The notes under the pieces: generated by a model
What the model saw: only the letters and a program-made list of their open reading frames with translations
Told to the model about the DNA's origin: nothing
Databases searched by the model: none
In this document: piece after piece, positions 1 through 32,000 of the stretch
How positions within the stretch are numbered: the first letter of the stretch is position 1
Layout of the letters: every line of letters begins with the position of its first letter
Assembly: GCF_000014785.1 (NCBI RefSeq)
Contig: NC_008340.1
Span: 1,200,001-1,232,000 of the forward strand
Origin: Alkalilimnicola ehrlichii MLHE-1
GTDB taxonomy: Bacteria; Pseudomonadota; Gammaproteobacteria; Nitrococcales; Halorhodospiraceae
DNA: 32,000 nucleotides
Direction: 5' to 3'
Position numbers and translations under genes: made by a program

Positions 1-3000
1 AGGCGCTGGTGCCGGAGGGGCTGGAAGAGGTCGCCGAGTCGGCCATCGACAGCGGACTGGAGGCCGTCGACGACGAGCTCGACAACCAGGATCTGCCGGA
101 CTTCGGGCTTGGGCTCGGTCTGGTGGACGCCTCGGCCATCGTCACCCTGGAGGACGGTGCGGAACTGGACGCGGGCGGGAACGTGAACATCCATGCCGAG
201 GCGCAGCGCACCGCCCGCGCCGAGGCGCATGCCGACGGCGACGGCCTCGGTGGCGCCTTCGCCCTGGCCTCGATCAGCGGGCAGACCGCGGTCACCGTGG
301 AAGAGGGCGCGAGCATTGTGGCCGGCGGTGACATCGACCTGCGCGCGGCCAGTCACAATGAATTGGTGGCCGAGGCCGTCACCGAGGTGGGCGACGGTTT
401 TGACGTCGGCCTGGGCGGCAGTGTGGCCCTGGGCTTCCTACAGTCGGAGCCGGAGGATGGCGGCACCACCGTCCAGGTGCAGGAGGGGGCGACCCTCGCC
501 GCCGGGGGCGATCTCGGCCTGTCGGCGTTCACGGAACACGATGTCACCGTCGACGCCACCACCACGCTCGGCAGCGGGGGCGAGGCGGCTTTTGGCGCCA
601 CGGTGGCCTACCTGGGTCTGGACTGGACCACCCGCACGCTGCTCACCGGCGGGGCGGTCGCCGACGACACCGTTGAACCCCCCGTGGGCATCGTCGCCGG
701 CGGTGACCTGCGGATGGTGGCGCGCACCGACCAGGCGATCCACACCGGGGCCTCGGTGGAGACCACCGGCGACATCAGTGTGGGGCTGGCGGCGGCGGTG
801 GCCGAGTTGAACAACACCACCCGCGTGGTCCTGGACGGTACGGTGCGGGCGGGCGGGGACGCGACCCTGCTGGCGGAATCCATCACCCGGGCGCAGCACA
901 CCGTGGCCACCACCCGGGCCGCGGAGGACGCTGACAATAACGGCGGTAATGGCAACGACGGACCGGACGAGGCCGCCGACGATCAAGGCACCTCCGACTA
1001 CGTGGCCGGTCTGGTCGGTGACGTGGATACCGGCGAGCCGGAGGAGACCCCGGGTGCCGGTGGCAATGGCGGCCTGGCCCTGGATATCGGGGCGGCGGTG
1101 GCCTACACCGATGCCCGGGACAGCGCCAGCACCACCCTCGGAGGCAATACCCAGCTGTTGCCACCCGCCGGCCCGCTGGGACCGGGTGGCCAGGTGGCCA
1201 TCGTCTCCCGCCGGCAGTTGGACAATCTCTCCACCCGCGCCCGCTCCGGCACCGAGGCCACCGGCCCGGACGGTGACGACGGGGCCAACAGCATCAACGC
1301 GGCGGTCAGTTACGCCCGGCTTGACCAGATCGCCCGTACCGAGATCGCCGACGGTGCCCGCATCGAGGCCGGGCGCATCGGCGTTGGCGCCGAGGTGGAT
1401 CTGCCCGCACGGGTGGCGTGGGGTGACGAGGACAACGAGGACGGGCCGGGCGGGCTGGACGACATTGCGGGCGCTGACAGCGATGATCTGGACGACTGGT
1501 TGACCAGCGAGGCCAGCACGTCGTCGGAGACCGGCGGCACGGTGAATATCGCCGGGGCGGTGAACCTGCTGGACCTGACCGCCACTGCCGAGGCGCTGGT
1601 GGGCACTGGTGACGATCCCACCGATGTGACCACCCTGCACGCGGTGGGTGATGGCGGTGACTGGGAAACCGAGCTGGGCGGTGACACCACCTGGCACTGG
1701 GACGATGCCGTTGCCGTGGCGGCCCGCAGCCGGGTGGAGACCGTGGACGTGGCGGGGCAGGCGGCGGCCGCCGGCACCGTGGGTGTTGGTGGCGGCGTCA
1801 ACTGGCACCTGCGGGAGAGCACCGCCCGGGCGCGCCTGGCCGGCAGCGCGGATATCAGCGCCGACACCGGCGGCGTGTCGGTGTCCGCCGATCGTCGGGA
1901 CAGGGCCATCGTGCTCACCCCGATAGCCGGAGAGTCTGATGGTGGTGCCGTTGGCCTGGGGGCGTCGGTGGCCTATGCCCGTATCGACGGGACCAGCCAG
2001 GCGCAGCTCGACGAGGGCGCCATGGTCGCCGCCGGCGGTGCCCTGGCGGTCACCGCTGGCGGCGACCTGCATGCCGAGATCCTGACCGCCAGCAAAACCA
2101 GCGGCGACGCCACCGCCGGGATCGCCGGCACGGTGGCCTTCGCTGACATCTCCCTGGATACCACCGCCGCAGTCCACGGCCAGCCCGTGGACAATGCCCT
2201 GGAGGTGGGCGACCTGTACCTCCACGCCCTCGACCTGCAGGACTACCAGGTGCAGGCCTCGGCGGAGGCCCAGGGCGATGTCGCCATCGGCCTGGCCGGC
2301 GCGGTACTGGATACCGAGGCCGGCACCCGGGCCCTGCTGTACCGGGATGTCACCACCGACGGCGACGTGGTGCTGATCGCCGACTCCGAGACCACCGGGC
2401 GCGGCGTGGCCGCGAGCACCCGGGCCGAAACCGGGGAGGCGGGTGACAACGGCAACGGAGAGAACAATACCGGCGACGATCGCGACCTCAACACCGTCGA
2501 CTTTGTCCAGCAGCGGGGCGAGCGCGGCAACGAGGGGGTCGATGACGGCCTGCAGGACGTGGCCGGGGACCCCGGTGCCGGCCAGTCGGAAGAGGCCGGC
2601 TTCGACGTCAATGTCGGCGCGGCGGTCGCGTTTACCGGTGCCGACGACTCGGCCGGGGCGCACATCGGCGAGGCGGTGACCATCAGCGGCCCGGGCGGGG
2701 GTGCCGCGGGTGACGTGGCCGTGCTCGCGCGGCGCGCCGAGAGCGGCTATCGCGGGCGCGCCCAGACCGAGGTGGAGACGGCCCCCGAGGATGACGGCGT
2801 CGGTGTCGGGGTCGGCGCCGCACTCACCCTGACCTTCATGGACAACAGCGCGGAGGCACTTATCGGCGCCTCGGCGGTGGTTGACGCCCATCGCGTCGGG
2901 GTGGCCGCGGACGTCATCCTGCCGGACCACTTTGAGGGGCCTGCCTGGGACGGTCTCGAGACCCTCCGCGACCTGGCTCAGGACGACGACGATGAGCTGA

Positions 3001-6000
3001 CCTACGACGAGGCGGAGTCCAATCTGCTGGACATGGCCGACGGTTGGCTCACCACCTATGCCAACGCCGCGGCCGAATCGGAGGACGGGGTCTTCGACGG
3101 CGCCGCCGCCGTCAACTTCGCCCGCTACAACGTCAACGCCGACGCCTGGATCGGTGAGGGCGCCGAGGTGACGGCCGGCGGCACGGCTGGCGATACCGGC
3201 TGGAGCACCGAGCTGCGCCCGGCGCAGGACAATGGCGATCCGGCCCTGAGCCGTCGGTGGAACGAGGCGATCACCGTCAGCGCCGGGGCCGATGTCCGCA
3301 CCATCGACGTCGCCGGCAACGTCGGTGGCCTGCTCACCGCCGGCGTCGCCGGGGACGCCACCGTGGGCATCGGCGCCGGTTTCGCCTGGTTGGAGCGCGG
3401 CGGCCACGTCAGCGCCGGTATCGCCGACCACGCGGTGGTGAGCGCCAGCCACGGGCAGGGCACCATTGGCGTGCACGCCGAGCGCTTCGACCAGTCCATC
3501 GGCATTGCACCCAGTTCCGGCCACGGGGCCAGCTTCGCCGGCAACGGTACGGTGGTGGTCAACCGCCTGGACACCGATACCGTGGCCGCGGTGAGCCACG
3601 CGGCGGCGGTCGACGCCGCGGCACTGACCGTCAGCGCCGGCCGCGATCTGCGCTGGTGGTCGGTGGCCGGTTCCATCACCCTGGCCGAAAGTGTCGCTGT
3701 CGGCGTCGGCATCTCTGTCAACGAACTGCGGACCGATACCCGGGCCGTGATCGGCGATGTGGCCGGTCTCCGCCCGGCGATGGCCGGCGGCGGGGACGTC
3801 ACCGAGCTGGATGACACCGAACAGGGGATTACCGCCGACCAGGTCACCGTGGCCGCACGCAGCGATGGCCTGGTGGGCAGTGCCTCCATCGCCGGCGGCG
3901 CCGCCGGTGAGACCGGCGAGCCGCCGGCCACCGACAACTGGACCGACTCCGGGCTGACCAATGACGTGATTGGTGTCACCTCCGATCGCACCGAAGGGGC
4001 GGAAGCCCCCGAGGATGAGACCATCGCCGAGGCCGTGCAGAGCGGGACCGGCGAGCCAGCCGGGGCGCTGGATGAGCAGGAGGCGTCGGCGGACGACCTG
4101 GACGAGGACGGCGACCTTGCCAACCCGGACCCCACCCAGCCCGACCTGGAGACCTTCCCCGACGAGGGTGCGGACATCCCGGACGCGGGCGCCGATGCCG
4201 ACAGCGAGGAGACGGACCTGGGCGTCGCCGTGGCGGGGTCGGCCTCGGTCAACCTCAGCAGTCTGAACACCACGGCGCTCATCGAGGACGTGTCGCTGGC
4301 GGCGCGCGATGCCGACACCACCGACGTTACCGCCAGCGCGGTGGCCGCCGTTGACACCATCGCCGTCAGCGGCTCCGGGGCCCTGGTGCTGGGCGGTAAC
4401 AGCAGCGACCCTCAGGTGGCCATCGCCGGCACCGTGGGCGTCAATCTGCTCGGCGACCACACCCGGGCGCGGCTGGTGGACACCCGGATCGAGCAACCCG
4501 GCCAGGTGACGGTGGAGGCCCTTCGCGACGGTGAGTTGATCAGCGTCGGCATGGGGTTGGCGATCACCGCCAGTGGCTCCACCAAGGCCGCCGCCGTGGC
4601 CGGTTCCGTCTCCCTCAGCGACATCAGTAATGAGACCGCGGCCACCATCGAGGGCGGCACCATCGGCGACCCCGGGAGCGATCCCGAACCCGACGACGGG
4701 AGCGGGGTGCAGGTGCTGGCCTATGACCGCTCCAGCATCGGGACCGGTGGGGGTTCGCTGTTCGGCGGCAAGGGCGGTGGCTTCGGCGCCGCGGTGACTC
4801 TGGCCCAGGTGCGTAACACCATCGATGCGGGCATTCTCGGTACGCGCATCACCGACGTGGCCGAGGTGACCGTGGATGCCCTCAGCGCCACCCGCATCAT
4901 CAGTGCCGGCGCGGTGCTGGGTTACGGCGGAAAAGGGGCGGTGGGCGGCGCGGTGGTGTTGAACCGCATCGGCAACACCACCAAGGCCGCGATCGCCGAC
5001 CGGGACGACGGCGACGACGTGGAACGCGCGGAGATCACCGCCAATGAGCGGGTGCGGGTGCGGGCGCGCAGCGCCAGTGACGATGAACGCGTGGCGCTGG
5101 ACGACCGCATCGATGCCGCCGGTGGCGGTCACGTTTACAACTTCAGTGGTGAGGGCACCGCGCTGGCCGAGCCCGAGGCCGAAGGTGATCGCGACTGGGG
5201 CGATGACAGCTACGAAACCGGCGGCGATGAGTTCGCCGGCGAGGGCGGCGACCAGGCGGAGATCGACAGCGGCTACGATGACGCCGCCGAGGATGCCCGC
5301 TTCGACGGTGGCCCGCTGGAGGGTGATGCCATTGTCGGTGTGGCCGGCAGCATCAGCGCGAGCGGCAAGGCCAGCATCGGGCTGGCCTTCAGTGGCAACC
5401 AGATCGACAACGACTACATCGCCGAGGTGCGCGGCGCCCGGATCGACGGCGTGGATGGCGAGCTGAGCGTCGATGCCGCCGACCGGTCGCGGGTCATCGG
5501 CCTGGGGGTGGGCGGCGGCGCCTCGGGCAAGGTGGCCATCGCGGGCTCCGGCGCCGCCAATCTGATCGGTGGCGAGGCGCGTGCCACCATCGGCGGCAGC
5601 CGTGCGCAGGCGGACGACGGCCCGGTCCACCTGGCGGAGATCGACGCCGGGGCGGTGAATCTCGGCGCCGATCGCGGTAGCCGCATCGATGCCCTGGCCG
5701 GCAACGTCGCCTTCTCCGGCAAGGCCGGCATCGGTGCCGCCGTGGCCTACAACGCCATCGACACCGCGGTGGCGGCCGAGATCAACCACGCCGATCTCGC
5801 GCTGTCCGGGGGCGACCTGAGCATCGACGCCGGCAGCTCTTCCGACATCTACGGGGTGGCCGTCTCCGGCGGGGGCGGTGGCAAGGTGGCGCTCAACGGC
5901 AGTGCCATCATCAACTTCATCGATCTCGATGTCAGCGCCGGGCTGGGCAGCAGCCGGGTGCGCGACACGGGTGCCGTGCGAATCACCGCCGGCGACCATG

Positions 6001-9000
6001 GCGCCGGTGGCCAGGCCGCCATCTGGAGCCTGGCGGGAGCCATCAACGGTGCCGGCAAGGTCGCGCTGGGTGCGGCGGTGGCCTACAACGAGATCGAATC
6101 CCGCTTTGCCGCGGACATCACCGGCGCCGACATCGAAGCGCTGGGCCCGGTGGATGTGACCGCAGAGGTCAGCGGTGACATCAACACCCTGGGCGCCGCC
6201 GGCGGAGGCGCCGGCAAGGTGGCCCTGGGGGGCGCCGCCACCGTGAGCCGGATCGACAACACCGTCACCGCAAGCCTGACCGGGAGCCGGCTTTACGCCC
6301 CGGCGGCGCTGGTCACCGTGGCGGCGTCGCAGGATAGCCGTATCCGCGCCCTGGGCGCTGCCATTCAGGGTGGCGGCAAGGTGGGCGGGGGCGCGGCAGT
6401 GACCGTTAACCAGATCGGCTCCGGGGTGACTGCCGAGGTGACCGGCGGTGCGCCCGGTCTGCCGGCCGCCATCGATGATCCCGCCGGCGGCGGCGACGCC
6501 GAGGCCCACTACCATCTCGGTCACCTGGTGGTGGATGCCCGCTCGGACAACGAGATTCAGACCATCGCCGCCGGTGCCGCCGCCGGGGGTGTCGGCGGCG
6601 TGGCCGGTTCGGTCTCCACCAACCTGTTCGGCAACCGGACCAAGGCGCGGATCGCCGACGGTGCCGACGTGCTGGCCGAGGGCCACGTGCTGGTGGACGC
6701 CGCCAGCAGCGACAACGTGGCGTTGGTGGCCGGCAGCCTCGGCTTCGGCGGCAAGGCCTTTGGCGCTGCGGGCACCGTCGCGGTCAATATCGTGGAGAGC
6801 GAGACCCACGCCTGGATCGGCGGTGAGGACCCCGGCGACGCCACCGTGGTGGTCGCCCGGGCGCAACAGCCGGGCACGGTCAGTGGCCGTGACCACCGGT
6901 TGCACGCCATCCCCGGGCTGGTGGACAAGTCCGACGGCGAGAACACGTTTGATGACGAGGACGGTGTCGAGATCTACGACAGCGAGGTCGACGACGCCGC
7001 CGAGGACCGCGACGGCACCGGGGGCGGTAGCACCGGAGGCTTCTCGGTGGAGGACGAGGCGGGCGATTACCTGCTCAGCCGCCTGGTCCGGGATGATGAT
7101 CGCGGGGTGGACGGCGTCCGGGTGAGTGCCCGCTCCGATCAGACCACCAGCGCCGCCCTGGCCACCGCCGGCATCTCCGCCAACGTGGTGAAGGGCGGGG
7201 TGGGGTTGGCCGCCACCGCGTTGGTCAACCGCATCGCCGGCGAGACCACCGCCGGTATCCGCAACAGCGAGGTCAGCTCGGAGACCGATGTGGCGGTCTC
7301 TGCCGGAGGGCATGTGCATACCCGCGGCCTGGTCATCGGCGCTGCCCTGGGCAGTGTCGGTGCCTCCGGTGCGGCGGTGGTGGATGTGGTCACCCGCCGG
7401 ACCCGCGCCGGGATCGACGACGCCACGGTGACCGCCGGGGGGCGGATCGACGTGGACGCCGCCGGTTCTCAGAGCACCAGCGGCCTGGCCATCGGGGCCT
7501 CCGGCGGCACCTACGCCAGCCTGGCCGGCGGCGGGGTGGTCAGCCGGCTGGGGGCGCAGACCCTGGCGGAGGTCACCGGCAGTCGCCTGGAGGCGGGCGA
7601 CGTGGGCGTGCAGGCGGACAGCGACACCGGGGTGACGATGCTCACCGGCACCGTCTCGGTGGGTGCCGCGGCCGCCGCCGGCTCCTTCAACGTGGCGGTG
7701 GTGGACGCCGTCACCGTGGCCCGCATCGCCGACAGCGATCAGGACCGTTCCCGGCTCTCGGTGGAGGGCGAGGTGGACGTGGCTGCGGAGTCGTTGAACC
7801 GCTTCGGAACCATTGCCGCCAGCGGTGCCGCCGGCGGCACGGCCATTGCCGGCACCCTGGGCCTGAGCCTGCAACAGAGCGTCACCCAGGCCCGGATCGA
7901 GGGCGCGGCCATCGGCCAGGGGGACGACGATGTCCCCGCGCAGGTTAACGTCCGCGCCCGCGACCACCTGGAGGTGGGGGCCTTTGCCGGTGGTGCCTCC
8001 CTGGGCATGGGGATGGGCCTGGGGGCCGCCGCCAATGTCTTCAGCGGCCAGGCCTCCGTCCTCGCCGAGGTCAGAGACGGCGCGGCGATCGAGGCCGGCG
8101 CGGTGTCGGTCTCCGCCGAGCGCAGTGCCGAGCTGAGCCTGTATACCGCCACCCTGGGTGCCGGCCAGACCGGCTTCAGCGCCGGGGTCGGCGTGATCCT
8201 CCTGGGGGTGGGCGCCGGCGAGGTGACGCCCACCCGGGGCGAGGATGATATCGCCGAAGACGACGTGGAGGGCGGTCTCGAGCGGGAGCTCAATGGCAAC
8301 GGCGGCGGCACTCTGGACACCGCCAATACCTTCGCCAACTTCAGTTTCGAGGGGGATCCGGACAATGACGCCAACACCGAGGACGATGTCGGCGGCAGCC
8401 TCAGCGACGATCAGCGGGACAGCCTGGAGAGCGACCTCGAGTTCAACCTGACCGAGTCGGTGATCGATGGCGATGACCACCAGACGGTGGCCCGCATCGA
8501 TGCCAGCGATCTCCGCGCCGACCGGGTGGACGTGACCGCCGATGACCGGGTGGCCACCCGCAACTACGTGGGCTCCGGTGCGTTGGGGGGTGTCGGCTTC
8601 GGCGCCGCGGTGGGCTTCACCCGGGTGGGTAACGGGGTGGTGGCCGAAATCGGGGGTGACGGCACCCTGGATGTCGGCGAGCTCACCATCCGAGCCGGTC
8701 ACGACGACCTTGGTGGTGGCACTGCGGCGGAGACCCGCGCCTGGGCCGGGGCCGCAGGCGGCATCGGCCTGGCCGCCGCCTATGCCGATGCCGATGTGAC
8801 CACCGGGGTGCGTGCCACCCTGGGCCCGGTGAACCTCCAGCGCGACGCGGCCGACGACGCCGGCGTCGAGCTCACCATCGACGCCTTCGACCACGGCGGG
8901 ACCTATGCCGAGACCATCGGCGTGGCCGCGGGCTTCGTGGCCGGTGTGGGGGCGGCGATCTCCCGCGCGGCGCGAACCTCCACGGTAATCGCCGAGGTGG

Positions 9001-12000
9001 CCGACGACACCGCCGTCGGCAGTGACGACGAGGATTCGGCGGACTTCGATCTCTCCCTCAGCGCCGTCTCCGACGGTGGCGTGGCGGTCGATGGCATCGC
9101 CCTCGGGGCCGGCGTGGTGGGCGGCGGCGCCGCCGCCCTGGCGCTGGGCGAGGAGCGCTCGACGGTGCAGGCGCGCGTGGGCAACGGCGCTGACCTGCGG
9201 CTGGGCGACGGCGCGCTGACCCTGGATGCCCTGGCCCGGCCGGATGTGACCGCGGACGGGGTCGGGGTGGCGGCAGCGGTGACCGGGGCCATCGCTGCGG
9301 CGGTTTCCCGCGCCTACTCTTCGGCCACCGTTGAAGCGGCCGTCGGTGACTTAGACGGCCCCGGTGGCGCCGCGGTGCAGGCGCGCGCGGTGGATGTCCG
9401 GGCACGCAGCCTGCCGGTGGGCAGCTACGGTGCCGAGGCCGAGGCCATCGCGGGGAGTATCGCCAAGGGCGTGGCGGTCTCCGGGTCCTTCGCCTTCGCC
9501 ACCGACACCGCCACCGTAAACGCCGGCCTGGGGCCGGGGGCGGACCTGACCCTGGGCGGCGACGGGCTGTCGGTGTGGGCCGAGGCCGATCCCGCGGCCC
9601 GGGCCCGGACCCACGCCCGCACCTTCGCCGGCGGGGTCGCCTTCGGTGCCAACCTCTCGCAGGCCGCGTCCAATGCCGAGGTGGCAGCGGTGGTGGGTGA
9701 CCAGGCCTCGGTGCGGCTGGCCGACGGGGTGGACGAGGCCGATTTCACCATCCGCGCCATCGCCAATGACGACGGCAGTCGTACCGCCTACGCCACCGGC
9801 GCGGTGAGCGGTGGCGCGCTGCTGGTGTCCGCCAACGGCGGCTATGCCCGGGCCTATGAGCAGACGGCGGTGGACGCCCGCATCGGCACCGGCGCGACCC
9901 TGGACGCCGGTGCCGGTGAGGTGCGGCTGGGCGCCGACGCCACGCCCCACGCCCGGGCCGTGCTCGCCAGCCAGTCTTACGGTGGCGCGTTGGCCATCGG
10001 GGCCGCCATTACCGACGCCCGGGTGGCGGCCGACGTGACCGCTGCCATCGGTGACGGAACCGCCATTCTGGGCGGCGGTGACTTGACGGTGCACGCCCAC
10101 GTCGCCCGCCCGGCGGGTGCCGACAGTGCCTTTGCCCGCTCCGAGGCCAGCAGCGGCGCGCTGGCATCGGCCAATGCGGCCCTGGCGGAGGCCCGCAATC
10201 ACGCCCGGTCGCGGGCGCTGACCGGGGCCGGTGTCACCCTGCCCGGTGGCGTGGTGAGCCTGCGGGCGGAGAACCACAGCCGGCAGCACGGCCACAGTGC
10301 GTCGGAATCCTACGGCGCCTTCGCGGCCGGGATGACCGTGACCCGGGTGGAGTCCGACACCCTGACCCACGCCATCCTCGGCACCGACAACCAGGCCAGC
10401 GACAACGATGATCGGCCGGACGTGGTGGATGTCACCACCAACGCCAGCAGCCACGACCACGGCTTTGGCCAGACTGCCACCGGGGGCGCCATCGACGGGG
10501 CCGCGGCGGAGGTGCATACCTTCAGCACCGCCGATAACCGGGCCCAGGTGCTGGGCCACCACAGCGACCCGCTGCAAGTGGGTGTGCTGAATGTCCGGGC
10601 GCTGCAGGACACCCGCTTCTCCGGCGTGGTGGACACCAGCCGCGCGTCGGTGGCCGGTGCCAGTGGTGCCCGCCTGTACCATAACGCCAACCGGGTCACG
10701 GGCATCGTCAACGTCGACGAGGAGCGGGAGGCCTTCTACGGGGAAACCAGTGTAGTGGAGGCCGGGATCGGCGACCACGCCGATATCCGCGCCCTCTACG
10801 TGGACGTGATCGCCGAGCAGGCGGTGGAGCGCGTCGCCGACGCCGGTAACGACATCCGGGTTGCGGGCGGCGGGGTGCTGGGTGCCTCCGCCGGCCGCGG
10901 CGCCACGTATATTGAGACGATCACCCGGGCGGGTATCGGCACCGGGGCCACGGTCAACGTGGAGCTGGACCTGCTGGTCCGCGCCATCGAGGCGATCACC
11001 GCCGAACAGGTCGCCCGTCTGAACACCGGCAACGCCATCGATATCGCCCGGGCCGAGTCGGTGATGCACACCGATCACCAGAACGACGTGATCATCGGCG
11101 GAAACGCCAACATCACCGCCGGTGGCGATGTGGTGCTCTCCAACGCCACCGAGTTGGACCTGGTGGCTCATACCCGCGCCCGCACCTCCGGGGTGGCCAG
11201 TTTCGCCCGCGGCAACAGCGAGGCGGAGGCCGATGTGCGTGAGGGGATCACCGTGGGCAACGGCGCGCGGCTGGCCTCCGCCGGCAACGTGGTCATGCGC
11301 ACCGGCCTGGGCGACGGCGGTTTGCCGGCTCGCAAGGGCGTGGAGGCCGATACCTACCTGTACAACAAGGGGGCCCTGCCGCTGGAGAACGACCCTCGCG
11401 TGCATGCGGACCTGGTGGTGGACAGCCGTATCGACGTGGCCGACAACGCCGTGGTCGAGGCCGGACAGGACGCCTATCTGATCGCGCCCGTGGGTTTCCG
11501 GTACCGGGCCCGGGGCGAGGGCGAGGGCCAGGACATCTACCGGCGCGCCGCCGAGTCCATCGCCAACTTCTTCCGCCGGCTGGTCCGTGCCGATGAGGTC
11601 TCGCTGGCGAAGGAGGTGCGTAGCGAGGACCTGGTCCGGGGTAGCACCATCACCATCGACGGCCAGGTGGTGGGCGCCGGCGGCATGCACCAATACCTGT
11701 GGGTGCGCCAGGGCGACGATGACGACGAACGCATCCTGGCCAGCCCGGGTGTCGGCTACTTCTTCGAGGAACGCGACGTGCGCGGTGACCTGGAGGCGCT
11801 GGTCGGTGCCTACCGGGATCTGCTGGGGGAATACGTGGAGCCGGATCCGGACGATCCGGAGGGCTCCGGTCTGCTGTTCTGGCGCGCCGCCGCCCAGATC
11901 GAGACCCTCGCCGGCCGCCTGGCTGCCCTGGGGGATGAGGATGACGGGCCCTATGACGGCGGCCGGGCGGTGCCCTTCATCGAGGTGGAGGACATCACCG

Positions 12001-15000
12001 CCACCGGTGGTGATGTGGTCGTCCGGGCGGATGCGGTGGAGGGTGGTGGCGAGGTCCGGTTGGGCCCGGACCTGGAGGCCATCTTCAGCGACTTCGCCGG
12101 TGGGGATCTCAACCAGGTGCCGGCCGAGTTCCTGGAGCCGGGCGGGCCGAGCATTCGCATCCTGGTGGAGTCCAACGAGTGGCTGCAGGTCAACGACCTG
12201 ATCATCGACGACCGCCGTGACGGCAGCATCACCATCGCCCAGGAGAGCGGCGCCTTCGGCGGTATCGCCGTGCCGACCCGGGTCTCCGGGGTGGGTGAAC
12301 TGCCAAGCGGGCTTCGCTACGACACCGGCGGGGTGGAGGCCACCCCGGAGATCCGCGTGGTGCACCAGTTCGAGGTCCCGCCCCAGGAGGACCACCTCTA
12401 CACCAACCCGGAGATCCGCCTGGGCCACGAGCCGGACCCCGCCGACCAACTGGAAGGCGAGTCGGTGACCGCCCGCATCATCAACCCGCGCGGTCTGGTG
12501 CAGGTGGGCAACCAGGCCGGCAGCATTATCTCCTCGGCCAGCATCGAAGCCGCCGCGGTGGAGATCGTCGCCGGTGGTAATTTCGTGCAGAACTGGATTC
12601 CCGGGTTCTTCCACGCCGGCGGGCAGCCCGAGGCCGCCGGCGAGGCCAGCCGCATCCTGGCCGGGGGCGACATCTACATCAGCGCCGAGCACATCAATGT
12701 CAATGGCCTGATCCAGAGCGGGTTCGACGAGTGGACGCTGGATTTCTCCTCCGACCTGCTGGGGAATGCCGGGACCACCCTCGATTTCGACGCCGACAAG
12801 GGCCACAGCCTGGGTGATTACCTGGAGTGGTACGGCAAGGGTTATCGTGCCACCAAGGAGGTGGAGGAGGCCCCGATACCCTTCTGGGCGCAGTTCTTGC
12901 CGCCCTCCATTTGGCACCTGCTGGGCTATGGCTTCGCCCCCGACGTCGACGCGGCGGATGTGCCGGACGATTTCCGCACCGCCTACAACGCCGGCCGTAG
13001 CGGTGAGCAGTTCCTGCAGCTGACCGGCGGCGAGGGCTTCGACGTGGAACTCGGCACCGTGGCCAGCTTCTACGATGCCGAGGCCGACCGCATCGACATC
13101 CAGCGCGCCGCCGTGGGCGGTGGCTACATCTTCCTGGCGGGCGACGTGGTGAGCACCGGCGGAGGCGAGATCCGGGCCTTGTCGGGTTTCGGTGAGATCC
13201 GGGTGGATACCACCGGCGGCGGGGAGGACGCCTTCCGTACTCACCAGGATGTGGTGCTCTATGACCTGGACGCCGGGACCCAACCCCATGCGCCCAGTTT
13301 CGACCTGCCCGAGGAGGAGCTGATTTCTGCGGAGGGCCTAGCGCCCTGCCGGCCCTGCGTGAGGATCTGGGATACCGCCAAGCGTGACGGCGAGGGCAAC
13401 CCCATCGAGACCGTCTTCCAGCACGACTGGAACCCGGACCCAGCGGCCCCGGACGGGAGCTTCGGCACCATCGCCAAGACCGTCTCCCGGCTCGACCGCG
13501 AGCAGCGTGACGATGACTTCTTCCTGCTGCGCACCGTGGTCGACGAGGATGACCCCTTCTATGGCCAGGAGCAGGACGCAGGCTTCGGCCCCCGTCCGGG
13601 GGCCACCGCGCAGTACCTGCCCCGCGAAGGGATGCGCTACCTCTACGGCGACAGCGTGGATGAAGACTCCGGGCGGCTGCTGTTCCCGGACGACGATGTG
13701 CCGTCAGGGCCGGGCTATCAGTCCATGCGGGCGGACCGGGCTATCGACGTCGGGTTCATCGGCAACCCGGTGGGTACCATCGACATCAAGAGCATCGGTG
13801 ACGTGATCATCGACGGCAGTGTGCGCAACCCCCAGGGGCTGACCACGGTGGAGACCGTCGGTAGCATCCGGGAGCCGGAGCAGGGCGGGCTGTTGCAGGG
13901 TCGCCAGCTCACTCTGGAGGCCGGTGGCGCCGTCGGCAGTGAGGGCGCCCCGCTGCGGGTGATCGTGGGTGACGGCGAGGTCACGCCGGACGATGCCTGG
14001 CTGGTGGCCCTGGCCGGGGATGGCGGGGTCTTCCTGGACGGCCTGCGCGGCGATCTGCCGGTGCGCGAGGTGGGGACGCTCAGCGGCCATACCGTGGACA
14101 TCGACGCGGCCCGTCACTTGATCGACCGCGGCACCGCCCCCGACCGGCCCACGGTCTACGGCGCCCGGGTGCATCTGCGTGCCCGGGACGGCTCTATCGG
14201 TGGCAGGGAGCAGGGCGAATTCGTGCTGCCGCTGACCATCGCCTCCGGGGTCGGGGTTGTGGTGGACGATCCGGACGCGCTGCCGGATTGGCTGAACCTT
14301 CCGCTGGGCAGCGCCAACGTAACCGCCCGCGCCGCCGGCCATGTCCTGCTCGCGGAAGATGCCCGCGGACTGGCCAGTGCCGGTGTGCCCGTCGACGGTG
14401 ACATTCACGTGGAGGCGCTCCGCGCCGCCGAAGGCGATGTCCGGCTCTTTATCGCCGACGGCAAGCTGATCAGCGCCATCGACGCCGAGCTCGATACCGA
14501 CCGCATGGTCCGCCTGGGCGAGATGTGGGACTCGCTGGGGATGCTCGACGACGGCTCGCCCAACAGCGGCGTAGCCCGCTTTGTCGAGGATCAGGTGGAG
14601 GCCTTCGAGGCCTCGGTGGAGAGCCGCTACCGTGACTGGTGGGAGCTGGACCGCCTGGCCGGGGAGGACGGCGGCTTCGACCTGGCCCCGGATCGGGCCC
14701 GCATTTACGCCCACCGGGCCGGCGTCGACGGCTCACCGGAGGCGTGGGACGAGACGGCGGACCCGCAGGGCGTGGCCGACAACACCGCCGCGGTCAATGC
14801 CTGGCTGGAGGGCCGTTACGGCGCGCTCAGCGATGAATTGGGCGAACTGCTGCTGGAGGGCAACGGCGACCAGTCCCTGGCGGACCTGGGTACGGTGGTC
14901 GAGGAACCGCTGGCCGAGGATCCGGCCACCGGGGAGATGCTGTTCTATGAACGGGTCGAGTTCGATTACCAGGCGCCGGACAGTGTCCGTGACCAGCTCG

Positions 15001-17165
15001 CGGAAGGGGCGGAGTGGACCGAGGAGCAGTTGCTCAACGTCCTCAGCGAGGACCGGATGCTGGAGACTGTGGACACCCAGTACCAGCGGGTGGAGACCAT
15101 TATCCAGGGGGAGAATGTGGCCATCGAGGCGCCGCGGGGTTCCATCGGCTCGTCTGACGACCCGCTCTGGATCCCGGCCCCCGAGGACGAGGACAGCAAC
15201 TTTGATTTCACCGAGGAGGAACGCGCCGCCCTGGTCAGCGCCCAGCCGGGCGATGTCCGGCTGATCGGCGAGGTGGTGTTGGTGGATGGCCAGGTCATGG
15301 ACCTGGGCGATTTCCTGCGCCTGCTCGGCACCGGGGGCCCCGGCGGGCTCACCCTGGAGGATCTCGACACGGTCGATTTCGACGGCATCGAGATCGAGCA
15401 GGTACGCTACGCCGGGGTCATCGCCACGGAGGGGGGGCAGTCGCACCATGCCGCCGATGACCTTGGCGGCGACATCTTCCTGGGTGTCCCCGGCACCAGC
15501 ATCGCCCTGGAGCGGCTCTGGGGTGGTGGCGACATCCGCGTGCGGGTCGGCGGCGGTATCGAAGCCCACGACGACCCGACACGGGGCGATGATCCGGAAG
15601 ATGCCATCATCCGCGGCGGTGCGGCGGGGGTGCTGCTGGAGGCGGCCGGCGGCGGCATCGGCGCCGAGGGGTTGCCGCTCACCACCGCGTTGGACCCCCG
15701 CGCCCTGATCACCGCCCGGGCCGTGGGCTCGGTGCACCTGCACGCCCTGGGCGGTAACCTGACCCTGGACAGTGTCTTCAGCGAGCAGGGCGATGCCGTG
15801 CTGGCTGCCGACCAGGGGCATATCGCCCGTTTGGCGCTGCCGGGCGCGCCGCTGGCGGACTTCGGCACCCTGGACATCGCCGCCGATGAGATCCGGCTGG
15901 ATGCCGGCACCTTTGTCGGCGCGGTGGATCGCGACGCCTTCCTGGCCCTGGACAGCACGGCTGAGCCGGGGGACCTGGAGGCGGTCACCGACGCCGCCAT
16001 GCGCCTGCGCCACGGTGACGACGCCCGGGTGACCGGTTCTGCCGGGGACCGCTTCCAGGTGTTCGCGCCGGAAGGGGGGCTGGTGGTCCGCGATGTGGAA
16101 GCCGGCGGCCGGGTCGTGGCCGGCGCCTGGGAGGATGTCACCCTGGAGCGGGTGACCAGCACCGCTGGCGACGGCGAGGCGGCCTTCGTCTTCAGCGAGA
16201 CGGGCTTCATCATCGGCAGCAATGAGGCCGGCCTGGAGGAACCGCTACACCTGCGGGCACTGGGCGGGGACGCCACCACGCGGTTGATCGCCCCGCTGGG
16301 CATCGGTCTGCCCGATGACTTCCTGTTCCTCGATGCCACCCGGATCAGCTCCGCCACCACCCTGGGCGGTCACGCCTTCCTCCACGGCACCACCGATTTG
16401 CGAGCCGATCTGATAGACGTGCCCACCGGGCGGTTGGAGGTGCGCGCGCCCCAGGCCATCGAAATCGATCGGTTGCGGGTTCACGACCGGGTGGACCTCA
16501 AGGGCGACGCCATCGAGGCGCACATCGAGCACACCGCCAACCCGGACCCGCTGCCGCTGGACGTGGTGGGCCTGGTCGAGCACTACGCATCGGAGGTGGA
16601 CCTGTCCGTGGACACCCCGGCCGATCTCATCGTCGAGCGGCTCTATGCCCGCCGCGCCCGATTGGAGACCAACACCACGCGAGTCGACATGCCGGACAAC
16701 GACATCTTCCACTGGTTGGAGGTGTTCACGCCGGAGGTCCACCTGTGGGCCGACAACCAGCGGCCCGACCGGCGCGACGTGGACGTCCAGCTCTATGAGC
16801 CGGGGTACCGCTTCTTTGTCGACCAGGACGGGCGGCACACCATCACCAACGCCTTCAGCGGCGCCTACCGGCCCGGCTACCGCCTGGAGCTGGTCAACTA
16901 TCAACCGGGCCGCGACCGCGCCCGTTTCGATGTGGATGGTCGCAGCATTGTGCGCGATGCCGGTCGGCTGGAGCAGCGCATCGTGCCGATCCCCGACACC
17001 CTGCCGGGGCTGCGGGCCTTCTGGCCGGACGACGAGGTCTCGGTGCAGGTGGTCGGTGCCGGCCTGCCGGGGGCGCCGCCCGACTTCCCGGTTAACCTGG
17101 ACTGGACCGGTCTGTTGCAGGGCGATGACGATCAATCCGGGGCAGAGGAGAATGGCGCTCAATGA
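1..17165 (+). CDS. Giant secreted filamentous exoprotein, TpsA-like / LktA-family-like beta-helical adhesin (5' partial, >5,718 aa)
   Basis: One uninterrupted frame runs from the window edge (codons in phase with nt 3/9) to TGA at 17163-17165. The true start and any N-terminal TPS secretion domain therefore lie upstream of the window. The translation is Gly/Ala/Val/Asp/Thr-rich with recurring beta-helix-like units (e.g. GAGKVALGAAVAYNEI). It has almost no Lys and only two Cys, as expected for type V secreted filamentous proteins. Its stop overlaps the start of a TpsB gene. The family call rests on motif recognition plus context, not on a search. Confidence 0.9.
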   Translation, partial: ALVPEGLEEVAESAIDSGLEAVDDELDNQDLPDFGLGLGLVDASAIVTLEDGAELDAGGNVNIHAEAQRTARAEAHADGDGLGGAFALASISGQTAVTVEEGASIVAGGDIDLRAASHNELVAEAVTEVGDGFDVGLGGSVALGFLQSEPEDGGTTVQVQEGATLAAGGDLGLSAFTEHDVTVDATTTLGSGGEAAFGATVAYLGLDWTTRTLLTGGAVADDTVEPPVGIVAGGDLRMVARTDQAIHTGASVETTGDISVGLAAAVAELNNTTRVVLDGTVRAGGDATLLAESITRAQHTVATTRAAEDADNNGGNGNDGPDEAADDQGTSDYVAGLVGDVDTGEPEETPGAGGNGGLALDIGAAVAYTDARDSASTTLGGNTQLLPPAGPLGPGGQVAIVSRRQLDNLSTRARSGTEATGPDGDDGANSINAAVSYARLDQIARTEIADGARIEAGRIGVGAEVDLPARVAWGDEDNEDGPGGLDDIAGADSDDLDDWLTSEASTSSETGGTVNIAGAVNLLDLTATAEALVGTGDDPTDVTTLHAVGDGGDWETELGGDTTWHWDDAVAVAARSRVETVDVAGQAAAAGTVGVGGGVNWHLRESTARARLAGSADISADTGGVSVSADRRDRAIVLTPIAGESDGGAVGLGASVAYARIDGTSQAQLDEGAMVAAGGALAVTAGGDLHAEILTASKTSGDATAGIAGTVAFADISLDTTAAVHGQPVDNALEVGDLYLHALDLQDYQVQASAEAQGDVAIGLAGAVLDTEAGTRALLYRDVTTDGDVVLIADSETTGRGVAASTRAETGEAGDNGNGENNTGDDRDLNTVDFVQQRGERGNEGVDDGLQDVAGDPGAGQSEEAGFDVNVGAAVAFTGADDSAGAHIGEAVTISGPGGGAAGDVAVLARRAESGYRGRAQTEVETAPEDDGVGVGVGAALTLTFMDNSAEALIGASAVVDAHRVGVAADVILPDHFEGPAWDGLETLRDLAQDDDDELTYDEAESNLLDMADGWLTTYANAAAESEDGVFDGAAAVNFARYNVNADAWIGEGAEVTAGGTAGDTGWSTELRPAQDNGDPALSRRWNEAITVSAGADVRTIDVAGNVGGLLTAGVAGDATVGIGAGFAWLERGGHVSAGIADHAVVSASHGQGTIGVHAERFDQSIGIAPSSGHGASFAGNGTVVVNRLDTDTVAAVSHAAAVDAAALTVSAGRDLRWWSVAGSITLAESVAVGVGISVNELRTDTRAVIGDVAGLRPAMAGGGDVTELDDTEQGITADQVTVAARSDGLVGSASIAGGAAGETGEPPATDNWTDSGLTNDVIGVTSDRTEGAEAPEDETIAEAVQSGTGEPAGALDEQEASADDLDEDGDLANPDPTQPDLETFPDEGADIPDAGADADSEETDLGVAVAGSASVNLSSLNTTALIEDVSLAARDADTTDVTASAVAAVDTIAVSGSGALVLGGNSSDPQVAIAGTVGVNLLGDHTRARLVDTRIEQPGQVTVEALRDGELISVGMGLAITASGSTKAAAVAGSVSLSDISNETAATIEGGTIGDPGSDPEPDDGSGVQVLAYDRSSIGTGGGSLFGGKGGGFGAAVTLAQVRNTIDAGILGTRITDVAEVTVDALSATRIISAGAVLGYGGKGAVGGAVVLNRIGNTTKAAIADRDDGDDVERAEITANERVRVRARSASDDERVALDDRIDAAGGGHVYNFSGEGTALAEPEAEGDRDWGDDSYETGGDEFAGEGGDQAEIDSGYDDAAEDARFDGGPLEGDAIVGVAGSISASGKASIGLAFSGNQIDNDYIAEVRGARIDGVDGELSVDAADRSRVIGLGVGGGASGKVAIAGSGAANLIGGEARATIGGSRAQADDGPVHLAEIDAGAVNLGADRGSRIDALAGNVAFSGKAGIGAAVAYNAIDTAVAAEINHADLALSGGDLSIDAGSSSDIYGVAVSGGGGGKVALNGSAIINFIDLDVSAGLGSSRVRDTGAVRITAGDHGAGGQAAIWSLAGAINGAGKVALGAAVAYNEIESRFAADITGADIEALGPVDVTAEVSGDINTLGAAGGGAGKVALGGAATVSRIDNTVTASLTGSRLYAPAALVTVAASQDSRIRALGAAIQGGGKVGGGAAVTVNQIGSGVTAEVTGGAPGLPAAIDDPAGGGDAEAHYHLGHLVVDARSDNEIQTIAAGAAAGGVGGVAGSVSTNLFGNRTKARIADGADVLAEGHVLVDAASSDNVALVAGSLGFGGKAFGAAGTVAVNIVESETHAWIGGEDPGDATVVVARAQQPGTVSGRDHRLHAIPGLVDKSDGENTFDDEDGVEIYDSEVDDAAEDRDGTGGGSTGGFSVEDEAGDYLLSRLVRDDDRGVDGVRVSARSDQTTSAALATAGISANVVKGGVGLAATALVNRIAGETTAGIRNSEVSSETDVAVSAGGHVHTRGLVIGAALGSVGASGAAVVDVVTRRTRAGIDDATVTAGGRIDVDAAGSQSTSGLAIGASGGTYASLAGGGVVSRLGAQTLAEVTGSRLEAGDVGVQADSDTGVTMLTGTVSVGAAAAAGSFNVAVVDAVTVARIADSDQDRSRLSVEGEVDVAAESLNRFGTIAASGAAGGTAIAGTLGLSLQQSVTQARIEGAAIGQGDDDVPAQVNVRARDHLEVGAFAGGASLGMGMGLGAAANVFSGQASVLAEVRDGAAIEAGAVSVSAERSAELSLYTATLGAGQTGFSAGVGVILLGVGAGEVTPTRGEDDIAEDDVEGGLERELNGNGGGTLDTANTFANFSFEGDPDNDANTEDDVGGSLSDDQRDSLESDLEFNLTESVIDGDDHQTVARIDASDLRADRVDVTADDRVATRNYVGSGALGGVGFGAAVGFTRVGNGVVAEIGGDGTLDVGELTIRAGHDDLGGGTAAETRAWAGAAGGIGLAAAYADADVTTGVRATLGPVNLQRDAADDAGVELTIDAFDHGGTYAETIGVAAGFVAGVGAAISRAARTSTVIAEVADDTAVGSDDEDSADFDLSLSAVSDGGVAVDGIALGAGVVGGGAAALALGEERSTVQARVGNGADLRLGDGALTLDALARPDVTADGVGVAAAVTGAIAAAVSRAYSSATVEAAVGDLDGPGGAAVQARAVDVRARSLPVGSYGAEAEAIAGSIAKGVAVSGSFAFATDTATVNAGLGPGADLTLGGDGLSVWAEADPAARARTHARTFAGGVAFGANLSQAASNAEVAAVVGDQASVRLADGVDEADFTIRAIANDDGSRTAYATGAVSGGALLVSANGGYARAYEQTAVDARIGTGATLDAGAGEVRLGADATPHARAVLASQSYGGALAIGAAITDARVAADVTAAIGDGTAILGGGDLTVHAHVARPAGADSAFARSEASSGALASANAALAEARNHARSRALTGAGVTLPGGVVSLRAENHSRQHGHSASESYGAFAAGMTVTRVESDTLTHAILGTDNQASDNDDRPDVVDVTTNASSHDHGFGQTATGGAIDGAAAEVHTFSTADNRAQVLGHHSDPLQVGVLNVRALQDTRFSGVVDTSRASVAGASGARLYHNANRVTGIVNVDEEREAFYGETSVVEAGIGDHADIRALYVDVIAEQAVERVADAGNDIRVAGGGVLGASAGRGATYIETITRAGIGTGATVNVELDLLVRAIEAITAEQVARLNTGNAIDIARAESVMHTDHQNDVIIGGNANITAGGDVVLSNATELDLVAHTRARTSGVASFARGNSEAEADVREGITVGNGARLASAGNVVMRTGLGDGGLPARKGVEADTYLYNKGALPLENDPRVHADLVVDSRIDVADNAVVEAGQDAYLIAPVGFRYRARGEGEGQDIYRRAAESIANFFRRLVRADEVSLAKEVRSEDLVRGSTITIDGQVVGAGGMHQYLWVRQGDDDDERILASPGVGYFFEERDVRGDLEALVGAYRDLLGEYVEPDPDDPEGSGLLFWRAAAQIETLAGRLAALGDEDDGPYDGGRAVPFIEVEDITATGGDVVVRADAVEGGGEVRLGPDLEAIFSDFAGGDLNQVPAEFLEPGGPSIRILVESNEWLQVNDLIIDDRRDGSITIAQESGAFGGIAVPTRVSGVGELPSGLRYDTGGVEATPEIRVVHQFEVPPQEDHLYTNPEIRLGHEPDPADQLEGESVTARIINPRGLVQVGNQAGSIISSASIEAAAVEIVAGGNFVQNWIPGFFHAGGQPEAAGEASRILAGGDIYISAEHINVNGLIQSGFDEWTLDFSSDLLGNAGTTLDFDADKGHSLGDYLEWYGKGYRATKEVEEAPIPFWAQFLPPSIWHLLGYGFAPDVDAADVPDDFRTAYNAGRSGEQFLQLTGGEGFDVELGTVASFYDAEADRIDIQRAAVGGGYIFLAGDVVSTGGGEIRALSGFGEIRVDTTGGGEDAFRTHQDVVLYDLDAGTQPHAPSFDLPEEELISAEGLAPCRPCVRIWDTAKRDGEGNPIETVFQHDWNPDPAAPDGSFGTIAKTVSRLDREQRDDDFFLLRTVVDEDDPFYGQEQDAGFGPRPGATAQYLPREGMRYLYGDSVDEDSGRLLFPDDDVPSGPGYQSMRADRAIDVGFIGNPVGTIDIKSIGDVIIDGSVRNPQGLTTVETVGSIREPEQGGLLQGRQLTLEAGGAVGSEGAPLRVIVGDGEVTPDDAWLVALAGDGGVFLDGLRGDLPVREVGTLSGHTVDIDAARHLIDRGTAPDRPTVYGARVHLRARDGSIGGREQGEFVLPLTIASGVGVVVDDPDALPDWLNLPLGSANVTARAAGHVLLAEDARGLASAGVPVDGDIHVEALRAAEGDVRLFIADGKLISAIDAELDTDRMVRLGEMWDSLGMLDDGSPNSGVARFVEDQVEAFEASVESRYRDWWELDRLAGEDGGFDLAPDRARIYAHRAGVDGSPEAWDETADPQGVADNTAAVNAWLEGRYGALSDELGELLLEGNGDQSLADLGTVVEEPLAEDPATGEMLFYERVEFDYQAPDSVRDQLAEGAEWTEEQLLNVLSEDRMLETVDTQYQRVETIIQGENVAIEAPRGSIGSSDDPLWIPAPEDEDSNFDFTEEERAALVSAQPGDVRLIGEVVLVDGQVMDLGDFLRLLGTGGPGGLTLEDLDTVDFDGIEIEQVRYAGVIATEGGQSHHAADDLGGDIFLGVPGTSIALERLWGGGDIRVRVGGGIEAHDDPTRGDDPEDAIIRGGAAGVLLEAAGGGIGAEGLPLTTALDPRALITARAVGSVHLHALGGNLTLDSVFSEQGDAVLAADQGHIARLALPGAPLADFGTLDIAADEIRLDAGTFVGAVDRDAFLALDSTAEPGDLEAVTDAAMRLRHGDDARVTGSAGDRFQVFAPEGGLVVRDVEAGGRVVAGAWEDVTLERVTSTAGDGEAAFVFSETGFIIGSNEAGLEEPLHLRALGGDATTRLIAPLGIGLPDDFLFLDATRISSATTLGGHAFLHGTTDLRADLIDVPTGRLEVRAPQAIEIDRLRVHDRVDLKGDAIEAHIEHTANPDPLPLDVVGLVEHYASEVDLSVDTPADLIVERLYARRARLETNTTRVDMPDNDIFHWLEVFTPEVHLWADNQRPDRRDVDVQLYEPGYRFFVDQDGRHTITNAFSGAYRPGYRLELVNYQPGRDRARFDVDGRSIVRDAGRLEQRIVPIPDTLPGLRAFWPDDEVSVQVVGAGLPGAPPDFPVNLDWTGLLQGDDDQSGAEENGAQ
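4767..6800 (+). repeat. Degenerate tandem ~54-codon coding repeats (G-G-K-x-x-x-G-x-A-x-x-x-N/x-x-I modules) inside the giant ORF
   Basis: In-frame Gly-Lys motifs have Lys codons at 4770, 4932, 5367, 5529, 5721, 5883, 6057, 6216, 6378 and 6753. Most spacings are 159-192 nt, and 162 nt is the commonest. Unit examples: FGGKGGGFGAAVTLAQV, YGGKGAVGGAVVLNRI, ASGKVAIAGSGAANLI, FSGKAGIGAAVAYNAI, GGGKVALNGSAIINFI, GAGKVALGAAVAYNEI, GAGKVALGGAATVSRI, GGGKVGGGAAVTVNQI, FGGKAFGAAGTVAVNI. The repeats are diverged at the DNA level. Confidence 0.8.
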
Positions 17166-18847
17166 AGCGGTGGGGCTCGGAAGAATCGCGGCGGGCGCCG
17201 CTGCTGGCGGTGGTCGTTTGCCTTCCCCTGCTGACGGCGGGTGCGGTCCATGCGCAGACACCGGGCGCCCAGCCCGAACCCGGGCCGGGCGTCGATCCGG
17301 CGCTCCAGTTGCGGGAGTTGTTGCGCGAGCGTGAGCGCCTGGAGGAGCGCGGGCCACGGCCGGAGGAACCCGAGCTGGATATCCCGGAGCTCGTCCTGCC
17401 CGACCTGGAGGATGAGACGGTGGAGTTCCTCCTCAGAGAGATCCGCTTCTCCCCTACGGAGCTGCTGGACGAGCAGTGGCTCACCGAGCTGGCGGAGGAA
17501 TACATCGGGGAAGTGGTCAGTTTCGGTCAGGTGAACGAGCTGGTGGAACGCATCAACAGCGCCTATGCCAAACAGGGCGATGTCACTGCCCGGGCCTTCG
17601 TGCCGCCACAGCAGATCGTCGACGGCCGGCTGCAGATCCTGCTGGTGGAGGCCCGGATCGGTAGCGTGGCCGTGGAGGGGGCCGAGCACACCGAACCGCG
17701 GTACATCCGCGGCCGTATCCCGCTGGAGGAGGGCGAGGTGCTGCGGGTGCCCGATCTGCGCGCCTCGGTGCGTGAATTCAACCGTCGTGAGGCGCTGCAG
17801 GCCGGCGTGGCGCTGCGTCCGGGCGAGGCGTTCGGTGAAAGCGATGTGGTCCTGCAGATGCTTGAACCCCCGCGGCTGCGCTACCAGCTCTTTGCCGACA
17901 ACGCCGGCGCACGCAGTACCGGTGAAGAGCGGATCGGCGGCATGGCCAGTTGGTATTCGCCCTTCGGCCGGGCCGACCGGTTCACCGCCTTTCTGGTGGG
18001 AAGTAGCGGGGCCACCGCCCTCGACTTGAGCTACGCCACCCCTGTCGGCCATCGCGGGGCGGCCCTCACCGCCCGCCTCGCCTACAACGAGATCGAGATC
18101 GTCCGTGGTCCGCTGCGCGATCTGGACATAGAGGGTGAATCGTTGCGTGGTTCCCTGCGCTATACCCATCCCCTGGCATGGAGCGAGCGCCGCACCTGGG
18201 ATGCCGTCGGCAGCCTGGGCTATGTCCGCTCCAAGACCGAACTGGACGGGGTTACTTTCGCCGACAACGAGGTGACGCGGGTGGACGCAGGCGTGCGCCT
18301 GCGCCAGTACGGCCAACCCGGTCCCCACACCCACTTCCTCGAGGTCGAGCAACGCCTGGCCCACGCCCACTTCCGGGAGAGCGCCGGGGAACTGGATGAG
18401 ACCGATGACAGCCTGCTCTGGGATGGCCGCCTGCTCTGGGAGCAGCGCCTGCCCCGGGCCTTTTATACCCTGTCGCGGGCCGAGTGGCAGTATGCCGACA
18501 GCCCGGAGGCGGTGCTCTCACCGCAGCTCTTCCAGGTGGGCGGCGCTTTCGACGTGCGCGGCTACCCGCAAGGGGCCACCGCGGGTGAGAGCGGCTATTA
18601 CCTCAGCCTGGAGTTGCGCTACGCCGGCTTTGCCGCCGTGGAGCCCTTCGTCTTCGTTGATCACGGCGGGGTGCGCCAGGAGGACCAGGATAACGAGCGC
18701 CTGACGAGCTGGGGCGCCGGTGCCTTCCTGGACCTCGGTCGCGGCTTCTCCGGCAGCCTGACGGTAGGCGTGCCCGCCAGCGACGTGTTGCCGGACCAGG
18801 ACGACTACCGGATCCATTTCCGGATCGCCTGGCAGGGCCAGCGCTGA
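17162..18847 (+). CDS. Two-partner secretion outer-membrane transporter, ShlB/FhaC/HecB (TpsB, Omp85 superfamily)
   Basis: ATG 17162 overlaps the giant-ORF stop (ATGA), with GAGGAG 11 nt upstream. There is a signal peptide, MKRWGSEESRRAPLLAVVVCLPLLTAGAVHA/QT. A POTRA-like region follows (VEFLLREIRFSPTELL...INSAYAKQGDVTARAFVPPQQIVDGRLQILLVEARIGSVAVEG). It also carries an FADNAGARSTGEER motif and the TpsB/Omp85 loop-6 motif FDVRGY (nt 18554-18565). At 561 aa it is a typical size for this family. Confidence 0.9.
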   Translation: MKRWGSEESRRAPLLAVVVCLPLLTAGAVHAQTPGAQPEPGPGVDPALQLRELLRERERLEERGPRPEEPELDIPELVLPDLEDETVEFLLREIRFSPTELLDEQWLTELAEEYIGEVVSFGQVNELVERINSAYAKQGDVTARAFVPPQQIVDGRLQILLVEARIGSVAVEGAEHTEPRYIRGRIPLEEGEVLRVPDLRASVREFNRREALQAGVALRPGEAFGESDVVLQMLEPPRLRYQLFADNAGARSTGEERIGGMASWYSPFGRADRFTAFLVGSSGATALDLSYATPVGHRGAALTARLAYNEIEIVRGPLRDLDIEGESLRGSLRYTHPLAWSERRTWDAVGSLGYVRSKTELDGVTFADNEVTRVDAGVRLRQYGQPGPHTHFLEVEQRLAHAHFRESAGELDETDDSLLWDGRLLWEQRLPRAFYTLSRAEWQYADSPEAVLSPQLFQVGGAFDVRGYPQGATAGESGYYLSLELRYAGFAAVEPFVFVDHGGVRQEDQDNERLTSWGAGAFLDLGRGFSGSLTVGVPASDVLPDQDDYRIHFRIAWQGQR

Positions 18848-18944
18848 GTGCTGCATGACCGCGGCCGGCACCGTGCCCCCAGCTGGATCCCACCCGCAGG
18901 CTATGCTGTAAGGTAGTACAGGCCCACCGCAGGGAGAAGCGGCC

Positions 18945-21900
18945 ATGGCGATTCACCTGCACTTCGTCGGCCGCGAGGTCGAGTCGGACGATCCGGATGC
19001 CGCGGTCTTCGAGGTGGGCTCGCCCTCCCGGAGCTACGATCTCAGTTGGGTCCGCAGGGACGTCGAATGCGACGCCACTGCGCTGATCGAGATAGAGGAT
19101 GACGACGAGTGCATCCTCTGGACCACGGCGGAAGATCTGGCCGAGGACGAGGCCGCCCGCCGGGGGCACCTGCGCGGAGAGGGCGACGCCGATATTGCGC
19201 TGGATGCATTGCTGGCGGGCGCGTCCACGAGCTCGCGGGGCGTGCTGCGCCGGTTTGGCCGGGTGGTCCTGCGGATCTTCGGGCGCCGGGTCGCCGACGA
19301 ATTTGCCGGCAGGTCCGCCAAGGCCATCGCCGAGTACTGGGAGGGCCAGGTCACACCGGGCCACGGGCTGTACCGCTGCGACCGCCCCGAGGGCCCGGAC
19401 GCCGTCGACGAGGCGCAACGTGTGCGCCAGGGCGAGGGCCTGCCCGGTGACGGGCCACTGCTGCTGCTCCTCCACGGCACGGCGTCCAGTATCGCGGGCA
19501 GTTTCTCCAAGCTCGGTGGGTCCCCCAGAGGTGATGAGCCCACCGTATGGGCCACGCTACAGGCCCATTACCGGGCACCGGACGGCCGCTCGCGCATCTG
19601 CGCCTTCCAGCACCCCACCCTCAGCGCCAGTCCCATCGACAATGCCCTGCAGTTGGTTGACGACCTGCCCCGGGGGGCTGAACTCCACCTGGTCACCCAC
19701 TCCCGTGGCGGGTTGATCGGCGATCTGCTCTGCCTTGCCGGGCAGGATCCGTCTGCGCTCCGGGGTGGCCTGGAGCAGCAGTACCGGCGCGACGAGCAGT
19801 GGCTGGCGGCCACCGGTCGTGATCTGGACGATCCCGGGATCGCTGCCCTCGCGGAACAGGACCGGGCCGACCGGGAGGCGCTGCTGCAACTGCTGGAACG
19901 GCTCCGGGACAAAGGGATCCGGGTGCTCCGCTACGTGCGGGTGGCCTGCCCGGCGGCCGGCACCTCTTTGGCCTCCGAGCGCCTGGACCGACTGCTGAGC
20001 CTGCTGGGCAACCTCATCCGGTTGCTGCCGCCGGCCAACGGGCCCTTCTTCAACGGCGTGATCCGGCCGATGATCCGGGCCCTGGTCGCGCAGCGATTCA
20101 GCCCGGACCGGTTGCCGGGGCTTGAGGCGATGCTGCCCCACGGGCCCTTGGTGCGCTGGCTGAACCTGGCGGCCCCCGAGGCGGATGCCGAGCTGGCGGT
20201 GATCGCCGGCGACGCCGAGGGCAGCGGGTTGATCCGCCGGCTGGGGGTGCTGTTGCTGGACCGGCTGATCTTTCCCGGCCGGCACGATCTGGTGGTGGAC
20301 ACCCGCTCCATGTACGAAGGCCTGCGGCGCCGGCAAGGGGTGTGGCAATACTTCCAGAGCCGGCCCGACATCTCCCACTTCAACTATTTCGACAACCCTG
20401 ACTCACAGCGGGCGCTGGTCGGTTGGCTGCTGGAGACCGACGACCGGGCGCTGTTCCGAAGCCGCGATGCCGAGGCACCCTCCCTGGCGGCCGAGACCTT
20501 CAGCGGTGTGCTGGGCGTGAGCCGGGGTGACCCCCACCGGCCGCTGCTCTTCCTGCTCCCGGGGATCATGGGCTCGCAACTGAGGGCGCGGGAAACCCGC
20601 ATCTGGATGGTCCGCCGGCAGATCCTGCTGGGCCGCATCACCCGGCTGGCCTACGGCCGCAGTGGGGTGGAGACCGATGGGGTCTTCAGTCGGTATTACC
20701 AGCCGCTGGCCGAGTATCTGGCCGAGACCCATGAGGTGCATGTCTTCCCCTACGACTGGCGGCTCTCCATCGACGACGCGGCCCGGCGCCTGGCCGCAGA
20801 GGTGCGCCGGGCCCGCGGGAGCGGGGGGCGCCCGGTGCGGTTCGTGGCCCACTCCATGGGCGGGTTGGTGACCCGGGCCATGATGGCCAGCGACCCGACC
20901 TTGTGGGCGGAGATCTCGGAGCAGCCGGGCTCGCGGCTGCTGATGCTGGGCACGCCGAACCGCGGTTCGTTTGCCATCGTCGAGGCACTCCTCGGGCACG
21001 ACCGGCTGGTGCGAATGCTGGCGCTGCTGGATCTGCCGAACAGCCTGAACCGGATCCTCGGCCTTTTGGCCGAGTACCCGGGGGTCATGGATCTGCTGCC
21101 CCAGGACGGCGAACTGGACCTCTACGACGTGGCCACCTGGAGCCGCCTGACCCACCACAACGGCCGCTTCGGGCACGTGCCCGAAGCAGAGCGGTTGAGG
21201 GGTGCGCGGCTGCGCCGCGACCGGCTGCCGGCGCGGGTCTCGGGGAATGACCCCATCGTCTACGTGGCCGGTCAGGCGCCGCTGACGCCGGCCGGTATCC
21301 GTATGGACGGCAGCGGCGACGGCCGGCTGCGCTTTGTCGGGACCACCGAGGGGGATGGCCGGGTCACCCACGCCGCCGGCGAGTTGCCGGGGGTGCCGCG
21401 TTGGTTCTGCGACGCGGTGCACGGCGATCTCCCCGCCACCCGCTCAGCCTTCCCCGCCTATCTCGACCTGCTGGAGACCGGGCGGACAGACCGTTTGCCC
21501 ACGGAACCGCTCAGCCGCCGGCGTGGCCTGGGGGCAAGGGAGTTCCTCTACGACCCTTCGCCGGCCACCCAGCCGGATGAGGCGACACTGATCGCGGAGG
21601 CCCTGGGGGCCTCCGGGGACGCAGACGAGGAGGCGGGCCGCCCCGGCCTGACGGTCTCGCTGGTATATGCCGATCTGGCCCAGGCGCGCCACCCGGTGCT
21701 CTGCGGGCATGCCGTGGGCGATGTGATCTCCGGGGCCGAGGCGGCCCTAGACGAGGCCCTGGGCGGGGCACTGTCCCGGCGCTACCAACTGGACCGCATC
21801 CCGGGCCGGGTCGGCAGCACGGCGGTGATTCTGCCCGACGGATCGCAGCGCTCGCCGGTGCCCGGCGCCGTGGTGATGGGCCTCGGTGAGCTGGGCGAGC

Positions 21901-23327
21901 TCAGCGCCAACGTGATCGCCGAGGCCAGCTACGCCGCCTGCCTGGACTATCTGTTGGCGGTGGCCAGCCCGAGCGACGGCGCCTGGGTCGGGCTCAGCGC
22001 GATCCTGGTGGGCGGCAATAGCCCGGCCGCCCTGCACGAGGCGGATATCATTCGATCGATCATCCAGGGCGTGGTCCGGGCCAACCGCGCCATGGTCGAG
22101 CAGGCGAATGGCACCGGTGTGGCGATCACGGAGTTGGAGATCCTGGAGCACGACGGCCTTCGTTTCCAGGAGGCCTGCCAGTTCCTGCGCGCCGATACCG
22201 GCCAACTCAGCGAGGAGCTGGGCACGGACCTCGTGCTGCGCCGGGAGGAAAGGCATCCCGAGCCGCGGGTGGAGACCGGCAGCCTGGCAGCGCGGCGGGC
22301 GACCCGCCGTTGGCGCCGGCTGATCGTCACCGAGCAGGAGCGGCCCCCGCTGTTGAACTACGAACTGCTGGGCCTGCGTGCGCGAATCCCCGGTCGGGCG
22401 GTGGACTTCGATCCGGTCACGGTGGCGCGGCTACTGGCGGAGGCCATGAGCGATCCGCGCTTCGACCGCGAGACCGCCAATGCCCTCTACCATCTGCTGA
22501 TCCCCAACCACCTGGGCGATCAGATCGATCATTTCGATGCCCTGATGCTGATCGTGGACGAGCGGACCGCGCGCCTGCCCTTCGAGATGCTGAGCAACAA
22601 CCGCCGCCCCGGGGCGCGGCCCTGGGCGGTGCGCCAGGCCATGGTGCGCCAGTTCCGGACGCCCGAGTTCCGTCAGACCCTGAAGCCGGTGCGGGCGCAG
22701 AGCGCGCTGGTCCTGGGTGACCCGGTCACCCCCTTGCCGGAGTTGCCCGGCGCCCGGGCGGAGGCGCAGGCCGTGGCCACCGCGCTGCTGGGCCAGGGCT
22801 ACGATGTGCGGCTTCTGTTACAGCCGCGCGGGGCCGATGTGCTGCGTGCGCTGTTCGCCAAGCCCTGGCGGATACTGCATGTGGCCGGGCACGGCATCCA
22901 CGAGGCCCACGGGGAGGCCCCCGGGGCGTTGCGCAACGGCATCCTGCTGGACGACGGCGCCCTGCTGGGCCGCCCGCAGATCAGCGAGCTGCCGGAGACC
23001 CCGGACTTCGTGTTCCTGAACTGTTGCCACCTGGGTCGCATGGTCCAGCTCACCGCAGAGCAGCGGGTACGGTTTCAGCACTTCGCCGGTACCATCGCCC
23101 GCAGCTTCATCAACATCGGCGTGCGCGGCCTGGTGGTCGGGGGCTGGGAGGTCAACGACCGGGCCGCCCAGCGCTTCGCGGAGGTCTTCTACCAGGCCCT
23201 GCTCAACGGCGAAGCATTGGGCCTGGCCGTGTTGCGTGCCCGCGCGGCCTGCTGGGCTCAGTTTCCCGATTACAACACCTGGGGGGCCTACCAGTGCTAC
23301 GGGGACCCGGACCTGCGGCTGGTGTGA
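18945..23327 (+). CDS. Multidomain protein: N-terminal alpha/beta-hydrolase module + LCAT/PGAP1-like lipase module + unknown middle region + C-terminal CHAT (caspase-like Cys protease) domain
   Basis: ATG 18945 is preceded by AGGGAGAAG (18931-18939). The frame stays open for 1,460 aa to TGA 23325-23327.
- Module 1: LLLLLHGTASS ... HLVTHSRGGLIGD (Ser253, nt 19701-19703).
- Module 2: LLFLLPGIMGSQL, FPYDWRLS (nt 20751-20762), RFVAHSMGGLVTR (Ser637, nt 20853-20855), TEGDGRVTH (Asp804), AVHGDLP (His826).
- CHAT domain: WRILHVAGHG (His1316, nt 22890-22892) and FVFLNCCHLG (Cys1360/1361, nt 23022-23027), then GLVVGGWEVND ... GAYQCYGDPDLRLV.
- There is no N-terminal signal peptide (MAIHLHFVGREVESDD). 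Confidence 0.9.
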   Translation: MAIHLHFVGREVESDDPDAAVFEVGSPSRSYDLSWVRRDVECDATALIEIEDDDECILWTTAEDLAEDEAARRGHLRGEGDADIALDALLAGASTSSRGVLRRFGRVVLRIFGRRVADEFAGRSAKAIAEYWEGQVTPGHGLYRCDRPEGPDAVDEAQRVRQGEGLPGDGPLLLLLHGTASSIAGSFSKLGGSPRGDEPTVWATLQAHYRAPDGRSRICAFQHPTLSASPIDNALQLVDDLPRGAELHLVTHSRGGLIGDLLCLAGQDPSALRGGLEQQYRRDEQWLAATGRDLDDPGIAALAEQDRADREALLQLLERLRDKGIRVLRYVRVACPAAGTSLASERLDRLLSLLGNLIRLLPPANGPFFNGVIRPMIRALVAQRFSPDRLPGLEAMLPHGPLVRWLNLAAPEADAELAVIAGDAEGSGLIRRLGVLLLDRLIFPGRHDLVVDTRSMYEGLRRRQGVWQYFQSRPDISHFNYFDNPDSQRALVGWLLETDDRALFRSRDAEAPSLAAETFSGVLGVSRGDPHRPLLFLLPGIMGSQLRARETRIWMVRRQILLGRITRLAYGRSGVETDGVFSRYYQPLAEYLAETHEVHVFPYDWRLSIDDAARRLAAEVRRARGSGGRPVRFVAHSMGGLVTRAMMASDPTLWAEISEQPGSRLLMLGTPNRGSFAIVEALLGHDRLVRMLALLDLPNSLNRILGLLAEYPGVMDLLPQDGELDLYDVATWSRLTHHNGRFGHVPEAERLRGARLRRDRLPARVSGNDPIVYVAGQAPLTPAGIRMDGSGDGRLRFVGTTEGDGRVTHAAGELPGVPRWFCDAVHGDLPATRSAFPAYLDLLETGRTDRLPTEPLSRRRGLGAREFLYDPSPATQPDEATLIAEALGASGDADEEAGRPGLTVSLVYADLAQARHPVLCGHAVGDVISGAEAALDEALGGALSRRYQLDRIPGRVGSTAVILPDGSQRSPVPGAVVMGLGELGELSANVIAEASYAACLDYLLAVASPSDGAWVGLSAILVGGNSPAALHEADIIRSIIQGVVRANRAMVEQANGTGVAITELEILEHDGLRFQEACQFLRADTGQLSEELGTDLVLRREERHPEPRVETGSLAARRATRRWRRLIVTEQERPPLLNYELLGLRARIPGRAVDFDPVTVARLLAEAMSDPRFDRETANALYHLLIPNHLGDQIDHFDALMLIVDERTARLPFEMLSNNRRPGARPWAVRQAMVRQFRTPEFRQTLKPVRAQSALVLGDPVTPLPELPGARAEAQAVATALLGQGYDVRLLLQPRGADVLRALFAKPWRILHVAGHGIHEAHGEAPGALRNGILLDDGALLGRPQISELPETPDFVFLNCCHLGRMVQLTAEQRVRFQHFAGTIARSFINIGVRGLVVGGWEVNDRAAQRFAEVFYQALLNGEALGLAVLRARAACWAQFPDYNTWGAYQCYGDPDLRLV

Positions 23328-23350
23328 GGCGGACCGGGCCCGAGGGGGCT

Positions 23351-23366
23351 GGCGAGCGTACTCGCC
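23351..23366. terminator. Weak hairpin in the 41-bp gap between convergent genes (possible bidirectional terminator)
   Basis: GGCGAG-CGTA-CTCGCC forms a 6-bp stem with a 4-nt loop between the stop at 23327 (+) and the stop at 23369 (-). There is no U-tract, so support is weak. Confidence 0.2.
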
Positions 23367-23368
23367 GC

Positions 23369-24148
23369 CTAGGGCACGAACACCACCTCACCGCTCTGCG
23401 GGTTGACCAGCGTCAGCCCGAAGTCGGTGGTGCCGCGGGTCACCCGCACGAAGGCCCCGGTATCCAGGCAGACGTGGGACAGGCGCCGGCGGAGGGTGCG
23501 ACCGACGGTGTGGCCGCAATAAGTGGTGGACAGCGATTCACTGCGCTCGGGCAGGGGGCTGCGCAGCCGCCCCATGAGCCGTCGGGACCAGAGCAGCGGC
23601 GTCGGGTCGACGCCGGGCAGGCCGGCGTCGATGTCGGCGTCACTCAGCAGCCCCTGTGGCGCCCCCGGACTCACCAGTTCGGCATGGACCAGTTGAAAGC
23701 GCCCGGCGCCGCTGCCCACCACCAGCACATGGGGCAACTCGGCCTGCATGTGGAGCAGGGGCATCAGCGGGTGGTCCGCGGGGTCGGGATCGAGCAGCAG
23801 GTCCTGCGCCCAGGTGTCGGCGCCGTTGGCCAGCAACAGGTGGGCCGCCTCGATCCTGCGCAGGGACCCGGGCGGTGCCTCCAGCCAGTCCCGGATCATA
23901 TCGTCGTGATTGCCCCGTACGCTGTGGAACCAGGACGCCAGCAGCAGTTCCAGGCAGGCCACCGACTCCGGCCCCCGGTCGGTCAGATCGCCCACGCACA
24001 GCAGACGGTCGCCCCCTTCCGGGTTGAAGTCGACCCGTTGCAACCCCTCATTGAGCAGGGAACGGCAACCGTGCAGGTCACCGACCACCCAGTCCCGGCG
24101 CTGGTGGTTAGGCGGCAACCGCTCAATGATGGTCTGGTGTCGAGCCAT
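23369..24148 (-). CDS. Ser/Thr protein phosphatase-type metallophosphoesterase (lambda phosphatase / PrpA-PrpB-like, PPP family)
   Basis: The 259-aa ORF carries the PPP metallophosphoesterase motifs in the canonical order: VVGDLHGC, CVGDLTDRGP, VRGNHDDM, then HAELV and YCGHT. A GGAAGA sits about 7 nt upstream of ATG 24148. Confidence 0.85.
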   Translation of the reverse strand: MARHQTIIERLPPNHQRRDWVVGDLHGCRSLLNEGLQRVDFNPEGGDRLLCVGDLTDRGPESVACLELLLASWFHSVRGNHDDMIRDWLEAPPGSLRRIEAAHLLLANGADTWAQDLLLDPDPADHPLMPLLHMQAELPHVLVVGSGAGRFQLVHAELVSPGAPQGLLSDADIDAGLPGVDPTPLLWSRRLMGRLRSPLPERSESLSTTYCGHTVGRTLRRRLSHVCLDTGAFVRVTRGTTDFGLTLVNPQSGEVVFVP

Positions 24149-24331
24149 GACAGGTCTTCCGTTGCGTAGTATCAGGCTAGCAGCGGTGGCAGGGAGCTGA
24201 CTCTTTAGGTAGTTCCCTCTAGGTAGAGAGACGAATTACCGCGCAGGGCCCTTCGGCATAACCTGACAGTGAATTCGGCGGGAGCACAACCGCCGGACCC
24301 GAGACCCAACTCAATGCCTGAGGTGACCATC

Positions 24332-24724
24332 ATGAAGACCTTTGTTATCAAGACTGCGACGGCCCTGACGCTCGGTGCCGGCCTGGCCGTTTCCGGCCTG
24401 GCCGCGGCCGAGAACTGGACCACCCACGTGGGCCAGGTGCGGGCGGATCTCCCCACCCAGTCGATTGCTTCCAGCGGTGTGGGCAGCGGGGAGAACTACC
24501 AGCACTTCGTCGGCCATGTGCGGGCGAACGGCCCCCGTGAACTGAGCCCGGGCGAGGTCCTGGTCAGCGAGAACTACGTGCCTCACATCGAAGCGGTGCG
24601 GAATAAGGCGCGGTTCGACCAGGTGGCTGCGGACGAGCTGCGTGGCAAGCGCGAACAGGCGCAACGGGATACCCGCCACGGGATTCAAAGGCCCATCGGC
24701 GGCGGCCGGGAGGGATTCCGCTGA
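24332..24724 (+). CDS. Small secreted protein of unknown function with three ENY/W-x3-V/I-x2-VR repeats
   Basis: ATG 24332 is preceded by AGGTGA (24321-26) and gives the signal peptide MKTFVIKTATALTLGAGLAVSGLAAA/EN. The track ORF starts earlier (24269), but the upstream extension lacks an RBS and would bury the signal peptide. Three repeats start at 24410, 24491 and 24569: ENWTTHVGQVRAD, ENYQHFVGHVRAN, ENYVPHIEAVRNK. A terminator follows the gene. Confidence 0.7.
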   Translation: MKTFVIKTATALTLGAGLAVSGLAAAENWTTHVGQVRADLPTQSIASSGVGSGENYQHFVGHVRANGPRELSPGEVLVSENYVPHIEAVRNKARFDQVAADELRGKREQAQRDTRHGIQRPIGGGREGFR

Positions 24725-24746
24725 AGCCATGGTGTGTGACGGCGAA

Positions 24747-24790
24747 CAGGGCCCCTGGTGAACAAAGGCGTTCCCAGGGCCCTGCCTTTT
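24747..24790 (+). terminator. Rho-independent terminator after the small secreted-protein gene
   Basis: CAGGGCCCCTGG (24747-58) pairs with CCAGGGCCCTG (24774-84), giving 11 bp with one bulged C and a 15-nt loop. It is followed by CC-TTTT (24785-90) and sits 23 nt after the stop codon. Confidence 0.6.
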
Positions 24791-24836
24791 GATCACAAAA
24801 AATGAACATATTTCATCTATTGCCTTGTCCCATCGT

Positions 24837-24861
24837 TTGTCTGACTATATTGGTCAGACAA
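24837..24861. promoter_or_regulatory. Perfect 9-bp inverted repeat (candidate operator) upstream of the NTF2-GGDEF gene
   Basis: TTGTCTGAC-tatattg-GTCAGACAA. The spacer contains a TATA-like hexamer. It lies in a locally AT-rich stretch 50-125 bp upstream of the candidate starts 24913/24940/24961. Confidence 0.35.
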
Positions 24862-24960
24862 TGACCCGGCGTGCCGTGCCCGCTGGAAGCGTGCCGGTTG
24901 TCCGGATGACTGATGTTCAGAATAAGTAGGCGCCAAGACATGGCGCACGGGAGACTGTGG

Positions 24961-26001
24961 ATGGAGCAGGCAGACCGGAATCAACTGAACGAGGCGGTAA
25001 ACCAAGCCTTTTTGCGCTATCTGGACACCTGGCTGAGGAAGCGTGATGCCGCTGCGTTGCATGACCTCAACGGGCCGCTGGTGCATGGCTTCGGGACCGG
25101 TGCCAACGAGTCGGTCTATGACCCGGACGAGGCCCGCGAGGTCATTGAACGGGATATCAGCCAGGTGCCTGAGCCGTTTGAGTACGCCGTTCGTACGGCC
25201 AAGGTGACGCCGCTGTGCACGGACGTGGCGCTGGTGGCGGCGGATATCGGGATTCGCAACACTATCCTGGCGCAAGGGCAGGAGCTGGCCCTGGACCATC
25301 TGCGCCTTACCCTGGTCTTCCGATACATTGACGGGGCCTGGCGACTGGAGCACCTGCACGGCTCCTTTCCCGCCACCGAGCCTGATGGAGAAGAGGCCTG
25401 GCCGTTGCAAGCGCTTGAGGACCGTGCGGCGGTGCTTCAGCGCAAGGTGTGGGAGCGTTATCGCGCGCAGGAGGCAGCCCGGCAATGCGAGGAGGGGCAG
25501 GCCAGCACCGATGCGCTTACCGGCCTTCCCAATCGCGAGAGGATGGATGAGCTGCTGCACCGGGAGGTGGCGGGCCTGAACGGGCAGTCCGGGGCCCTGG
25601 CGGTGATCCTGATTGACATCGACCATCTCAATCTGGTCAACGAGGGCCTTGGCCAGGAAGCGGGCGATCGGGTGTTGGCCGACGTCGCCAATATCTTGCG
25701 CGATCGGATTCGCGTCACCGATGCGTTGGCGCGGTGGGGCGGGGGGGCATTCCTGTTGGCCTGCCCGATGACGGACGGCCTGGAGGCCGAATACCTGGCG
25801 CGGGCCCTGCGACGGGCCGTGGCGGAGACGGATTTCGGGTTGGGTTTCCCGTTGACGGCGAGTTTTGGGGTTACCGCCCTGCAAGCGGGGGATACCGTGC
25901 CGGGGCTGATTCGGCGGGCTGAGCGTGGCCTGCGCCAGGCCAAAGAGGCGGGGCGGGATACGGTGCAGGTGGTTTGTCGGGAGGAGATCGTGCCGGGCTA
26001 G
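24961..26001 (+). CDS. NTF2/SnoaL-like N-terminal domain fused to a degenerate GGDEF domain (GGGAF active-site motif, intact RxxD I-site)
   Basis: The GGDEF-domain core reads DALTGLPNRERMDELL...AVILIDIDHLNLVNEGLGQEAGDRVLADVA...RVTDALARWGGGAFLLACP...GRDTVQVV. RVTD is at 25711-25722 and GGGAF at 25738-25752. I prefer the start at 24961 (MEQADRNQ...) because GGGAGA lies 7 nt upstream. In-frame alternatives are 24913 (the track start) and 24940. The NTF2-like call for the first ~150 aa is low-confidence pattern recognition. Confidence 0.85.
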   Translation: MEQADRNQLNEAVNQAFLRYLDTWLRKRDAAALHDLNGPLVHGFGTGANESVYDPDEAREVIERDISQVPEPFEYAVRTAKVTPLCTDVALVAADIGIRNTILAQGQELALDHLRLTLVFRYIDGAWRLEHLHGSFPATEPDGEEAWPLQALEDRAAVLQRKVWERYRAQEAARQCEEGQASTDALTGLPNRERMDELLHREVAGLNGQSGALAVILIDIDHLNLVNEGLGQEAGDRVLADVANILRDRIRVTDALARWGGGAFLLACPMTDGLEAEYLARALRRAVAETDFGLGFPLTASFGVTALQAGDTVPGLIRRAERGLRQAKEAGRDTVQVVCREEIVPG

Positions 26002-27557
26002 CGCCGCCTGAAGGCGCTGACCAGCGTCTGGCCCAGTCGGCCCATCACCGATGGCTGCCCCAGCCGGTGCACCACCCTGAGGCCGTCCGGATCCGAGGCG
26101 ACGAGCGCTGCCCGGCCGATCGCCTTGGCGTGGTAGGCCGCCTCATCCGCCTCGGCAAGCAGTTCGCGGGCTGACACCTCCGGTTCGCTGCGGGGGTCGA
26201 CGCTGCGCATGCCTATAGAGGCTGTCACCTGCAGGGACTTGCCTTCGCGGACGGCATAGCGCGTCTCGGCGGCTTGCTTCAGCACCCGGGTCAGCGCCGT
26301 CTTGGCGGTTTCGCCACCGGTGTTGGGCATGACAATAGCGAACTCCTCGCCGCCGTAGCGGGCGACTAGGTCGTCGCCGCGCACCAGCCGGGAGAGTTTC
26401 TGGGCGAAATGGTTGAGGACAACATCGCCCGCTGCATGGCCGTAGTCGTCGTTTACCGGTTTGAAGCGATCCAGGTCGGCGAAGGCGACGGTGACCGGCG
26501 TGCCGGCGGTGCGGGCATCCTCCAGGGTGACCTCCAGGAAGGAGAAGAGCTTGCGGCGGTTCCAGACGCCGGTCAGTTCATCGCGCAGGCTGGATTCCTC
26601 CAGCTGACGGGCGCGTTCGCGTAAGGCGTCGGCCTGGCTGTTGGCCTCATGGGTCGTTTTGAATTGGGACAGATTCTGGAACAGTAGCACCTCCCGCGCC
26701 TGGTCCATTACGCCGACCATGATCTGCTCGTCGAATTGGCTGAGATCCAGCAGGGCAAGGTTGCCCTTGATCGCCTCGTCGGCCTCGGTGATCAGTTGGT
26801 AGAGTTGCTCTGGTGACCAGGCCCAGCGCCGGGCGACCAGGTCCCGGCTATTGTCCAGCTGCCCGCCGGTATCGTCGGCAAGCCAGATCCCCACCAGCTC
26901 GTCCGCCACCCCGACGACCTCTACCAGCGCTTGGTCTTCGTCGGGGATATGCGGCAGCCGCCGGTCCAGGTCCCGGGTTGCCCAACTGACACTCGCCAGG
27001 TAGTCCGGCAGCCGCCATTCATTGATCAGCCAGGCCCCGACCTCCGCCGCAAGCTGTGCCGCCGCCTGCTCATCACTCGTCCAGCCGGGGTGGTCGGCCG
27101 GGGTGATGCTGTCCAGCACCAGAACACCGATATCCTTTAACAGCCCGGCGAGCATTGCCTCTGCACCGGCCAACCCGCGCGATTTCGCAATCAGTGCGGC
27201 TACACTGGCGACGCAGGCGGAGCGGCGCCAGAAGTGTTCATAGTCCAGGCGACCGGCTTCCAGACGGCGGATGGTGGTGAACAGACAGAAGGACAGACTG
27301 AGGGTGAGGGTGGCATCGTAGCCCAGCACCATCTGGGCCTCGCGGAGCGAGCGCACCTCGCCCACCCGGCGAAAGGCCGGCGAATTGCTGGCCCGCAGCA
27401 GGCGCGCGGAAAGGGCCGGATCGAGTTGGATGGCCTCGTACAGTTCGCGCGGCTGGGGCTCGTTGCTGCGCGCAATGTCCAGGATACGGACCGCTGCCGG
27501 TGGGAGAGAAGGGAGAGCAGGGGTGGCTTTCAGGCGCCGTTTCAAATCCGGGTCCAT
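25998..27557 (-). CDS. HDOD domain - GGDEF diguanylate cyclase (canonical GGEEF, RxxD I-site present)
   Basis: The N-terminal HDOD pattern is LPSLPPAAVRILDIARSN...AIQLDPALSARLLRASNSPAFRRVGEVRSLREAQMVLGYD. The C-terminal GGDEF domain is DELTGVWNRRKLFSFLE...VAFADLDRFKPVNDDYGHAAGDVVL...RGDDLVARYGGEEFAIVMP...AKAIGR. GGEEF is at 26340-26354 and RGDD at 26370-26381. A GGGAG SD precedes ATG 27557. Confidence 0.9.
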   Translation of the reverse strand: MDPDLKRRLKATPALPSLPPAAVRILDIARSNEPQPRELYEAIQLDPALSARLLRASNSPAFRRVGEVRSLREAQMVLGYDATLTLSLSFCLFTTIRRLEAGRLDYEHFWRRSACVASVAALIAKSRGLAGAEAMLAGLLKDIGVLVLDSITPADHPGWTSDEQAAAQLAAEVGAWLINEWRLPDYLASVSWATRDLDRRLPHIPDEDQALVEVVGVADELVGIWLADDTGGQLDNSRDLVARRWAWSPEQLYQLITEADEAIKGNLALLDLSQFDEQIMVGVMDQAREVLLFQNLSQFKTTHEANSQADALRERARQLEESSLRDELTGVWNRRKLFSFLEVTLEDARTAGTPVTVAFADLDRFKPVNDDYGHAAGDVVLNHFAQKLSRLVRGDDLVARYGGEEFAIVMPNTGGETAKTALTRVLKQAAETRYAVREGKSLQVTASIGMRSVDPRSEPEVSARELLAEADEAAYHAKAIGRAALVASDPDGLRVVHRLGQPSVMGRLGQTLVSAFRRR

Positions 27558-27710
27558 TCGATCTCCCTTTATTATTGTTTACTCTTTAAAAAGGCAATAT
27601 ATGGGTTAGTTCACAAAATGTAGGTATCGATTGAGTCCTGCAGTATGATCGTATGGTGTGCGGCCACACCTAAGCTTAGGTAAATACTTCTGAAAGATTA
27701 ATACCCTTTG
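27558..27710 (-). promoter_or_regulatory. AT-rich leader/promoter region of the HDOD-GGDEF gene, containing a 12-bp perfect palindrome
   Basis: G+C drops conspicuously immediately upstream of ATG 27557. The region contains the hairpin GGTGTG-CGGC-CACACC (27655-27670), which abuts and overlaps the perfect palindrome CCTAAGCTTAGG (27669-27680). I could not pin down a convincing -35/-10 pair by eye. Confidence 0.35.
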
Positions 27711-27803
27711 GCGCGAGCGGTCCACCCTGCCCACCGACCGGTTTCGGCCTCAGGCCTTTATTGTCCCGCCCCAGTTCTAGCGCAGCATGGCCTGAATAGC
27801 CTA

Positions 27804-27900
27804 GCCGGTGTCCGCGGCCGGTGGGCGTGTGAGCACGTCCTTCAGGTATTCAAAGGGCTCCAGCCCGTTGGCCTTGGCCCTCTCATTCCGGCAGCGTATT
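27804..27900 (-). mobile_element. Remnant of an IS66-family transposase gene (extreme C-terminal ~30 codons only)
   Basis: The minus-strand translation ends ...RNERAKANGLEPFEYLKDVLTRPPAADTG*. I recognise AKANGLEP..YL..VL as the conserved C-terminal tail of IS66-family transposases. Nothing transposase-like precedes it in that frame, so this is a fragment. No terminal inverted repeat was identified. Confidence 0.5.
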
Positions 27901-27954
27901 CCCGCCCACCGTGGAGAGTGGTTCCGGGACCATGACCGCGATTCCGGCGTCAGG

Positions 27955-28155
27955 CAAGAGTTGGTTGCGCTCCGTCTGGAATCACCGGTCATGTTCGCCG
28001 GCGTACGCACTCGGACCATCTGCGCCTCCCTGCAACCGGGCGATGCGTCCCGGGGCTGATTCGGCGGACCGAGCCTGGTGTGCACCAAGCCAATAACGCG
28101 GGCCGGAATACGGTGCAGGTGGTCTTAGACCCTGAGACGGAGGTGGTAGGGCCCT
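27955..28155 (+). pseudogene. Frameshifted, 5'-truncated remnant of a GGDEF-domain gene 3' end (paralogue of the 24961-26001 gene)
   Basis: In my hand alignment, nt 28051-28123 match nt 25901-25973 at 61 of 73 positions. The remnant encodes GLIRRTEPGVHQANNAGRNTVQVV against GLIRRAERGLRQAKEAGRDTVQVV in the intact gene. Just upstream, CTGCAACCGGGCGATGCGTCCCGGGG aligns with CTGCAAGCGGGGGATACCGTGCCGGGG with a 1-nt deletion, which shifts the frame. Weaker similarity (LQPGD vs LQAGD, ..AS..) extends to about 27955. No GGDEF core or start codon is present. Confidence 0.6.
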
Positions 28156-28198
28156 AGCCAAGGCGCCCCGCGGGGTGTCCCGGTGAAACATATGGCCG

Positions 28199-28225
28199 CC
28201 GGTTGGGGCAGGGCTGCCCCACCGG
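28199..28225 (-). terminator. GC-rich hairpin 25 nt downstream of the DsrE-like gene (possible terminator)
   Basis: CCGGTTGGGGCAG / CTGCCCCACCGG form a near-perfect inverted repeat with one bulged T and a very short loop. On the transcribed (minus) strand only a weak T-run (TGTTT) follows, so this is not a classic intrinsic terminator. Confidence 0.35.
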
Positions 28226-28250
28226 TGGAGTAAGATCAATAGACCATCGA

Positions 28251-28688
28251 TCAGAAGGCGGCGATGCGGGTCGCACCTTGCCAGAATTCACGCAACTCTG
28301 AAGGGTCAGTGACCCCAATACCGCCGATTAGCTCCTCGGCGGGGTCTTCCGTTCCGGTTAAGGCGTATTCGCAAATATCGACCCGGATGCCCTTACCCAT
28401 CAGGTCCTGCATCAGGCTTTGAGACGTCTGGTCCCGGTCGGGGAGGGTGGGCCCATCGTATCCCTTCCTGGCCAAGGCCGCTCCGCTCCCGCAGAGCACA
28501 ATGCGGACCTCTTCACCTCGGTCATGGAGTTGTTGGCCAATGTCCATCGCCAGGCCCTGAGAGAGGGAGCTGCTGGAGTTAACGCTCAGTATCATCCGTT
28601 TTACGTCGACGTCAGTGGCTTGAGCTGCTGCGGTGCCCATCGAGAGTAAGGCAACCGCTGCCACGATCAGTGTCGGGACAATGCGCAT
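28251..28688 (-). CDS. Exported DsrE/DsrF/YchN-like family protein
   Basis: The 145-aa ORF has a GGGAG SD and the signal peptide MRIVPTLIVAAVALLSMGTAAAQA/TD. The mature part follows the YchN/DsrE layout as I remember it: RMILSVNSSSS...GLAMDIGQQL...EVRIVLCGSGAALARKG...LMGKGIRVDICEYALTGTG...IGGIGVTDPSELREFWQGATRIAAF. The family call is from memory of that fold family. Confidence 0.6.
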   Translation of the reverse strand: MRIVPTLIVAAVALLSMGTAAAQATDVDVKRMILSVNSSSSLSQGLAMDIGQQLHDRGEEVRIVLCGSGAALARKGYDGPTLPDRDQTSQSLMQDLMGKGIRVDICEYALTGTEDPAEELIGGIGVTDPSELREFWQGATRIAAF

Positions 28689-28869
28689 AAGGGGCTCCCG
28701 GCCGAATAGCCAAGTGTTTGGGTGGGTTGTTTAGCCACTATAGCAGGCGGATGGGGGTTCGGACCGACTGTGGATCAATGCATGCGAGCTGCTTCACGAT
28801 AAGATGTGCATGTCCGCGAATGTAAAATATCGCGCGTTATTGCATAGGAATACAGTGGGTTTATGCGAT

Positions 28870-29415
28870 ATGTCATATGCACCGAATGATCAGTACAGCT
28901 CGCCCTCCAAAGTCCTGCATTGGTTGAGCGCTTTTCTCATCATTGCACTCATCGCCGTGGGGTGGTGGATGACCGGGCTGTCGGAGGACAACCCCATCCG
29001 CGGCAATGTCTATAACCTGCACAAAGCACTTGGTGCCATTACGGTGGTCTTGTTGATAGCGCGCCTGGCGTGGTTCCGGGTCCAGCCCCCGCCGGGGCCA
29101 GTCTCCGCATTGCCACGCCCGTTGCGGCGGCTGAACGTGACGGTGAAGGTTCTACTCTACGCCCTGATGCTGGTAGTGCCGCTCAGCGGTTACGTCATGT
29201 CCAATGCCGCCGGCCATCCGGTTTCGATGTTCGGGTTGTTCAGCCTGCCTTCGCTGGTGCCCGAGAGTCGTGGCCTGGCGGGAGCGGCGAGCACCCTGCA
29301 CACCTGGTCGGCCTATGTGCTGCTGGCGCTGATCGGGGTCCACGTGGCCGGGTCGGTTAAACACCGGCTTACCGACCGTGGTGGCCCTACGGATGTTCTT
29401 CAGCGGATGACCTGA
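28870..29415 (+). CDS. Cytochrome b561 family protein (CybB-like di-haem membrane cytochrome)
   Basis: The protein has four hydrophobic segments with the conserved His pattern: SKVLHWLSAFLIIALI, YNLHKALGAITVVLLIARL, VKVLLYALMLVVPLSGY, STLHTWSAYVLLALIGVHVAGSVKHRL. I prefer the start at ATG 28870 (MSYAPNDQYSSPSKVLHWL, 181 aa), which matches the family's length. The track ORF starts at 28804. Confidence 0.8.
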   Translation: MSYAPNDQYSSPSKVLHWLSAFLIIALIAVGWWMTGLSEDNPIRGNVYNLHKALGAITVVLLIARLAWFRVQPPPGPVSALPRPLRRLNVTVKVLLYALMLVVPLSGYVMSNAAGHPVSMFGLFSLPSLVPESRGLAGAASTLHTWSAYVLLALIGVHVAGSVKHRLTDRGGPTDVLQRMT

Positions 29416-32000
29416 GGCGTCGGGCCCGGTGCTCGTCGAAGATCACGTACAGGGCCGGGATGACAAACAGGACCAGCACGGTGGACGTGGCCAGGCCAAA
29501 GACCACAGAGATGACCAAAGGTTTGATGGCGTCCGCCTGGGTGCTGGACTCCGCCAGCAGGGGCAACACTCCGGCGGTGGTGGTGCCGGACGAAATCAGG
29601 ATGGCCCGCAGCCGGTCGCGGCTGGCCTGGCCGGCGGCACGCACGGCGGACAGCCCCGCGTCCCGGTGGGCCTTGATGAACAGGATGAGCAGGATGGCGT
29701 TGTTCACGACGATGCCGGCCAGGGAGGCGGCGCCGACCAGCGAGGGCATGGACAGGTAGTAGCCCATCAGCACATGGCCCCAGAGCGCGCCCATGAAGGC
29801 TAGGGGAATGGCCACCATGACCAGCAGCGGCTCCACATAGCTGCGGAACTGGAAGGAGAGGATCACGTAGATCCCGATCAGCCCGATCAGCAGGGCCCGC
29901 CGCACCGACCCTCCCGTCTCCGCCGAACGGGCCACCTGGCCCTCGAAGCCCACGGCCAGCGTGGGGTGAGCGGCCTTGAAGTCCGGCAGCCAATGGTTTT
30001 GTAGGTCATTGACGATGGCCTGGGCATTCGCCACCCGGGGGTTCACGTTGGCCTCCACGGTGACTGTGCGTTGGCCGTCCACCCGGGTAATGCGCGCCCA
30101 CTCGCGGGCTGCCTTACGTTCCGTCGCCACCGCCAGCGGTATGCGTTGGCCGTCCGGCCCGAGCACGGTGAGCTCCTCCAGTGCATCCAGGCGGTTGCGG
30201 TCCCGCTCGGTGTGGCGGACCAGGATTTCCACATCGTGGGCGCCGATGCGCAGTGTGCCCCCCAGTTCCCCCAGTATGGCGGCGCGTAGCTGGCGGGCGG
30301 TTGCCTCCGCCGTGAGCCCCAGCCCATGCGCGCCTTCCGCCATGCGGAACTGGTATTGCGGCTTGCCGGGCCGCAGGTCGTGCAACACGTTGTACACGCC
30401 TTGGTACGTGCCCAGGGTCTCCTTCAGGTGCTCCGACGCCTGCTGAAGTTCGTCGAGGTCGTCGCCGCTCAGGCGAACCTCAATGGGGGTGCCGGCTGGG
30501 CCGAAGCCAGGCTCCTGAATGACCAGGCTGTGTACGCCCGCGATGGGGCCGATGGCCTCACGCCAGGCAGCGGTCAGAGTTTCCAGGTCCACCGTGCGGC
30601 GCTCCGCGGTGAGCAGGTCGACGCTGAGGGTGGCGACATGGGGGCCGGGCTCACCCGCACTGGGGTTGTGATTGAATCGCACCTGCAGGTTGCGCACCAG
30701 CGAGGCACCGTCCGGCTGCTCCGGTGTGAGACGCTCATTCAGTTCTGCCATGGCCTCGCTCACCTGTTTGGCCACCGCCTCGGTGCGGGACAGGGGGGTT
30801 CCCTGGGGCATCAGGATGCGGGCCTCCAGCACATCGCCGTCGATGTCGGGCATGGCCTCGGTACCCAGGTGGCCACCGACCAGGTAGCCGGCTGACGCCA
30901 GCAGTATCACCAGGGTGCCGGCCAGCACCCCATGGCGGAAGCGTATGGCGCGGTCGGCCAGGCTGCCGACACCTTCCCGGAAGCGATCAAAGGCGCGGTC
31001 AAAACCTTGCCGAAGCCGTGAGTTGCCTTTGGACTGAATCCGGTCGAGACCGCCCCGGAGGTGGTGGGGCAACACCAGGAATGCCTCGATCAGGCTGGCG
31101 GTGAGTGCGGCGATGAGCACCACCGGCAAGACCTGTAAAACCGCGCCCAGCTCACCGGCCAGGAAGGACAGCGGGGTGAATACGACTACCGTGGTCAGGA
31201 AAGAGGAGATGACCCCCGGCAGCACCTGACGGGCACCTTCCACCACGGCCTCCAGCGCACGGCTGCCGGCTCGGGCGCGGGCGGAAATGTTGTCGGTGAT
31301 CACGATGGCGTGGTCCATTACCAGGCCGATGGCCATCAACAGCGCGACCAGGGTGATCATGTTGAGCGATAGTCCGGTCAAGGCCATGACCGTGAACGCG
31401 CCCAGGAACCCCACAGGCAGCCCGATGCCGGCCCAAAGGGCCAGACGCGGGCGGAAGAACAGGCTGAGCACTAGCAATACGAGGATCAGCCCGAGCAGCC
31501 CGTTGGAGACCAGCATTTGCAGCCGGTCACGGACGATCGAAGTGGCATCTTGGGTGACGGTCAGCGTCAGGGCCTCGCCCCAGCGTGCGCGCTCCGTTTC
31601 CAGCAACCCTTGCATAGCCTCCATGACATCCAGGGCATCGGCGTGGGTGGCCTTGTGCACCTCCAGCAGGACGGCGCGTCGCCCATTCATGAGCACCTTC
31701 TCCTCCGTGTGTTCCCGGTGCTCGCTCAGTCGGGCGATTTCGGACAATCGCAGTTCCCCACCACCTTCATCGGAGAGCACGACCAGCTCCCCCAGGCCGA
31801 CGAGGTCGTGGCGTTCGTCGGTGAAGCGCAGCAGGATCTCCCGGTCAGGGGTTTCCAGCGTGCCCAGCGGGCTGTCGATATTCTGGGCGGCAACGCGGGC
31901 GGCCAACTCAATGGCGGACAGACCATGCTGTGCGAGGGCGTCATGGCCTACCTCCACCTGCCACTGGCGCTGGGAGAGCCCATGCGTGATGACGTCGGCC
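29387..32000 (-). CDS. RND family efflux transporter permease subunit (AcrB/CzcA-like), N-terminus beyond the window
   Basis: The frame is open from the window edge to TAG (complement of 29387-29389), giving about 870 aa. It shows the RND organisation: large periplasmic loops alternating with TM clusters (e.g. GLPVGFLGAFTVMALTGLSLNMITLVALLMAIGLVMDHAIVITDNI and GAASLAGIVVNNAILLILFIKAH...VISVVFGLATSTVLVLFVIPALYVIF). About 150-180 N-terminal residues are missing relative to typical ~1,030-aa members. Confidence 0.9.
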   Translation of the reverse strand, partial: ADVITHGLSQRQWQVEVGHDALAQHGLSAIELAARVAAQNIDSPLGTLETPDREILLRFTDERHDLVGLGELVVLSDEGGGELRLSEIARLSEHREHTEEKVLMNGRRAVLLEVHKATHADALDVMEAMQGLLETERARWGEALTLTVTQDATSIVRDRLQMLVSNGLLGLILVLLVLSLFFRPRLALWAGIGLPVGFLGAFTVMALTGLSLNMITLVALLMAIGLVMDHAIVITDNISARARAGSRALEAVVEGARQVLPGVISSFLTTVVVFTPLSFLAGELGAVLQVLPVVLIAALTASLIEAFLVLPHHLRGGLDRIQSKGNSRLRQGFDRAFDRFREGVGSLADRAIRFRHGVLAGTLVILLASAGYLVGGHLGTEAMPDIDGDVLEARILMPQGTPLSRTEAVAKQVSEAMAELNERLTPEQPDGASLVRNLQVRFNHNPSAGEPGPHVATLSVDLLTAERRTVDLETLTAAWREAIGPIAGVHSLVIQEPGFGPAGTPIEVRLSGDDLDELQQASEHLKETLGTYQGVYNVLHDLRPGKPQYQFRMAEGAHGLGLTAEATARQLRAAILGELGGTLRIGAHDVEILVRHTERDRNRLDALEELTVLGPDGQRIPLAVATERKAAREWARITRVDGQRTVTVEANVNPRVANAQAIVNDLQNHWLPDFKAAHPTLAVGFEGQVARSAETGGSVRRALLIGLIGIYVILSFQFRSYVEPLLVMVAIPLAFMGALWGHVLMGYYLSMPSLVGAASLAGIVVNNAILLILFIKAHRDAGLSAVRAAGQASRDRLRAILISSGTTTAGVLPLLAESSTQADAIKPLVISVVFGLATSTVLVLFVIPALYVIFDEHRARRLRSSAEEHP

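Follow-up and report, generated by a model that had tools for sequence, protein, structure and literature searches.

The window analysed here, a 32,000-nucleotide stretch of the Alkalilimnicola ehrlichii MLHE-1 genome, encodes a two-partner secretion (TPS) pair of a known kind, in which the usual third gene, sapC, has probably been replaced by an unrelated, conflict-type CHAT gene that is not a secretion component. The preliminary description of the locus had presented a giant exoprotein gene, tpsB and this CHAT/lipase gene as a three-component block on one strand. This layout is real and the genes are possibly co-transcribed, but a three-component secretion system is not borne out by the comparison with about 90 related loci, among them 83 loci of the CHAT family and eight giant gene-tpsB loci from outside the Alkalilimnicola lineage. 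As the CHAT gene arrived only in this bacterial lineage, it probably does not form part of the secretion system.

The 3' 17.2 kb of the giant exoprotein gene, coding for an LktA-family filamentous TpsA-type protein, occupies positions 1-17165 (plus strand) as a single frame of 5,720 codons with zero stops, open from base 3. In the full genome the product comprises 6,040 aa (called product in CP183314.1), and the first ~320-340 codons, the portion in which the TPS secretion domain falls, are located upstream of the window. The protein is very acidic (pI 4.2), with abundant Gly, Ala and Asp, and two in-window matches to the LktA_tand_53 repeat (NCBIfam NF012206; 160.6 and 145.6 bits, cutoff 50) are observed. 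Its orthologue in a sister taxon, which shares 87-89% identity over the compared regions and is colinear across the window start, carries an N-terminal adhes_FxxPxG domain (NF012204; 111 bits, cutoff 60). The FxxPxG domain is also found in P0122, a relative with 38% identity (128.6 bits), together with TIGR01901 (33.2, cutoff 29.1). The name tpsA is applied on account of the in-window repeats and the sister-taxon orthologue, the N-terminus being off-window. This protein family is extremely rare, with 28 matches among 1.84 billion representative proteins.

The tpsB gene (17162-18847, plus strand) codes for a 561-aa ShlB/FhaC-type outer-membrane transporter, 100% identical to the annotated A. 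ehrlichii MLHE-1 protein, with POTRA domains (Pfam POTRA_2, E = 3.7e-16), a beta-barrel (Pfam ShlB, E = 5.5e-27) and a signal peptide visible by eye in the translation (...AGAVHA/QT). Its ATG (17162-17164) overlaps the TGA of the giant gene (17163-17165) in an ATGA at 17162-17165. This overlap, on which coupling of the two genes had previously been proposed, was read directly and is consistent with translational coupling; 4-bp overlaps are also called in loci L089, L091 and L092, and one of 20 bp in L093. Judging by their domains, the two genes are, as first described, a TPS pair, and belong to the leukotoxin LktA/FxxPxG subtype. The giant exoprotein would presumably cross the inner membrane via Sec and then, following the mechanism of the family, be threaded through the coupled TpsB barrel.

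The third gene (18945-23327, plus strand) codes for a large, 1,460-aa protein whose N-terminal region is followed by two alpha/beta-hydrolase domains, a Macro-fold and, last, a CHAT domain. The first hydrolase domain (DUF7379, Pfam PF24096, 113 bits; 19461-20384) contains an HSRGG nucleophile motif at aa 252-256, with D448 and H478, invariant in the family alignment, as candidate triad partners. The second, an LCAT/lysosomal phospholipase A2-like domain (Pfam LCAT, E = 5e-8; 20547-21434), contains an HSMGG motif at aa 636-640, and the likewise invariant D804 and H826 are its candidate triad partners; group XV phospholipase A2 (4x90, E = 1.4e-6) and LCAT are among the PDB matches of the family profile. 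The Macro-fold domain (21648-22247) was recognised when aa 885-1175 were modelled with AlphaFold (mean pLDDT 72, core blocks mostly >80); for this model Foldseek retrieved 3jru (E = 7e-8), TTHA0132, macroH2A1.1, YmdB, MacroD2 and viral macro domains from the PDB at target TM-scores of 0.6-0.7, with 3jru also weakly matched by sequence in the profile search. It resembles ADP-ribose-binding macrodomains as well as the N-terminal domain of M17 aminopeptidases, and is a possible ligand-sensing module. The CHAT domain, a protease domain of the caspase superfamily (aa 1176-1454; 22470-23306; Pfam E = 7.7e-30), retains an intact His/Cys dyad (H1316 and C1361, invariant columns), so that the catalytic residues of all three centres are kept. 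There is no obvious signal peptide at the N-terminus, which aligns with the N-termini of homologues, and the protein is apparently cytoplasmic, in line with its initial characterisation. The more than 1,100 homologues share 34-40% identity and are mostly ~1,800 aa long with a C-terminal TPR-S domain (PF20308). The A. ehrlichii protein aligns with them end-to-end, stopping directly after the CHAT domain, and thus lacks TPR-S; the caspase partner gene is also missing. The GC3 of the gene matches that of its neighbours.

The CHAT-gene family occurs in at least 595 species, and its neighbourhoods argue against the proposal that the CHAT/lipase gene supplies a third secretion component. TpsB was detected near none of the 83 loci sampled across bacteria (1.13 Mb of flanks, up to 10 kb per side), either by single-sequence phmmer or with a TpsB profile built from seven sequences (E <= 1). 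The family includes records from Mycobacterium and Chloroflexia, in which TpsB-type outer-membrane transporters would not be expected. A small caspase-like (Peptidase_C14) gene is instead found directly upstream in 31 of these loci, with TIR or TPR-S genes present in others, which is how bacterial conflict or defence systems are laid out. Conversely, the order giant ORF, tpsB, sapC is found in all eight giant gene-tpsB loci outside the lineage (L088, L090, L092, L093 and L096-L099), where a SapC-family gene of ~250 aa follows tpsB and no CHAT gene does. No remnant of sapC was detected in the window or in the sister-taxon locus L091, tblastn with four SapC proteins giving only chance-level matches in the window, and hence no similarity between SapC and the CHAT protein. 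In the loci examined, CHAT homologues adjoin tpsB essentially never, the sole other junction being that of the sister taxon, where the CHAT gene contains stops. A literature search found no report of the fusion, mentioned in the preliminary description, of CHAT domains to haemagglutinin-type exoproteins in cyanobacteria.

The 97 bp that separate tpsB from the CHAT gene (18848-18944, plus strand) do bear out several details noted at the outset. The good Shine-Dalgarno sequence AGGGAGAAG (18931-18939) is located 8 nt 5' of the CHAT-gene ATG at 18945, and no terminator was found by consensus scan, by folding against shuffled sequence (no better, z = +1.2) or in Rfam. The CHAT gene could therefore be co-transcribed with tpsB. 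Same-strand neighbours without a terminator between them are common in bacteria, and such adjacency is no evidence of a functional link. Apart from the Shine-Dalgarno sequence, the sole run in the spacer that A. ehrlichii has in common with the sister taxon is the block CTATGCTGTAA (18901-18911), of modest significance, containing a -10-like TATGCT which hints at a promoter proper to the CHAT gene; a consensus scan of 16500-25000 returned no sigma-70 site. The CHAT gene may have its own promoter, be transcribed by read-through from the TPS genes, or both. The same-strand block ends, as anticipated, at a convergent gene outside it, coding for a metallophosphoesterase (23369-24148, minus strand; Pfam Metallophos). 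This gene is missing in the sister taxon, window positions 23322-24208 having no counterpart in L091. IS elements occur close to the locus in another strain, and together these features mark an indel-prone spot. The position of the CHAT gene after tpsB, confined to A. ehrlichii and its sister taxon, probably represents a lineage-specific insertion or replacement at this spot.

That the CHAT gene is a crippled, useless leftover of a conflict system, sitting where it landed, is improbable. The window copy is without TPR-S and without the neighbouring caspase or TIR genes that most of the family have, and the sister-taxon copy has in-frame stops at aa 580 and 654. Loss of TPR-S alone does not amount to decay, since a caspase partner is retained by at least one further member of the family without TPR-S. 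At least two A. ehrlichii strains, with copies 99% identical to each other, have an uninterrupted 4.4-kb ORF, and the three catalytic centres are conserved. Compared with its sister-taxon counterpart, the A. ehrlichii CHAT gene has a dN/dS of 0.17 at a dS of about 0.64 (tpsB and the giant gene, 0.10-0.11; dS between the taxa about 0.55-0.68), which shows long purifying selection. The sister-taxon stops were read in automatic assemblies of sequencing runs, one of which has an in-frame stop in the giant gene too, and may therefore be recent variants or errors.

Co-option of the sensor-less CHAT/lipase protein as a true third TPS component is possible but unlikely. It would then stand in functionally for SapC, for instance by processing, acylating or quality-controlling the giant precursor in the cytoplasm, or would act as a fail-safe when export is blocked. 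The retained catalytic residues and the good Shine-Dalgarno sequence would suit such a role, but the family never neighbours TpsB in the loci sampled, the related TPS loci carry sapC, and the protein is apparently cytoplasmic, without a TPS domain or detected SapC similarity. Moreover, the sister-taxon stops stand on the same contig as an intact tpsB and giant gene, and the -10-like block hints at separate transcription. Some observations do weigh for co-option and against the preferred explanation, replacement of sapC by an unrelated conflict-type gene: the junction is old, being common to two taxa at dS about 0.6, with the CHAT gene under purifying selection; this gene occupies precisely the place that sapC has lost, on the same strand and with no terminator before it; and the presumed sensor domain and usual partner gene are lost. 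The latter would fit new regulation, and could mean that the protein changed job rather than simply hitch-hiked. A contact-dependent inhibition (CDI) system is rejected, as the third gene is no small immunity gene, the giant protein has no VENN-type pre-toxin motif and its C-terminus is conserved between the taxa.

Under the preferred replacement by a conflict-type gene, CHAT-family members would, by analogy, be switchable effectors, in which a signal received via the Macro and/or TPR-S module may switch on the CHAT protease, which could then cleave a partner caspase and/or release the fused phospholipase-like domains. This putative mechanism is drawn from domains and neighbours only, as PADLOC holds no model for the window protein (one homologue is a weak SAVED_CHAT match).

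Among known systems, the secretion pair is closest to the lktBAC operon of Fusobacterium necrophorum and to filamentous adhesins of the LktA family, sharing a giant, filamentous exoprotein in which LktA_tand_53 repeats occur in tandem, an FxxPxG-type N-terminal secretion domain (seen in the sister-taxon orthologue) and a POTRA_2/ShlB-type transporter in the same operon, followed by a third gene. The window protein is nearly twice as large as the Fusobacterium leukotoxin (~3,200 aa), the genes run A-B instead of B-A-C, and the third one bears no relation to lktC. A. ehrlichii, which originates from Mono Lake, is a free-living haloalkaliphile, and an adhesin or surface-fibre role is therefore likelier than that of a leukotoxin. 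As in FHA/FhaC, ShlA/ShlB and cdiBAI, a very large exoprotein of the beta-helical type is coupled to a TpsB with POTRA domains and a ShlB barrel, although, unlike in classical TPS systems, the Pfam TPS model remains sub-threshold on the N-termini of the relatives (17.7 and 27.5 bits, cutoff 33.5). The CHAT protein resembles the conflict systems in which a caspase-superfamily domain is always paired with alpha/beta-hydrolases (Kaur, Burroughs, Iyer, Aravind, eLife 2020, PMC7159879), and its family likewise adjoins caspase, TIR and TPR-S genes. It differs in that a single protein unites the hydrolases, Macro-fold and CHAT, in that the window copy has neither TPR-S nor partner gene, and in that no MoxR, vWA or STAND NTPase partners were seen in the family loci examined. 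These loci showed neither CRISPR nor cyclase genes nearby, unlike those of SAVED-CHAT, which acts on PCaspase (type III-B CRISPR), and TPR-CHAT/Csx29 (type III-E), and the CHAT family adds two lipase-type domains. Like both, it fuses a putative ligand- or partner-sensing module to CHAT, which here would be the Macro-fold and/or TPR-S rather than SAVED. The Macro-domain effectors of type II Thoeris, alongside such signal-activated CHAT proteases, provide a further comparison, and the small upstream caspase-like protein of the family loci could be the CHAT substrate, as in SAVED-CHAT/PCaspase.

The tpsB gene (17162-18847, +) codes for a protein with 100% identity to an annotated protein of A. 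ehrlichii MLHE-1, which carries a visible signal peptide and the Pfam domains POTRA_2 (59.2 bits; cutoff 24) and ShlB (95.5 bits; cutoff 22.7). Its start codon lies within an ATGA overlap with the giant ORF, a stop-free reading frame which extends on the + strand from the edge of the window to position 17165. The full-length product of the latter, as called in record CP183314.1, comprises 6,040 aa, and approximately 320-340 codons are therefore located upstream of the window. No Pfam domain was identified in the in-window portion of this very acidic protein (pI 4.2). The NCBIfam model LktA_tand_53 (NF012206; cutoff 50) matches residues 1-2000 of the window ORF in 13 stretches (160.6 bits) and residues 2001-4000 in seven (145.6 bits). 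The secretion domain was read in orthologues, the protein's own N-terminus being situated ~1 kb 5' of the first base of the window. The nearest relative is the orthologue in a sister taxon (contigs L089 and L091; 87-89% identity over the regions compared), the N-terminus of which continues directly and colinearly into the residues at the window start and carries the FxxPxG secretion domain of the leukotoxin LktA family filamentous adhesins (NF012204; 111 bits, cutoff 60). A 38%-identical relative (P0122) matches NF012204 with 128.6 bits and also TIGR01901, the classical model for haemagglutinin N-termini (33.2 versus a cutoff of 29.1). On the N-termini of the orthologue and of P0122 alike, the Pfam TPS model falls below threshold. 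The interpretation of the two genes as a tpsA-tpsB pair in the preliminary description is thus right, on account of the LktA repeats in the window, the FxxPxG domain, which is seen in the orthologues only, and the models matched by P0122. As judged from the families involved, the giant protein would be exported via Sec and subsequently passed through TpsB to form a surface fibre or adhesin.

Relatives of the giant protein are exceedingly few: among 1.84 billion representative proteins searched exhaustively, 28 were recovered, three of them giant. Neither Pfam nor NCBIfam models match the C-terminal ~1,700 aa, and a word-indexed search with the C-terminal 1,720 aa was matchless, with even the self-match missing. 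In two distant relatives of the giant protein an OmpA-type peptidoglycan-binding domain ends or follows the protein (L088, ~26600-27457; L090, 25699-27042), which suggests anchoring of the fibre to the cell wall. This domain is found in neither the window protein nor its relative in locus L092. Two long ORFs are present antisense to the giant gene (438-8894, -, 2,818 aa; 9351-13289, -, 1,312 aa); these were rejected as genes and are taken as by-products of the base composition, because of the 71% GC and 87% GC3 of the region. A CDI-type locus was likewise ruled out. In cdiBAI loci a small immunity gene is located downstream, whereas the downstream gene in the window codes for a product of 1,460 aa and no small immunity gene is present. 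The VENN/VDNN motif is absent from the giant protein, the C-terminal 3,300 aa of which share 57-76% identity with the L092 relative in each full 300-aa block, the identity falling only in the last ~46 residues. Lacking a VENN-type boundary and with a C-terminus conserved between taxa, the giant protein is therefore not a CDI toxin.

The CHAT/lipase gene (18945-23327, +) codes for a 1,460-aa protein with DUF7379, LCAT-like hydrolase and CHAT domains. It is separated from tpsB by a 97-bp spacer with a Shine-Dalgarno sequence (AGGGAGAAG), and a metallophosphoesterase gene (23369-24148, -) is convergent to it. This arrangement of ATGA overlap, 97-bp gap, Shine-Dalgarno sequence and convergent next gene had been put forward in the preliminary description and was confirmed by ORF and sequence reading together with the domain assignments. 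The absence of a terminator from the gap, also claimed there, was upheld by a consensus scan, which found no terminator-like hairpin, and by folding, which was no better than for shuffled sequence. On the strength of the latter result and the lack of an Rfam match, the possibility that the spacer harbours a riboswitch or other structured RNA was rejected. Conservation of the spacer between A. ehrlichii and the sister taxon is confined to the Shine-Dalgarno sequence and an invariant 11-nt block, CTATGCTGTAA (18901-18911), the flanks of which have diverged. A -10-like TATGCT occurs inside this block, 34-39 nt 5' of the CHAT gene start codon, hinting weakly at a promoter of the CHAT gene's own. 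A strict promoter scan was silent here, with no sigma-70 consensus found in the spacer.

Only seven relatives of TpsB are known in the databases. Five loci were obtained from a metagenome scan with a TpsB alignment, where the same approach with a single TpsB sequence gave none. The order giant ORF, tpsB and sapC, a gene of the SapC family (PF07277, ~250 aa), is observed in all eight loci outside the Alkalilimnicola lineage, these being every such locus for which downstream sequence was available. The sapC gene is located directly after tpsB in L088 (27511-28266, -), L090 (28734-29480), L092 (11724-12488), L093 (11699-12502), L096 (4513-5313), L097 (9291-10073), L098 (11358-12230) and L099 (2869-3801), and the TpsB identity across these loci ranges from 34% to 63%. 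None of the eight contains a CHAT gene, and no trace of sapC is found in the window or in the sister taxon. Since sapC consistently follows tpsB in these loci, SapC is a far better candidate than CHAT for a true TPS accessory factor. A literature search for SapC brought up papers on saposins only, with none on this gene family.

The neighbourhoods of the CHAT family were compared across 83 loci outside the Alkalilimnicola lineage, with 1.13 Mb of flanking sequence (69 loci with at least 2 kb upstream and 47 with at least 5 kb on both sides). Neither the window TpsB as a single query nor a profile built from seven TpsB sequences (E <= 1) detected a TpsB in any of the 83. A small Peptidase_C14 gene (caspase-like, ~260-280 aa) is located directly upstream and on the same strand in 31 of these loci, namely L006 (9144-9935), L007 (9066-9911), L095 (5062-5907) and a further 28 in the range L008-L087. 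TIR or TPR-S genes adjoin the CHAT-family gene in some other loci, and a downstream gene coding for a ~190-aa protein with a weak Peptidase_M15_3 match is common to 13. A search of the full 32-kb window (E <= 0.1) gave no homologue of the caspase-like, TIR or TPR-S partner genes.

The preliminary description had proposed that the three genes constitute a three-component variant of two-partner secretion, which would, if true, add a cytoplasmic protease/lipase to a very simple secretion pathway. This proposal is not supported, given the absence of TpsB from all 83 CHAT-family loci and the presence of sapC in all eight TPS relatives. The comparative check suggested along with it, namely a search for CHAT orthologues beside tpsB or giant exoprotein genes, revealed no co-occurrence outside A. 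ehrlichii and the sister taxon. There is no comparative link between the secretion pair and the CHAT protein, and this evidence keeps an unsupported 'three-component system' from being carried forward. The TPS pair and the CHAT protein each belong to known kinds, and the locus is likely to represent a secretion pair of a known kind in which sapC has been replaced, in one lineage, by an unrelated and widely mobile conflict-type gene.

The CHAT/lipase/Macro multidomain protein adjoining the TPS pair is apparently cytoplasmic. It is matched identically by a protein in GCA_049262545.1 (record CP183314.1). Its homologues number more than 1,100, and of the 120 listed nearly all are 34-40% identical to it across 88-100% of the length. 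With each species represented by one genome, a scan places the family in at least 595 species from many phyla, with Mycobacterium and Chloroflexia included. The window protein can be aligned with the family over its entire length and fits its collinear domain set (DUF7379 - LCAT-like - Macro - CHAT) with conserved catalytic motifs, the invariant columns of the family alignment being S253, D448, H478, D804, H826, H1316 and C1361. The first hydrolase domain retains an intact HSRGG motif with D448 and H478, and the second, which resembles lysosomal phospholipase A2 and LCAT, an intact HSMGG motif with D804 and H826; the CHAT dyad His1316/Cys1361 is also intact. The previously unannotated stretch of aa 885-1175 is a predicted Macro fold. 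Its structure model (mean pLDDT 72, with most core blocks >80) is similar to ADP-ribose-binding macrodomains and to the N-domain of M17 aminopeptidases (E = 1e-7 to 1e-5; target TM-scores 0.6-0.7). The predicted fold is positioned between the second hydrolase domain and CHAT (window 21648-22247, aa ~902-1101), and the region is conserved throughout the family, GHYxGD and GLGxxGEL being among its motifs. Most homologues among the matches listed are ~1,800 aa in length (1,750-1,900) and carry a C-terminal TPR-S domain (PF20308). The window protein terminates six residues past the CHAT domain and is therefore without TPR-S, for which PF20308 gave no match. A few family members share this feature (e.g. 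P0009, P0011 and P0080), and one TPR-S-less homologue retains the caspase gene. The window protein matched none of the curated defence-protein models in PADLOC-DB 2.0, in which one homologue (P0110) gave a weak match to SAVED_CHAT (E = 7e-4). Literature searches found no paper that links CHAT to TPS or haemagglutinin, and none on TPR-S.

The tpsB-CHAT junction is limited to A. ehrlichii (at least two strains) and the sister taxon, and the window is colinear with the latter from the giant gene up to the final codons of CHAT. An 887-bp segment with the metallophosphoesterase gene (23322-24208) is present in A. ehrlichii only and missing in the sister taxon, and a second A. ehrlichii strain carries two IS (DDE_Tnp_1) insertions immediately 3' of the CHAT gene, which mark this spot as indel-prone. 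A back-to-back pair of diguanylate-cyclase-type genes (SnoaL_3-GGDEF and HDOD-GGDEF) lies at 24900-27560, and no part of the sister contig aligns with the region of the HDOD-GGDEF gene (25998-27557). The idea of mobile-element borders on either side of CHAT was rejected, as neither a tRNA gene nor convincing flanking repeats were found. The GC and GC3 contents of the CHAT gene match those of the neighbouring genes, on which grounds a recent horizontal arrival was rejected; any acquisition would therefore be old. Nei-Gojobori comparison of A. ehrlichii with the sister taxon gave dN/dS values of 0.11 for the giant gene, 0.10 for tpsB and 0.17 for the CHAT/lipase gene. With dS at ~0.55-0.68, the latter value indicates that the CHAT gene has been under purifying selection for most of the time since divergence.

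The sister-taxon CHAT gene (L091, 11766-16130) remains in a single frame that is interrupted by two stop codons (aa 580 and 654), and the giant gene and tpsB are intact on the same contig, which tentatively suggests that the CHAT gene may be dispensable. In another sample of the sister taxon an in-frame stop is located within the giant gene itself (L089, ~8946-8948). The two sister-taxon stops that were read are both TAG and the host genes are otherwise well conserved; as the contigs are automatic assemblies, such stops may represent nonsense variants or assembly errors. It is unlikely that the CHAT gene is a functionless remnant, as its ORF and catalytic sites are intact in A. ehrlichii. The exact correspondence of its position to the sapC slot, the missing terminator before it, the loss of a sensor domain from its product and the long purifying selection on the gene are consistent with a true co-option into the secretion system, the probability of which is considered quite low. 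Similarly improbable is a capture, in the Alkalilimnicola lineage, of a conflict effector with a double lipase, Macro and CHAT into the third TPS slot after the loss of its TPR-S sensor and caspase partner. Such an effector would replace SapC as a cytoplasmic accessory that might process or acylate the 6,040-aa pre-protein, monitor its quality or trigger self-destruction upon an export jam, and would, if true, represent the domestication of an immune-type protease/lipase by a secretion system. Compared with the original claim, sapC as a conserved third gene and the caspase-associated Macro-CHAT-lipase family are the more promising leads.

As regards the action of this family, caspase-superfamily domains are always paired with an alpha/beta-hydrolase in conflict systems (PMC7159879). 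By analogy, the CHAT family may function as a switchable effector of the conflict-system kind. A signal would be perceived by the Macro and/or TPR-S module, and CHAT would respond by cleaving the small caspase encoded next to it or by freeing the phospholipase-like domains to which it is fused. In the A. ehrlichii copy, both the TPR-S domain and the partner gene of the family have been lost. The combination of a CHAT gene with an upstream caspase gene may constitute an undescribed defence system. [quoted passage not shown] The resemblance to these cascades makes the very widespread and uncharacterised CHAT/lipase family a plausible new defence system candidate, with the CHAT-family gene and its upstream Peptidase_C14 gene likened to the SAVED-CHAT to PCaspase cascade of type III-B CRISPR, and the Macro domain and caspase layout resembling Thoeris immunity.

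Follow-up and report, generated by a model that had tools for sequence, protein, structure and literature searches.

The DNA analysed here is a 32,000-nt stretch of the Alkalilimnicola ehrlichii MLHE-1 genome (NC_008340.1, positions 1200001–1232000), termed the window. It begins inside a giant tpsA-like reading frame on the plus strand, which is open from nt 3 to a TGA stop codon at 17163–17165, an uninterrupted run of 5,720 codons. The frame is still open at the left edge of the window, so that its 5′ end is cut off; a preliminary description of this DNA had proposed a single 17.1-kb open reading frame incomplete at its 5′ end, and the translation agrees with this. Gene calls made upstream of an identical partner gene, tpsB, show the complete giant gene to encode 6,040 and 6,062 aa in two independent assemblies, GCA_049262545.1 (CP183314.1) and the Logan contig SRR32708590_64. 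Thus about 320–342 N-terminal codons precede the window. The features of the locus, with the basis of each assignment, are as follows.

3–17165, plus strand: giant tpsA-like gene, the 3′ 94% (translation; full gene 6,040–6,062 codons)
3–4700 (aa 1–1566), plus strand: zone 1, decayed ~53-aa LktA-type modules with acidic insertions (own HMM, composition)
4749–6866 (aa 1583–2288), plus strand: zone 2, eleven well-preserved 53–64-aa modules (NF012206, own HMM)
7194–11018 (aa 2398–3672), plus strand: zone 3, the same repeat family minus the lysine (own HMMs, AlphaFold)
11100–17162 (aa ~3700–5720), plus strand: zone 4, non-repetitive conserved tail (HMMs, tile BLAST, ortholog alignment)
17162–18847, plus strand: tpsB, 561-aa ShlB/FhaC/HecB transporter (Pfam, signal peptide, ATGA overlap)
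18945–23327, plus strand: 1,460-aa protein with three DUF7379 stretches, an LCAT-like hydrolase region and a C-terminal CHAT domain (domain matches)

The part of the giant product encoded in the window is 579 kDa in size with a pI of 4.2 and a net charge of about −578 (929 acidic versus 351 basic residues). Whether its scarcity of lysine sets this protein apart was also considered, and the idea was rejected, as all genes of the window are lysine-poor.

The G+C content over the giant gene is 69%–76%, and DNA of this kind yields long spurious open reading frames. Two are present on the opposite strand, at 438–8894 (2,818 aa) and 9351–13289 (1,312 aa); these were rejected as genes and are attributed, as shadow open reading frames, to the high G+C content. 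The 17-kb frame itself might by the same token be a chance frame in 71% G+C DNA, or else a pseudogene or an artefact of repeat assembly, and a relative in a long-read metagenome (L004) is broken into three open reading frames. The direct DNA repeats within 1–17165, however, are only 60%–82% identical, and Tandem Repeats Finder shows a single trivial 24-nt array and otherwise no tandem array, so that there is nothing for an assembler to collapse or expand. Both assemblies have the same sequence over the last 3,333 codons, which display 89%, 67% and about 28% identity to their counterparts in the giant genes at three further loci. No break interrupts the frame in the two assemblies or in orthologs at 86%, 67% and ~28% identity, and only the sense frame matches a curated protein family.

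The differences from the closest ortholog are also those expected of a coding sequence: 954 codon differences are synonymous and 372 non-synonymous, and by codon positions 1, 2 and 3 the differences number 258, 171 and 1,073. This predominance of third-position, synonymous changes shows purifying selection on the sense frame. The chance of an artefact or spurious frame is therefore practically negligible; assembly artefact was rejected on the divergent DNA repeats, the intact frames and the third-position bias, and the 17-kb open reading frame is, to judge from these comparisons, a real gene.

A search of the giant protein in two overlapping 2,000-aa tiles with the NCBIfam model NF012206 (LktA_tand_53) gave 160.6 and 201.4 bits, with 7 and 8 matching stretches (cut-off 50 bits). 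This agrees with the use of LktA-family models that the preliminary description had suggested. Pfam yielded no match in any tile of the window protein. An HMM was built from the modules that carry a G-K motif and iterated on the giant protein; it detects 33 significant and 54 lax copies from aa 40 to about aa 3660.

Zone 2 is the best run found with this HMM, with E-values of 1e-11 to 4e-16 for each module. The G-K motif is present in 10 of the 11 modules (lysines 1590, 1644, 1789, 1843, 1907, 1961, 2019, 2072, 2126 and 2251) at a spacing of 53–64 aa, and the run is interrupted by an acidic insertion of ~100 aa at positions 1682–1780. Half of the lysines of the window protein (14 of 28) belong to the G-K motif of this zone or lie next to it. 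In zone 1 the HMM matches are scattered (aa 75–116, 189–223, 427–464, 584–631, 647–687, 934–970, 1175–1269 and 1407–1566), and there are Asp/Glu/Gly-rich insertions, e.g. at aa ~300–350, 800–870 and 1300–1400. Zone 3 has six clear units of 55–58 aa at positions 3040–3382 (E-values 1e-17 to 1e-24).

An HMM made from these six units also matches zones 1 and 2, e.g. at aa 1909–1955 and 2198–2250, and once iterated it merges with the remaining repeats. The cross-matches of the two HMMs show zones 1–3 to form one family of ~53–58-residue repeats at differing stages of decay, with Asp/Glu/Gly-rich insertions, and not three classes. The division into four zones had been made in the preliminary description; the G-K modules of zone 2 and the non-repetitive nature of zone 4 hold, whereas zones 1 and 3 as classes of their own do not.

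The giant gene is followed directly by tpsB, whose start overlaps the tpsA stop in the sequence ATGA at 17162–17165, in keeping with the order A then B with a coupled overlap that had been read from this DNA. The translated sequence of 17162–18844 matches the ShlB/FhaC/HecB barrel family (PF03865; 5.5e-27, 95.5 bits, cut-off 22.7) and POTRA_2 (PF08479; 3.7e-16, 59.2 bits, cut-off 24). A Sec signal peptide is predicted, with cleavage after MKRWGSEESRRAPLLAVVVCLPLLTAGAVHA (…AGAVHA) and before QTP. The protein is 100% identical to the NCBI entry [quoted passage not shown], and the identical 561-aa sequence is found in GCA_049262545.1, in SRR32708590_64 and in a third, short contig. By its domain composition, the product of 17162–18847 is thus TpsB, the adjacent Omp85-superfamily partner with a POTRA domain and a ShlB-type barrel.

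Relatives of the giant protein are few. An exhaustive phmmer search of 1.84 billion representative proteins with window residues 1–1200 gave only 28 proteins at E ≤ 0.001, of which the best three are P0009 (a 5,011-aa fragment, 72% identical), P0010 (5,818 aa, 38% identical) and P0011 (5,248 aa, N-terminally truncated, 31% identical). No relatives came from a word-index search with window residues 1–600. The giant LktA-type family is, as far as these searches go, very sparse.

The 90% cluster of P0009 contains a full-length ortholog of 6,067 aa, P0037. Window residues 1–5720 align to residues 343–6067 of P0037 with 86.3% identity and 7 gaps. Residue 343 of P0037 is the counterpart of the first residue of the window protein, and the unaligned N-terminus of P0037 stops exactly there. 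P0037 is the giant gene product of a locus (L005) that is syntenic with the window: it is followed by TpsB (87% identical), then by DUF7379 and CHAT genes and a SnoaL-GGDEF gene.

The N-terminal region that precedes the window can therefore be viewed by proxy. P0037 starts with MKNRMQGTRRGRRRDKTARNRPVEVPGWRRDPLALAISAALACGGAFPSPGA…, a long/extended signal peptide, and displays a match to NF012204 (adhes_FxxPxG) at aa 82–228 (110.3 bits, E-value = 7.8e-32; cut-off 60 bits). The FxxPxG motif reads LLFATPHGMLVG (LLFATPHG) in place of NPNGI. A two-partner secretion domain and an extended signal peptide had both been predicted to lie upstream, and both are found in the ortholog, the domain with the LktA-specific model only. 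The general models that had been named as a means of detecting it remain below their cut-offs on P0037 (PF05860 18.3 bits, cut-off 33.5; TIGR01901 14.6 bits, cut-off 29.1), and the expected NPNL/NPNGI motifs are not present, the secretion domain being the LktA variant with FxxPxG.

The same type of N-terminus is found in more distant proteins. P0010 gives 136.7 bits with NF012204; TIGR01901 is just above its cut-off (30.3 versus 29.1 bits) and PF05860 is below it (27.1 bits). The partial homolog P0014 opens with a signal peptide followed by FFVDPMG, which is of the FxxPxG type by eye. The sub-threshold PF05860 and TIGR01901 scores, together with FxxPxG, set the LktA subtype apart from the FHA subtype and do not speak against two-partner secretion. 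The LktA-type secretion domain thus escapes the general models, and annotation that relies on PF05860 or TIGR01901 only would overlook such proteins.

The association of the two genes extends to the relatives. TpsB homologs at 87%, 63%, 40%, 33% and 29% identity are each encoded directly 3′ of a gene of 4,845–6,067 codons, and this clade of TpsB proteins is therefore dedicated to giant partners. The locus had been suspected of being strain-specific, a suggestion contradicted by its retention in relatives at 87%, 63% and 40% TpsB identity. What comes after tpsB varies. A SapC-family gene is present at this position in three loci (L006, L007 and L013), and the DUF7379/LCAT/CHAT gene takes its place in the Alkalilimnicola lineage. 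In the window this gene starts 97 nt 3′ of tpsB in the same orientation; no terminator is predicted in the interval, and the gene is not conserved beyond the closest relatives. It is possibly an accessory gene of the tpsA–tpsB pair. The literature offered nothing relevant on CHAT together with two-partner secretion.

Zone 4 is the best conserved part of the giant protein. The identity to P0037 increases from zone 1 (82.2%) through zone 2 (84.6%) and zone 3 (88.0%) to zone 4 (89.4%). This region of about 2,000 aa has no internal repeats by both of the HMMs described above and by tile-versus-tile BLAST. Its collinearity extends to P0010, P0011 and the product of the L007 gene, down to 27% identity. 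It has no Pfam and no NCBIfam match, and sequence searches of the PDB with single tiles and family profiles gave nothing below an E-value of 0.27. A word-index search with residues 4000–5720 yielded a single relative, P0001 (23% identity over 840 residues). The open reading frames upstream of P0001 contain 26 LktA_tand_53 stretches; the P0001 locus, which is from the polished long-read metagenome assembly mentioned above, is thus a giant gene of this type split over three open reading frames. An undescribed tail of ~2,000 residues is common to the sparse clade to which the giant protein belongs.

A CdiA-like effector of contact-dependent inhibition, which delivers a C-terminal toxin into neighbouring bacteria, would likewise be a giant TpsA exported by a TpsB, and the long C-terminal region without repeats would be in keeping with this. 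The VENN, ELYN, NEALV and LYVN pre-toxin motifs are absent from the window protein, however, and its C-terminal zone is the most conserved one and not hypervariable, with collinearity reaching to the 27% identity of distant homologs. There is no small immunity-like open reading frame after the giant gene; the next gene is tpsB, and the order is A-B, versus cdiB-A-I in cdi loci. A CDI system, which is very improbable, was rejected on the lack of a pre-toxin motif, the conserved tail and the presence of tpsB in place of an immunity gene. The lack of CDI motifs and the conservation of the tail argue for a structural role rather than a polymorphic toxin. PADLOC gave no matches for the tail, TpsB, the CHAT protein and a phosphatase.

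The C-terminus of one homolog suggests where the tail may reside. P0010, whose locus (L013) is on two contigs, ends with an OmpA peptidoglycan-binding domain (PF00691, 8.7e-22). As OmpA domains bind to the cell wall in the periplasm, this suggests that the C-terminus stays periplasmic in the giant LktA-type family; the window protein is without an OmpA domain, and for it such a location is offered as a hypothesis, by analogy.

Two AlphaFold2 models were built on shallow alignments of 5 rows. Such modelling, proposed at the outset, was informative in part: it shows beta-rich regions, at a mean pLDDT of only 50.4 and 44.6, i.e. low overall confidence. Positions 3521–3840 (pLDDT 60–91) are modelled as strands of 16–20 residues with a period of ~52 residues, and positions 5150–5580 (pLDDT 60–90) as many short strands. 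Zone 4 is modelled mostly as beta-strand, with a helical stretch near aa 4832–4952 at low confidence. The models point weakly to a beta-solenoid-like fibre fold.

Foldseek gave no significant match in the PDB for either model. The top, non-significant entries are EtpA (a TpsA adhesin, E-value = 0.028), VacA, EspC, HpmA, tapirin, Ag43, SufD and FapC. It may be noted that the top entries are beta-solenoid proteins.

Taken together, the locus very probably encodes a type Vb (two-partner) secretion pair, made up of a giant LktA-type TpsA that would form a repeat fibre and its TpsB at 17162–18847, with a surface fibre or adhesin as the most likely role. An RTX/type I giant adhesin, marked by arrays of GGxGxD nonapeptides and by neighbouring type I secretion genes, was also considered and was rejected: GG.G.D occurs just twice in the 5,720 aa, each time in isolation, and no ABC, MFP or TolC secretion genes are present within the window.

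In the proposed route the TpsA chain of ~6,040 aa would cross the inner membrane by Sec, via the extended signal peptide seen in the ortholog. Its LktA-type FxxPxG domain would then dock on the POTRA domains of TpsB, and the chain would pass unfolded through the TpsB barrel. Outside the cell, about 55–60 copies of the 53–58-residue module (aa ~40–3670) may fold into a long beta-solenoid-like fibre, after which the conserved beta-rich tail of ~2,000 residues would follow.

The most likely role is that of a cell-surface fibre or adhesin, active in attachment, aggregation or the biofilm matrix and adapted to soda-lake, high-salt conditions; this is a guess from lifestyle and architecture. A. ehrlichii is a free-living soda-lake chemolithoautotroph, and the extreme acidity of the giant protein would fit this habitat. 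Literature searches gave nothing relevant on two-partner secretion or hemagglutinin proteins in Alkalilimnicola, nor on expression, secretion or function of the giant protein.

The family to which the protein belongs invites a different reading, i.e. a cytolysin or leukotoxin secreted into the medium, where it would damage eukaryotic cells, e.g. grazers. LktA of Fusobacterium necrophorum has a size of roughly 3,200 aa, and the giant protein, nearly twice as large, comes from a free-living organism. Against release from the cell stands P0010 as well, since an OmpA-ended homolog fits a cell-anchored protein. The relationship itself is clear, with NF012206 matched here and NF012204 in the ortholog, and the founding member, LktA, is a leukotoxin secreted via the T5b route and encoded in an operon with the order lktB-A-C (10.1101/534297). 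The toxin alternative, which derives solely from the family name, is nevertheless unlikely, and less likely than a surface fibre.

The surface-fibre reading can be extended in a direction that we regard as rather doubtful. The tail may be more than a continuation of the fibre, namely a novel module for anchoring or for retention in the periplasm, by which this clade of giant proteins would be permanently tethered through TpsB and would span the envelope; the OmpA domain would fix the C-terminus to peptidoglycan in one lineage, and SapC, or in Alkalilimnicola the DUF7379-CHAT protein, would be a dedicated accessory factor. If true, both the topology and the set of accessory proteins would be new to type Vb secretion.

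At ~600 kDa the giant protein is among the largest substrates of two-partner secretion, and its host is an environmental extremophile, not a pathogen. Its best conserved third is described by no family model, nor has a structure been solved for any relative of it. The tpsA–tpsB pair is a test case of how a small TpsB barrel handles a chain of 6,000 residues, and also of the C-terminal anchoring of such fibres, as the OmpA-ended homolog suggests.

Comparison with known systems shows partial likeness to three groups. With the FHA-type TpsA adhesins (Bordetella FhaB, ETEC EtpA and HMW1) the giant protein shares the TpsB-dependent beta-solenoid fibre architecture proposed here, and EtpA heads the fold matches of its tail model, at a non-significant E-value of 0.028. 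It differs from the FHA type in the absence of NPNL/NPNGI, in the sub-threshold PF05860 and TIGR01901 scores of the ortholog P0037, in the absence of Fil_haemagg repeats from the window protein (Pfam), and in its 53–58-aa unit with modelled strands of 16–20 residues versus FHA-type coils of ~19 aa. With CdiA it has in common the size class, the dependence on TpsB and possibly a periplasmic retention of the C-terminus, at which the OmpA domain of P0010 is the only hint; it is unlike CdiA in that pre-toxin motif and immunity gene are both lacking and the C-terminus is conserved, not variable.

The closest likeness is to the LktA family (F. necrophorum LktA/LktB), with which it shares the 53-residue tandem repeats, a ShlB-type partner, the T5b route proposed here and, in its ortholog and homologs, the FxxPxG N-terminal domain. 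Unlike LktA, it has about 6,040 aa versus roughly 3,200, the gene order is A-B versus lktB-A-C, the protein is extremely acidic with an extra conserved tail of ~2,000 aa that no model describes, and the host is a free-living haloalkaliphilic gammaproteobacterium. A TpsA of the LktA kind with its TpsB is already known; the giant protein is a very large member of this family from an environmental organism.

The genome is nearly without lysine, yet the lysine of the Gly-Lys (G-K) motif in the giant gene is retained in 10 consecutive repeat modules (window aa positions 1590–2251, nt positions 4770–6755). By eye, it is also present in the modules of two homologs, P0010 and P0011. This lysine is likely to be a structural or functional residue.

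Two long open reading frames lie antisense to the giant gene:

438–8894 (−), antisense open reading frame, 2,818 aa
9351–13289 (−), antisense open reading frame, 1,312 aa

Both were considered as genes and rejected. They are read instead as shadow open reading frames of high-G+C coding DNA, because of the third-position substitution bias and because all family matches are in the plus-strand frame.

The reading frame is split in a homologous giant gene from a polished long-read metagenome contig:

L004, 1–16531, homologous giant gene in three overlapping open reading frames (286+, 3,091 and 2,176 aa)

The split is probably due to frameshift errors. A TpsB gene was not found in the 10 kb downstream of this giant gene.

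At its C-terminal end, P0010 carries an OmpA-type peptidoglycan-binding domain (PF00691, 8.7e-22).

L013, 6001–23457, gene for P0010, a 5,818-aa homolog

This domain is a hint that these TpsA proteins have a periplasmic C-terminus. The tpsB and SapC genes of this locus are convergent with the P0010 gene and not downstream of it.

Three further lineages of the giant-protein family have a SapC-family gene (PF07277) adjacent to their TpsB gene:

L006, 11724–12488, SapC-family gene
L007, 11699–12502, SapC-family gene
L013, 23511–24266, SapC-family gene

SapC is a possible conserved accessory factor of the family. The window has no SapC-family gene; in these more distant loci SapC takes the place of the following gene:

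18945–23327 (+), DUF7379/LCAT/CHAT protein gene, 1,460 aa

DUF7379 occurs in three stretches of its product, which also has a lipase/esterase region resembling LCAT and, at the C-terminus, a caspase-like CHAT domain; searches of NCBIfam and PADLOC gave no matches. The gene follows tpsB after 97 nt without a predicted terminator, and is kept in L005 (the 87% relative) as two separate genes.

Downstream of the secretion locus, at positions 24001–29000, G+C is 0.59–0.66, compared with about 0.70 before. This stretch contains a 145-aa open reading frame, a cytochrome b561 gene and two diguanylate-cyclase genes:

24913–26001 (+), SnoaL_3-GGDEF gene
25998–27557 (−), HDOD-GGDEF gene

The two are convergent and share 4 nt at their 3′ ends. 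A SnoaL-GGDEF gene adjoins the giant-gene locus in L005 as well, and a c-di-GMP connection to the fibre genes is possible. One further gene is convergent with the CHAT gene:

23369–24148 (−), metallophosphoesterase gene

Its product resembles PrpA/PrpB-type Ser/Thr phosphatases (NF008516, 6.2e-25, under the equivalog cut-off).

Follow-up and report, generated by a model that had tools for sequence, protein, structure and literature searches.

The question raised by this locus is why a giant protein that contains very little lysine keeps lysines at regular intervals along one part of its length. The window, a 32,000-nucleotide stretch of the Alkalilimnicola ehrlichii MLHE-1 genome, carries on its forward strand a giant open reading frame (ORF; 3..17165), annotated from the ORF list, its translation, the repeat profile NF012206, and an ortholog as an LktA-family filamentous exoprotein and presumed TpsA cargo. 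It encodes 5,720 amino acids within the window; its left end is open, and the first ~347 residues lie outside. The full-length ortholog P0161 has 6,067 amino acids and is 86.4% identical to the giant ORF product, and the complete A. ehrlichii MLHE-1 exoprotein is put at roughly 6,067 amino acids, most of them encoded in the window.

Profile matches place the giant ORF product in the leukotoxin-LktA family of filamentous exoproteins. NF012206 (LktA_tand_53) reaches 246.9 bits, well above its cut-off of 50, in 11 stretches within residues 1501–2500, with an additional score of 65.9 bits in residues 1–1500. The modules are thus a curated repeat family, one that went unrecognised in the earlier sequence-only reading. 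At its N terminus, the ortholog P0161 carries an NF012204 (adhes_FxxPxG) domain at residues 82–228 (110.8 bits, cut-off 60) that includes LFATPHG. A match to the PF05860 TPS secretion domain falls in the same place, at 17.6 bits (E 0.0037), below the Pfam cut-off of 33.5. A Pfam scan of the giant ORF returned no family match in any part, and the ~2,000-amino-acid C-terminal region is likewise without a family match. On family likeness, the protein is described as adhesin-like.

The next gene (17162..18847, forward strand) encodes a TpsB-type outer-membrane transporter with POTRA_2 and a ShlB/FhaC/HecB barrel (PF03865 at 5.5e-27, PF08479 at 3.7e-16). Its ATG overlaps the TGA of the giant ORF as ATGA at nt 17162–17165, and by exact look-up its product is identical to ABI56401.1 / WP_011628796.1 of A. 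ehrlichii MLHE-1. Export of the giant protein presumably uses this adjoining ShlB/FhaC-type transporter in two-partner type Vb secretion. Downstream of the transporter, two genes beyond the giant ORF, lies a DUF7379/LCAT-like/CHAT gene, whose product combines a CHAT domain with a segment of the LCAT-like alpha/beta-hydrolase type.

The lysine depletion is real but not specific to this gene. The 5,720 residues include 28 Lys, 323 Arg, 576 Asp, and 353 Glu, which makes Lys 0.49% of the protein, D+E 16%, and K+R 6%. Lys is equally scarce in the transporter (0.53%) and the CHAT protein (0.34%), and it makes up 1.1–2.8% of the products of the remaining window genes. At the orthologous locus, the shares are 0.25% for an MFS protein, 0.81% for SelO, and 0.66% for an SBP/SLT protein, with unrelated genes there spanning 0.25–1.5%. 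Since K/(K+R) is only 0.00–0.29 among the window ORFs examined, the earlier attribution of general Lys loss to composition holds, and the usual replacement of Lys by Arg in GC-rich genomes accounts for the Lys poverty. It is this poverty in the rest of the protein that makes a normal feature of the family conspicuous.

The regular spacing of the lysines is also real. Every Lys codon that had been listed is present in the frame-3 translation, where residue i begins at nt 3+3(i−1). Up to residue 1,589, Lys is indeed encoded only by the codons at nt 2094 and 4584, though the residues are K698 and K1528, each number two above the one first given. The second of these lies in the first module of a core block of canonical LktA_tand_53 modules with a periodic G-K turn (4554..6875, residues 1518–2291, forward strand). 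Its modules, all on that strand, begin with residues 1518–1579 (4554..4739; K1528), 1581–1632 (4743..4898; Lys codon at nt 4770, K1590), and 1634–1686 (4902..5060; motif Lys codon at nt 4932, K1644). The series continues with residues 1779–1831 (5337..5495; nt 5367, K1789) and 1833–1885 (5499..5657; nt 5529, K1843). Four modules follow at residues 1897–1949 (5691..5849; nt 5721, K1907), 1951–2000 (5853..6002; nt 5883, K1961), 2009–2061 (6027..6185; nt 6057, K2019), and 2063–2115 (6189..6347; nt 6216, K2072). The last three are residues 2116–2168 (6348..6506; nt 6378, K2126), a module at 2188–2239 (6564..6719) that has Val at column 11 in the family alignment, and 2242–2291 (6726..6875; nt 6753, K2251).

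Two statements about this series need loosening. The G-G-K-x-x-x-G-x-A motif does recur, but in a form closer to [GSA]-G-K-x-x-x-[GAN]-x-[AS]. One Lys per ~54-residue module describes most of the series, at a spacing of 53–64 residues, but there are two larger gaps: one of 145 residues that spans an acidic insert (residues 1688–1778) and one of 125 residues that spans the module with Val in the Lys column. Two Lys inside the noted interval had not been listed and are off the motif. K1661 (nt 4983) sits at column 28 of the module at residues 1634–1686 and is Gln in the ortholog; the Val-bearing module has K2214 (nt 6642) as its sole Lys, again at column 28, where the ortholog has Glu. Two more unlisted Lys, K2397 (nt 7191) and K3155 (nt 9465), occur in a similar G-rich context further along.

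The core block is part of a longer repeat-built stalk (243..10985, residues 81–3661, forward strand), in which an iterated HMM and a self-free family HMM detect ~46 modules of ~53 residues. Most are degenerate, with G, A, T, or S at column 11, and acidic low-complexity inserts break up the series. Ten core modules score 48–65 bits each against a seed HMM and flanking modules score below 18, a circular comparison because the HMM was built from those same ten; independent support for the block comes from the 11 NF012206 stretches. In an unanchored alignment to a family HMM from which this protein and its ortholog had been left out, column 11 is Lys in 11 of 13 modules across residues 1518–2435. 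Only A29 (13/13), G10 (12/13), and A47 (11/12) equal or better it.

Such a pattern could in principle come from chance or from a recent duplication of near-identical repeats, with the Lys itself unselected, because tandem repeats spread any residue of the founder unit. The modules are only 23–43% identical at the protein level, however, and Tandem Repeats Finder detected no ~160-nt period in the DNA. The probability that at least 11 of 16 Lys would fall on 13 of 777 sites is ~6e-15 after correction for 54 columns. The same column is enriched for Lys in hundreds of unrelated proteins, and the ortholog keeps every motif Lys, although other Lys turn over. Together, this divergence, probability, family enrichment, and ortholog conservation refute the chance or duplication reading, which we regard as having essentially no likelihood.

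The module profile matches 931 representative proteins, and Lys at column 11 is the consensus of the LktA repeat across the family. In 1,560 repeats from 154 relatives, the column is 29.6% Lys, 16% Thr, 11% Ala, 9% Ser, 8% Gly, and 2.1% Arg, figures mildly biased toward Lys-bearing repeats because the profile used for gathering relatives has Lys at this position. Acidic residues are also rare, at about 2.5% for Asp and Glu together (1.6% Asp and 0.9% Glu, with the close ortholog excluded). Whether proteins are Lys-poor or Lys-rich, each Lys-content class has 14–27-fold more Lys at column 11 than at other columns, while Arg stays close to its other-column frequency. The ortholog P0161 keeps 13 of 13 motif Lys versus 9 of 15 other Lys (Fisher p=0.018). 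Combined with the preference for Lys over Arg, this bears out the proposal that the retained Lys are under selection and supports a Lys-specific constraint on the motif position. The residue is nonetheless dispensable for the repeat, with several relatives lacking it altogether at column 11 (0/23 in P0010, 0/10 in P0046, and 0/16 in P0034) and relatives at 35–39% identity retaining just 0–7 of the 11 motif Lys. Its presence is correlated between neighboring repeats: 57% have Lys if the adjacent repeat does, versus 18% otherwise.

Structure prediction gives this position a consistent setting. An AlphaFold2 (AF2) model of residues 1897–2170, made from a 35-row alignment and starting with the module at 1897–1949, has a pLDDT of 87.7 (~90 around each Lys) and a pTM of 0.84. 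In each of the five modelled modules, DSSP leaves two residues (G and K) outside any strand, with a strand before them and one of 21 residues after. Independently of the model, mean-field DCA of 388 repeats free of gaps has its strongest anti-diagonal at i+j = 21–22 (z 5.2), the signature of antiparallel pairing across columns 10/11. Coupling is also seen between Lys11 and Tyr at column 8 (7.7% versus 0.7%, p 2e-11). G10-K11 is accordingly predicted to be a two-residue turn joining two ~21-residue strands, which fits the structural role suggested earlier for the Lys. The model matched no solved beta-helix (best TM 0.17), and the top of a Foldseek search of the PDB consisted of beta-solenoid functional amyloids at non-significant values (E 0.06–1.2, TM 0.10–0.21, rmsd >23 Å). 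The predicted repeat fold would have no solved counterpart.

The periodic Lys is thus judged ordinary at the family level, and it is probably the usual residue of a tight hairpin turn, a structural preference shared by the family, in an LktA-family exoprotein presumably exported through a TpsB partner. The stalk would be built from ~46 copies of the ~53-residue repeat, and in the ~12 best-preserved copies, two ~21-residue beta-strands would be joined by a tight Gly10-Lys11 turn, the periodic Lys being the turn residue. Gly10 would give the backbone geometry, and Lys would be the favored but non-obligatory choice for the second residue of the turn, exchangeable for the small or beta-branched T, A, S, G, and V and hardly ever for Arg, Asp, or Glu. 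The aliphatic part of the Lys may pack on neighboring aromatic or aliphatic residues at columns 8 and 12, with the amine pointing to solvent or capping backbone carbonyls at the Gly-rich hairpin tip. Since each module would place its single turn at a common edge of an antiparallel meander, the fiber would carry a row of Lys along one edge, about one every 1 nm.

Two observations run counter to a purely local turn preference: the correlation between neighboring repeats could mean a collective function, and turn propensity by itself leaves the near-exclusion of Arg unexplained. A collective role would have the Lys selected as a positive ridge on a very acidic fiber, for binding anionic surfaces (LPS, exopolysaccharide, minerals, or a target-cell envelope), or as gatekeepers against aggregation, which would hold the Gly/Ala-rich strands in solution during export. 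The excess of acidic over basic residues suits this idea, as do the runs of Lys-bearing repeats, the restriction of Lys to one contiguous block of ~12 modules in this protein, and a predicted topology that would line up every G-K turn along one edge of the sheet. A charge role should admit Arg, however, particularly in a genome that swaps Lys for Arg nearly everywhere, and yet Arg is rare at column 11 in the family and absent from it in this protein. The usual replacements (T, A, S, G, V) are uncharged, and shared ancestry of adjacent repeats also predicts clustering in runs. We consider a collective role unlikely.

The Lys could also be chemical handles, either post-translational acylation sites or covalent cross-links, such as Lys-Asn isopeptides, that stabilize or anchor the fiber. 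In RTX toxins, it is the lysine of a Gly-Lys pair that is acylated. The Lys-specific conservation with Arg excluded, the full retention of motif Lys in the ortholog, Gly-rich surroundings that would leave the residue accessible, and the LCAT-like alpha/beta-hydrolase and CHAT protein encoded two genes downstream are all in keeping with such chemistry. If true, the hairpin-tip Lys would be retained for chemistry beyond the reach of Arg, to be modified or cross-linked after export, and the central block of ~12 repeats would become a stretch that is either anchored through lipid or covalently stapled, within a fiber secreted by the type Vb route. The covariation data point the other way. The cross-link to a downstream Asn raised in the earlier note finds no echo in N21 (81.1% with Lys11 versus 85.2% without) or N25 (65.4% versus 66.6%), and N21 is predicted to lie ~10 residues from the turn along an extended strand. 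The salt-bridge ladder likewise gains no support: no acidic column is clearly coupled to Lys11 (strongest D24, 21.7% versus 14.6%), whether as a salt-bridge partner or as the catalytic Glu/Asp that accompanies an isopeptide bond in a hydrophobic core. The suggestion of a modification site fares no better: neither a HlyC-type nor any other shared modifying enzyme gene was found in four family loci, and no accessory enzyme is common to them. No HlyC/CyaC-family acyltransferase occurs among the scanned window genes, and no gene called at the ortholog locus, where 5.4 kb upstream of the ortholog gene was covered too, is a HlyC-type acyltransferase. The CHAT protein lacks an evident signal peptide and is missing beside the relative P0035, and many relatives do without the Lys. 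Chemical handles are therefore quite improbable. Two known classes also find little support. For an isopeptide domain of the pilin or CnaB type, Lys11 and Asn are not conserved together and the ORF has no Pfam match; for RTX-type Lys acylation, the genes scanned include no acyltransferase and the giant ORF has no HemolysinCabind match to the Ca-binding nonapeptide repeats. Isopeptide-domain and RTX-repeat matches are absent from the neighboring genes as well.

Comparison with known systems helps place the predicted hairpin-turn repeat. Like the classical TpsA adhesins (Bordetella FHA/FhaB, HMW1, and ShlA), the giant protein would be a secreted fiber, and it is encoded beside an Omp85-type TpsB with POTRA domains. 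The similarity of its ortholog to the PF05860 TPS domain is weak (E 0.0037, below the Pfam cut-off). Those fibers are right-handed parallel beta-helices with ~19-residue coils, whereas the unit here has 53 residues, with predicted ~21-residue strands and tight hairpins whose model matches no solved beta-helix. The beta-solenoid functional amyloids FapC and CsgA (curli) are also built from strand-turn-strand repeats with a high content of Gly, Ala, Ser, and Asn, but they have no sequence relationship to this protein, and their structural matches are non-significant.

The closest likeness is to Fusobacterium necrophorum LktA and to the NCBIfam LktA family of filamentous adhesins, in which profile evidence places the giant exoprotein. 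They share the 53-residue tandem repeat above cut-off, the FxxPxG N-terminal domain (seen in the ortholog), the adjoining ShlB/FhaC-type partner gene, and Lys at column 11. LktA itself has been reported to be secreted by the two-partner type 5b route as a product of the lktBAC operon (10.1101/534297). There are clear differences. Rather than an animal pathogen, the host here is a haloalkaliphilic gammaproteobacterium with a free-living lifestyle. LktA is ~3,200 amino acids long, and the giant exoprotein, at ~6,067, is about twice that length. It is also extremely Lys-poor and acidic, it has the unmatched ~2,000-amino-acid C-terminal region, and its transporter gene is followed by the DUF7379/LCAT-like/CHAT gene.

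The giant ORF belongs to a known family of repeat proteins. It occupies frame 3 of the forward strand from the window's left edge to nt 17165, with 5,720 aa inside the window, and its TGA overlaps the ATG of a transporter gene (nt 17162-18847) whose product, identified by exact look-up as ABI56401.1 / WP_011628796.1, has POTRA_2 and ShlB/FhaC/HecB outer-membrane transporter domains. The CHAT-domain protein after the transporter and a diguanylate cyclase were also matched exactly in Alkalilimnicola ehrlichii MLHE-1. The giant ORF has no family match in Pfam, and it matches the NCBIfam model NF012206 "LktA_tand_53" at 246.9 bits (cut-off 50 bits); the match comprises 11 stretches of aa 1501-2500 and is flanked on both sides by weaker ones. 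An exact 50-mer of the window start and a 400-aa protein query found no match in genome contigs, so the region upstream was read from P0161, a full-length ortholog from a metagenomic contig (6,067 aa, 86.4% identical) that supplies the N-terminus missing from the window. The P0161 N-terminus scores 110.8 bits (cut-off 60) against NF012204, "leukotoxin LktA family filamentous adhesin" (FxxPxG), and matches the Pfam TPS domain only weakly. A published account describes LktA of Fusobacterium necrophorum as a substrate of type 5b two-partner secretion (10.1101/534297). From NF012206, the ortholog's NF012204 match, and the ShlB-type neighbor, the two genes are therefore a giant LktA-family exoprotein and its TpsB partner. 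The exoprotein is an already catalogued yet unstudied member of a known repeat family; a literature search found nothing specific on the repeat or on FxxPxG.

The earlier note had described strong Lys depletion in this ORF, with the few Lys recurring once per module in a G-G-K-like motif. The periodicity is correct and highly non-random. All 12 Lys codons it listed are found in the translation, and K698 and K1528, numbered two higher here, are the sole Lys of the first 1,589 residues. Non-motif Lys at nt 4983 and 6642, inside the interval it covered (nt 4767-6800), and motif-like Lys at nt 7191 and 9465, downstream of it, had gone unlisted. The whole ORF has 28 K versus 323 R, and an iterated HMM search within it places about 46 modules in aa 81-3661. 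Modules were aligned with a family HMM that left out the giant protein and its ortholog, so the alignment is not anchored on Lys. Of the 13 modules of aa 1518-2435, 11 have Lys in column 11 of the roughly 53-column repeat; in this block only A29, G10, and A47 are equally or better conserved, and modules outside it have G, A, T, S, or D in that column. A chance origin is ruled out (probability about 6e-15). Pairwise module identity is only 23-43% and no DNA repeat of about 160 nt is detectable in the giant gene, so recent duplication does not explain the pattern. A P-loop reading of "GxxGK" was also rejected, given the strand context, the lack of S/T afterward, and the lack of any NTPase-type or other Pfam match.

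At intervals the repeat stalk is broken up by strongly acidic low-complexity inserts, 80-100 residues long and rich in Gly, Asp, and Glu, at nt ~3900-4200 (aa ~1300-1400), 5064-5336 (aa 1688-1778), 6900-7170 (aa ~2300-2390), and 8250-8490 (aa ~2750-2830). Both long interruptions of the Lys periodicity are put down to these inserts; the 145-residue gap spans the one at aa 1688-1778, and the 125-residue gap spans a module with Val in column 11.

Lys poverty itself is a property of the genome and not special to the giant ORF, on a baseline of only about 15 genes. Lys makes up 0.49% of the giant ORF, 0.53% of the TpsB protein, 0.34% of the CHAT protein, and 1.1-2.8% of the GGDEF, AcrB, cytochrome b561, and other ORFs in the window; in the orthologous locus it makes up 0.25% of an MFS transporter, 0.81% of SelO, and 0.66% of an SBP/SLT protein. 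The suggestion that the general loss is compositional thus holds (window G+C about 70%), and the motif Lys are conspicuous because a GC-rich genome has lost nearly all the others.

An exhaustive profile search with the 13 window modules finds 931 representative proteins at E ≤ 1e-3, from Proteobacteria, Cyanobacteria, and Planctomycetota, among others. The best 154 of these proteins contribute 1,560 repeat instances, whose consensus is SLAGGGAGGGKVAVGGSVAVNDIDNTTEAYIDGSTVTAAAGDVTVTATDDSTIN. Column 11 holds K in 29.6% of them, a sample slightly biased toward Lys-bearing repeats by the Lys in the search profile, followed by T (16%), A (11%), S (9%), G (8%), and R (2.1%); with the close ortholog removed, V stands at 6%, D at 1.6%, and E at 0.9%. 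N21 (85%), A29 (90%), and A47 (93%) are all far better conserved than this column. The column is nonetheless specific for Lys, which shows a 14-27-fold enrichment relative to other columns whatever the protein's Lys content, and Arg stays near its frequency elsewhere. At short range the motif Lys are strongly held, with 13/13 identical in P0161 at 86% identity, versus 6 of the 15 other Lys changed to Q, E, or R (Fisher p = 0.018). Relatives at 35-39% identity retain 0-7 of 11 motif Lys, and some carry Lys in none of their 10-23 repeats; the column-11 Lys is dispensable. A word-indexed homolog search, in which low-complexity words saturate the candidate list, gave only 5 and 11 matches, with no named LktA sequence among them.

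The repeat is confidently predicted to fold into long hairpins. An AlphaFold run on the single sequence of aa 1566-2303 was discarded at pLDDT 41.8. When five-module segments were aligned (35 rows) and used as input, aa 1897-2170 (window 5691-6512) gave a model of strands of about 21 residues and tight hairpins at pLDDT 87.7 and pTM 0.84, with confidence of about 90 around each Lys. Its DSSP layout is identical in 5/5 modules: a long strand from columns ~42-53 continuing into columns 1-9 of the next module, G10 and K11 as two non-strand residues, a 21-residue strand at columns 12-32, and a wider connection at columns 33-41. Independently of AlphaFold, mean-field DCA of 388 gap-free repeats is strongest along the anti-diagonal i+j = 21-22 (z = 5.2), which corresponds to strands pairing antiparallel on either side of the G-K turn; a second, weaker anti-diagonal at i+j ≈ 72-76 pairs columns 21-32 with 42-53. 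A single-module run with gapped rows was dropped as artefact-ridden, and one on 199 concatenated pairs of neighboring modules was discarded for its dominant gap artefacts. Taken together, the DSSP layout and the DCA pairing place the column-11 Lys as the predicted second residue of a tight hairpin turn. The G-K turns would then all lie along one edge of an antiparallel meander. A short-coil beta-helix is expected of TpsA proteins, whereas long hairpins are predicted here. Foldseek found nothing significant in PDB (best E 0.06, TM at most 0.21) or BFVD (best E 0.009, TM at most 0.32), and single-protein and profile searches of PDB sequences found no relative.

Several roles for the Lys had been put forward. 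An isopeptide cross-link to the downstream Asn is rejected: N21 is slightly rarer with Lys11 (81%) than without it (85%), N25 is unchanged, and N21 lies ten residues from the turn along an extended strand in the predicted topology. A salt-bridge ladder is not supported, as acidic columns shift little with Lys11 (D24 21.7% versus 14.6%). A modification such as acylation is unlikely: no acyltransferase or other enzyme gene is common to the four family loci, and the CHAT protein encoded downstream has no evident signal peptide. The sole strong correlate of Lys11 is Lys in the same column of neighboring repeats (57% versus 18%), a pattern compatible with a Lys ridge and also with common descent of adjacent repeats. 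Lys11 is also coupled to Tyr at column 8 (7.7% versus 0.7%, p 2e-11), suggesting local packing. Tight-turn positions after Gly favor small or beta-branched residues and avoid acids and Arg, and the replacement spectrum of column 11 fits this preference. The suspected selection on the retained Lys does exist, in that Lys is favored over Arg at the turn, and it is of mild interest; the physical basis of this selection we infer.

The pattern is thus the normal positional preference, for a consensus turn residue, of a curated and known repeat family, and the finding mostly changes nothing. The Lys-poor background serves as a natural filter, revealing which repeat Lys resists replacement by Arg, and the G-K hairpin tip is flagged as a site to mutate in structural studies of the repeat. 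Because the predicted long-hairpin architecture has no solved homolog, solving a few modules experimentally would inform on LktA-type toxins and adhesins.

Among family loci, one relative adjoins a ShlB gene and two others have no adjacent TpsB gene. These two, L003 (GCA_009725235.1 contig WJFC01000043.1) and L004 (ENA ERZ24794654), carry the 53-residue repeat in giant proteins whose accessory domains differ widely: DUF4347, Calx-beta, HemolysinCabind, and Peptidase_S8 (subtilase) in one and SdrD_B, dockerin, and CarboxypepD_reg in the other. The module is therefore a general fiber-building unit, independent of type Vb secretion.

The C-terminal ~2,000 residues of the giant ORF (window 11100-17162, aa ~3700-5720) are not repeat-built and have no family match in Pfam or NCBIfam; they hold most of its non-motif Lys and its sole Cys-x-x-Cys, CRPC near aa 4450. 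Very long antisense ORFs lie opposite the giant gene at window 438-8894 (-; 2,818 aa) and 9351-13289 (-; 1,312 aa), and are probably stop-codon-poor artefacts of ~72% G+C and repeat composition, not genes. Directly after the TpsB gene, the CHAT protein (window 18945-23327, +; 1,460 aa) combines three stretches of DUF7379, an alpha/beta-hydrolase segment of the LCAT-like or thioesterase-like kind, and, at its C-terminus, a caspase-like CHAT domain. The orthologous locus conserves it, there called as two genes, and it is absent beside the relative P0035. To the right of the secretion locus (window ~24000-32000), G+C falls from ~0.70 to 0.63-0.66; this part encodes two GGDEF proteins, a DsrE-like ORF, cytochrome b561, and an AcrB-type pump, with a Lys content 2-5 times that of the three-gene locus.

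Follow-up and report, generated by a model that had tools for sequence, protein, structure and literature searches.

With high confidence, the region from nt ~11,400 to 17,162 of the window (the whole 32,000-nt stretch of Alkalilimnicola ehrlichii MLHE-1 DNA that was analysed) is the conserved C-terminal module of an LktA-family type Vb exoprotein of ~6,040 aa, and we hold with the same high confidence that it constitutes a family-wide module and not a variable cargo. The giant TpsA is an ordinary member of the LktA-type family, the family being already known and its C-module being without annotation. It carries the tandem LktA_tand_53 repeats that characterise this family, its C-terminal ~1,900 aa are colinear with proteins so annotated, and, as is typical of TpsA (type Vb) proteins, a cognate TpsB of the Omp85 family with POTRA domains is encoded alongside. 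LktA-family identity and a role of the C-module as an end-piece for retention and secretion control, taken together, form a reading which we consider probable. The features are located as follows, in positions of the window.

9..17165, forward strand: giant TpsA ORF, 5,718 aa in the window, running past the left edge
9..9278, forward strand: LktA_tand_53 repeat stalk (NF012206), aa 1-3090 of the window-visible part
9279..11408, forward strand: aa 3091-3800, a GAVST-rich segment resembling beta-helix and free of 53-aa repeats (BLASTP, composition)
11409..12458, forward strand: block A, aa 3801-4150 (conservation profile, AF2, block A HMM)
12456..13688, forward strand: block B, aa 4150-4560, where conservation is highest
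13347..13358, forward strand: Cys pair C4447/C4450 (CRPC) in the B-C linker, the sole cysteines of the 5,718 aa
13686..14498, forward strand: block C, aa 4560-4830, predicted beta-helix segment (AF2)
14496..15278, forward strand: block D, aa 4830-5090, predicted ~170-aa helical insert (AF2)
15276..16688, forward strand: block E, aa 5090-5560, the second segment resembling beta-helix
16686..16898, forward strand: block F, aa 5560-5630, the conserved last part of a compact beta domain at the C-terminus
16899..17162, forward strand: Pro-rich acidic tail, predicted disordered (AF2 pLDDT <50) and lineage-specific, aa 5631-5718; stop codon at 17163-17165
17162..18847, forward strand: tpsB, outer-membrane transporter partner (PF03865, PF08479)

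In the source assemblies the complete product measures 6,040-6,062 aa, its N-terminal ~322-344 aa lying beyond the window and beyond locus L001. The LktA_tand_53 model (NF012206) matched 28 stretches within aa 1-2997 (E 8.3e-91, 298 bits, the cut-off being 50) and 3 additional weak stretches up to aa ~3090, and not a single stretch in the two tiles spanning nt 11499-17162. When tiles of the protein were searched against itself by BLAST no self-match was seen past aa 3150, and no tandem repeats were found in the DNA by TRF. The original prediction had called the C-region non-repetitive, which is correct at the BLAST level but not at the level of profiles, where hhalign reveals a distant relationship between block C and block E (aa 4560-4830 against aa 5090-5560; probability 98 %, E 1.9e-13); block C showed no match to the N-terminal repeats. 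It had also placed a change of composition from about nt 11500. On analysis in 200-aa windows the switch was indeed found, at aa ~3800 (nt ~11,400), with GAVST falling from 0.50-0.67 to 0.33-0.52, FWY rising from 0.01-0.06 to 0.03-0.12 and proline from 0.00-0.05 to 0.03-0.09, such that a stalk rich in Gly, Ala, Val, Ser and Thr is followed by sequence with more aromatics, proline and charge; all four peptides quoted in support of it are present in the translation. As a start of the C-region this position stands in the compositional sense only, since homology with relatives is colinear already from aa ~3110-3200, within the segment at aa 3091-3800 (BLASTP HSPs of query 3110-3896 with P0014 and P0016, and of query 3128-3948 with P0001), and the conserved C-terminal part therefore begins upstream of the compositional break.

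The product of tpsB matched PF03865 (ShlB, E 5.5e-27) and PF08479 (POTRA_2, E 3.7e-16), as well as POTRA. Its ATG start at 17162 runs into the stop of the giant gene at 17163-17165, with a 4-nt overlap (ATGA), and tpsB is translationally coupled to the giant gene; the gene that follows encodes a 1,460-aa CHAT-domain protein. A TpsB homologue was present in 46 related loci, in most of them on the same strand as the block-B match and ~4.4-6.5 kb further downstream, with a few of the 46 located farther off, upstream or on the opposite strand.

Conservation of the C-region is seen at every distance. In the closest orthologue (L004, from an Ectothiorhodospiraceae MAG) identity is 55-81 % in each 100-aa bin over the repeats and the C-region, averaging ~72 % in the C-region and ~65 % in the repeats, and declines only over the final ~120 residues, to 39 % for aa 5601-5700 and 28 % for aa 5701-5718; the comparison of C-termini thus shows no abrupt break, the disordered tail alone diverging. 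Twenty-two proteins (P0001-P0022) are colinear with aa 3100-5650 of the giant TpsA, and several relatives (for example P0011, P0027, P0109 and P0178) carry the NCBI name 'leukotoxin LktA family filamentous adhesin'. With the C-region of the giant TpsA as a word-indexed query one match was obtained, probably because its acidic, biased composition starves the word index, and a further query with the C-part of that match recovered the relatives. A profile of aa 4140-5310 reached at least 2,095 protein clusters (50 % identity) at E<=1e-3, of which 954 also passed E<=1e-30, and the near-full-length matches among the best 150 were mostly proteins of 3,000-7,800 aa. The region had been proposed to be a cargo specific to this protein, and maybe the most novel sequence in the window; its conservation across LktA-type relatives and these clusters contradicts that view, and the orthologue, the 22 colinear proteins and the profile instead bear out the contrary outcome foreseen with it, namely uniform conservation of the C-terminus with an adhesin family already known.

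A scan for the block-B core motif (pattern N[VI][ND]GL[IV]QSG, 386 loci confirmed by tblastn) identified 386 out of 185,579 species-representative genomes, belonging to many phyla and to hypersaline, wastewater, gut and marine habitats, while tblastn against plasmids gave no match. The order A-F is common to relatives in Proteobacteria, Negativicutes, Planctomycetes, Verrucomicrobia, Chloroflexi and others, and was preserved without exception in the 52 locus ORFs that run through to a stop codon; among the P-protein relatives a median of 22 residues separates the end of block F from the C-terminus. Relatives with the C-module share with the LktA family both the NCBI name and the N-terminal domain NF012204 (adhes_FxxPxG), as in full-length P0049, where NF012204 at residues 57-207 and an N-terminal TIGR01901 are followed by LktA repeats and by the C-module at residues 3374-4469. 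The block HMMs gave no match in Fusobacterium or cyanobacterial members, and a Fusobacterium locus (L059) showed a tblastn match to the block-B core only, with none of the block HMMs; universality of the module within the LktA family is therefore not fully shown.

AF2 predicts a mostly beta C-region with one helical insert (block D) and with beta-helix in blocks C and E, the two models being only moderate overall (mean pLDDT 59 and 70; regional values below are 10-residue block means). Along the chain, the predicted anatomy consists of a beta-rich B, a linker with the Cys pair, beta-helix C, helical D, beta-helix E, beta F and a disordered tail. Block A contains the end of the stalk, a conserved motif G.G.D.YR.A and short low-confidence helices, which are a remnant of the coiled coil of the relatives; its HMM matches 48 of 78 long relatives, and the A-B coiled coil of the relatives gives rise to coiled-coil noise matches in searches. 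Block B, with ~40 % mean column identity over distant relatives, comprises a first core (nt 12477-12743; I.N.RGLV..AGSI...G.FVQ...H..G.P...I.A.G..I.A...N.NG.IQSG) and a second core (nt 13071-13208; V.GGYI.L.G...T..G...L.G.G.I.V), separated by a variable low-confidence insert (pLDDT <50) and followed by an aromatic/Pro-rich linker. The two cores (aa 4156-4245 and 4352-4421) were modelled at pLDDT ~54-83, mostly 66-83, with strands of 10-13 residues in the first. A close Cys pair occurs in the B-C linker of 83 out of 122 relatives, in 57 of these 83 with the spacing C-x5-C, and C[ND]WW[TS]xC is present in 60 of 175 collected family proteins; the pair of the giant TpsA, in contrast to most relatives, is spaced CxxC and lies off the aligned column of their CNWWTLC.

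Most of block C reached a pLDDT of 75-94 in each of the two models, falling lower around aa 4750-4770, and the units of block C can be amplified, as in P0109 with 34 matched stretches. Block D (pLDDT ~60-88 over aa 4830-5000) is predicted to form two helices of ~30 residues plus shorter ones, the helices lying at residues 270-282, 294-323 and 359-392 of the AF2 model; it has the conserved motifs L..WD.L, Y..W, SW...QL and AAL..A..GD, and its HMM matches 77 of 78 long relatives. The length of block E varies among family members, which retain the motif LEAA.GGIG...PL...ARA, and a Toastrack/DUF4097 match of the relative P0007 falls inside its block E. The compact C-terminal beta domain is confidently modelled over aa ~5450-5630 (pLDDT ~71-94), block F contributing strands of 15-17 residues and the motif D.QLY..G..F....T.AF. 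Foldseek searches of both AF2 models against the PDB returned nothing at E <= 0.001 (best E 0.33 and 1.4), the queries being whole-tile models of mixed confidence and poor as queries. The top neighbours of both models were EtpA (a TpsA adhesin of ETEC, PDB 8vbb), Pet, EspC, Hap and IgA1 protease, that is, exported beta-helix adhesins or passenger domains; these are consistent with a right-handed beta-helix character, but with E 0.33-10 and TM-scores <=0.23 the likeness is generic, at the level of the fold class.

Known two-partner systems offer several points of comparison. LktA of Fusobacterium necrophorum has, like the giant TpsA, many LktA_tand_53 repeats and an adjacent TpsB. It is a protein of about 3,241 aa against ~6,040 aa here, and lktB comes first in the Fusobacterium operon (lktB-lktA-lktC), whereas tpsB lies downstream of the giant gene; the host here is an environmental, probably halophilic gammaproteobacterium and not a Fusobacterium. 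LktA leaves the cell through LktB, by type Vb secretion (bioRxiv 10.1101/534297). FhaB of Bordetella is likewise a giant TpsA in which a repeat beta-helix shaft is followed by a non-repeat domain, and its prodomain of ~1,200 aa compares with ~1,270 aa for blocks C-F; however, no sequence similarity to FhaB was detected in the giant TpsA, Fil_haemagg-type Pfam or NCBIfam matches are absent, and the C-module is conserved across phyla whereas the FhaB prodomain is conserved within one genus. The C-terminal portion of FhaB is described as not secreted, as helping to fold the preceding domain and as controlling release (PMC5422565; PMC4542190, PMC8263021). CdiA has a similar layout, with two beta-helix repeat regions split by non-repeat domains. 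Its Tyr/Pro-rich region, as Ruhe et al. are said to have reported in 2018, precedes FHA-2, and its C-terminal half reportedly waits in the periplasm; in the giant TpsA an aromatic/Pro-rich linker comes before blocks C and E. Unlike CdiA, the giant TpsA is without VENN or (Q/E)LYN, abrupt divergence, an immunity gene or a toxin domain (defining features of CDI taken from PMC5422565). HMW1 and HxuA share with it a Cys pair in an otherwise almost Cys-free protein, and in both a loop closed by a disulfide bond holds the C-terminus fast in the pore of TpsB (PMC5422565), but that pair lies in the last 20-66 aa and the pair of the giant TpsA ~1,270 aa from its C-terminal end.

We favour a conserved terminal piece that would serve retention or the control of secretion, over an enzyme or a toxin. 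In such a mechanism the giant TpsA would pass N-to-C through TpsB, the product of the downstream gene that overlaps its own, the LktA repeats would build the fibre shaft, and the C-module, as an invariant end-piece, would control the last stage of secretion and keep the fibre on the producing cell, by arrest or anchoring at TpsB in the manner of the FhaB prodomain, the C-terminal half of CdiA or the disulfide anchor of HMW1/HxuA. Considered alone, this mechanism, whose topology and retention role are inferred, is tentative and stands at rather less than an even chance. C-terminal retention has precedents among TpsA proteins (PMC5422565). Indirectly, the C-module is better conserved than the stalk across phyla and habitats, which fits a niche-independent job, and the rare Cys pair in an aromatic-rich linker, found in the relatives at the frequency given above, may be counted on the same side. 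Against retention, the CxxC of the giant TpsA lies away from the CNWWTLC column, no similarity to the C-termini of FhaB, CdiA or HMW1 was detected and their Pfam domains are absent, and blocks C and E are confidently predicted as beta-helix. In TpsA proteins and autotransporters, folding of the beta-helix is normally extracellular; with C and E so predicted, an exported extension is no worse a fit than a periplasmic reserve.

Such an extension could be a functional head, the whole C-module passing through TpsB and folding on the outer side to form the working end of the fibre, where B, D and F might protrude from or cap the C+E beta-helix and would bind other cells, surfaces or the protein itself (aggregation), or else interact with a membrane in the way proposed for the leukotoxin LktA. 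We regard this as possible though somewhat unlikely. It agrees with the confident beta-helix of C and E, with block D as a helical excursion resembling the extra-helical elements of HxuA, with the functional importance of the non-repeat domain that follows the beta-helix in FHA (both PMC5422565) and with the exported nature of all the weak Foldseek neighbours, which are nevertheless not significant (E >= 0.33). An RGD lies within the conserved AAL..AERGD motif of many relatives, but the giant TpsA has SAQPGD at that site and no RGD. Strong conservation over unrelated habitats would be unusual for a ligand-specific adhesive tip, and the active region of LktA has been suggested to lie in its N-terminal third (PMC11350119).

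It is improbable that the C-module is merely more stalk, a second and diverged kind of beta-helix repeat with loops that would only extend the fibre. The mostly beta secondary structure predicted by AF2, the mutual relationship of C and E in hhalign, the amplified block C units of P0109 and the Toastrack/DUF4097 match in block E of a relative all accord with it, but B, D and F are single-copy, in fixed order and better conserved than the repeats (in L004 ~72 % for the C-region against ~65 %), F is always terminal, and the order A-F is kept across phyla, unlike that of a simple spacer. More beta-helix stalk ending in a known pro-domain had been foreseen as an alternative from the beginning; much of the region is indeed predicted beta-helix, but a recognisable known pro-domain was not found.

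The reading as a polymorphic-toxin or CDI-type cargo is largely refuted. Pfam gave no match over the whole giant ORF, PT domains included, and NCBIfam none in its C-region; a PDB sequence search with the giant TpsA as single sequence found none, a family-profile search of the PDB yielded only coiled-coil noise from the A-B coiled coil of relatives, no genuine Pfam match emerged for 8 family fragments at E <= 0.1, and there were no Pfam, NCBIfam or PDB matches for the giant TpsA or for fragments of 7 relatives. The strings VENN, (Q/E)LYN, VDNN, HNH and HExxH are absent from the giant TpsA, no immunity-sized ORF follows the giant gene, tpsB overlapping its stop codon, and abrupt C-terminal divergence was absent against one orthologue, with identity uniform up to aa 5600. 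The original prediction was therefore right in recognising no pre-toxin motif (neither VENN/(Q/E)LYN strings nor a Pfam PT domain), no immunity-like ORF (ATGA at 17162) and no enzyme motif (Pfam, NCBIfam, PDB and motif strings). An enzymatic function was rejected, as neither motif strings nor conserved catalytic-type residues were found, the family-invariant residues being for the most part G, A, N, I, L, W and Y, in no arrangement of catalytic type. DVQLY was likewise rejected as a (Q/E)LYN-like toxin boundary, since homology with the orthologue and family-conserved residues continue beyond it. A cargo behind an unrecognised pre-toxin motif is highly improbable: the C-region is the C-terminus of a TpsA, DVQLYEPG (aa ~5591-5598) superficially resembles the Burkholderia (Q/E)LYN motif and orthologue identity falls after QLY (39 %, then 28 %), but the sequence beyond QLY is homologous in the orthologue up to GRSIVRD.GRL, its F....T.AF residues are family-conserved, variation is confined to the last ~70-90 aa, which are predicted disordered, and VENN/(Q/E)LYN strings, PT-domain Pfam matches and an immunity-sized ORF are all lacking, tpsB overlapping the stop.

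The favoured end-piece for secretion control may be extended into a more specific and speculative proposal, which we consider unlikely as it stands, that A-F form a phylum-spanning 'terminal apparatus' of LktA-type TPS fibres, not described before, in which the aromatic-rich linker with the Cys pair would arrest secretion and C-F would be a periplasmic reserve deployed later. If true, this would represent a third architecture for the C-terminus of a TpsA, alongside the prodomain of FhaB and the YP/FHA-2/toxin arrangement of CdiA, with C-F deployed, for example on contact, so as to extend the fibre or enter a target membrane without a toxin domain.

For the window, the analysis means that there is no hidden toxin cargo, and a false lead is removed. 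For the family, it concerns a C-module of ~1,900 aa that has no Pfam or NCBIfam model and no solved homologue and that belongs to thousands of giant secreted proteins; literature searches by family name and by model name turned up nothing that bears on it. To our knowledge the leukotoxin of F. necrophorum, a veterinary and human virulence factor, is the sole studied relative. The definition of blocks A-F gives annotators something to model, and raises the question of what role the invariant motifs NINGLIQSG, GGYI and LEAA.GGIG play. It also poses a concrete experimental question, whether the C-terminal third of LktA-type fibres is exported or retained.

The giant gene is that of a TpsA protein with a coupled TpsB, and the ATG of tpsB shares nucleotides with the giant's stop codon (residue numbers refer to the part of the giant visible in the window).

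Genes of the locus
9-17165, plus strand: giant ORF, 5,718 residues visible, left end beyond the window
17162-18847, plus strand: tpsB, a ShlB/FhaC-type TpsB with POTRA domains
18945-23327, plus strand: CHAT-domain gene, 1,460 residues, 97 nt past tpsB

Two independent SRA assemblies carry the same locus, as does a complete NCBI genome (GCA_049262545.1; CP183314.1, 3.26 Mb), and there the full-length product of 6,040-6,062 residues shows that the ORF is no assembly artefact and that its first ~322-344 residues are absent from the window. An NCBIfam search located LktA_tand_53 (NF012206, E 8.3e-91) in 28 stretches within residues 1-2997, with three further weak stretches as far as residue ~3090. 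These repeats and the adjoining tpsB identify the giant as a two-partner-secretion exoprotein, and it is a member of the family named 'leukotoxin LktA family filamentous adhesin' by NCBI. The testable features of that family, namely the repeats, the TpsB partner and a C-terminal module common with named members, are all present; the position of the N-terminal FxxPxG domain lies beyond the window. Two long ORFs antisense to the giant (438-8894, 2,818 residues, and 9351-13289, 1,312 residues, both minus strand) are not genes, being typical of coding sequence with 70 % G+C.

In the 1,460-residue protein, three DUF7379 stretches and an LCAT-like alpha/beta-hydrolase region are accompanied by a CHAT protease domain at the C-terminus. 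Its gene was not found in the other ~80 family loci and is confined to assemblies of the same species, and therefore probably stands outside the TPS system. The slot which it fills in the window is taken in 11 related loci by a SapC-family gene (PF07277, E 9e-66) immediately 3' of tpsB, namely in the locus of the closest orthologue (L004, 9979-10743, plus strand) and in L031, L042, L044, L046, L051, L053, L056, L057, L061 and L065; a subgroup of gammaproteobacteria may have it as an accessory gene. The genes at 23369-32000 (a Metallophos phosphoesterase, two GGDEF proteins, one of them with HDOD, cytochrome b561, a DsrE-like protein and an AcrB-type RND transporter) are apparently unrelated to the TPS locus, and G+C falls from ~0.70 to ~0.60-0.66 past nt 24000.

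The compositional switch that the original prediction placed near the start of the C-region is real: from residues 1-3800 to residues 3801-5718 the G+A+V+S+T fraction falls from 0.50-0.67 to 0.33-0.52, while F+W+Y rises from 0.01-0.06 to 0.03-0.12 and Pro from 0.00-0.05 to 0.03-0.09, and all the peptides quoted there occur in the translation. Homology with relatives is colinear from residue ~3110-3200 on, upstream of this switch. No LktA repeats (NCBIfam), Pfam families or PDB sequence relatives were matched in the C-region, and it contains none of the strings VENN, (Q/E)LYN, VDNN, HNH and HExxH, which agrees with its earlier description as free of pre-toxin and toxin hallmarks. The label 'non-repetitive' holds for DNA tandem repeats and for internal repeats at the BLAST level, none of which were found, but not for residues 4560-4830 and 5090-5560, between which hhalign detects a distant relationship (98 %, E 1.9e-13).

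A word-indexed search with the C-region detected one protein, of 3,099 residues from a Caenispirillum MAG (25 % identity), colinear over query residues 4-1796 and with LktA repeats of its own. The C-part of this protein, used as query, led to 22 proteins from Rhodoferax, Thauera, Hydrogenophaga, Rhodocyclaceae, Denitromonas and Aquincola, all 22 colinear with window residues ~3100-5650 and one named 'leukotoxin LktA family filamentous adhesin'. A profile of residues 4140-5310 and seven relatives (A1), run by HMMER on 1.84 billion cluster representatives, matched 2,095 proteins at E<=1e-3 (1,561 at E<=1e-10, 954 at E<=1e-30), several of which bear the LktA-family name in NCBI. The best 150 of the 2,095 all have E<1e-154; most of these span nearly the full profile, mostly within proteins of 3,000-7,800 residues. 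In one full-length relative, P0049, N-terminal NF012204 adhes_FxxPxG and TIGR01901 are followed by LktA repeats and then by the module.

Six blocks were drawn from the family alignment, and an HMM was built for each.

Blocks of the C-terminal module
Residues 3801-4150: block A
Residues 4150-4560: block B
Residues 4560-4830: block C
Residues 4830-5090: block D
Residues 5090-5560: block E
Residues 5560-5718: block F

Matches to the block HMMs are colinear in all 52 of the locus ORFs that run to a stop. Among 78 long proteins, block B was detected in 78, D in 77, E in 69, C in 66, A in 48 and F in 41, and in long relatives block F ends at a median of 22 residues ahead of the C-terminus. The block order is kept in members from Pelosinus, Planctomycetes, Verrucomicrobia, Omnitrophota and Desulfococcus, and partly in Chloroflexi; the HMMs, derived from ~22 mostly betaproteobacterial sequences, have no match in Fusobacterium or cyanobacterial loci, where the block-B core is visible to tblastn. 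Scanning 185,579 genomes, each representing one species, with the block-B motif N[VI][ND]GL[IV]QSG yielded 386 tblastn-confirmed loci, with Alpha-, Beta-, Gamma- and Zetaproteobacteria, Negativicutes, Fusobacterium, Planctomycetes, Verrucomicrobia, Cyanobacteria, Chloroflexi, Omnitrophota, Methylomirabilota and others represented. A TpsB homologue is encoded at 46 of the kept loci, in most cases ~4.4-6.5 kb 3' of the block-B match and on its strand, which puts it right behind the giant gene, the arrangement seen in the window; in a few it is farther off, upstream or on the opposite strand. By these comparisons, the content and order of the module are conserved across phyla, and the C-region is a family module rather than a private cargo. 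The original prediction was mistaken in considering it perhaps the most novel protein sequence in the window, given its presence in 2,095 A1-matched proteins.

The closest orthologue among species-representative genomes (L004, an uncultured Ectothiorhodospiraceae MAG; 76 % identity in block B) has the gene order of the window, overlapping tpsB included. Counted per 100 residues, the two proteins are 55-81 % identical along their length, the C-region (about 72 %) lying a little above the repeats (about 65 %), except at residues 5601-5718, where identity drops to 39 % and then 28 %. The tail is alignable up to GRSIVRD.GRL, past which it is Pro-rich, acidic and predicted to be disordered, and the stretch right after the conserved DVQLY keeps family-conserved positions (F....T.AF). 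With near-uniform identity, an alignable tail and these positions, this pair shows no abrupt C-terminal break of the CdiA kind (PMC5422565), and similarity lasting to near the end likewise speaks against a unique cargo. As had been noted from the sequence, no immunity-sized ORF lies 3' of the giant.

Two AlphaFold2 models, from alignments of 19-21 sequences, covered residues 3801-4830 (mean pLDDT 59, pTM 0.54) and 4561-5718 (mean pLDDT 69.8, pTM 0.54), and predict a mostly beta module with one helical insert.

Predicted structure along the module (regional pLDDT as means over 10-residue blocks)
Block B: strands in two conserved cores (10-13 residues in the first), low-confidence insert between; pLDDT about 54-83, mostly 66-83
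Block C, residues 4580-4822: beta-helix-like series of short strands; pLDDT mostly 75-94, dip near 4750-4770
Residues 4830-5012: helices, among them two of ~30 residues; pLDDT about 60-88
Residues 5156-5297: beta again; pLDDT 73-89
Residues 5299-5410: beta; low pLDDT
Residues ~5450-5630: compact beta domain, strands of 15-17 residues; pLDDT about 71-94
Residues 5631-5718: disordered; pLDDT below 50

Foldseek searches of PDB with both models gave nothing significant (best E 0.33 and 1.4); the top-ranked matches included the beta-helix adhesins and passengers EtpA, Hap, Pet, EspC and IgA1 protease, plus unrelated ones. The family profile against PDB sequences returned coiled-coil noise only, because the relatives possess a coiled coil of 120-200 residues between blocks A and B (residues ~1230-1400 of P0001 and ~1328-1450 of P0007, from Pfam and PDB noise matches), much shorter in the window, with two short low-confidence helices at residues ~3928-3975 (nt ~11790-11933). 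No Pfam model fits the module in searches with 8 family fragments; a Toastrack/DUF4097 match falls within block E of one relative. In the cyanobacterial P0109 (5,075 residues), 34 separate stretches match profile positions 432-648, corresponding to block C, which shows that some lineages can multiply this beta-helix unit into a long array.

The positions invariant in the family are mainly G, A, N, I, L, W and Y, the few conserved charged ones being E5211 (LEAA.GGIG), R5237 (ARA) and the E/D of AAL..AE.GD, and no Ser/His/Asp, Cys/His or metal-binding pattern occurs among the conserved residues. The module carries neither a toxin nor an enzyme signature. In many relatives the block-D motif AAL..AERGD (E 95 %, D 96 % conserved) includes an RGD tripeptide; its window counterpart, ALVSAQPGD at residues ~5074-5082, is without the Arg. 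The sole two cysteines of the 5,718 residues, C4447 and C4450 (CRPC, nt 13347-13358), fall in the linker, rich in aromatic residues and Pro, that joins blocks B and C, aromatic residues making up 9 % of the 200 residues preceding block C as against 4.7 % overall. The family has a median of 4 Cys per ~3,700 residues, and a close pair occurs in the same linker in 83 of 122 relatives (C-x5-C in 57 of the 83), with C[ND]WW[TS]xC present in 60 of 175 collected family proteins. Since the window pair is off the relatives' aligned column, its homology with theirs is uncertain. The two cysteines may be joined in a disulfide loop that takes part in anchoring or in the arrest of secretion.

TpsA proteins pass through TpsB and fold progressively outside, and in several a retained C-terminal part controls release, e.g. 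the FhaB prodomain, the HMW1/HxuA disulfide anchor and the CdrA periplasmic tail (PMC5422565). Conservation is stronger in the module than in the shaft, in organisms whose habitats range from hypersaline lakes to the gut, which makes a niche-independent job likelier than the binding of one specific ligand; candidates are finishing or capping the helix, arresting secretion or holding the fibre on the producer. A role in retention or secretion control is thus proposed tentatively, ahead of the other readings. The protein shows no sequence link to FhaB or the HMW1 anchor. [quoted passage not shown] The block HMMs have no match in the giant's own first 3,700 residues, so that the beta-helix of blocks C and E is a repeat kind distinct from the 53-residue LktA repeat. 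A plain extra stalk seems improbable. A toxin cargo is very hard to credit in a protein that has none of the three marks of CdiA and polymorphic toxins, i.e. pre-toxin motif, immunity gene and abrupt C-terminal divergence.

The domain logic of CdiA reportedly runs from a first repeat type through a non-repeat part and an aromatic/Pro-rich part to a second repeat type and a C-terminal domain, and the window protein may resemble it. No Pfam or NCBIfam model, solved homologue or paper on the module was found: the protein belongs to a known family, and the module itself is the undescribed part. The locus is ordinary for the window, yet it points to a large, conserved, unmodelled region that is worth a domain definition.

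Follow-up and report, generated by a model that had tools for sequence, protein, structure and literature searches.

The only two cysteines of a predicted giant two-partner-secretion exoprotein form a clade-specific CxxC pair: a candidate small disulphide staple

Introduction

Proteins of the type V secretion systems (T5SS) are poor in cysteine, and the cysteines that they do contain lie only a few residues from each other, which makes for small loops that are compatible with outer-membrane translocation (PMC8151025; PMC3546941). In IcsA, the intramolecular disulphide between C375 and C379 is made in the periplasm before export in a Dsb-dependent (DsbB) manner and is kept afterwards; the pair is dispensable for production and secretion of the protein, yet it influences the conformation of the passenger and modulates its conformational heterogeneity, and the authors liken it to a redox switch (PMC9769942). 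According to the summary in the same paper, the pairs of VacA and Ssp-1 have 11 residues as their commonest spacing, pairing affects protein levels, and the location of the pairs near the C-terminal end of the passenger points to a function in the first hairpin of translocation (PMC9769942). The two-partner-secretion exoproteins HMW1 and HxuA carry a disulphide-forming cysteine pair at their C-terminus (PMC5422565; PMC8151025).

Here we describe a cysteine pair, Cys-Arg-Pro-Cys, in a giant protein encoded in a 32,000-nucleotide stretch of DNA, which was analysed as a whole and is called the window in what follows. Like IcsA of Shigella, this protein has a short cysteine pair in a largely beta, nearly cysteine-free type V passenger. 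However, IcsA belongs to type Va, has a third, unpaired cysteine and uses the C375/C379 spacing, whereas here we deal with a type Vb protein of about 6,000 residues whose pair is spaced i/i+3 and lies in an insert domain that is not a solenoid, within a loop peculiar to the clade. With VacA and Ssp-1 it shares a single pair in an otherwise cysteine-poor passenger, but its spacing is 3 and its position internal. The HMW1/HxuA anchor occupies the last few dozen residues, where it plugs the TpsB pore, while the window protein has no cysteine there. Finally, the motif resembles thioredoxin CGPC/CPHC and zinc-knuckle CPxCG sites in being a C-x-x-C with an internal proline, but it comes with no thioredoxin fold, helix N-cap, second knuckle or other cysteine.

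Results

A predicted giant exoprotein and its transporter

The features of the locus are collected in Table 1. The product of the giant ORF is acidic, poor in lysine and depleted in cysteine. Its frame runs open as far as the first bases at the window's 5' end, and therefore the 5,718 residues given in the original prediction are a truncated count: the figure is correct for the window ORF but not for the full protein, since the P0151 orthologue (86% identical) measures 6,067 aa, and about 342 N-terminal residues are missing by comparison with it. The start codon of tpsB overlaps the stop codon of the giant gene (ATGA), and the same tpsA-tpsB arrangement recurs in L001, the sole locus recovered from a genome scan, which comes from the metagenome-assembled genome (MAG) of an uncultured member of the Ectothiorhodospiraceae.

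When the protein was searched against NCBIfam, the family NF012206 (LktA_tand_53), described there as 'tandem repeat-containing filamentous protein', matched both of the 2,000-aa pieces that cover nt 9-12008, with 16 stretches per piece (E-values 6.5e-48 and 1.2e-43), and none of these repeats was found in nt 12009-17162. No Pfam family matched anywhere in the giant protein as present in the window; with E up to 10 and five sub-pieces as queries, the search returned only SPMIP5, YodE and AcrF2 as noise, all under the cut-offs. An N-terminal TPS secretion domain was detected in the full-length relatives P0011 (2.7e-17) and P0002 (2.7e-07), the latter carrying the NCBI name 'leukotoxin LktA family filamentous adhesin [Marinobacter sp.]'. 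P0151 gave a weak match to PF05860 (E 0.0036, 17.7 bits, cut-off 33.5), and the N-terminus of the window protein lies outside the window. Taken together, the adjacent TpsB, the LktA_tand_53 repeats and the TPS domains of the relatives mark the giant protein as a predicted LktA-type two-partner-secretion (type Vb, TpsA) exoprotein, which bears out the earlier description of it as a type V substrate.

The window proteins are all acidic and lysine-poor, and the G+C content is 69%, which suggests a halophilic host. We take this host to be a gammaproteobacterium related to the Ectothiorhodospiraceae. The window also contains a DsrE-like gene. A PADLOC search with the CHAT protein encoded downstream gave no matches.

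Table 1. Features of the giant tpsA-like gene and its transporter gene, in window coordinates.
Feature	Coordinates	Strand	Basis and remarks
Giant tpsA-like gene, 5'-truncated	3..17165; listed ORF 9..17165, 5,718 aa	+	ORF list, translation
Conserved block A (C-terminal module, unannotated)	12129..12758	+	residues 4041-4250; phmmer stretch q142-351
Conserved block B	12993..13220	+	residues 4329-4404; phmmer stretch q430-505; alignments A1, A2
Variable, beta-rich B-C subdomain, remodelled in this clade	13221..13718	+	residues 4405-4570; linker lengths, Cys tables, AF2, A2
Clade-specific insertion TQPHAPSFDLPEEELISAEGLAPCRPC	13278..13358	+	residues 4424-4450; two MAFFT alignments; AF2 pLDDT 57-66
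CxxC motif Cys4447-Arg-Pro-Cys4450	13347..13358	+	codons TGC CGG CCC TGC; kept in P0001, P0151, L001
Predicted beta-hairpin begun by Cys4450	13356..13427	+	residues 4450-4473; AF2 DSSP
Conserved block C	13719..14675	+	residues 4571-4889; phmmer stretch q672-990; AF2 pLDDT mostly 84-96
Conserved block D	14958..15275	+	residues 4984-5089; phmmer stretch q1085-1190
tpsB, outer-membrane transporter, POTRA_2 and ShlB/FhaC barrel	17162..18847	+	PF03865 5.5e-27, PF08479 3.7e-16 (Pfam)

A single cysteine pair in 5,718 residues

Retranslation of the listed ORF confirmed the observation from which this work started, namely that Cys4447 and Cys4450 are the sole cysteines of the 5,718-aa translation and that they form the motif CRPC (nt 13347-13358), in the context ...SAEGLAPCRPCVRIWD... 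The C-terminus lies 1,268 residues beyond the pair, with no cysteine downstream of residue 4450. The full-length orthologue P0151 has one further cysteine only, at residue 43, in the signal-peptide region.

The cysteine content of the giant ORF is thus 2/5,718 (0.03%), as compared to a mean of 0.61% in the other seven genes of the window. At the rate of the neighbouring genes about 35 cysteines would be predicted (Poisson P of two or fewer, ~5e-13), and at the position-specific base composition of the giant ORF itself about 67. For two cysteines placed at random, the chance of a distance of three residues or less is ~0.001. Both the depletion of cysteine and the tight spacing of the two that are left therefore exceed chance. 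An origin of CRPC in a sequencing error or a frameshift was rejected, because the same motif is present in three independent assemblies; so was a c-type haem site (CxxCH), the sequence being CRPCV.

Conservation of the motif within and outside the clade

Beside the window protein, the clade contains P0001 (partial, 87% identical), P0151 (86%) and the product of L001 (67-68% over ~2,760 residues). CRPC is kept in 3/3 of these sequences, so the motif is present in every close homologue found, though two of the three come from one 90% cluster. Leaving aside the signal-peptide cysteine of P0151, each clade sequence contains exactly two cysteines; the site reads LAPCRPCVRIWD, and in L001 LDPCRPCIRIWD. 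Word-indexed protein searches with 601-aa and 146-aa queries around the motif returned no relatives, nor did a scan of JGI metagenomes, and neither added a clade member to these three.

In L001, the codon of the first cysteine is TGT instead of TGC, and 9 of the 21 identical residues that flank CRPC are encoded by different codons. The residues have therefore been held despite divergence at the nucleotide level.

The picture changes beyond the clade. The next-closest relatives, P0002 and P0003, are about 33% identical and lack both cysteines at the site, and in two independent MAFFT alignments CRPC is absent from every relative at 33% identity or less. In the family, the consensus of this turn and strand is 'L-D-t-G-r-G-v-q-G-x-I-x-I-t-D', with about 8 residues leading from LDxG to the strand; in the window clade there are 28, ~20 of them extra, and this insertion (TQPHAPSFDLPEEELISAEGLAPCRPC) has the conserved turn LDAG on one side and the strand VRIWD on the other, the latter directly preceded by P-C-R-P-C. 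As judged from these alignments, the motif is clade-specific and sits within an insertion that relatives at 33% identity or less do not have.

This distribution raises the possibility that the pair is a near-neutral passenger of the clade-specific insertion, without any role, and kept because it does no harm to secretion. The restriction of the motif to one shallow clade, and its absence from all relatives at or below 33% identity, agree with this reading. The same can be said of local conservation: identity to L001 near the motif is 80-83%, only ~1 SD above the mean of the protein (68%, SD 13%). On the other hand, both cysteines have survived at 67% identity, with synonymous turnover around them, in a protein in which cysteine is depleted ~20-30 fold.

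Short cysteine pairs across the family

Unlike the word-indexed searches, an exhaustive HMMER search with residues 3900-5099 as the query did recover relatives, 296 representative ones. The C-terminal module is common to 296 representative clusters and has the four conserved blocks A to D of Table 1. Block B has the family motif GGY..L.G.I.sTG.G.lrvlDGYG.I.V.N, and the stretch between blocks B and C is variable in the relatives, measuring about 170-300 residues. This C-terminal module of the LktA-type exoproteins has no counterpart in Pfam, NCBIfam or the PDB.

Cysteines were counted in the best 150 of the 296 representative relatives (374,837 residues). Their 392 cysteines amount to 0.10% of residues, and 49/150 have none beyond the signal peptide. 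The avoidance of cysteine that had been proposed for this type V substrate is therefore real, and family-wide. Among the cysteines past residue 60 of these 150 relatives, 59% have another one within 20 residues, as compared to 8.6% when positions are shuffled. Pairs are most often spaced by 6, and the CxxC spacing is found in only 4/150. The original prediction had singled out a lone, closely spaced pair as something that stands out, and this part does not hold, short pairs being the norm in the family as well as in the literature (PMC8151025, PMC9769942).

The close pairs are not spread evenly. The B-C linker makes up 7.5% of the residues and contains 42 of the 95 close pairs (44%), a ~6-fold excess (binomial P ~2e-22, indicative only, since the sequences are related). 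In 28 proteins the linker pair belongs to the motif W..CNWWTLC...TYY, with the second cysteine 21 residues before block C, and 14 further close pairs lie elsewhere in the B-C stretch. The occurrence of linker pairs at several different positions suggests that short staples have been gained repeatedly in this region. The CNWWTLC pair of the LktA-type TpsA proteins resembles CRPC in being a short pair in the same variable subdomain, but it has a spacing of 6 and another position. In fact, a deletion in the window clade has removed the CNWWTLC segment, and the two pairs are therefore not homologous; CRPC occupies a third, non-homologous position. Homology of CRPC with the mid-linker pairs was likewise rejected, as they fall in different alignment columns.

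A pair within the last 30 residues is found in 11 relatives and is absent from the window protein. These C-terminal pairs of distant relatives recall the HMW1/HxuA anchor; an anchor of that type was rejected for CRPC, which is internal and in the wrong position.

These counts bear on the near-neutral passenger in both ways. The 49 relatives that do without any cysteine are in line with it, and so is the finding that IcsA without its short pair is still produced and secreted normally (PMC9769942), whereas the ~6-fold excess of short pairs in the B-C subdomain family-wide points to some benefit. All in all, we consider it rather unlikely that the CRPC pair has no role.

Given the published and the family-wide pattern, the window CxxC is an instance of the short pairs known from type V proteins and not an exception to them. 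What is particular to it is the size of the protein, the fact that the pair is the sole one, the unusually tight i/i+3 spacing and the location within an unannotated domain, in an insertion peculiar to the clade.

Predicted structure around the pair

Residues 4320-4900 were modelled with AlphaFold2 (model m077cc851df86) from an alignment of 27 sequences, which is very shallow over the insertion. The model is nearly all beta, with a mean pLDDT of 78.5 and a pTM of 0.73. The insertion is predicted with moderate confidence (means of 66, 61 and 57 over blocks of 10 residues), and Cys4447 falls in this loop. Cys4450 opens a confident strand, 4450-4459 (CVRIWDTAKR; block pLDDT 89), which continues through the turn DGEGN into the paired strand 4465-4473 (PIETVFQHD; block pLDDT 87), the two strands being 131-140 and 146-154 in the numbering of the model (DSSP). 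Block C is a confident beta-solenoid followed by a helical hairpin. A Foldseek search of the PDB with the model gave no match at E <= 1e-3, and weak beta-helix-like similarities only (4phb, SufD); searching the PDB by sequence, first the protein and then the profile A1 being the query, gave no meaningful match either.

Since Cys4450 starts a confident strand, the motif would lie outside disorder and would have no thioredoxin-type helix cap. The region of the CxxC is thus predicted to be folded beta structure, and the disorder that would have spoken against a structured site is not seen in the model.

A CxxC directly before a beta-strand resembles a zinc knuckle, and metal binding had been one of the options of the original prediction. 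The two thiolates, with His4427 and His4472/Asp4473, might hold Zn, Cu or Fe and in this way stabilise or regulate the subdomain. Both His4427, in the insertion, and His4472, in the partner strand, are kept in 4/4 clade sequences, and the strand register given by DSSP is such that the hairpin could bring His4472 near Cys4450. However, a zinc ribbon or knuckle has four ligands, normally provided by two CxxC knuckles or by one CxxC and two His in a defined geometry; a second knuckle is excluded here, and the metal option is weakly placed, because the mature protein has no cysteines other than these two. His4472 is also found in P0002 and P0003, both of which lack the cysteines, and is therefore not coupled to the pair. 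In addition, no metal-binding family was matched in Pfam, and proteins that pass through the oxidising periplasm on their way to the surface do not commonly have metal sites made of thiolates. A metal site appears quite improbable to us.

The other option put forward at the outset was a redox-active CxxC, and the C-x-P-C pattern does recall the CGPC of thioredoxin. The pair could cycle between dithiol and disulphide, for example with shifts of sulphide and oxygen in the habitat, and act as a conformational switch of the C-terminal module or by thiol-disulphide exchange with a partner. In favour of such a role one may cite the comparison of the IcsA short pair to a redox switch by its authors (PMC9769942), the origin of relatives from sulphur-oxidising Ectothiorhodospiraceae and the DsrE-like gene of the window. 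Against it, the predicted position of the motif is in a loop entering a beta-strand and not at the N-terminus of a helix, no thioredoxin-like domain was detected in Pfam, in NCBIfam, in the PDB sequence search or by Foldseek, and the motif is conserved nowhere beyond the clade. With neither a helix cap nor a thioredoxin-like fold or family match, redox activity seems very improbable.

Discussion

The explanation that we prefer, with a probability of roughly 0.55, is that the CRPC pair is a small structural disulphide staple that is tolerated by translocation. Among the options of the original prediction, a small staple in a folded subdomain is the one with the best fit. In its favour are the two-partner-secretion identity of the protein, the depletion and non-random spacing of its cysteines, the retention of CRPC in the clade despite nucleotide divergence, the modelled position of Cys4450 at the head of a strand, the short pairs of the family with their concentration in the B-C linker, and the literature on type V passengers. 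After export through Sec, in the periplasm or outside the cell, the two thiols would be joined by DsbA/DsbB or by air into a four-residue ring, C-R-P-C. As the ring would enclose only Arg-Pro, the unfolded chain could still pass through the TpsB channel, and the pair may be tolerated in a protein otherwise purged of cysteine because a two-residue loop would leave this passage free. In the folded protein, the ring would fasten the acidic surface loop of ~20 residues, at its end, to the strand with which the hairpin begins, and the loop so pinned would sit in the beta-rich variable subdomain, flanked on either side by a conserved beta-solenoid block. Several considerations count against the staple. 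As a structural staple, a ring of two residues is weaker than C-x4-6-C loops, which are the usual form, and few members of the family have the CxxC spacing (4 of the best 150 relatives). The moderate confidence and very shallow alignment of the modelled insertion also count here, as do the small number of clade sequences that show the conservation (three, two of them from one 90% cluster) and a local identity to L001 only ~1 SD above the mean.

Read in this way, CRPC is a clean natural example of the rule by which type V secretion tolerates short-range cysteine pairs only, and as such it is unsurprising. This rule can now be followed in a TpsA protein that is among the largest, and in ~150 relatives, and is useful for annotation and for the design of secretion-compatible fusions. 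A by-product of the analysis is maybe more valuable, namely a widespread, unannotated C-terminal module whose variable insert is a hot spot of cysteine pairs. Should these linker pairs turn out to work as latches, as the pair of IcsA does, they would help to understand how such giant filaments fold or switch once exported.

A further proposal, to which we assign a very small chance, is that the CxxC is a redox- or metal-responsive switch on the surface filament of a halophilic sulphur bacterium. Oxidation or reduction of this sole thiol pair, for example with sulphide/oxygen transitions, or its loading with metal would reset the conformation of the acidic loop and the C-terminal module, thereby tuning adhesion. 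If the switch itself were true, the B-C insert of the LktA-type TpsA proteins would be a domain not described before, in which short disulphides have arisen time and again to serve as conformational latches.

The C-terminal module and cysteine pairs in relatives

The C-terminal module of the giant exoprotein, made up of the conserved blocks A-D, recurs among LktA-type TpsA proteins, in which 296 representative clusters share it. Searches of Pfam, NCBIfam and PDB gave no matches to this module, which appears to represent a domain family not described before. Within the module, block C has a confident structure prediction of a beta-solenoid plus a helical hairpin.

A conserved cysteine-containing motif, W-x-x-C-N-W-W-T-L-C-x-x-x-T-Y-Y, was present in 28 of the 107 relatives (P0006, P0014, P0017, P0019, P0020, P0027, P0028, P0030, P0031 and others), with its second cysteine exactly 21 residues ahead of block C. 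The segment of roughly 110 residues that bears the motif is deleted in the clade of the window protein. Another cysteine pair, located within 30 residues of the C-terminus, was found in 11 relatives (e.g., P0003, P0014, P0017, P0028, P0033 and P0039) and recalls the periplasmic disulphide anchor of HMW1 and HxuA. The window protein has no such C-terminal pair, and this absence suggests possible release of the protein instead of tethering in the manner of HMW1 and HxuA.

In the full-length orthologue P0151, a long basic N-terminal extension was noted within residues 1-60, as was Cys43 (...AISAALACGGAF...), which lies close to a possible signal-peptide cleavage site. The sequence around this cysteine does not appear to conform to a canonical lipobox.

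Genes and ORFs of the adhesin locus

The start of tpsB overlaps the stop of tpsA in an ATGA at 17162-17165, which implies that exoprotein and transporter are translationally coupled. As regards the gene encoding the 1,460-aa CHAT protein, its linkage to tpsB is not conserved, since in L001, the related locus of an uncultured Ectothiorhodospiraceae MAG, a SapC gene occupies the equivalent position. A PADLOC run on the CHAT protein gave no match. The two very long antisense ORFs are most likely not genes but shadow ORFs that arise from the 69% G+C content and the codon usage rich in Ala, Gly and Asp.

Features in the window (nucleotide positions)
Feature	Position	Strand	Description
Antisense ORF, 2,818 aa	438-8894	-	Inside the giant gene
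Antisense ORF, 1,312 aa	9351-13289	-	Inside the giant gene
Conserved C-terminal module (blocks A-D)	12129-15275		ORF residues about 4041-5089
1,460-aa protein gene	18945-23327	+	Directly 3' of tpsB; DUF7379, LCAT-like alpha/beta-hydrolase region, C-terminal CHAT (caspase-like) domain
Diguanylate-cyclase gene	24913-26001	+	SnoaL_3-GGDEF
Diguanylate-cyclase gene	25998-27557	-	HDOD-GGDEF
DsrE-like ORF	28251-28688		

Every protein encoded in the window is acidic and contains very little lysine (0.3-2.5%), the giant protein having 28 lysines as compared to 323 arginines and 929 aspartates plus glutamates; this composition points to a halophilic, high-G+C host. The DsrE-like ORF would be in keeping with a sulphur-oxidising organism related to Ectothiorhodospiraceae. 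The two diguanylate-cyclase genes, which lie downstream of the adhesin locus, are convergent and share 4 nt at their 3' ends, and through them surface adhesion might be under a putative c-di-GMP control.

Follow-up and report, generated by a model that had tools for sequence, protein, structure and literature searches.

A twin-hydrolase CHAT protein of Alkalilimnicola ehrlichii, a reduced member of a large bacterial family of putative conflict effectors

The locus and the domains of the 1,460-aa protein

The window, i.e. the whole stretch of 32,000 nucleotides of A. ehrlichii DNA that was analysed, contains a complete gene encoding a protein of 1,460 amino acids, listed with its parts and its neighbours in Table 1. 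A reading of the sequence alone had described this ORF as a fusion of two lipase-like serine hydrolases with a C-terminal CHAT protease. The ORF is present, and all motifs quoted in that reading are found in the translation at the residues given for them. The protein comprises, in this order, an N-terminal domain, two alpha/beta hydrolase modules, an M17_N/Macro-like domain, and the CHAT domain.

Table 1. Features of the A. ehrlichii locus (positions in the window).
Feature	Position	Strand	Basis
Giant exoprotein-like ORF, truncated by the window start (≥5,718 aa)	1..17165	+	
TpsB-type outer-membrane transporter, upstream neighbour	17162..18847	+	Pfam POTRA_2 and ShlB
GGGAG, Shine-Dalgarno-like, 9-13 nt 5' of the ATG	18932..18936	+	Sequence reading
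Complete gene, 1,460 aa, ATG start	18945..23327	+	ORF list and translation
N-terminal domain, aa 1-165, beta-rich	18945..19439	+	AF2 model of aa 1-910
Alpha/beta hydrolase module 1 (DUF7379), aa ~170-500	19452..20444	+	Pfam PF24096, 1.8e-32
Alpha/beta hydrolase module 2 (LCAT / lysosomal PLA2-like), aa ~533-860	20541..21524	+	Pfam LCAT, 5e-8
Peptidase_M17_N-like / Macro-fold domain, aa ~900-1100	21642..22244	+	Weak PF02789 match; family matches; Foldseek
CHAT caspase-fold protease domain, aa 1176-1454	22470..23306	+	Pfam PF12770, 7.7e-30
Metallophosphoesterase gene, convergent, downstream	23369..24148	-	Pfam Metallophos, 3e-11

A 'CHAT domain-containing protein' of Alkalilimnicola ehrlichii in the database matches it with 99% identity. 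The codon changes in the gene between two A. ehrlichii strains are mostly synonymous (34 vs. 15 non-synonymous), which indicates purifying selection; together with the frame being intact in three assemblies, this rules out a decaying pseudogene. Consistent with the earlier claim that a signal peptide is missing, a hydrophobicity scan revealed neither a signal peptide nor a transmembrane segment (the top 19-residue Kyte-Doolittle mean is 1.39), ruling out a secreted or membrane protein. The product is predicted from its sequence to be a soluble cytoplasmic multi-enzyme. An NCBIfam scan of the protein gave no match, and the PADLOC check proposed earlier was likewise fruitless, with 0 families of PADLOC-DB v2 at E≤1.

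The three enzymatic modules expected from motifs are all matched by Pfam models above the curated cut-offs, and their catalytic residues are conserved in 95-100% of 120 homologues. The match of module 1 to DUF7379 (PF24096, 113 bits) starts at aa 173. Its translation contains the motifs LLHGTASS and THSRGG, the latter with Ser253 (codon 19701-19703), and the HG oxyanion motif is at His177-Gly178. Candidate triad partners of Ser253 are Asp448 (or Asp423) and His478; these four residues and the HG motif are invariant in the family, as seen in the 120-sequence alignment, and the AF2 model of the module has an alpha/beta fold.

Module 2 matches LCAT (PF02450) at aa 587-683 with 32.9 bits against the cut-off of 21, this match spanning only positions 75-173 of the 392 in the profile. 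The motifs PGIMGS, YDWR, AHSMGG (Ser637, codon 20853-20855), GDGRV (Asp804), and VHGD (His826) are all present. Ser637, conserved in 95% of the 120 sequences, aligns with the LCAT nucleophile, and the candidate residues Asp804 and His826, conserved in 100%, follow in the canonical order. The best Foldseek matches are lysosomal phospholipase A2 (LPLA2; 4x92, E 1.4e-8, TMt 0.55) and LCAT (6mvd), and the top ten PDB matches comprise four LPLA2 chains, five LCAT chains, and one Bacillus lipase (TMt 0.52-0.63). Similarly, the family profile matches LPLA2 at 2e-6 and LCAT at 6e-5. As modelled, the overall fold of module 2 is thus closest to LCAT/LPLA2, with which it also shares the AHSMG nucleophile elbow and a similar distance from Ser to Asp, 167 residues compared to ~162-164 in the triads of LCAT and LPLA2. 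On the other hand, the identity to these enzymes is only ~16-18% with TM-scores of ~0.55, and, unlike them, module 2 lacks glycosylation, resides in the cytoplasm, and is one part of a multidomain protein. The hydrolase modules may act on lipids, as suggested by fold similarity only, at these TM-scores of ~0.55.

The AF2 model of the N-terminal half (aa 1-910), which includes both lipase-like modules, has a pTM of 0.83. Within it, the N-terminal domain is modelled with pLDDT mostly 60-88, and its residues R98, G99, E133, and G141 are conserved in the 120-sequence alignment. No Pfam model matched aa 1-165, and the Foldseek matches of the N-terminal half were dominated by lipase folds, leaving this domain unassigned. 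The structural check proposed in the sequence-only reading was more informative for the second region, roughly aa 900-1170, which had been called unassignable: Pfam, profile, and Foldseek comparisons place a Peptidase_M17_N-like / Macro-fold domain at aa ~900-1100.

The Pfam match of this middle domain to PF02789, a model of the Macro clan, is weak in the A. ehrlichii protein, and 18 of 23 family members match the same model, with the best E of 4e-6. A profile comparison matched the N-terminal domain of leucine aminopeptidase (LAP) 3jru with E 0.0025. Foldseek retrieved the macro protein TTHA0132 (2dx6, TMt 0.70) and macroH2A1.1 (2fxk, TMt 0.60), as well as the LAP N-terminal domains 3jru and 1gyt. 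Gly921, His922, Asp926, and Glu932 are invariant, as is a GLG-x-x-G loop at 979-984; the resemblance of the glycine-rich loops (GLGxxG and, in the family consensus, IGTGxGG) to those of macro domains is a visual impression only. Judging from the model, the middle domain has a Macro fold, and it is nearest to the LAP N-terminal branch of that fold, a branch not known for ADP-ribose binding. Since, in addition, the canonical Macro model PF01661 does not match it, a sensor role of this domain is conjectural.

The CHAT match (PF12770) scores 104.8 bits against the cut-off of 24 and covers positions 2-289 of the 289 in the profile. The motifs HVAGHG with His1316 (codon 22890-22892) and LNCCHLG with Cys1361 (codon 23025-23027) supply the His/Cys dyad, which is 100% conserved in the 120 homologues. 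The AF2 model of the domain (pLDDT 86) retrieved by Foldseek separase (7nj1, 5fc2), DdvA (8rot), SAVED-CHAT (8tl0), and gingipain with E from 1e-8 to 1e-7. The modelled domain therefore has a caspase/separase-like fold, and its intact dyad makes it a predicted peptidase. The protein stops 6 aa past CHAT and lacks the C-terminal TPR-S domain (PF20308) that follows CHAT in 113 of the 120 top homologues (~94%). A remnant of TPR-S beyond the stop codon can be ruled out, as the DNA there belongs to the convergent metallophosphoesterase gene, with 41 nt between the two stop codons.

The A. ehrlichii locus is not an obvious defence island: the neighbours are the two-partner secretion (TPS) pair, the metallophosphoesterase, and GGDEF genes. 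Pfam and PDB sequence searches with the giant upstream ORF returned nothing useful, and no match to SAVED, CD-NTase, or Cas10 was found in the CHAT protein or its neighbours.

A large family and its gene neighbourhoods

The homologue search, limited to 8,000 scored candidates, gave more than 1,100 matches. With the twin-hydrolase half as the query, the family comprises at least 1,160 clusters at 50% identity (E≤1e-30) from many phyla, and it is present in at least 400 species-representative genomes, again of many phyla. The 120 best matches mostly cover 88-100% of the query at 34-39% identity and are collinear with it from the N-terminal domain through CHAT. By these alignments, DUF7379, the LCAT-like module, the M17_N-like domain, and CHAT constitute one conserved unit in a large bacterial family. 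One homologue (P0053) has a TIR domain fused to its C-terminus. Phage genomes contained no homologue of the 1,460-aa protein, which is neutral as to its function.

Our literature search retrieved no experimentally characterised member of the family. There was nothing on DUF7379, nothing joining TPR-S with CHAT, hydrolase, TIR, or caspase, and nothing joining the CHAT domain with a Macro domain; the sole relevant paper found by a broad search was the one on SAVED-CHAT discussed below. The supplementary tables of the Thoeris-discovery preprint contain none of the terms CHAT, PF12770, PF24096, DUF7379, LCAT, or PF20308. The TPR-S/TIR link was reportedly defined by Burroughs and Aravind in 2020, whose work may also describe the twin-hydrolase CHAT architecture. 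The novelty suspected in the sequence-only reading is therefore partial: no characterised member was found, but the protein is not a one-off fusion, as it belongs to a very large family that already has a Pfam DUF, and the pairing of a hydrolase with a caspase has been noted (PMC7159879).

The survey of gene neighbourhoods suggested earlier was applied to 89 family loci, 86 of them outside Alkalilimnicola, and it revealed recurrent partners. In 35 of 76 non-Alkalilimnicola loci (46%), a gene of ~280 aa encoding a metacaspase-like Peptidase_C14 protein lies immediately 5' on the same strand. TIR-domain ORFs occur in 24/86 such loci (28%); 21 lie no more than 2.5 kb away, and some overlap the stop codon. 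Separately encoded TPR-S proteins are found in nine of the 86, and a Peptidase_M15_3 gene lies immediately 3' in 8/69. A partner (C14, TIR, or M15) adjoins most, though not all, relatives, and 22 other loci with both flanks available (~30%) have no recognisable one.

Some relatives reside in defence islands. In particular, locus L005 contains RelBE, SIR2, TIR, and Wadjet JetC/JetD, and locus L006 TIR-SIR2 and nSTAND1, while the Azotobacter plasmid copy is accompanied by a type I restriction-modification (R-M) system, Fic, and IS elements. The contexts of the Paracoccus plasmid copy and of locus L007 look metabolic. In the 32-kb window of A. ehrlichii, no metacaspase (C14), TIR, TPR-S, or M15 partner was found for the CHAT protein. 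With neither TPR-S nor a partner gene, the A. ehrlichii copy is an atypical, reduced member of the family.

Similarity to known systems

In the type III-B CRISPR-CBASS hybrid of Haliangium ochraceum, SAVED-CHAT cleaves and activates PCaspase, which leads to abortive infection (Steens et al., bioRxiv 10.1101/2023.06.23.546230). The family resembles this system in having a candidate sensor domain N-terminal to CHAT, in the fold match to 8tl0, and in the small caspase-family protease gene next door (the 35 of 76 loci above). However, the CHAT protein lacks SAVED, and no cOA synthase or Cas10 is encoded nearby; instead, the sensor candidates of the family are the M17_N/Macro-like and TPR-S domains, and two lipase-like enzymes are part of the same chain. 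The A. ehrlichii copy, in addition, has no PCaspase-like partner.

Parts of the family also recall Thoeris, which includes a type II with a Macro-domain effector, a type IV with TIR and the caspase-like ThsE, and a type VIII in which ThsI carries a TPR sensor (10.1101/2024.10.24.620036; 10.64898/2025.12.03.692087). N7-cADPR made by TIR activates a caspase-like effector (10.1101/2024.10.24.620036), and the TPR domain of ThsI has been proposed to sense cADPR (10.64898/2025.12.03.692087). Like Thoeris, the family is linked to TIR genes (24/86 loci), TPR-S, a Macro-fold domain, and caspase-family proteases. Unlike it, the CHAT-family effector is about five times larger and contains twin hydrolases, its middle domain matches the LAP N-terminal branch rather than the canonical Macro profile, and no TIR gene is present in the A. 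ehrlichii window.

Obligatory coupling of a caspase-superfamily peptidase with an alpha/beta hydrolase has been described in silico for predicted conflict systems (Kaur et al. 2020, eLife e52696, PMC7159879). The likeness to these MoxR-vWA/NTP-dependent systems is at the superfamily level; in the CHAT family both enzymes are fused and the hydrolase is duplicated, and a MoxR, vWA, or STAND NTPase core is, as a rule, missing. Finally, separase, type III-E Csx29, and DdvA share with the CHAT protein the C-terminal fold and the His/Cys dyad, but differ in their N-terminal regions, partners, and biology.

Possible functions

As members of the family are accompanied by genes for metacaspases and for TIR, TPR-S, and M15 proteins, and some of them lie in defence islands, we read them as predicted conflict effectors in abortive infection or programmed death, in which a CHAT protease would be coupled to a phospholipase-type membrane attack. 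This reading has, in our view, an about even chance of being right. It agrees with the protease-gated lipid effector proposed in the sequence-only reading as far as the family is concerned; the support comes from the relatives and not from the A. ehrlichii locus, which has no such partners.

The position of the gene behind the TPS pair suggests a different role, in which the CHAT protein, co-transcribed with the exoprotein and TpsB, would either act on the exoprotein itself, by acylating, lipid-anchoring, or cleaving it, or assist its export by remodelling the membrane. The CHAT gene is on the TpsB strand, and the 97 nt that separate it from the TpsB gene contain no terminator-like or sigma-70-like site. 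The G+C content is ~0.70 in the exoprotein, TpsB, and CHAT genes vs. 0.59-0.66 further downstream, the three genes have the same order in two further A. ehrlichii assemblies, and LCAT-type enzymes are acyltransferases. Nevertheless, the linkage to TpsB is confined to Alkalilimnicola among the 89 family loci, being found in 0/86 others, including those of other members without TPR-S, and the partners conserved in the family are the metacaspase, TIR, TPR-S, and M15 genes. Moreover, the CHAT protein has no TPS domain (no Haemagg_act match). As it has neither a transmembrane segment nor a signal peptide, the cytoplasm is the only place where it could encounter the exoprotein, yet TpsA proteins leave through Sec unfolded; to our knowledge, TPS systems need no lipase- or CHAT-type accessory factor. 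We consider such a role, including the processing or acylating factor proposed earlier for the exoprotein, quite improbable, and the TpsB neighbour is probably not part of the CHAT protein's system. Still less credible, indeed highly improbable, is an exported toxin that a secretion system would deliver into hosts or competing cells. Lipase-fold effectors are common cargo of such systems, and the gene does adjoin a secretion locus; however, neither a signal peptide nor a TPS or secretion-system marker domain was found in the protein, the adjoining downstream gene is the convergent metallophosphoesterase and not a small immunity-like gene, and the family loci show no recurrent secretion-system genes.

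A more serious competitor, which we nonetheless regard as unlikely, is a housekeeping or developmental regulator, i.e. a signal-controlled lipase/protease complex for membrane-lipid remodelling, stress response, or programmed death unrelated to invaders. The 22 loci without an immune-type partner, the metabolic- or signalling-like contexts of some relatives, the GGDEF/HDOD signalling genes downstream in the A. ehrlichii window, and the chromosomal location of a gene under purifying selection would all fit it. Against it speak the patchy spread over many phyla, in which relatives from outside A. ehrlichii do not exceed ~45% identity, the plasmid-borne copies next to R-M systems and IS elements, and the strong over-representation of TIR and metacaspase genes (28 and 46% of loci, respectively), features typical of conflict systems and not of core physiology.

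If the members are conflict effectors, the protein would be kept inactive until a trigger acts on its regulatory modules, namely the Macro-like domain beside CHAT and the C-terminal TPR-S that most relatives possess, a proposed sensor of ADP-ribose-type signals made by TIR. The trigger would switch on CHAT, probably by oligomerisation as in SAVED-CHAT, and in typical members CHAT would then cleave and activate the adjoining metacaspase-like protease in a cascade of the CHAT-to-PCaspase type. The twin phospholipase/acyltransferase modules would attack membrane phospholipids, with the M15 peptidoglycan peptidase added in some loci, and through the joint action of lipases, proteases, and M15 the infected cell would die or be arrested. 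The A. ehrlichii copy would be a reduced stand-alone form, sensing via its remaining domains and killing via its own lipase and CHAT activities; such a mode is plausible given the 22 other loci that also have no recognisable partner.

In its boldest form, the family would be an apoptosis-like bacterial executioner complex, in which TPR-S and the Macro-like domain sense infection, through a nucleotide derived from TIR/NAD or through some other cue, and switch on CHAT as the initiator. CHAT would in turn activate the neighbouring metacaspase as the executioner and release the activity of the two phospholipases in its own chain (with an M15 wall hydrolase in some loci), and A. ehrlichii would have the minimal self-sufficient form. 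We offer this version tentatively, as a possibility with the balance clearly against it. More speculatively still, the modelled rigid pair of lipase-like modules might itself be a receptor for TIR products, by analogy with EDS1-PAD4, the plant lipase-like heterodimer that serves as such a receptor.

If the conflict-effector reading is true, the family would represent a widespread, little-studied branch of bacterial caspase-type immunity, with no fewer than 1,160 clusters (50% identity), in which a CHAT protease is physically coupled to membrane-attacking lipases and genetically tied to metacaspases and TIR signalling. These parts also serve in eukaryotic cell death and plant TIR immunity. M17_N/Macro-like and TPR-S domains would become new candidates for sensor modules, and a second CHAT-to-caspase proteolytic cascade would be known from nature. 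Since purifying selection acts on the A. ehrlichii copy even though it has neither the sensor repeat nor the partners, it could be a minimal model of the core four-enzyme chain working alone.

Domain composition of the CHAT-gene product

The open reading frame of the CHAT gene starts with an ATG preceded by a GGGAG ribosome-binding site and encodes the 1,460-aa protein proposed in the sequence-only reading; all motifs quoted there are found at their positions. The CHAT, LCAT-type and alpha/beta hydrolase matches expected from that reading were obtained as well, as the only three Pfam matches exceeding the curated thresholds, while weaker echoes of PGAP1, DUF676 and thioesterase share the nucleophile elbow of LCAT. 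The product shares 99% identity with an Alkalilimnicola ehrlichii protein named "CHAT domain-containing protein" and is a bona fide CHAT-domain protein. It contains neither a signal peptide, as had been noted, nor a transmembrane helix. The gene order is identical in two other assemblies, and comparison with one of them yielded 34 synonymous and 15 non-synonymous codon differences. The resulting dN/dS of ~0.15 means that the gene is kept by selection.

In the alignment of the protein with 119 homologues, Ser253, Asp804, His826, His1316, and Cys1361 are invariant in all 120 sequences, and Ser637 is conserved in 95%. Module 1, the DUF7379 hydrolase, is also invariant at His177-Gly178 (the oxyanion motif), Asp423, Asp448, and His478. 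AlphaFold2 models, based on a 68-sequence alignment, are confident for both aa 1-910 (pLDDT 83, pTM 0.83) and aa 880-1460 (pLDDT 86), the first ~165 residues forming a beta-rich domain. In its fold, the N-terminal half comes closest in the PDB to lysosomal phospholipase A2 and LCAT, with bacterial family-I lipases and PlaB ranking next; by sequence, a family profile matches LPLA2 (2e-6) and LCAT (6e-5). Module 2 is LCAT/LPLA2-like. The C-terminal domain resembles in its fold separase, the DdvA CHAT protein, SAVED-CHAT, and gingipain.

The region of aa ~900-1170 had previously been left unassigned; its larger part (aa ~900-1100) has a Macro fold of the leucine-aminopeptidase (LAP) N-terminal type. 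PF02789 matches it weakly in this protein and is found in 18 of 23 family members (best E 4e-6). In addition, there is a profile match to the LAP N-terminal domain 3jru, and Foldseek retrieved the macro protein TTHA0132 (TMt 0.70), macroH2A1.1 (TMt 0.60), and LAP N-terminal domains. As the domain has no match to the canonical Macro PF01661, ADP-ribose binding is conjectural. The product is shown to be a single cytoplasmic chain of four conserved enzymatic or regulatory modules with all predicted active-site residues intact.

Coordinates of features in the window, in its protein, and in loci of family members
Feature	Location	Strand	Remarks
Giant ORF	window 1-17165	+	at least 5,718 aa, truncated at the window start; 6,040-6,062 aa in sister strains
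TpsB (POTRA_2-ShlB) transporter gene	window 17162-18847	+	
CHAT gene	window 18945-23327	+	1,460 aa
DUF7379	from aa 173		Pfam E 1.8e-32
LCAT	aa 587-683		Pfam E 5e-8
CHAT	aa 1176-1454		Pfam E 7.7e-30
SnoaL_3-GGDEF gene	window 24913-26001	+	diguanylate cyclase
HDOD-GGDEF gene	window 25998-27557	-	diguanylate cyclase
IS copies	L001 16064-17752, 20927-22615		DDE_Tnp_1, 562 aa
Second CHAT/separin-like protein	L089 7938-10670	-	910 aa
'MPFG'-MAP3K_TRAF_bd/TPR-S proteins	L011 516-1895; L005 7050-9038		
Peptidase_M15_3 gene	L004 15471-16040; L058 13516-14091		also L031, L063, L076, L079, L080, L082

The locus in A. ehrlichii

The CHAT gene is preceded by a giant ORF, whose stop codon overlaps the start of the TpsB gene, and then by the TpsB gene itself; the 97-nt gap between the latter and the CHAT gene contains no terminator-like or sigma-70-like site. 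The giant ORF has Gly/Ala/Asp/Thr-rich, beta-helix-like repeats and no Pfam or PDB sequence match. It looks like a TpsA-type exoprotein, although no Haemagg_act domain is recorded for it, not even in its full-length form. No C14, TIR, or TPR-S genes were found across all 32 kb of the window.

The G+C content is ~0.70 in the giant ORF, TpsB, and CHAT genes and 0.59-0.66 downstream (window 24000-32000), a drop that may mark the boundary of an acquired block. Two convergent diguanylate-cyclase genes lie there, their 3' ends overlapping by 4 nt. A sister A. ehrlichii strain (L001) has an IS copy on either side of the GGDEF gene pair; the window (24000-29000) has neither. When the sequences are compared without gaps, the 2 kb following the CHAT gene contain 308 differences and the 10 kb preceding it 99, suggesting that indels or a variable region lie downstream.

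The family and its gene neighbourhoods

Of the earlier interpretation, two lipase-like hydrolases and CHAT with intact catalytic residues stand; the impression of a unique fusion does not. A word-indexed search with the protein gave more than 1,100 matches, and the twin-hydrolase half, scanned exhaustively with HMMER, yielded 1,160 clusters at 50% identity (E<=1e-30). Relatives occur in at least 400 species-representative genomes, in Nitrospirota, Acidobacteriota, Chloroflexota, Proteobacteria, Actinomycetota, Verrucomicrobiota, Bacteroidota, and Cyanobacteria; ten plasmids carry a member, and none was found in the phage genomes searched. The next-best relatives are just 34-39% identical and typically 1,750-1,900 aa long. 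Behind CHAT, 113 of the 120 best matches have an extra C-terminal TPR-S domain (PF20308), and in one of the 120 (P0053, 2,129 aa) a TIR_2/ThsB-like domain is fused C-terminally behind TPR-S, which is direct domain-fusion evidence tying the family to TIR biology. Since the A. ehrlichii protein ends six residues beyond CHAT, and a convergent metallophosphoesterase gene lies 41 nt past the gene end, it is a genuine TPR-S-less variant. A few other members (P0009, P0011, P0080) also lack TPR-S, and one TPR-S-less member adjoins a second CHAT/separin-like protein. The literature search, whose reach excluded one likely relevant in-silico study, found no characterised protein with such architecture.

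The suggested survey of orthologue neighbourhoods covered 86 loci outside Alkalilimnicola. A same-strand Peptidase_C14 gene (~280 aa) lies immediately upstream in 35 of the 76 loci with enough flank; its product retains the His/Cys dyad and resembles metacaspases of plants and yeast, with matches down to 5e-33. TIR-domain ORFs are present in 24 of 86 loci, within 2.5 kb in 21, some overlapping the stop codon of the large gene. Separate TPR-S/MAP3K_TRAF_bd proteins were found in nine loci; those that begin with an 'MPFG' domain turn up repeatedly near family members alongside TIR genes and may be similar to ThsI, the type VIII Thoeris effector. A gene for a ~190-aa Peptidase_M15_3, a peptidoglycan peptidase that may be a third, wall-lysing component, follows the large gene by ~20 nt or less in 8/69 loci. 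Several copies sit amid defence genes: RelBE, SIR2, TIR, and Wadjet JetC/JetD (L005), TIR-SIR2 and nSTAND1 (L006), or, on a plasmid from Azotobacter, type I R-M, Fic, and IS elements. No recognisable partner is present in 22 loci.

Possible function

CHAT proteases are latent until a fused sensor switches them on; once bound to cA3, SAVED-CHAT forms filaments and then cleaves the neighbouring PCaspase and turns it on, leading to abortive infection (Steens et al., 10.1101/2023.06.23.546230). In type IV Thoeris, a caspase-like effector is activated by TIR products (10.1101/2024.10.24.620036), and the ThsI TPR is a proposed cADPR sensor (10.64898/2025.12.03.692087), after a prediction of Burroughs and Aravind. 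As Kaur et al. (PMC7159879) noted, caspase-superfamily domains of conflict systems are accompanied by an alpha/beta hydrolase. Based on these precedents, we propose that in the family the CHAT protease would be gated by the TPR-S and/or Macro-like modules and would activate the adjacent metacaspase, while the twin LCAT/PLA2-like modules would destroy membrane phospholipids and, in some loci, M15 would attack the wall. In A. ehrlichii, the scheme would be reduced to a minimal protein acting alone, controlled via its Macro-like domain and killing by its own lipase and CHAT activities. We give about even chances to this protein being such a conflict or suicide effector; the individual steps are less certain than the overall effector reading.

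The adjacency and shared G+C content could instead point to an accessory of the two-partner secretion system, close to the exoprotein helper suggested previously. However, TpsB is limited to the three Alkalilimnicola loci and absent from all 86 others, and the CHAT-gene product carries no export signal. A regulator of lipid remodelling or programmed death outside immunity would be compatible with the loci that lack partners and with some metabolic contexts, although it sits uneasily with a distribution that is patchy, plasmid-borne, and linked to TIR and metacaspase. For a secreted toxin, nothing speaks beyond the lipase folds.

As a conflict effector, the protein would be most like the SAVED-CHAT/PCaspase cascade and Thoeris effectors in its working, and it belongs to neither: it differs from the former in lacking a SAVED domain and a cyclic-oligonucleotide synthase, and its locus differs from Thoeris in lacking TIR. 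The PADLOC check suggested earlier matched no model to it. What points to an immune role comes from relatives rather than directly from the A. ehrlichii locus itself; its protein is best regarded as an atypical member, with no sensor repeat or partner gene, of a large uncharacterised family. The family, a proposed variant of CHAT/caspase-type conflict effectors, is attractive for experiments.
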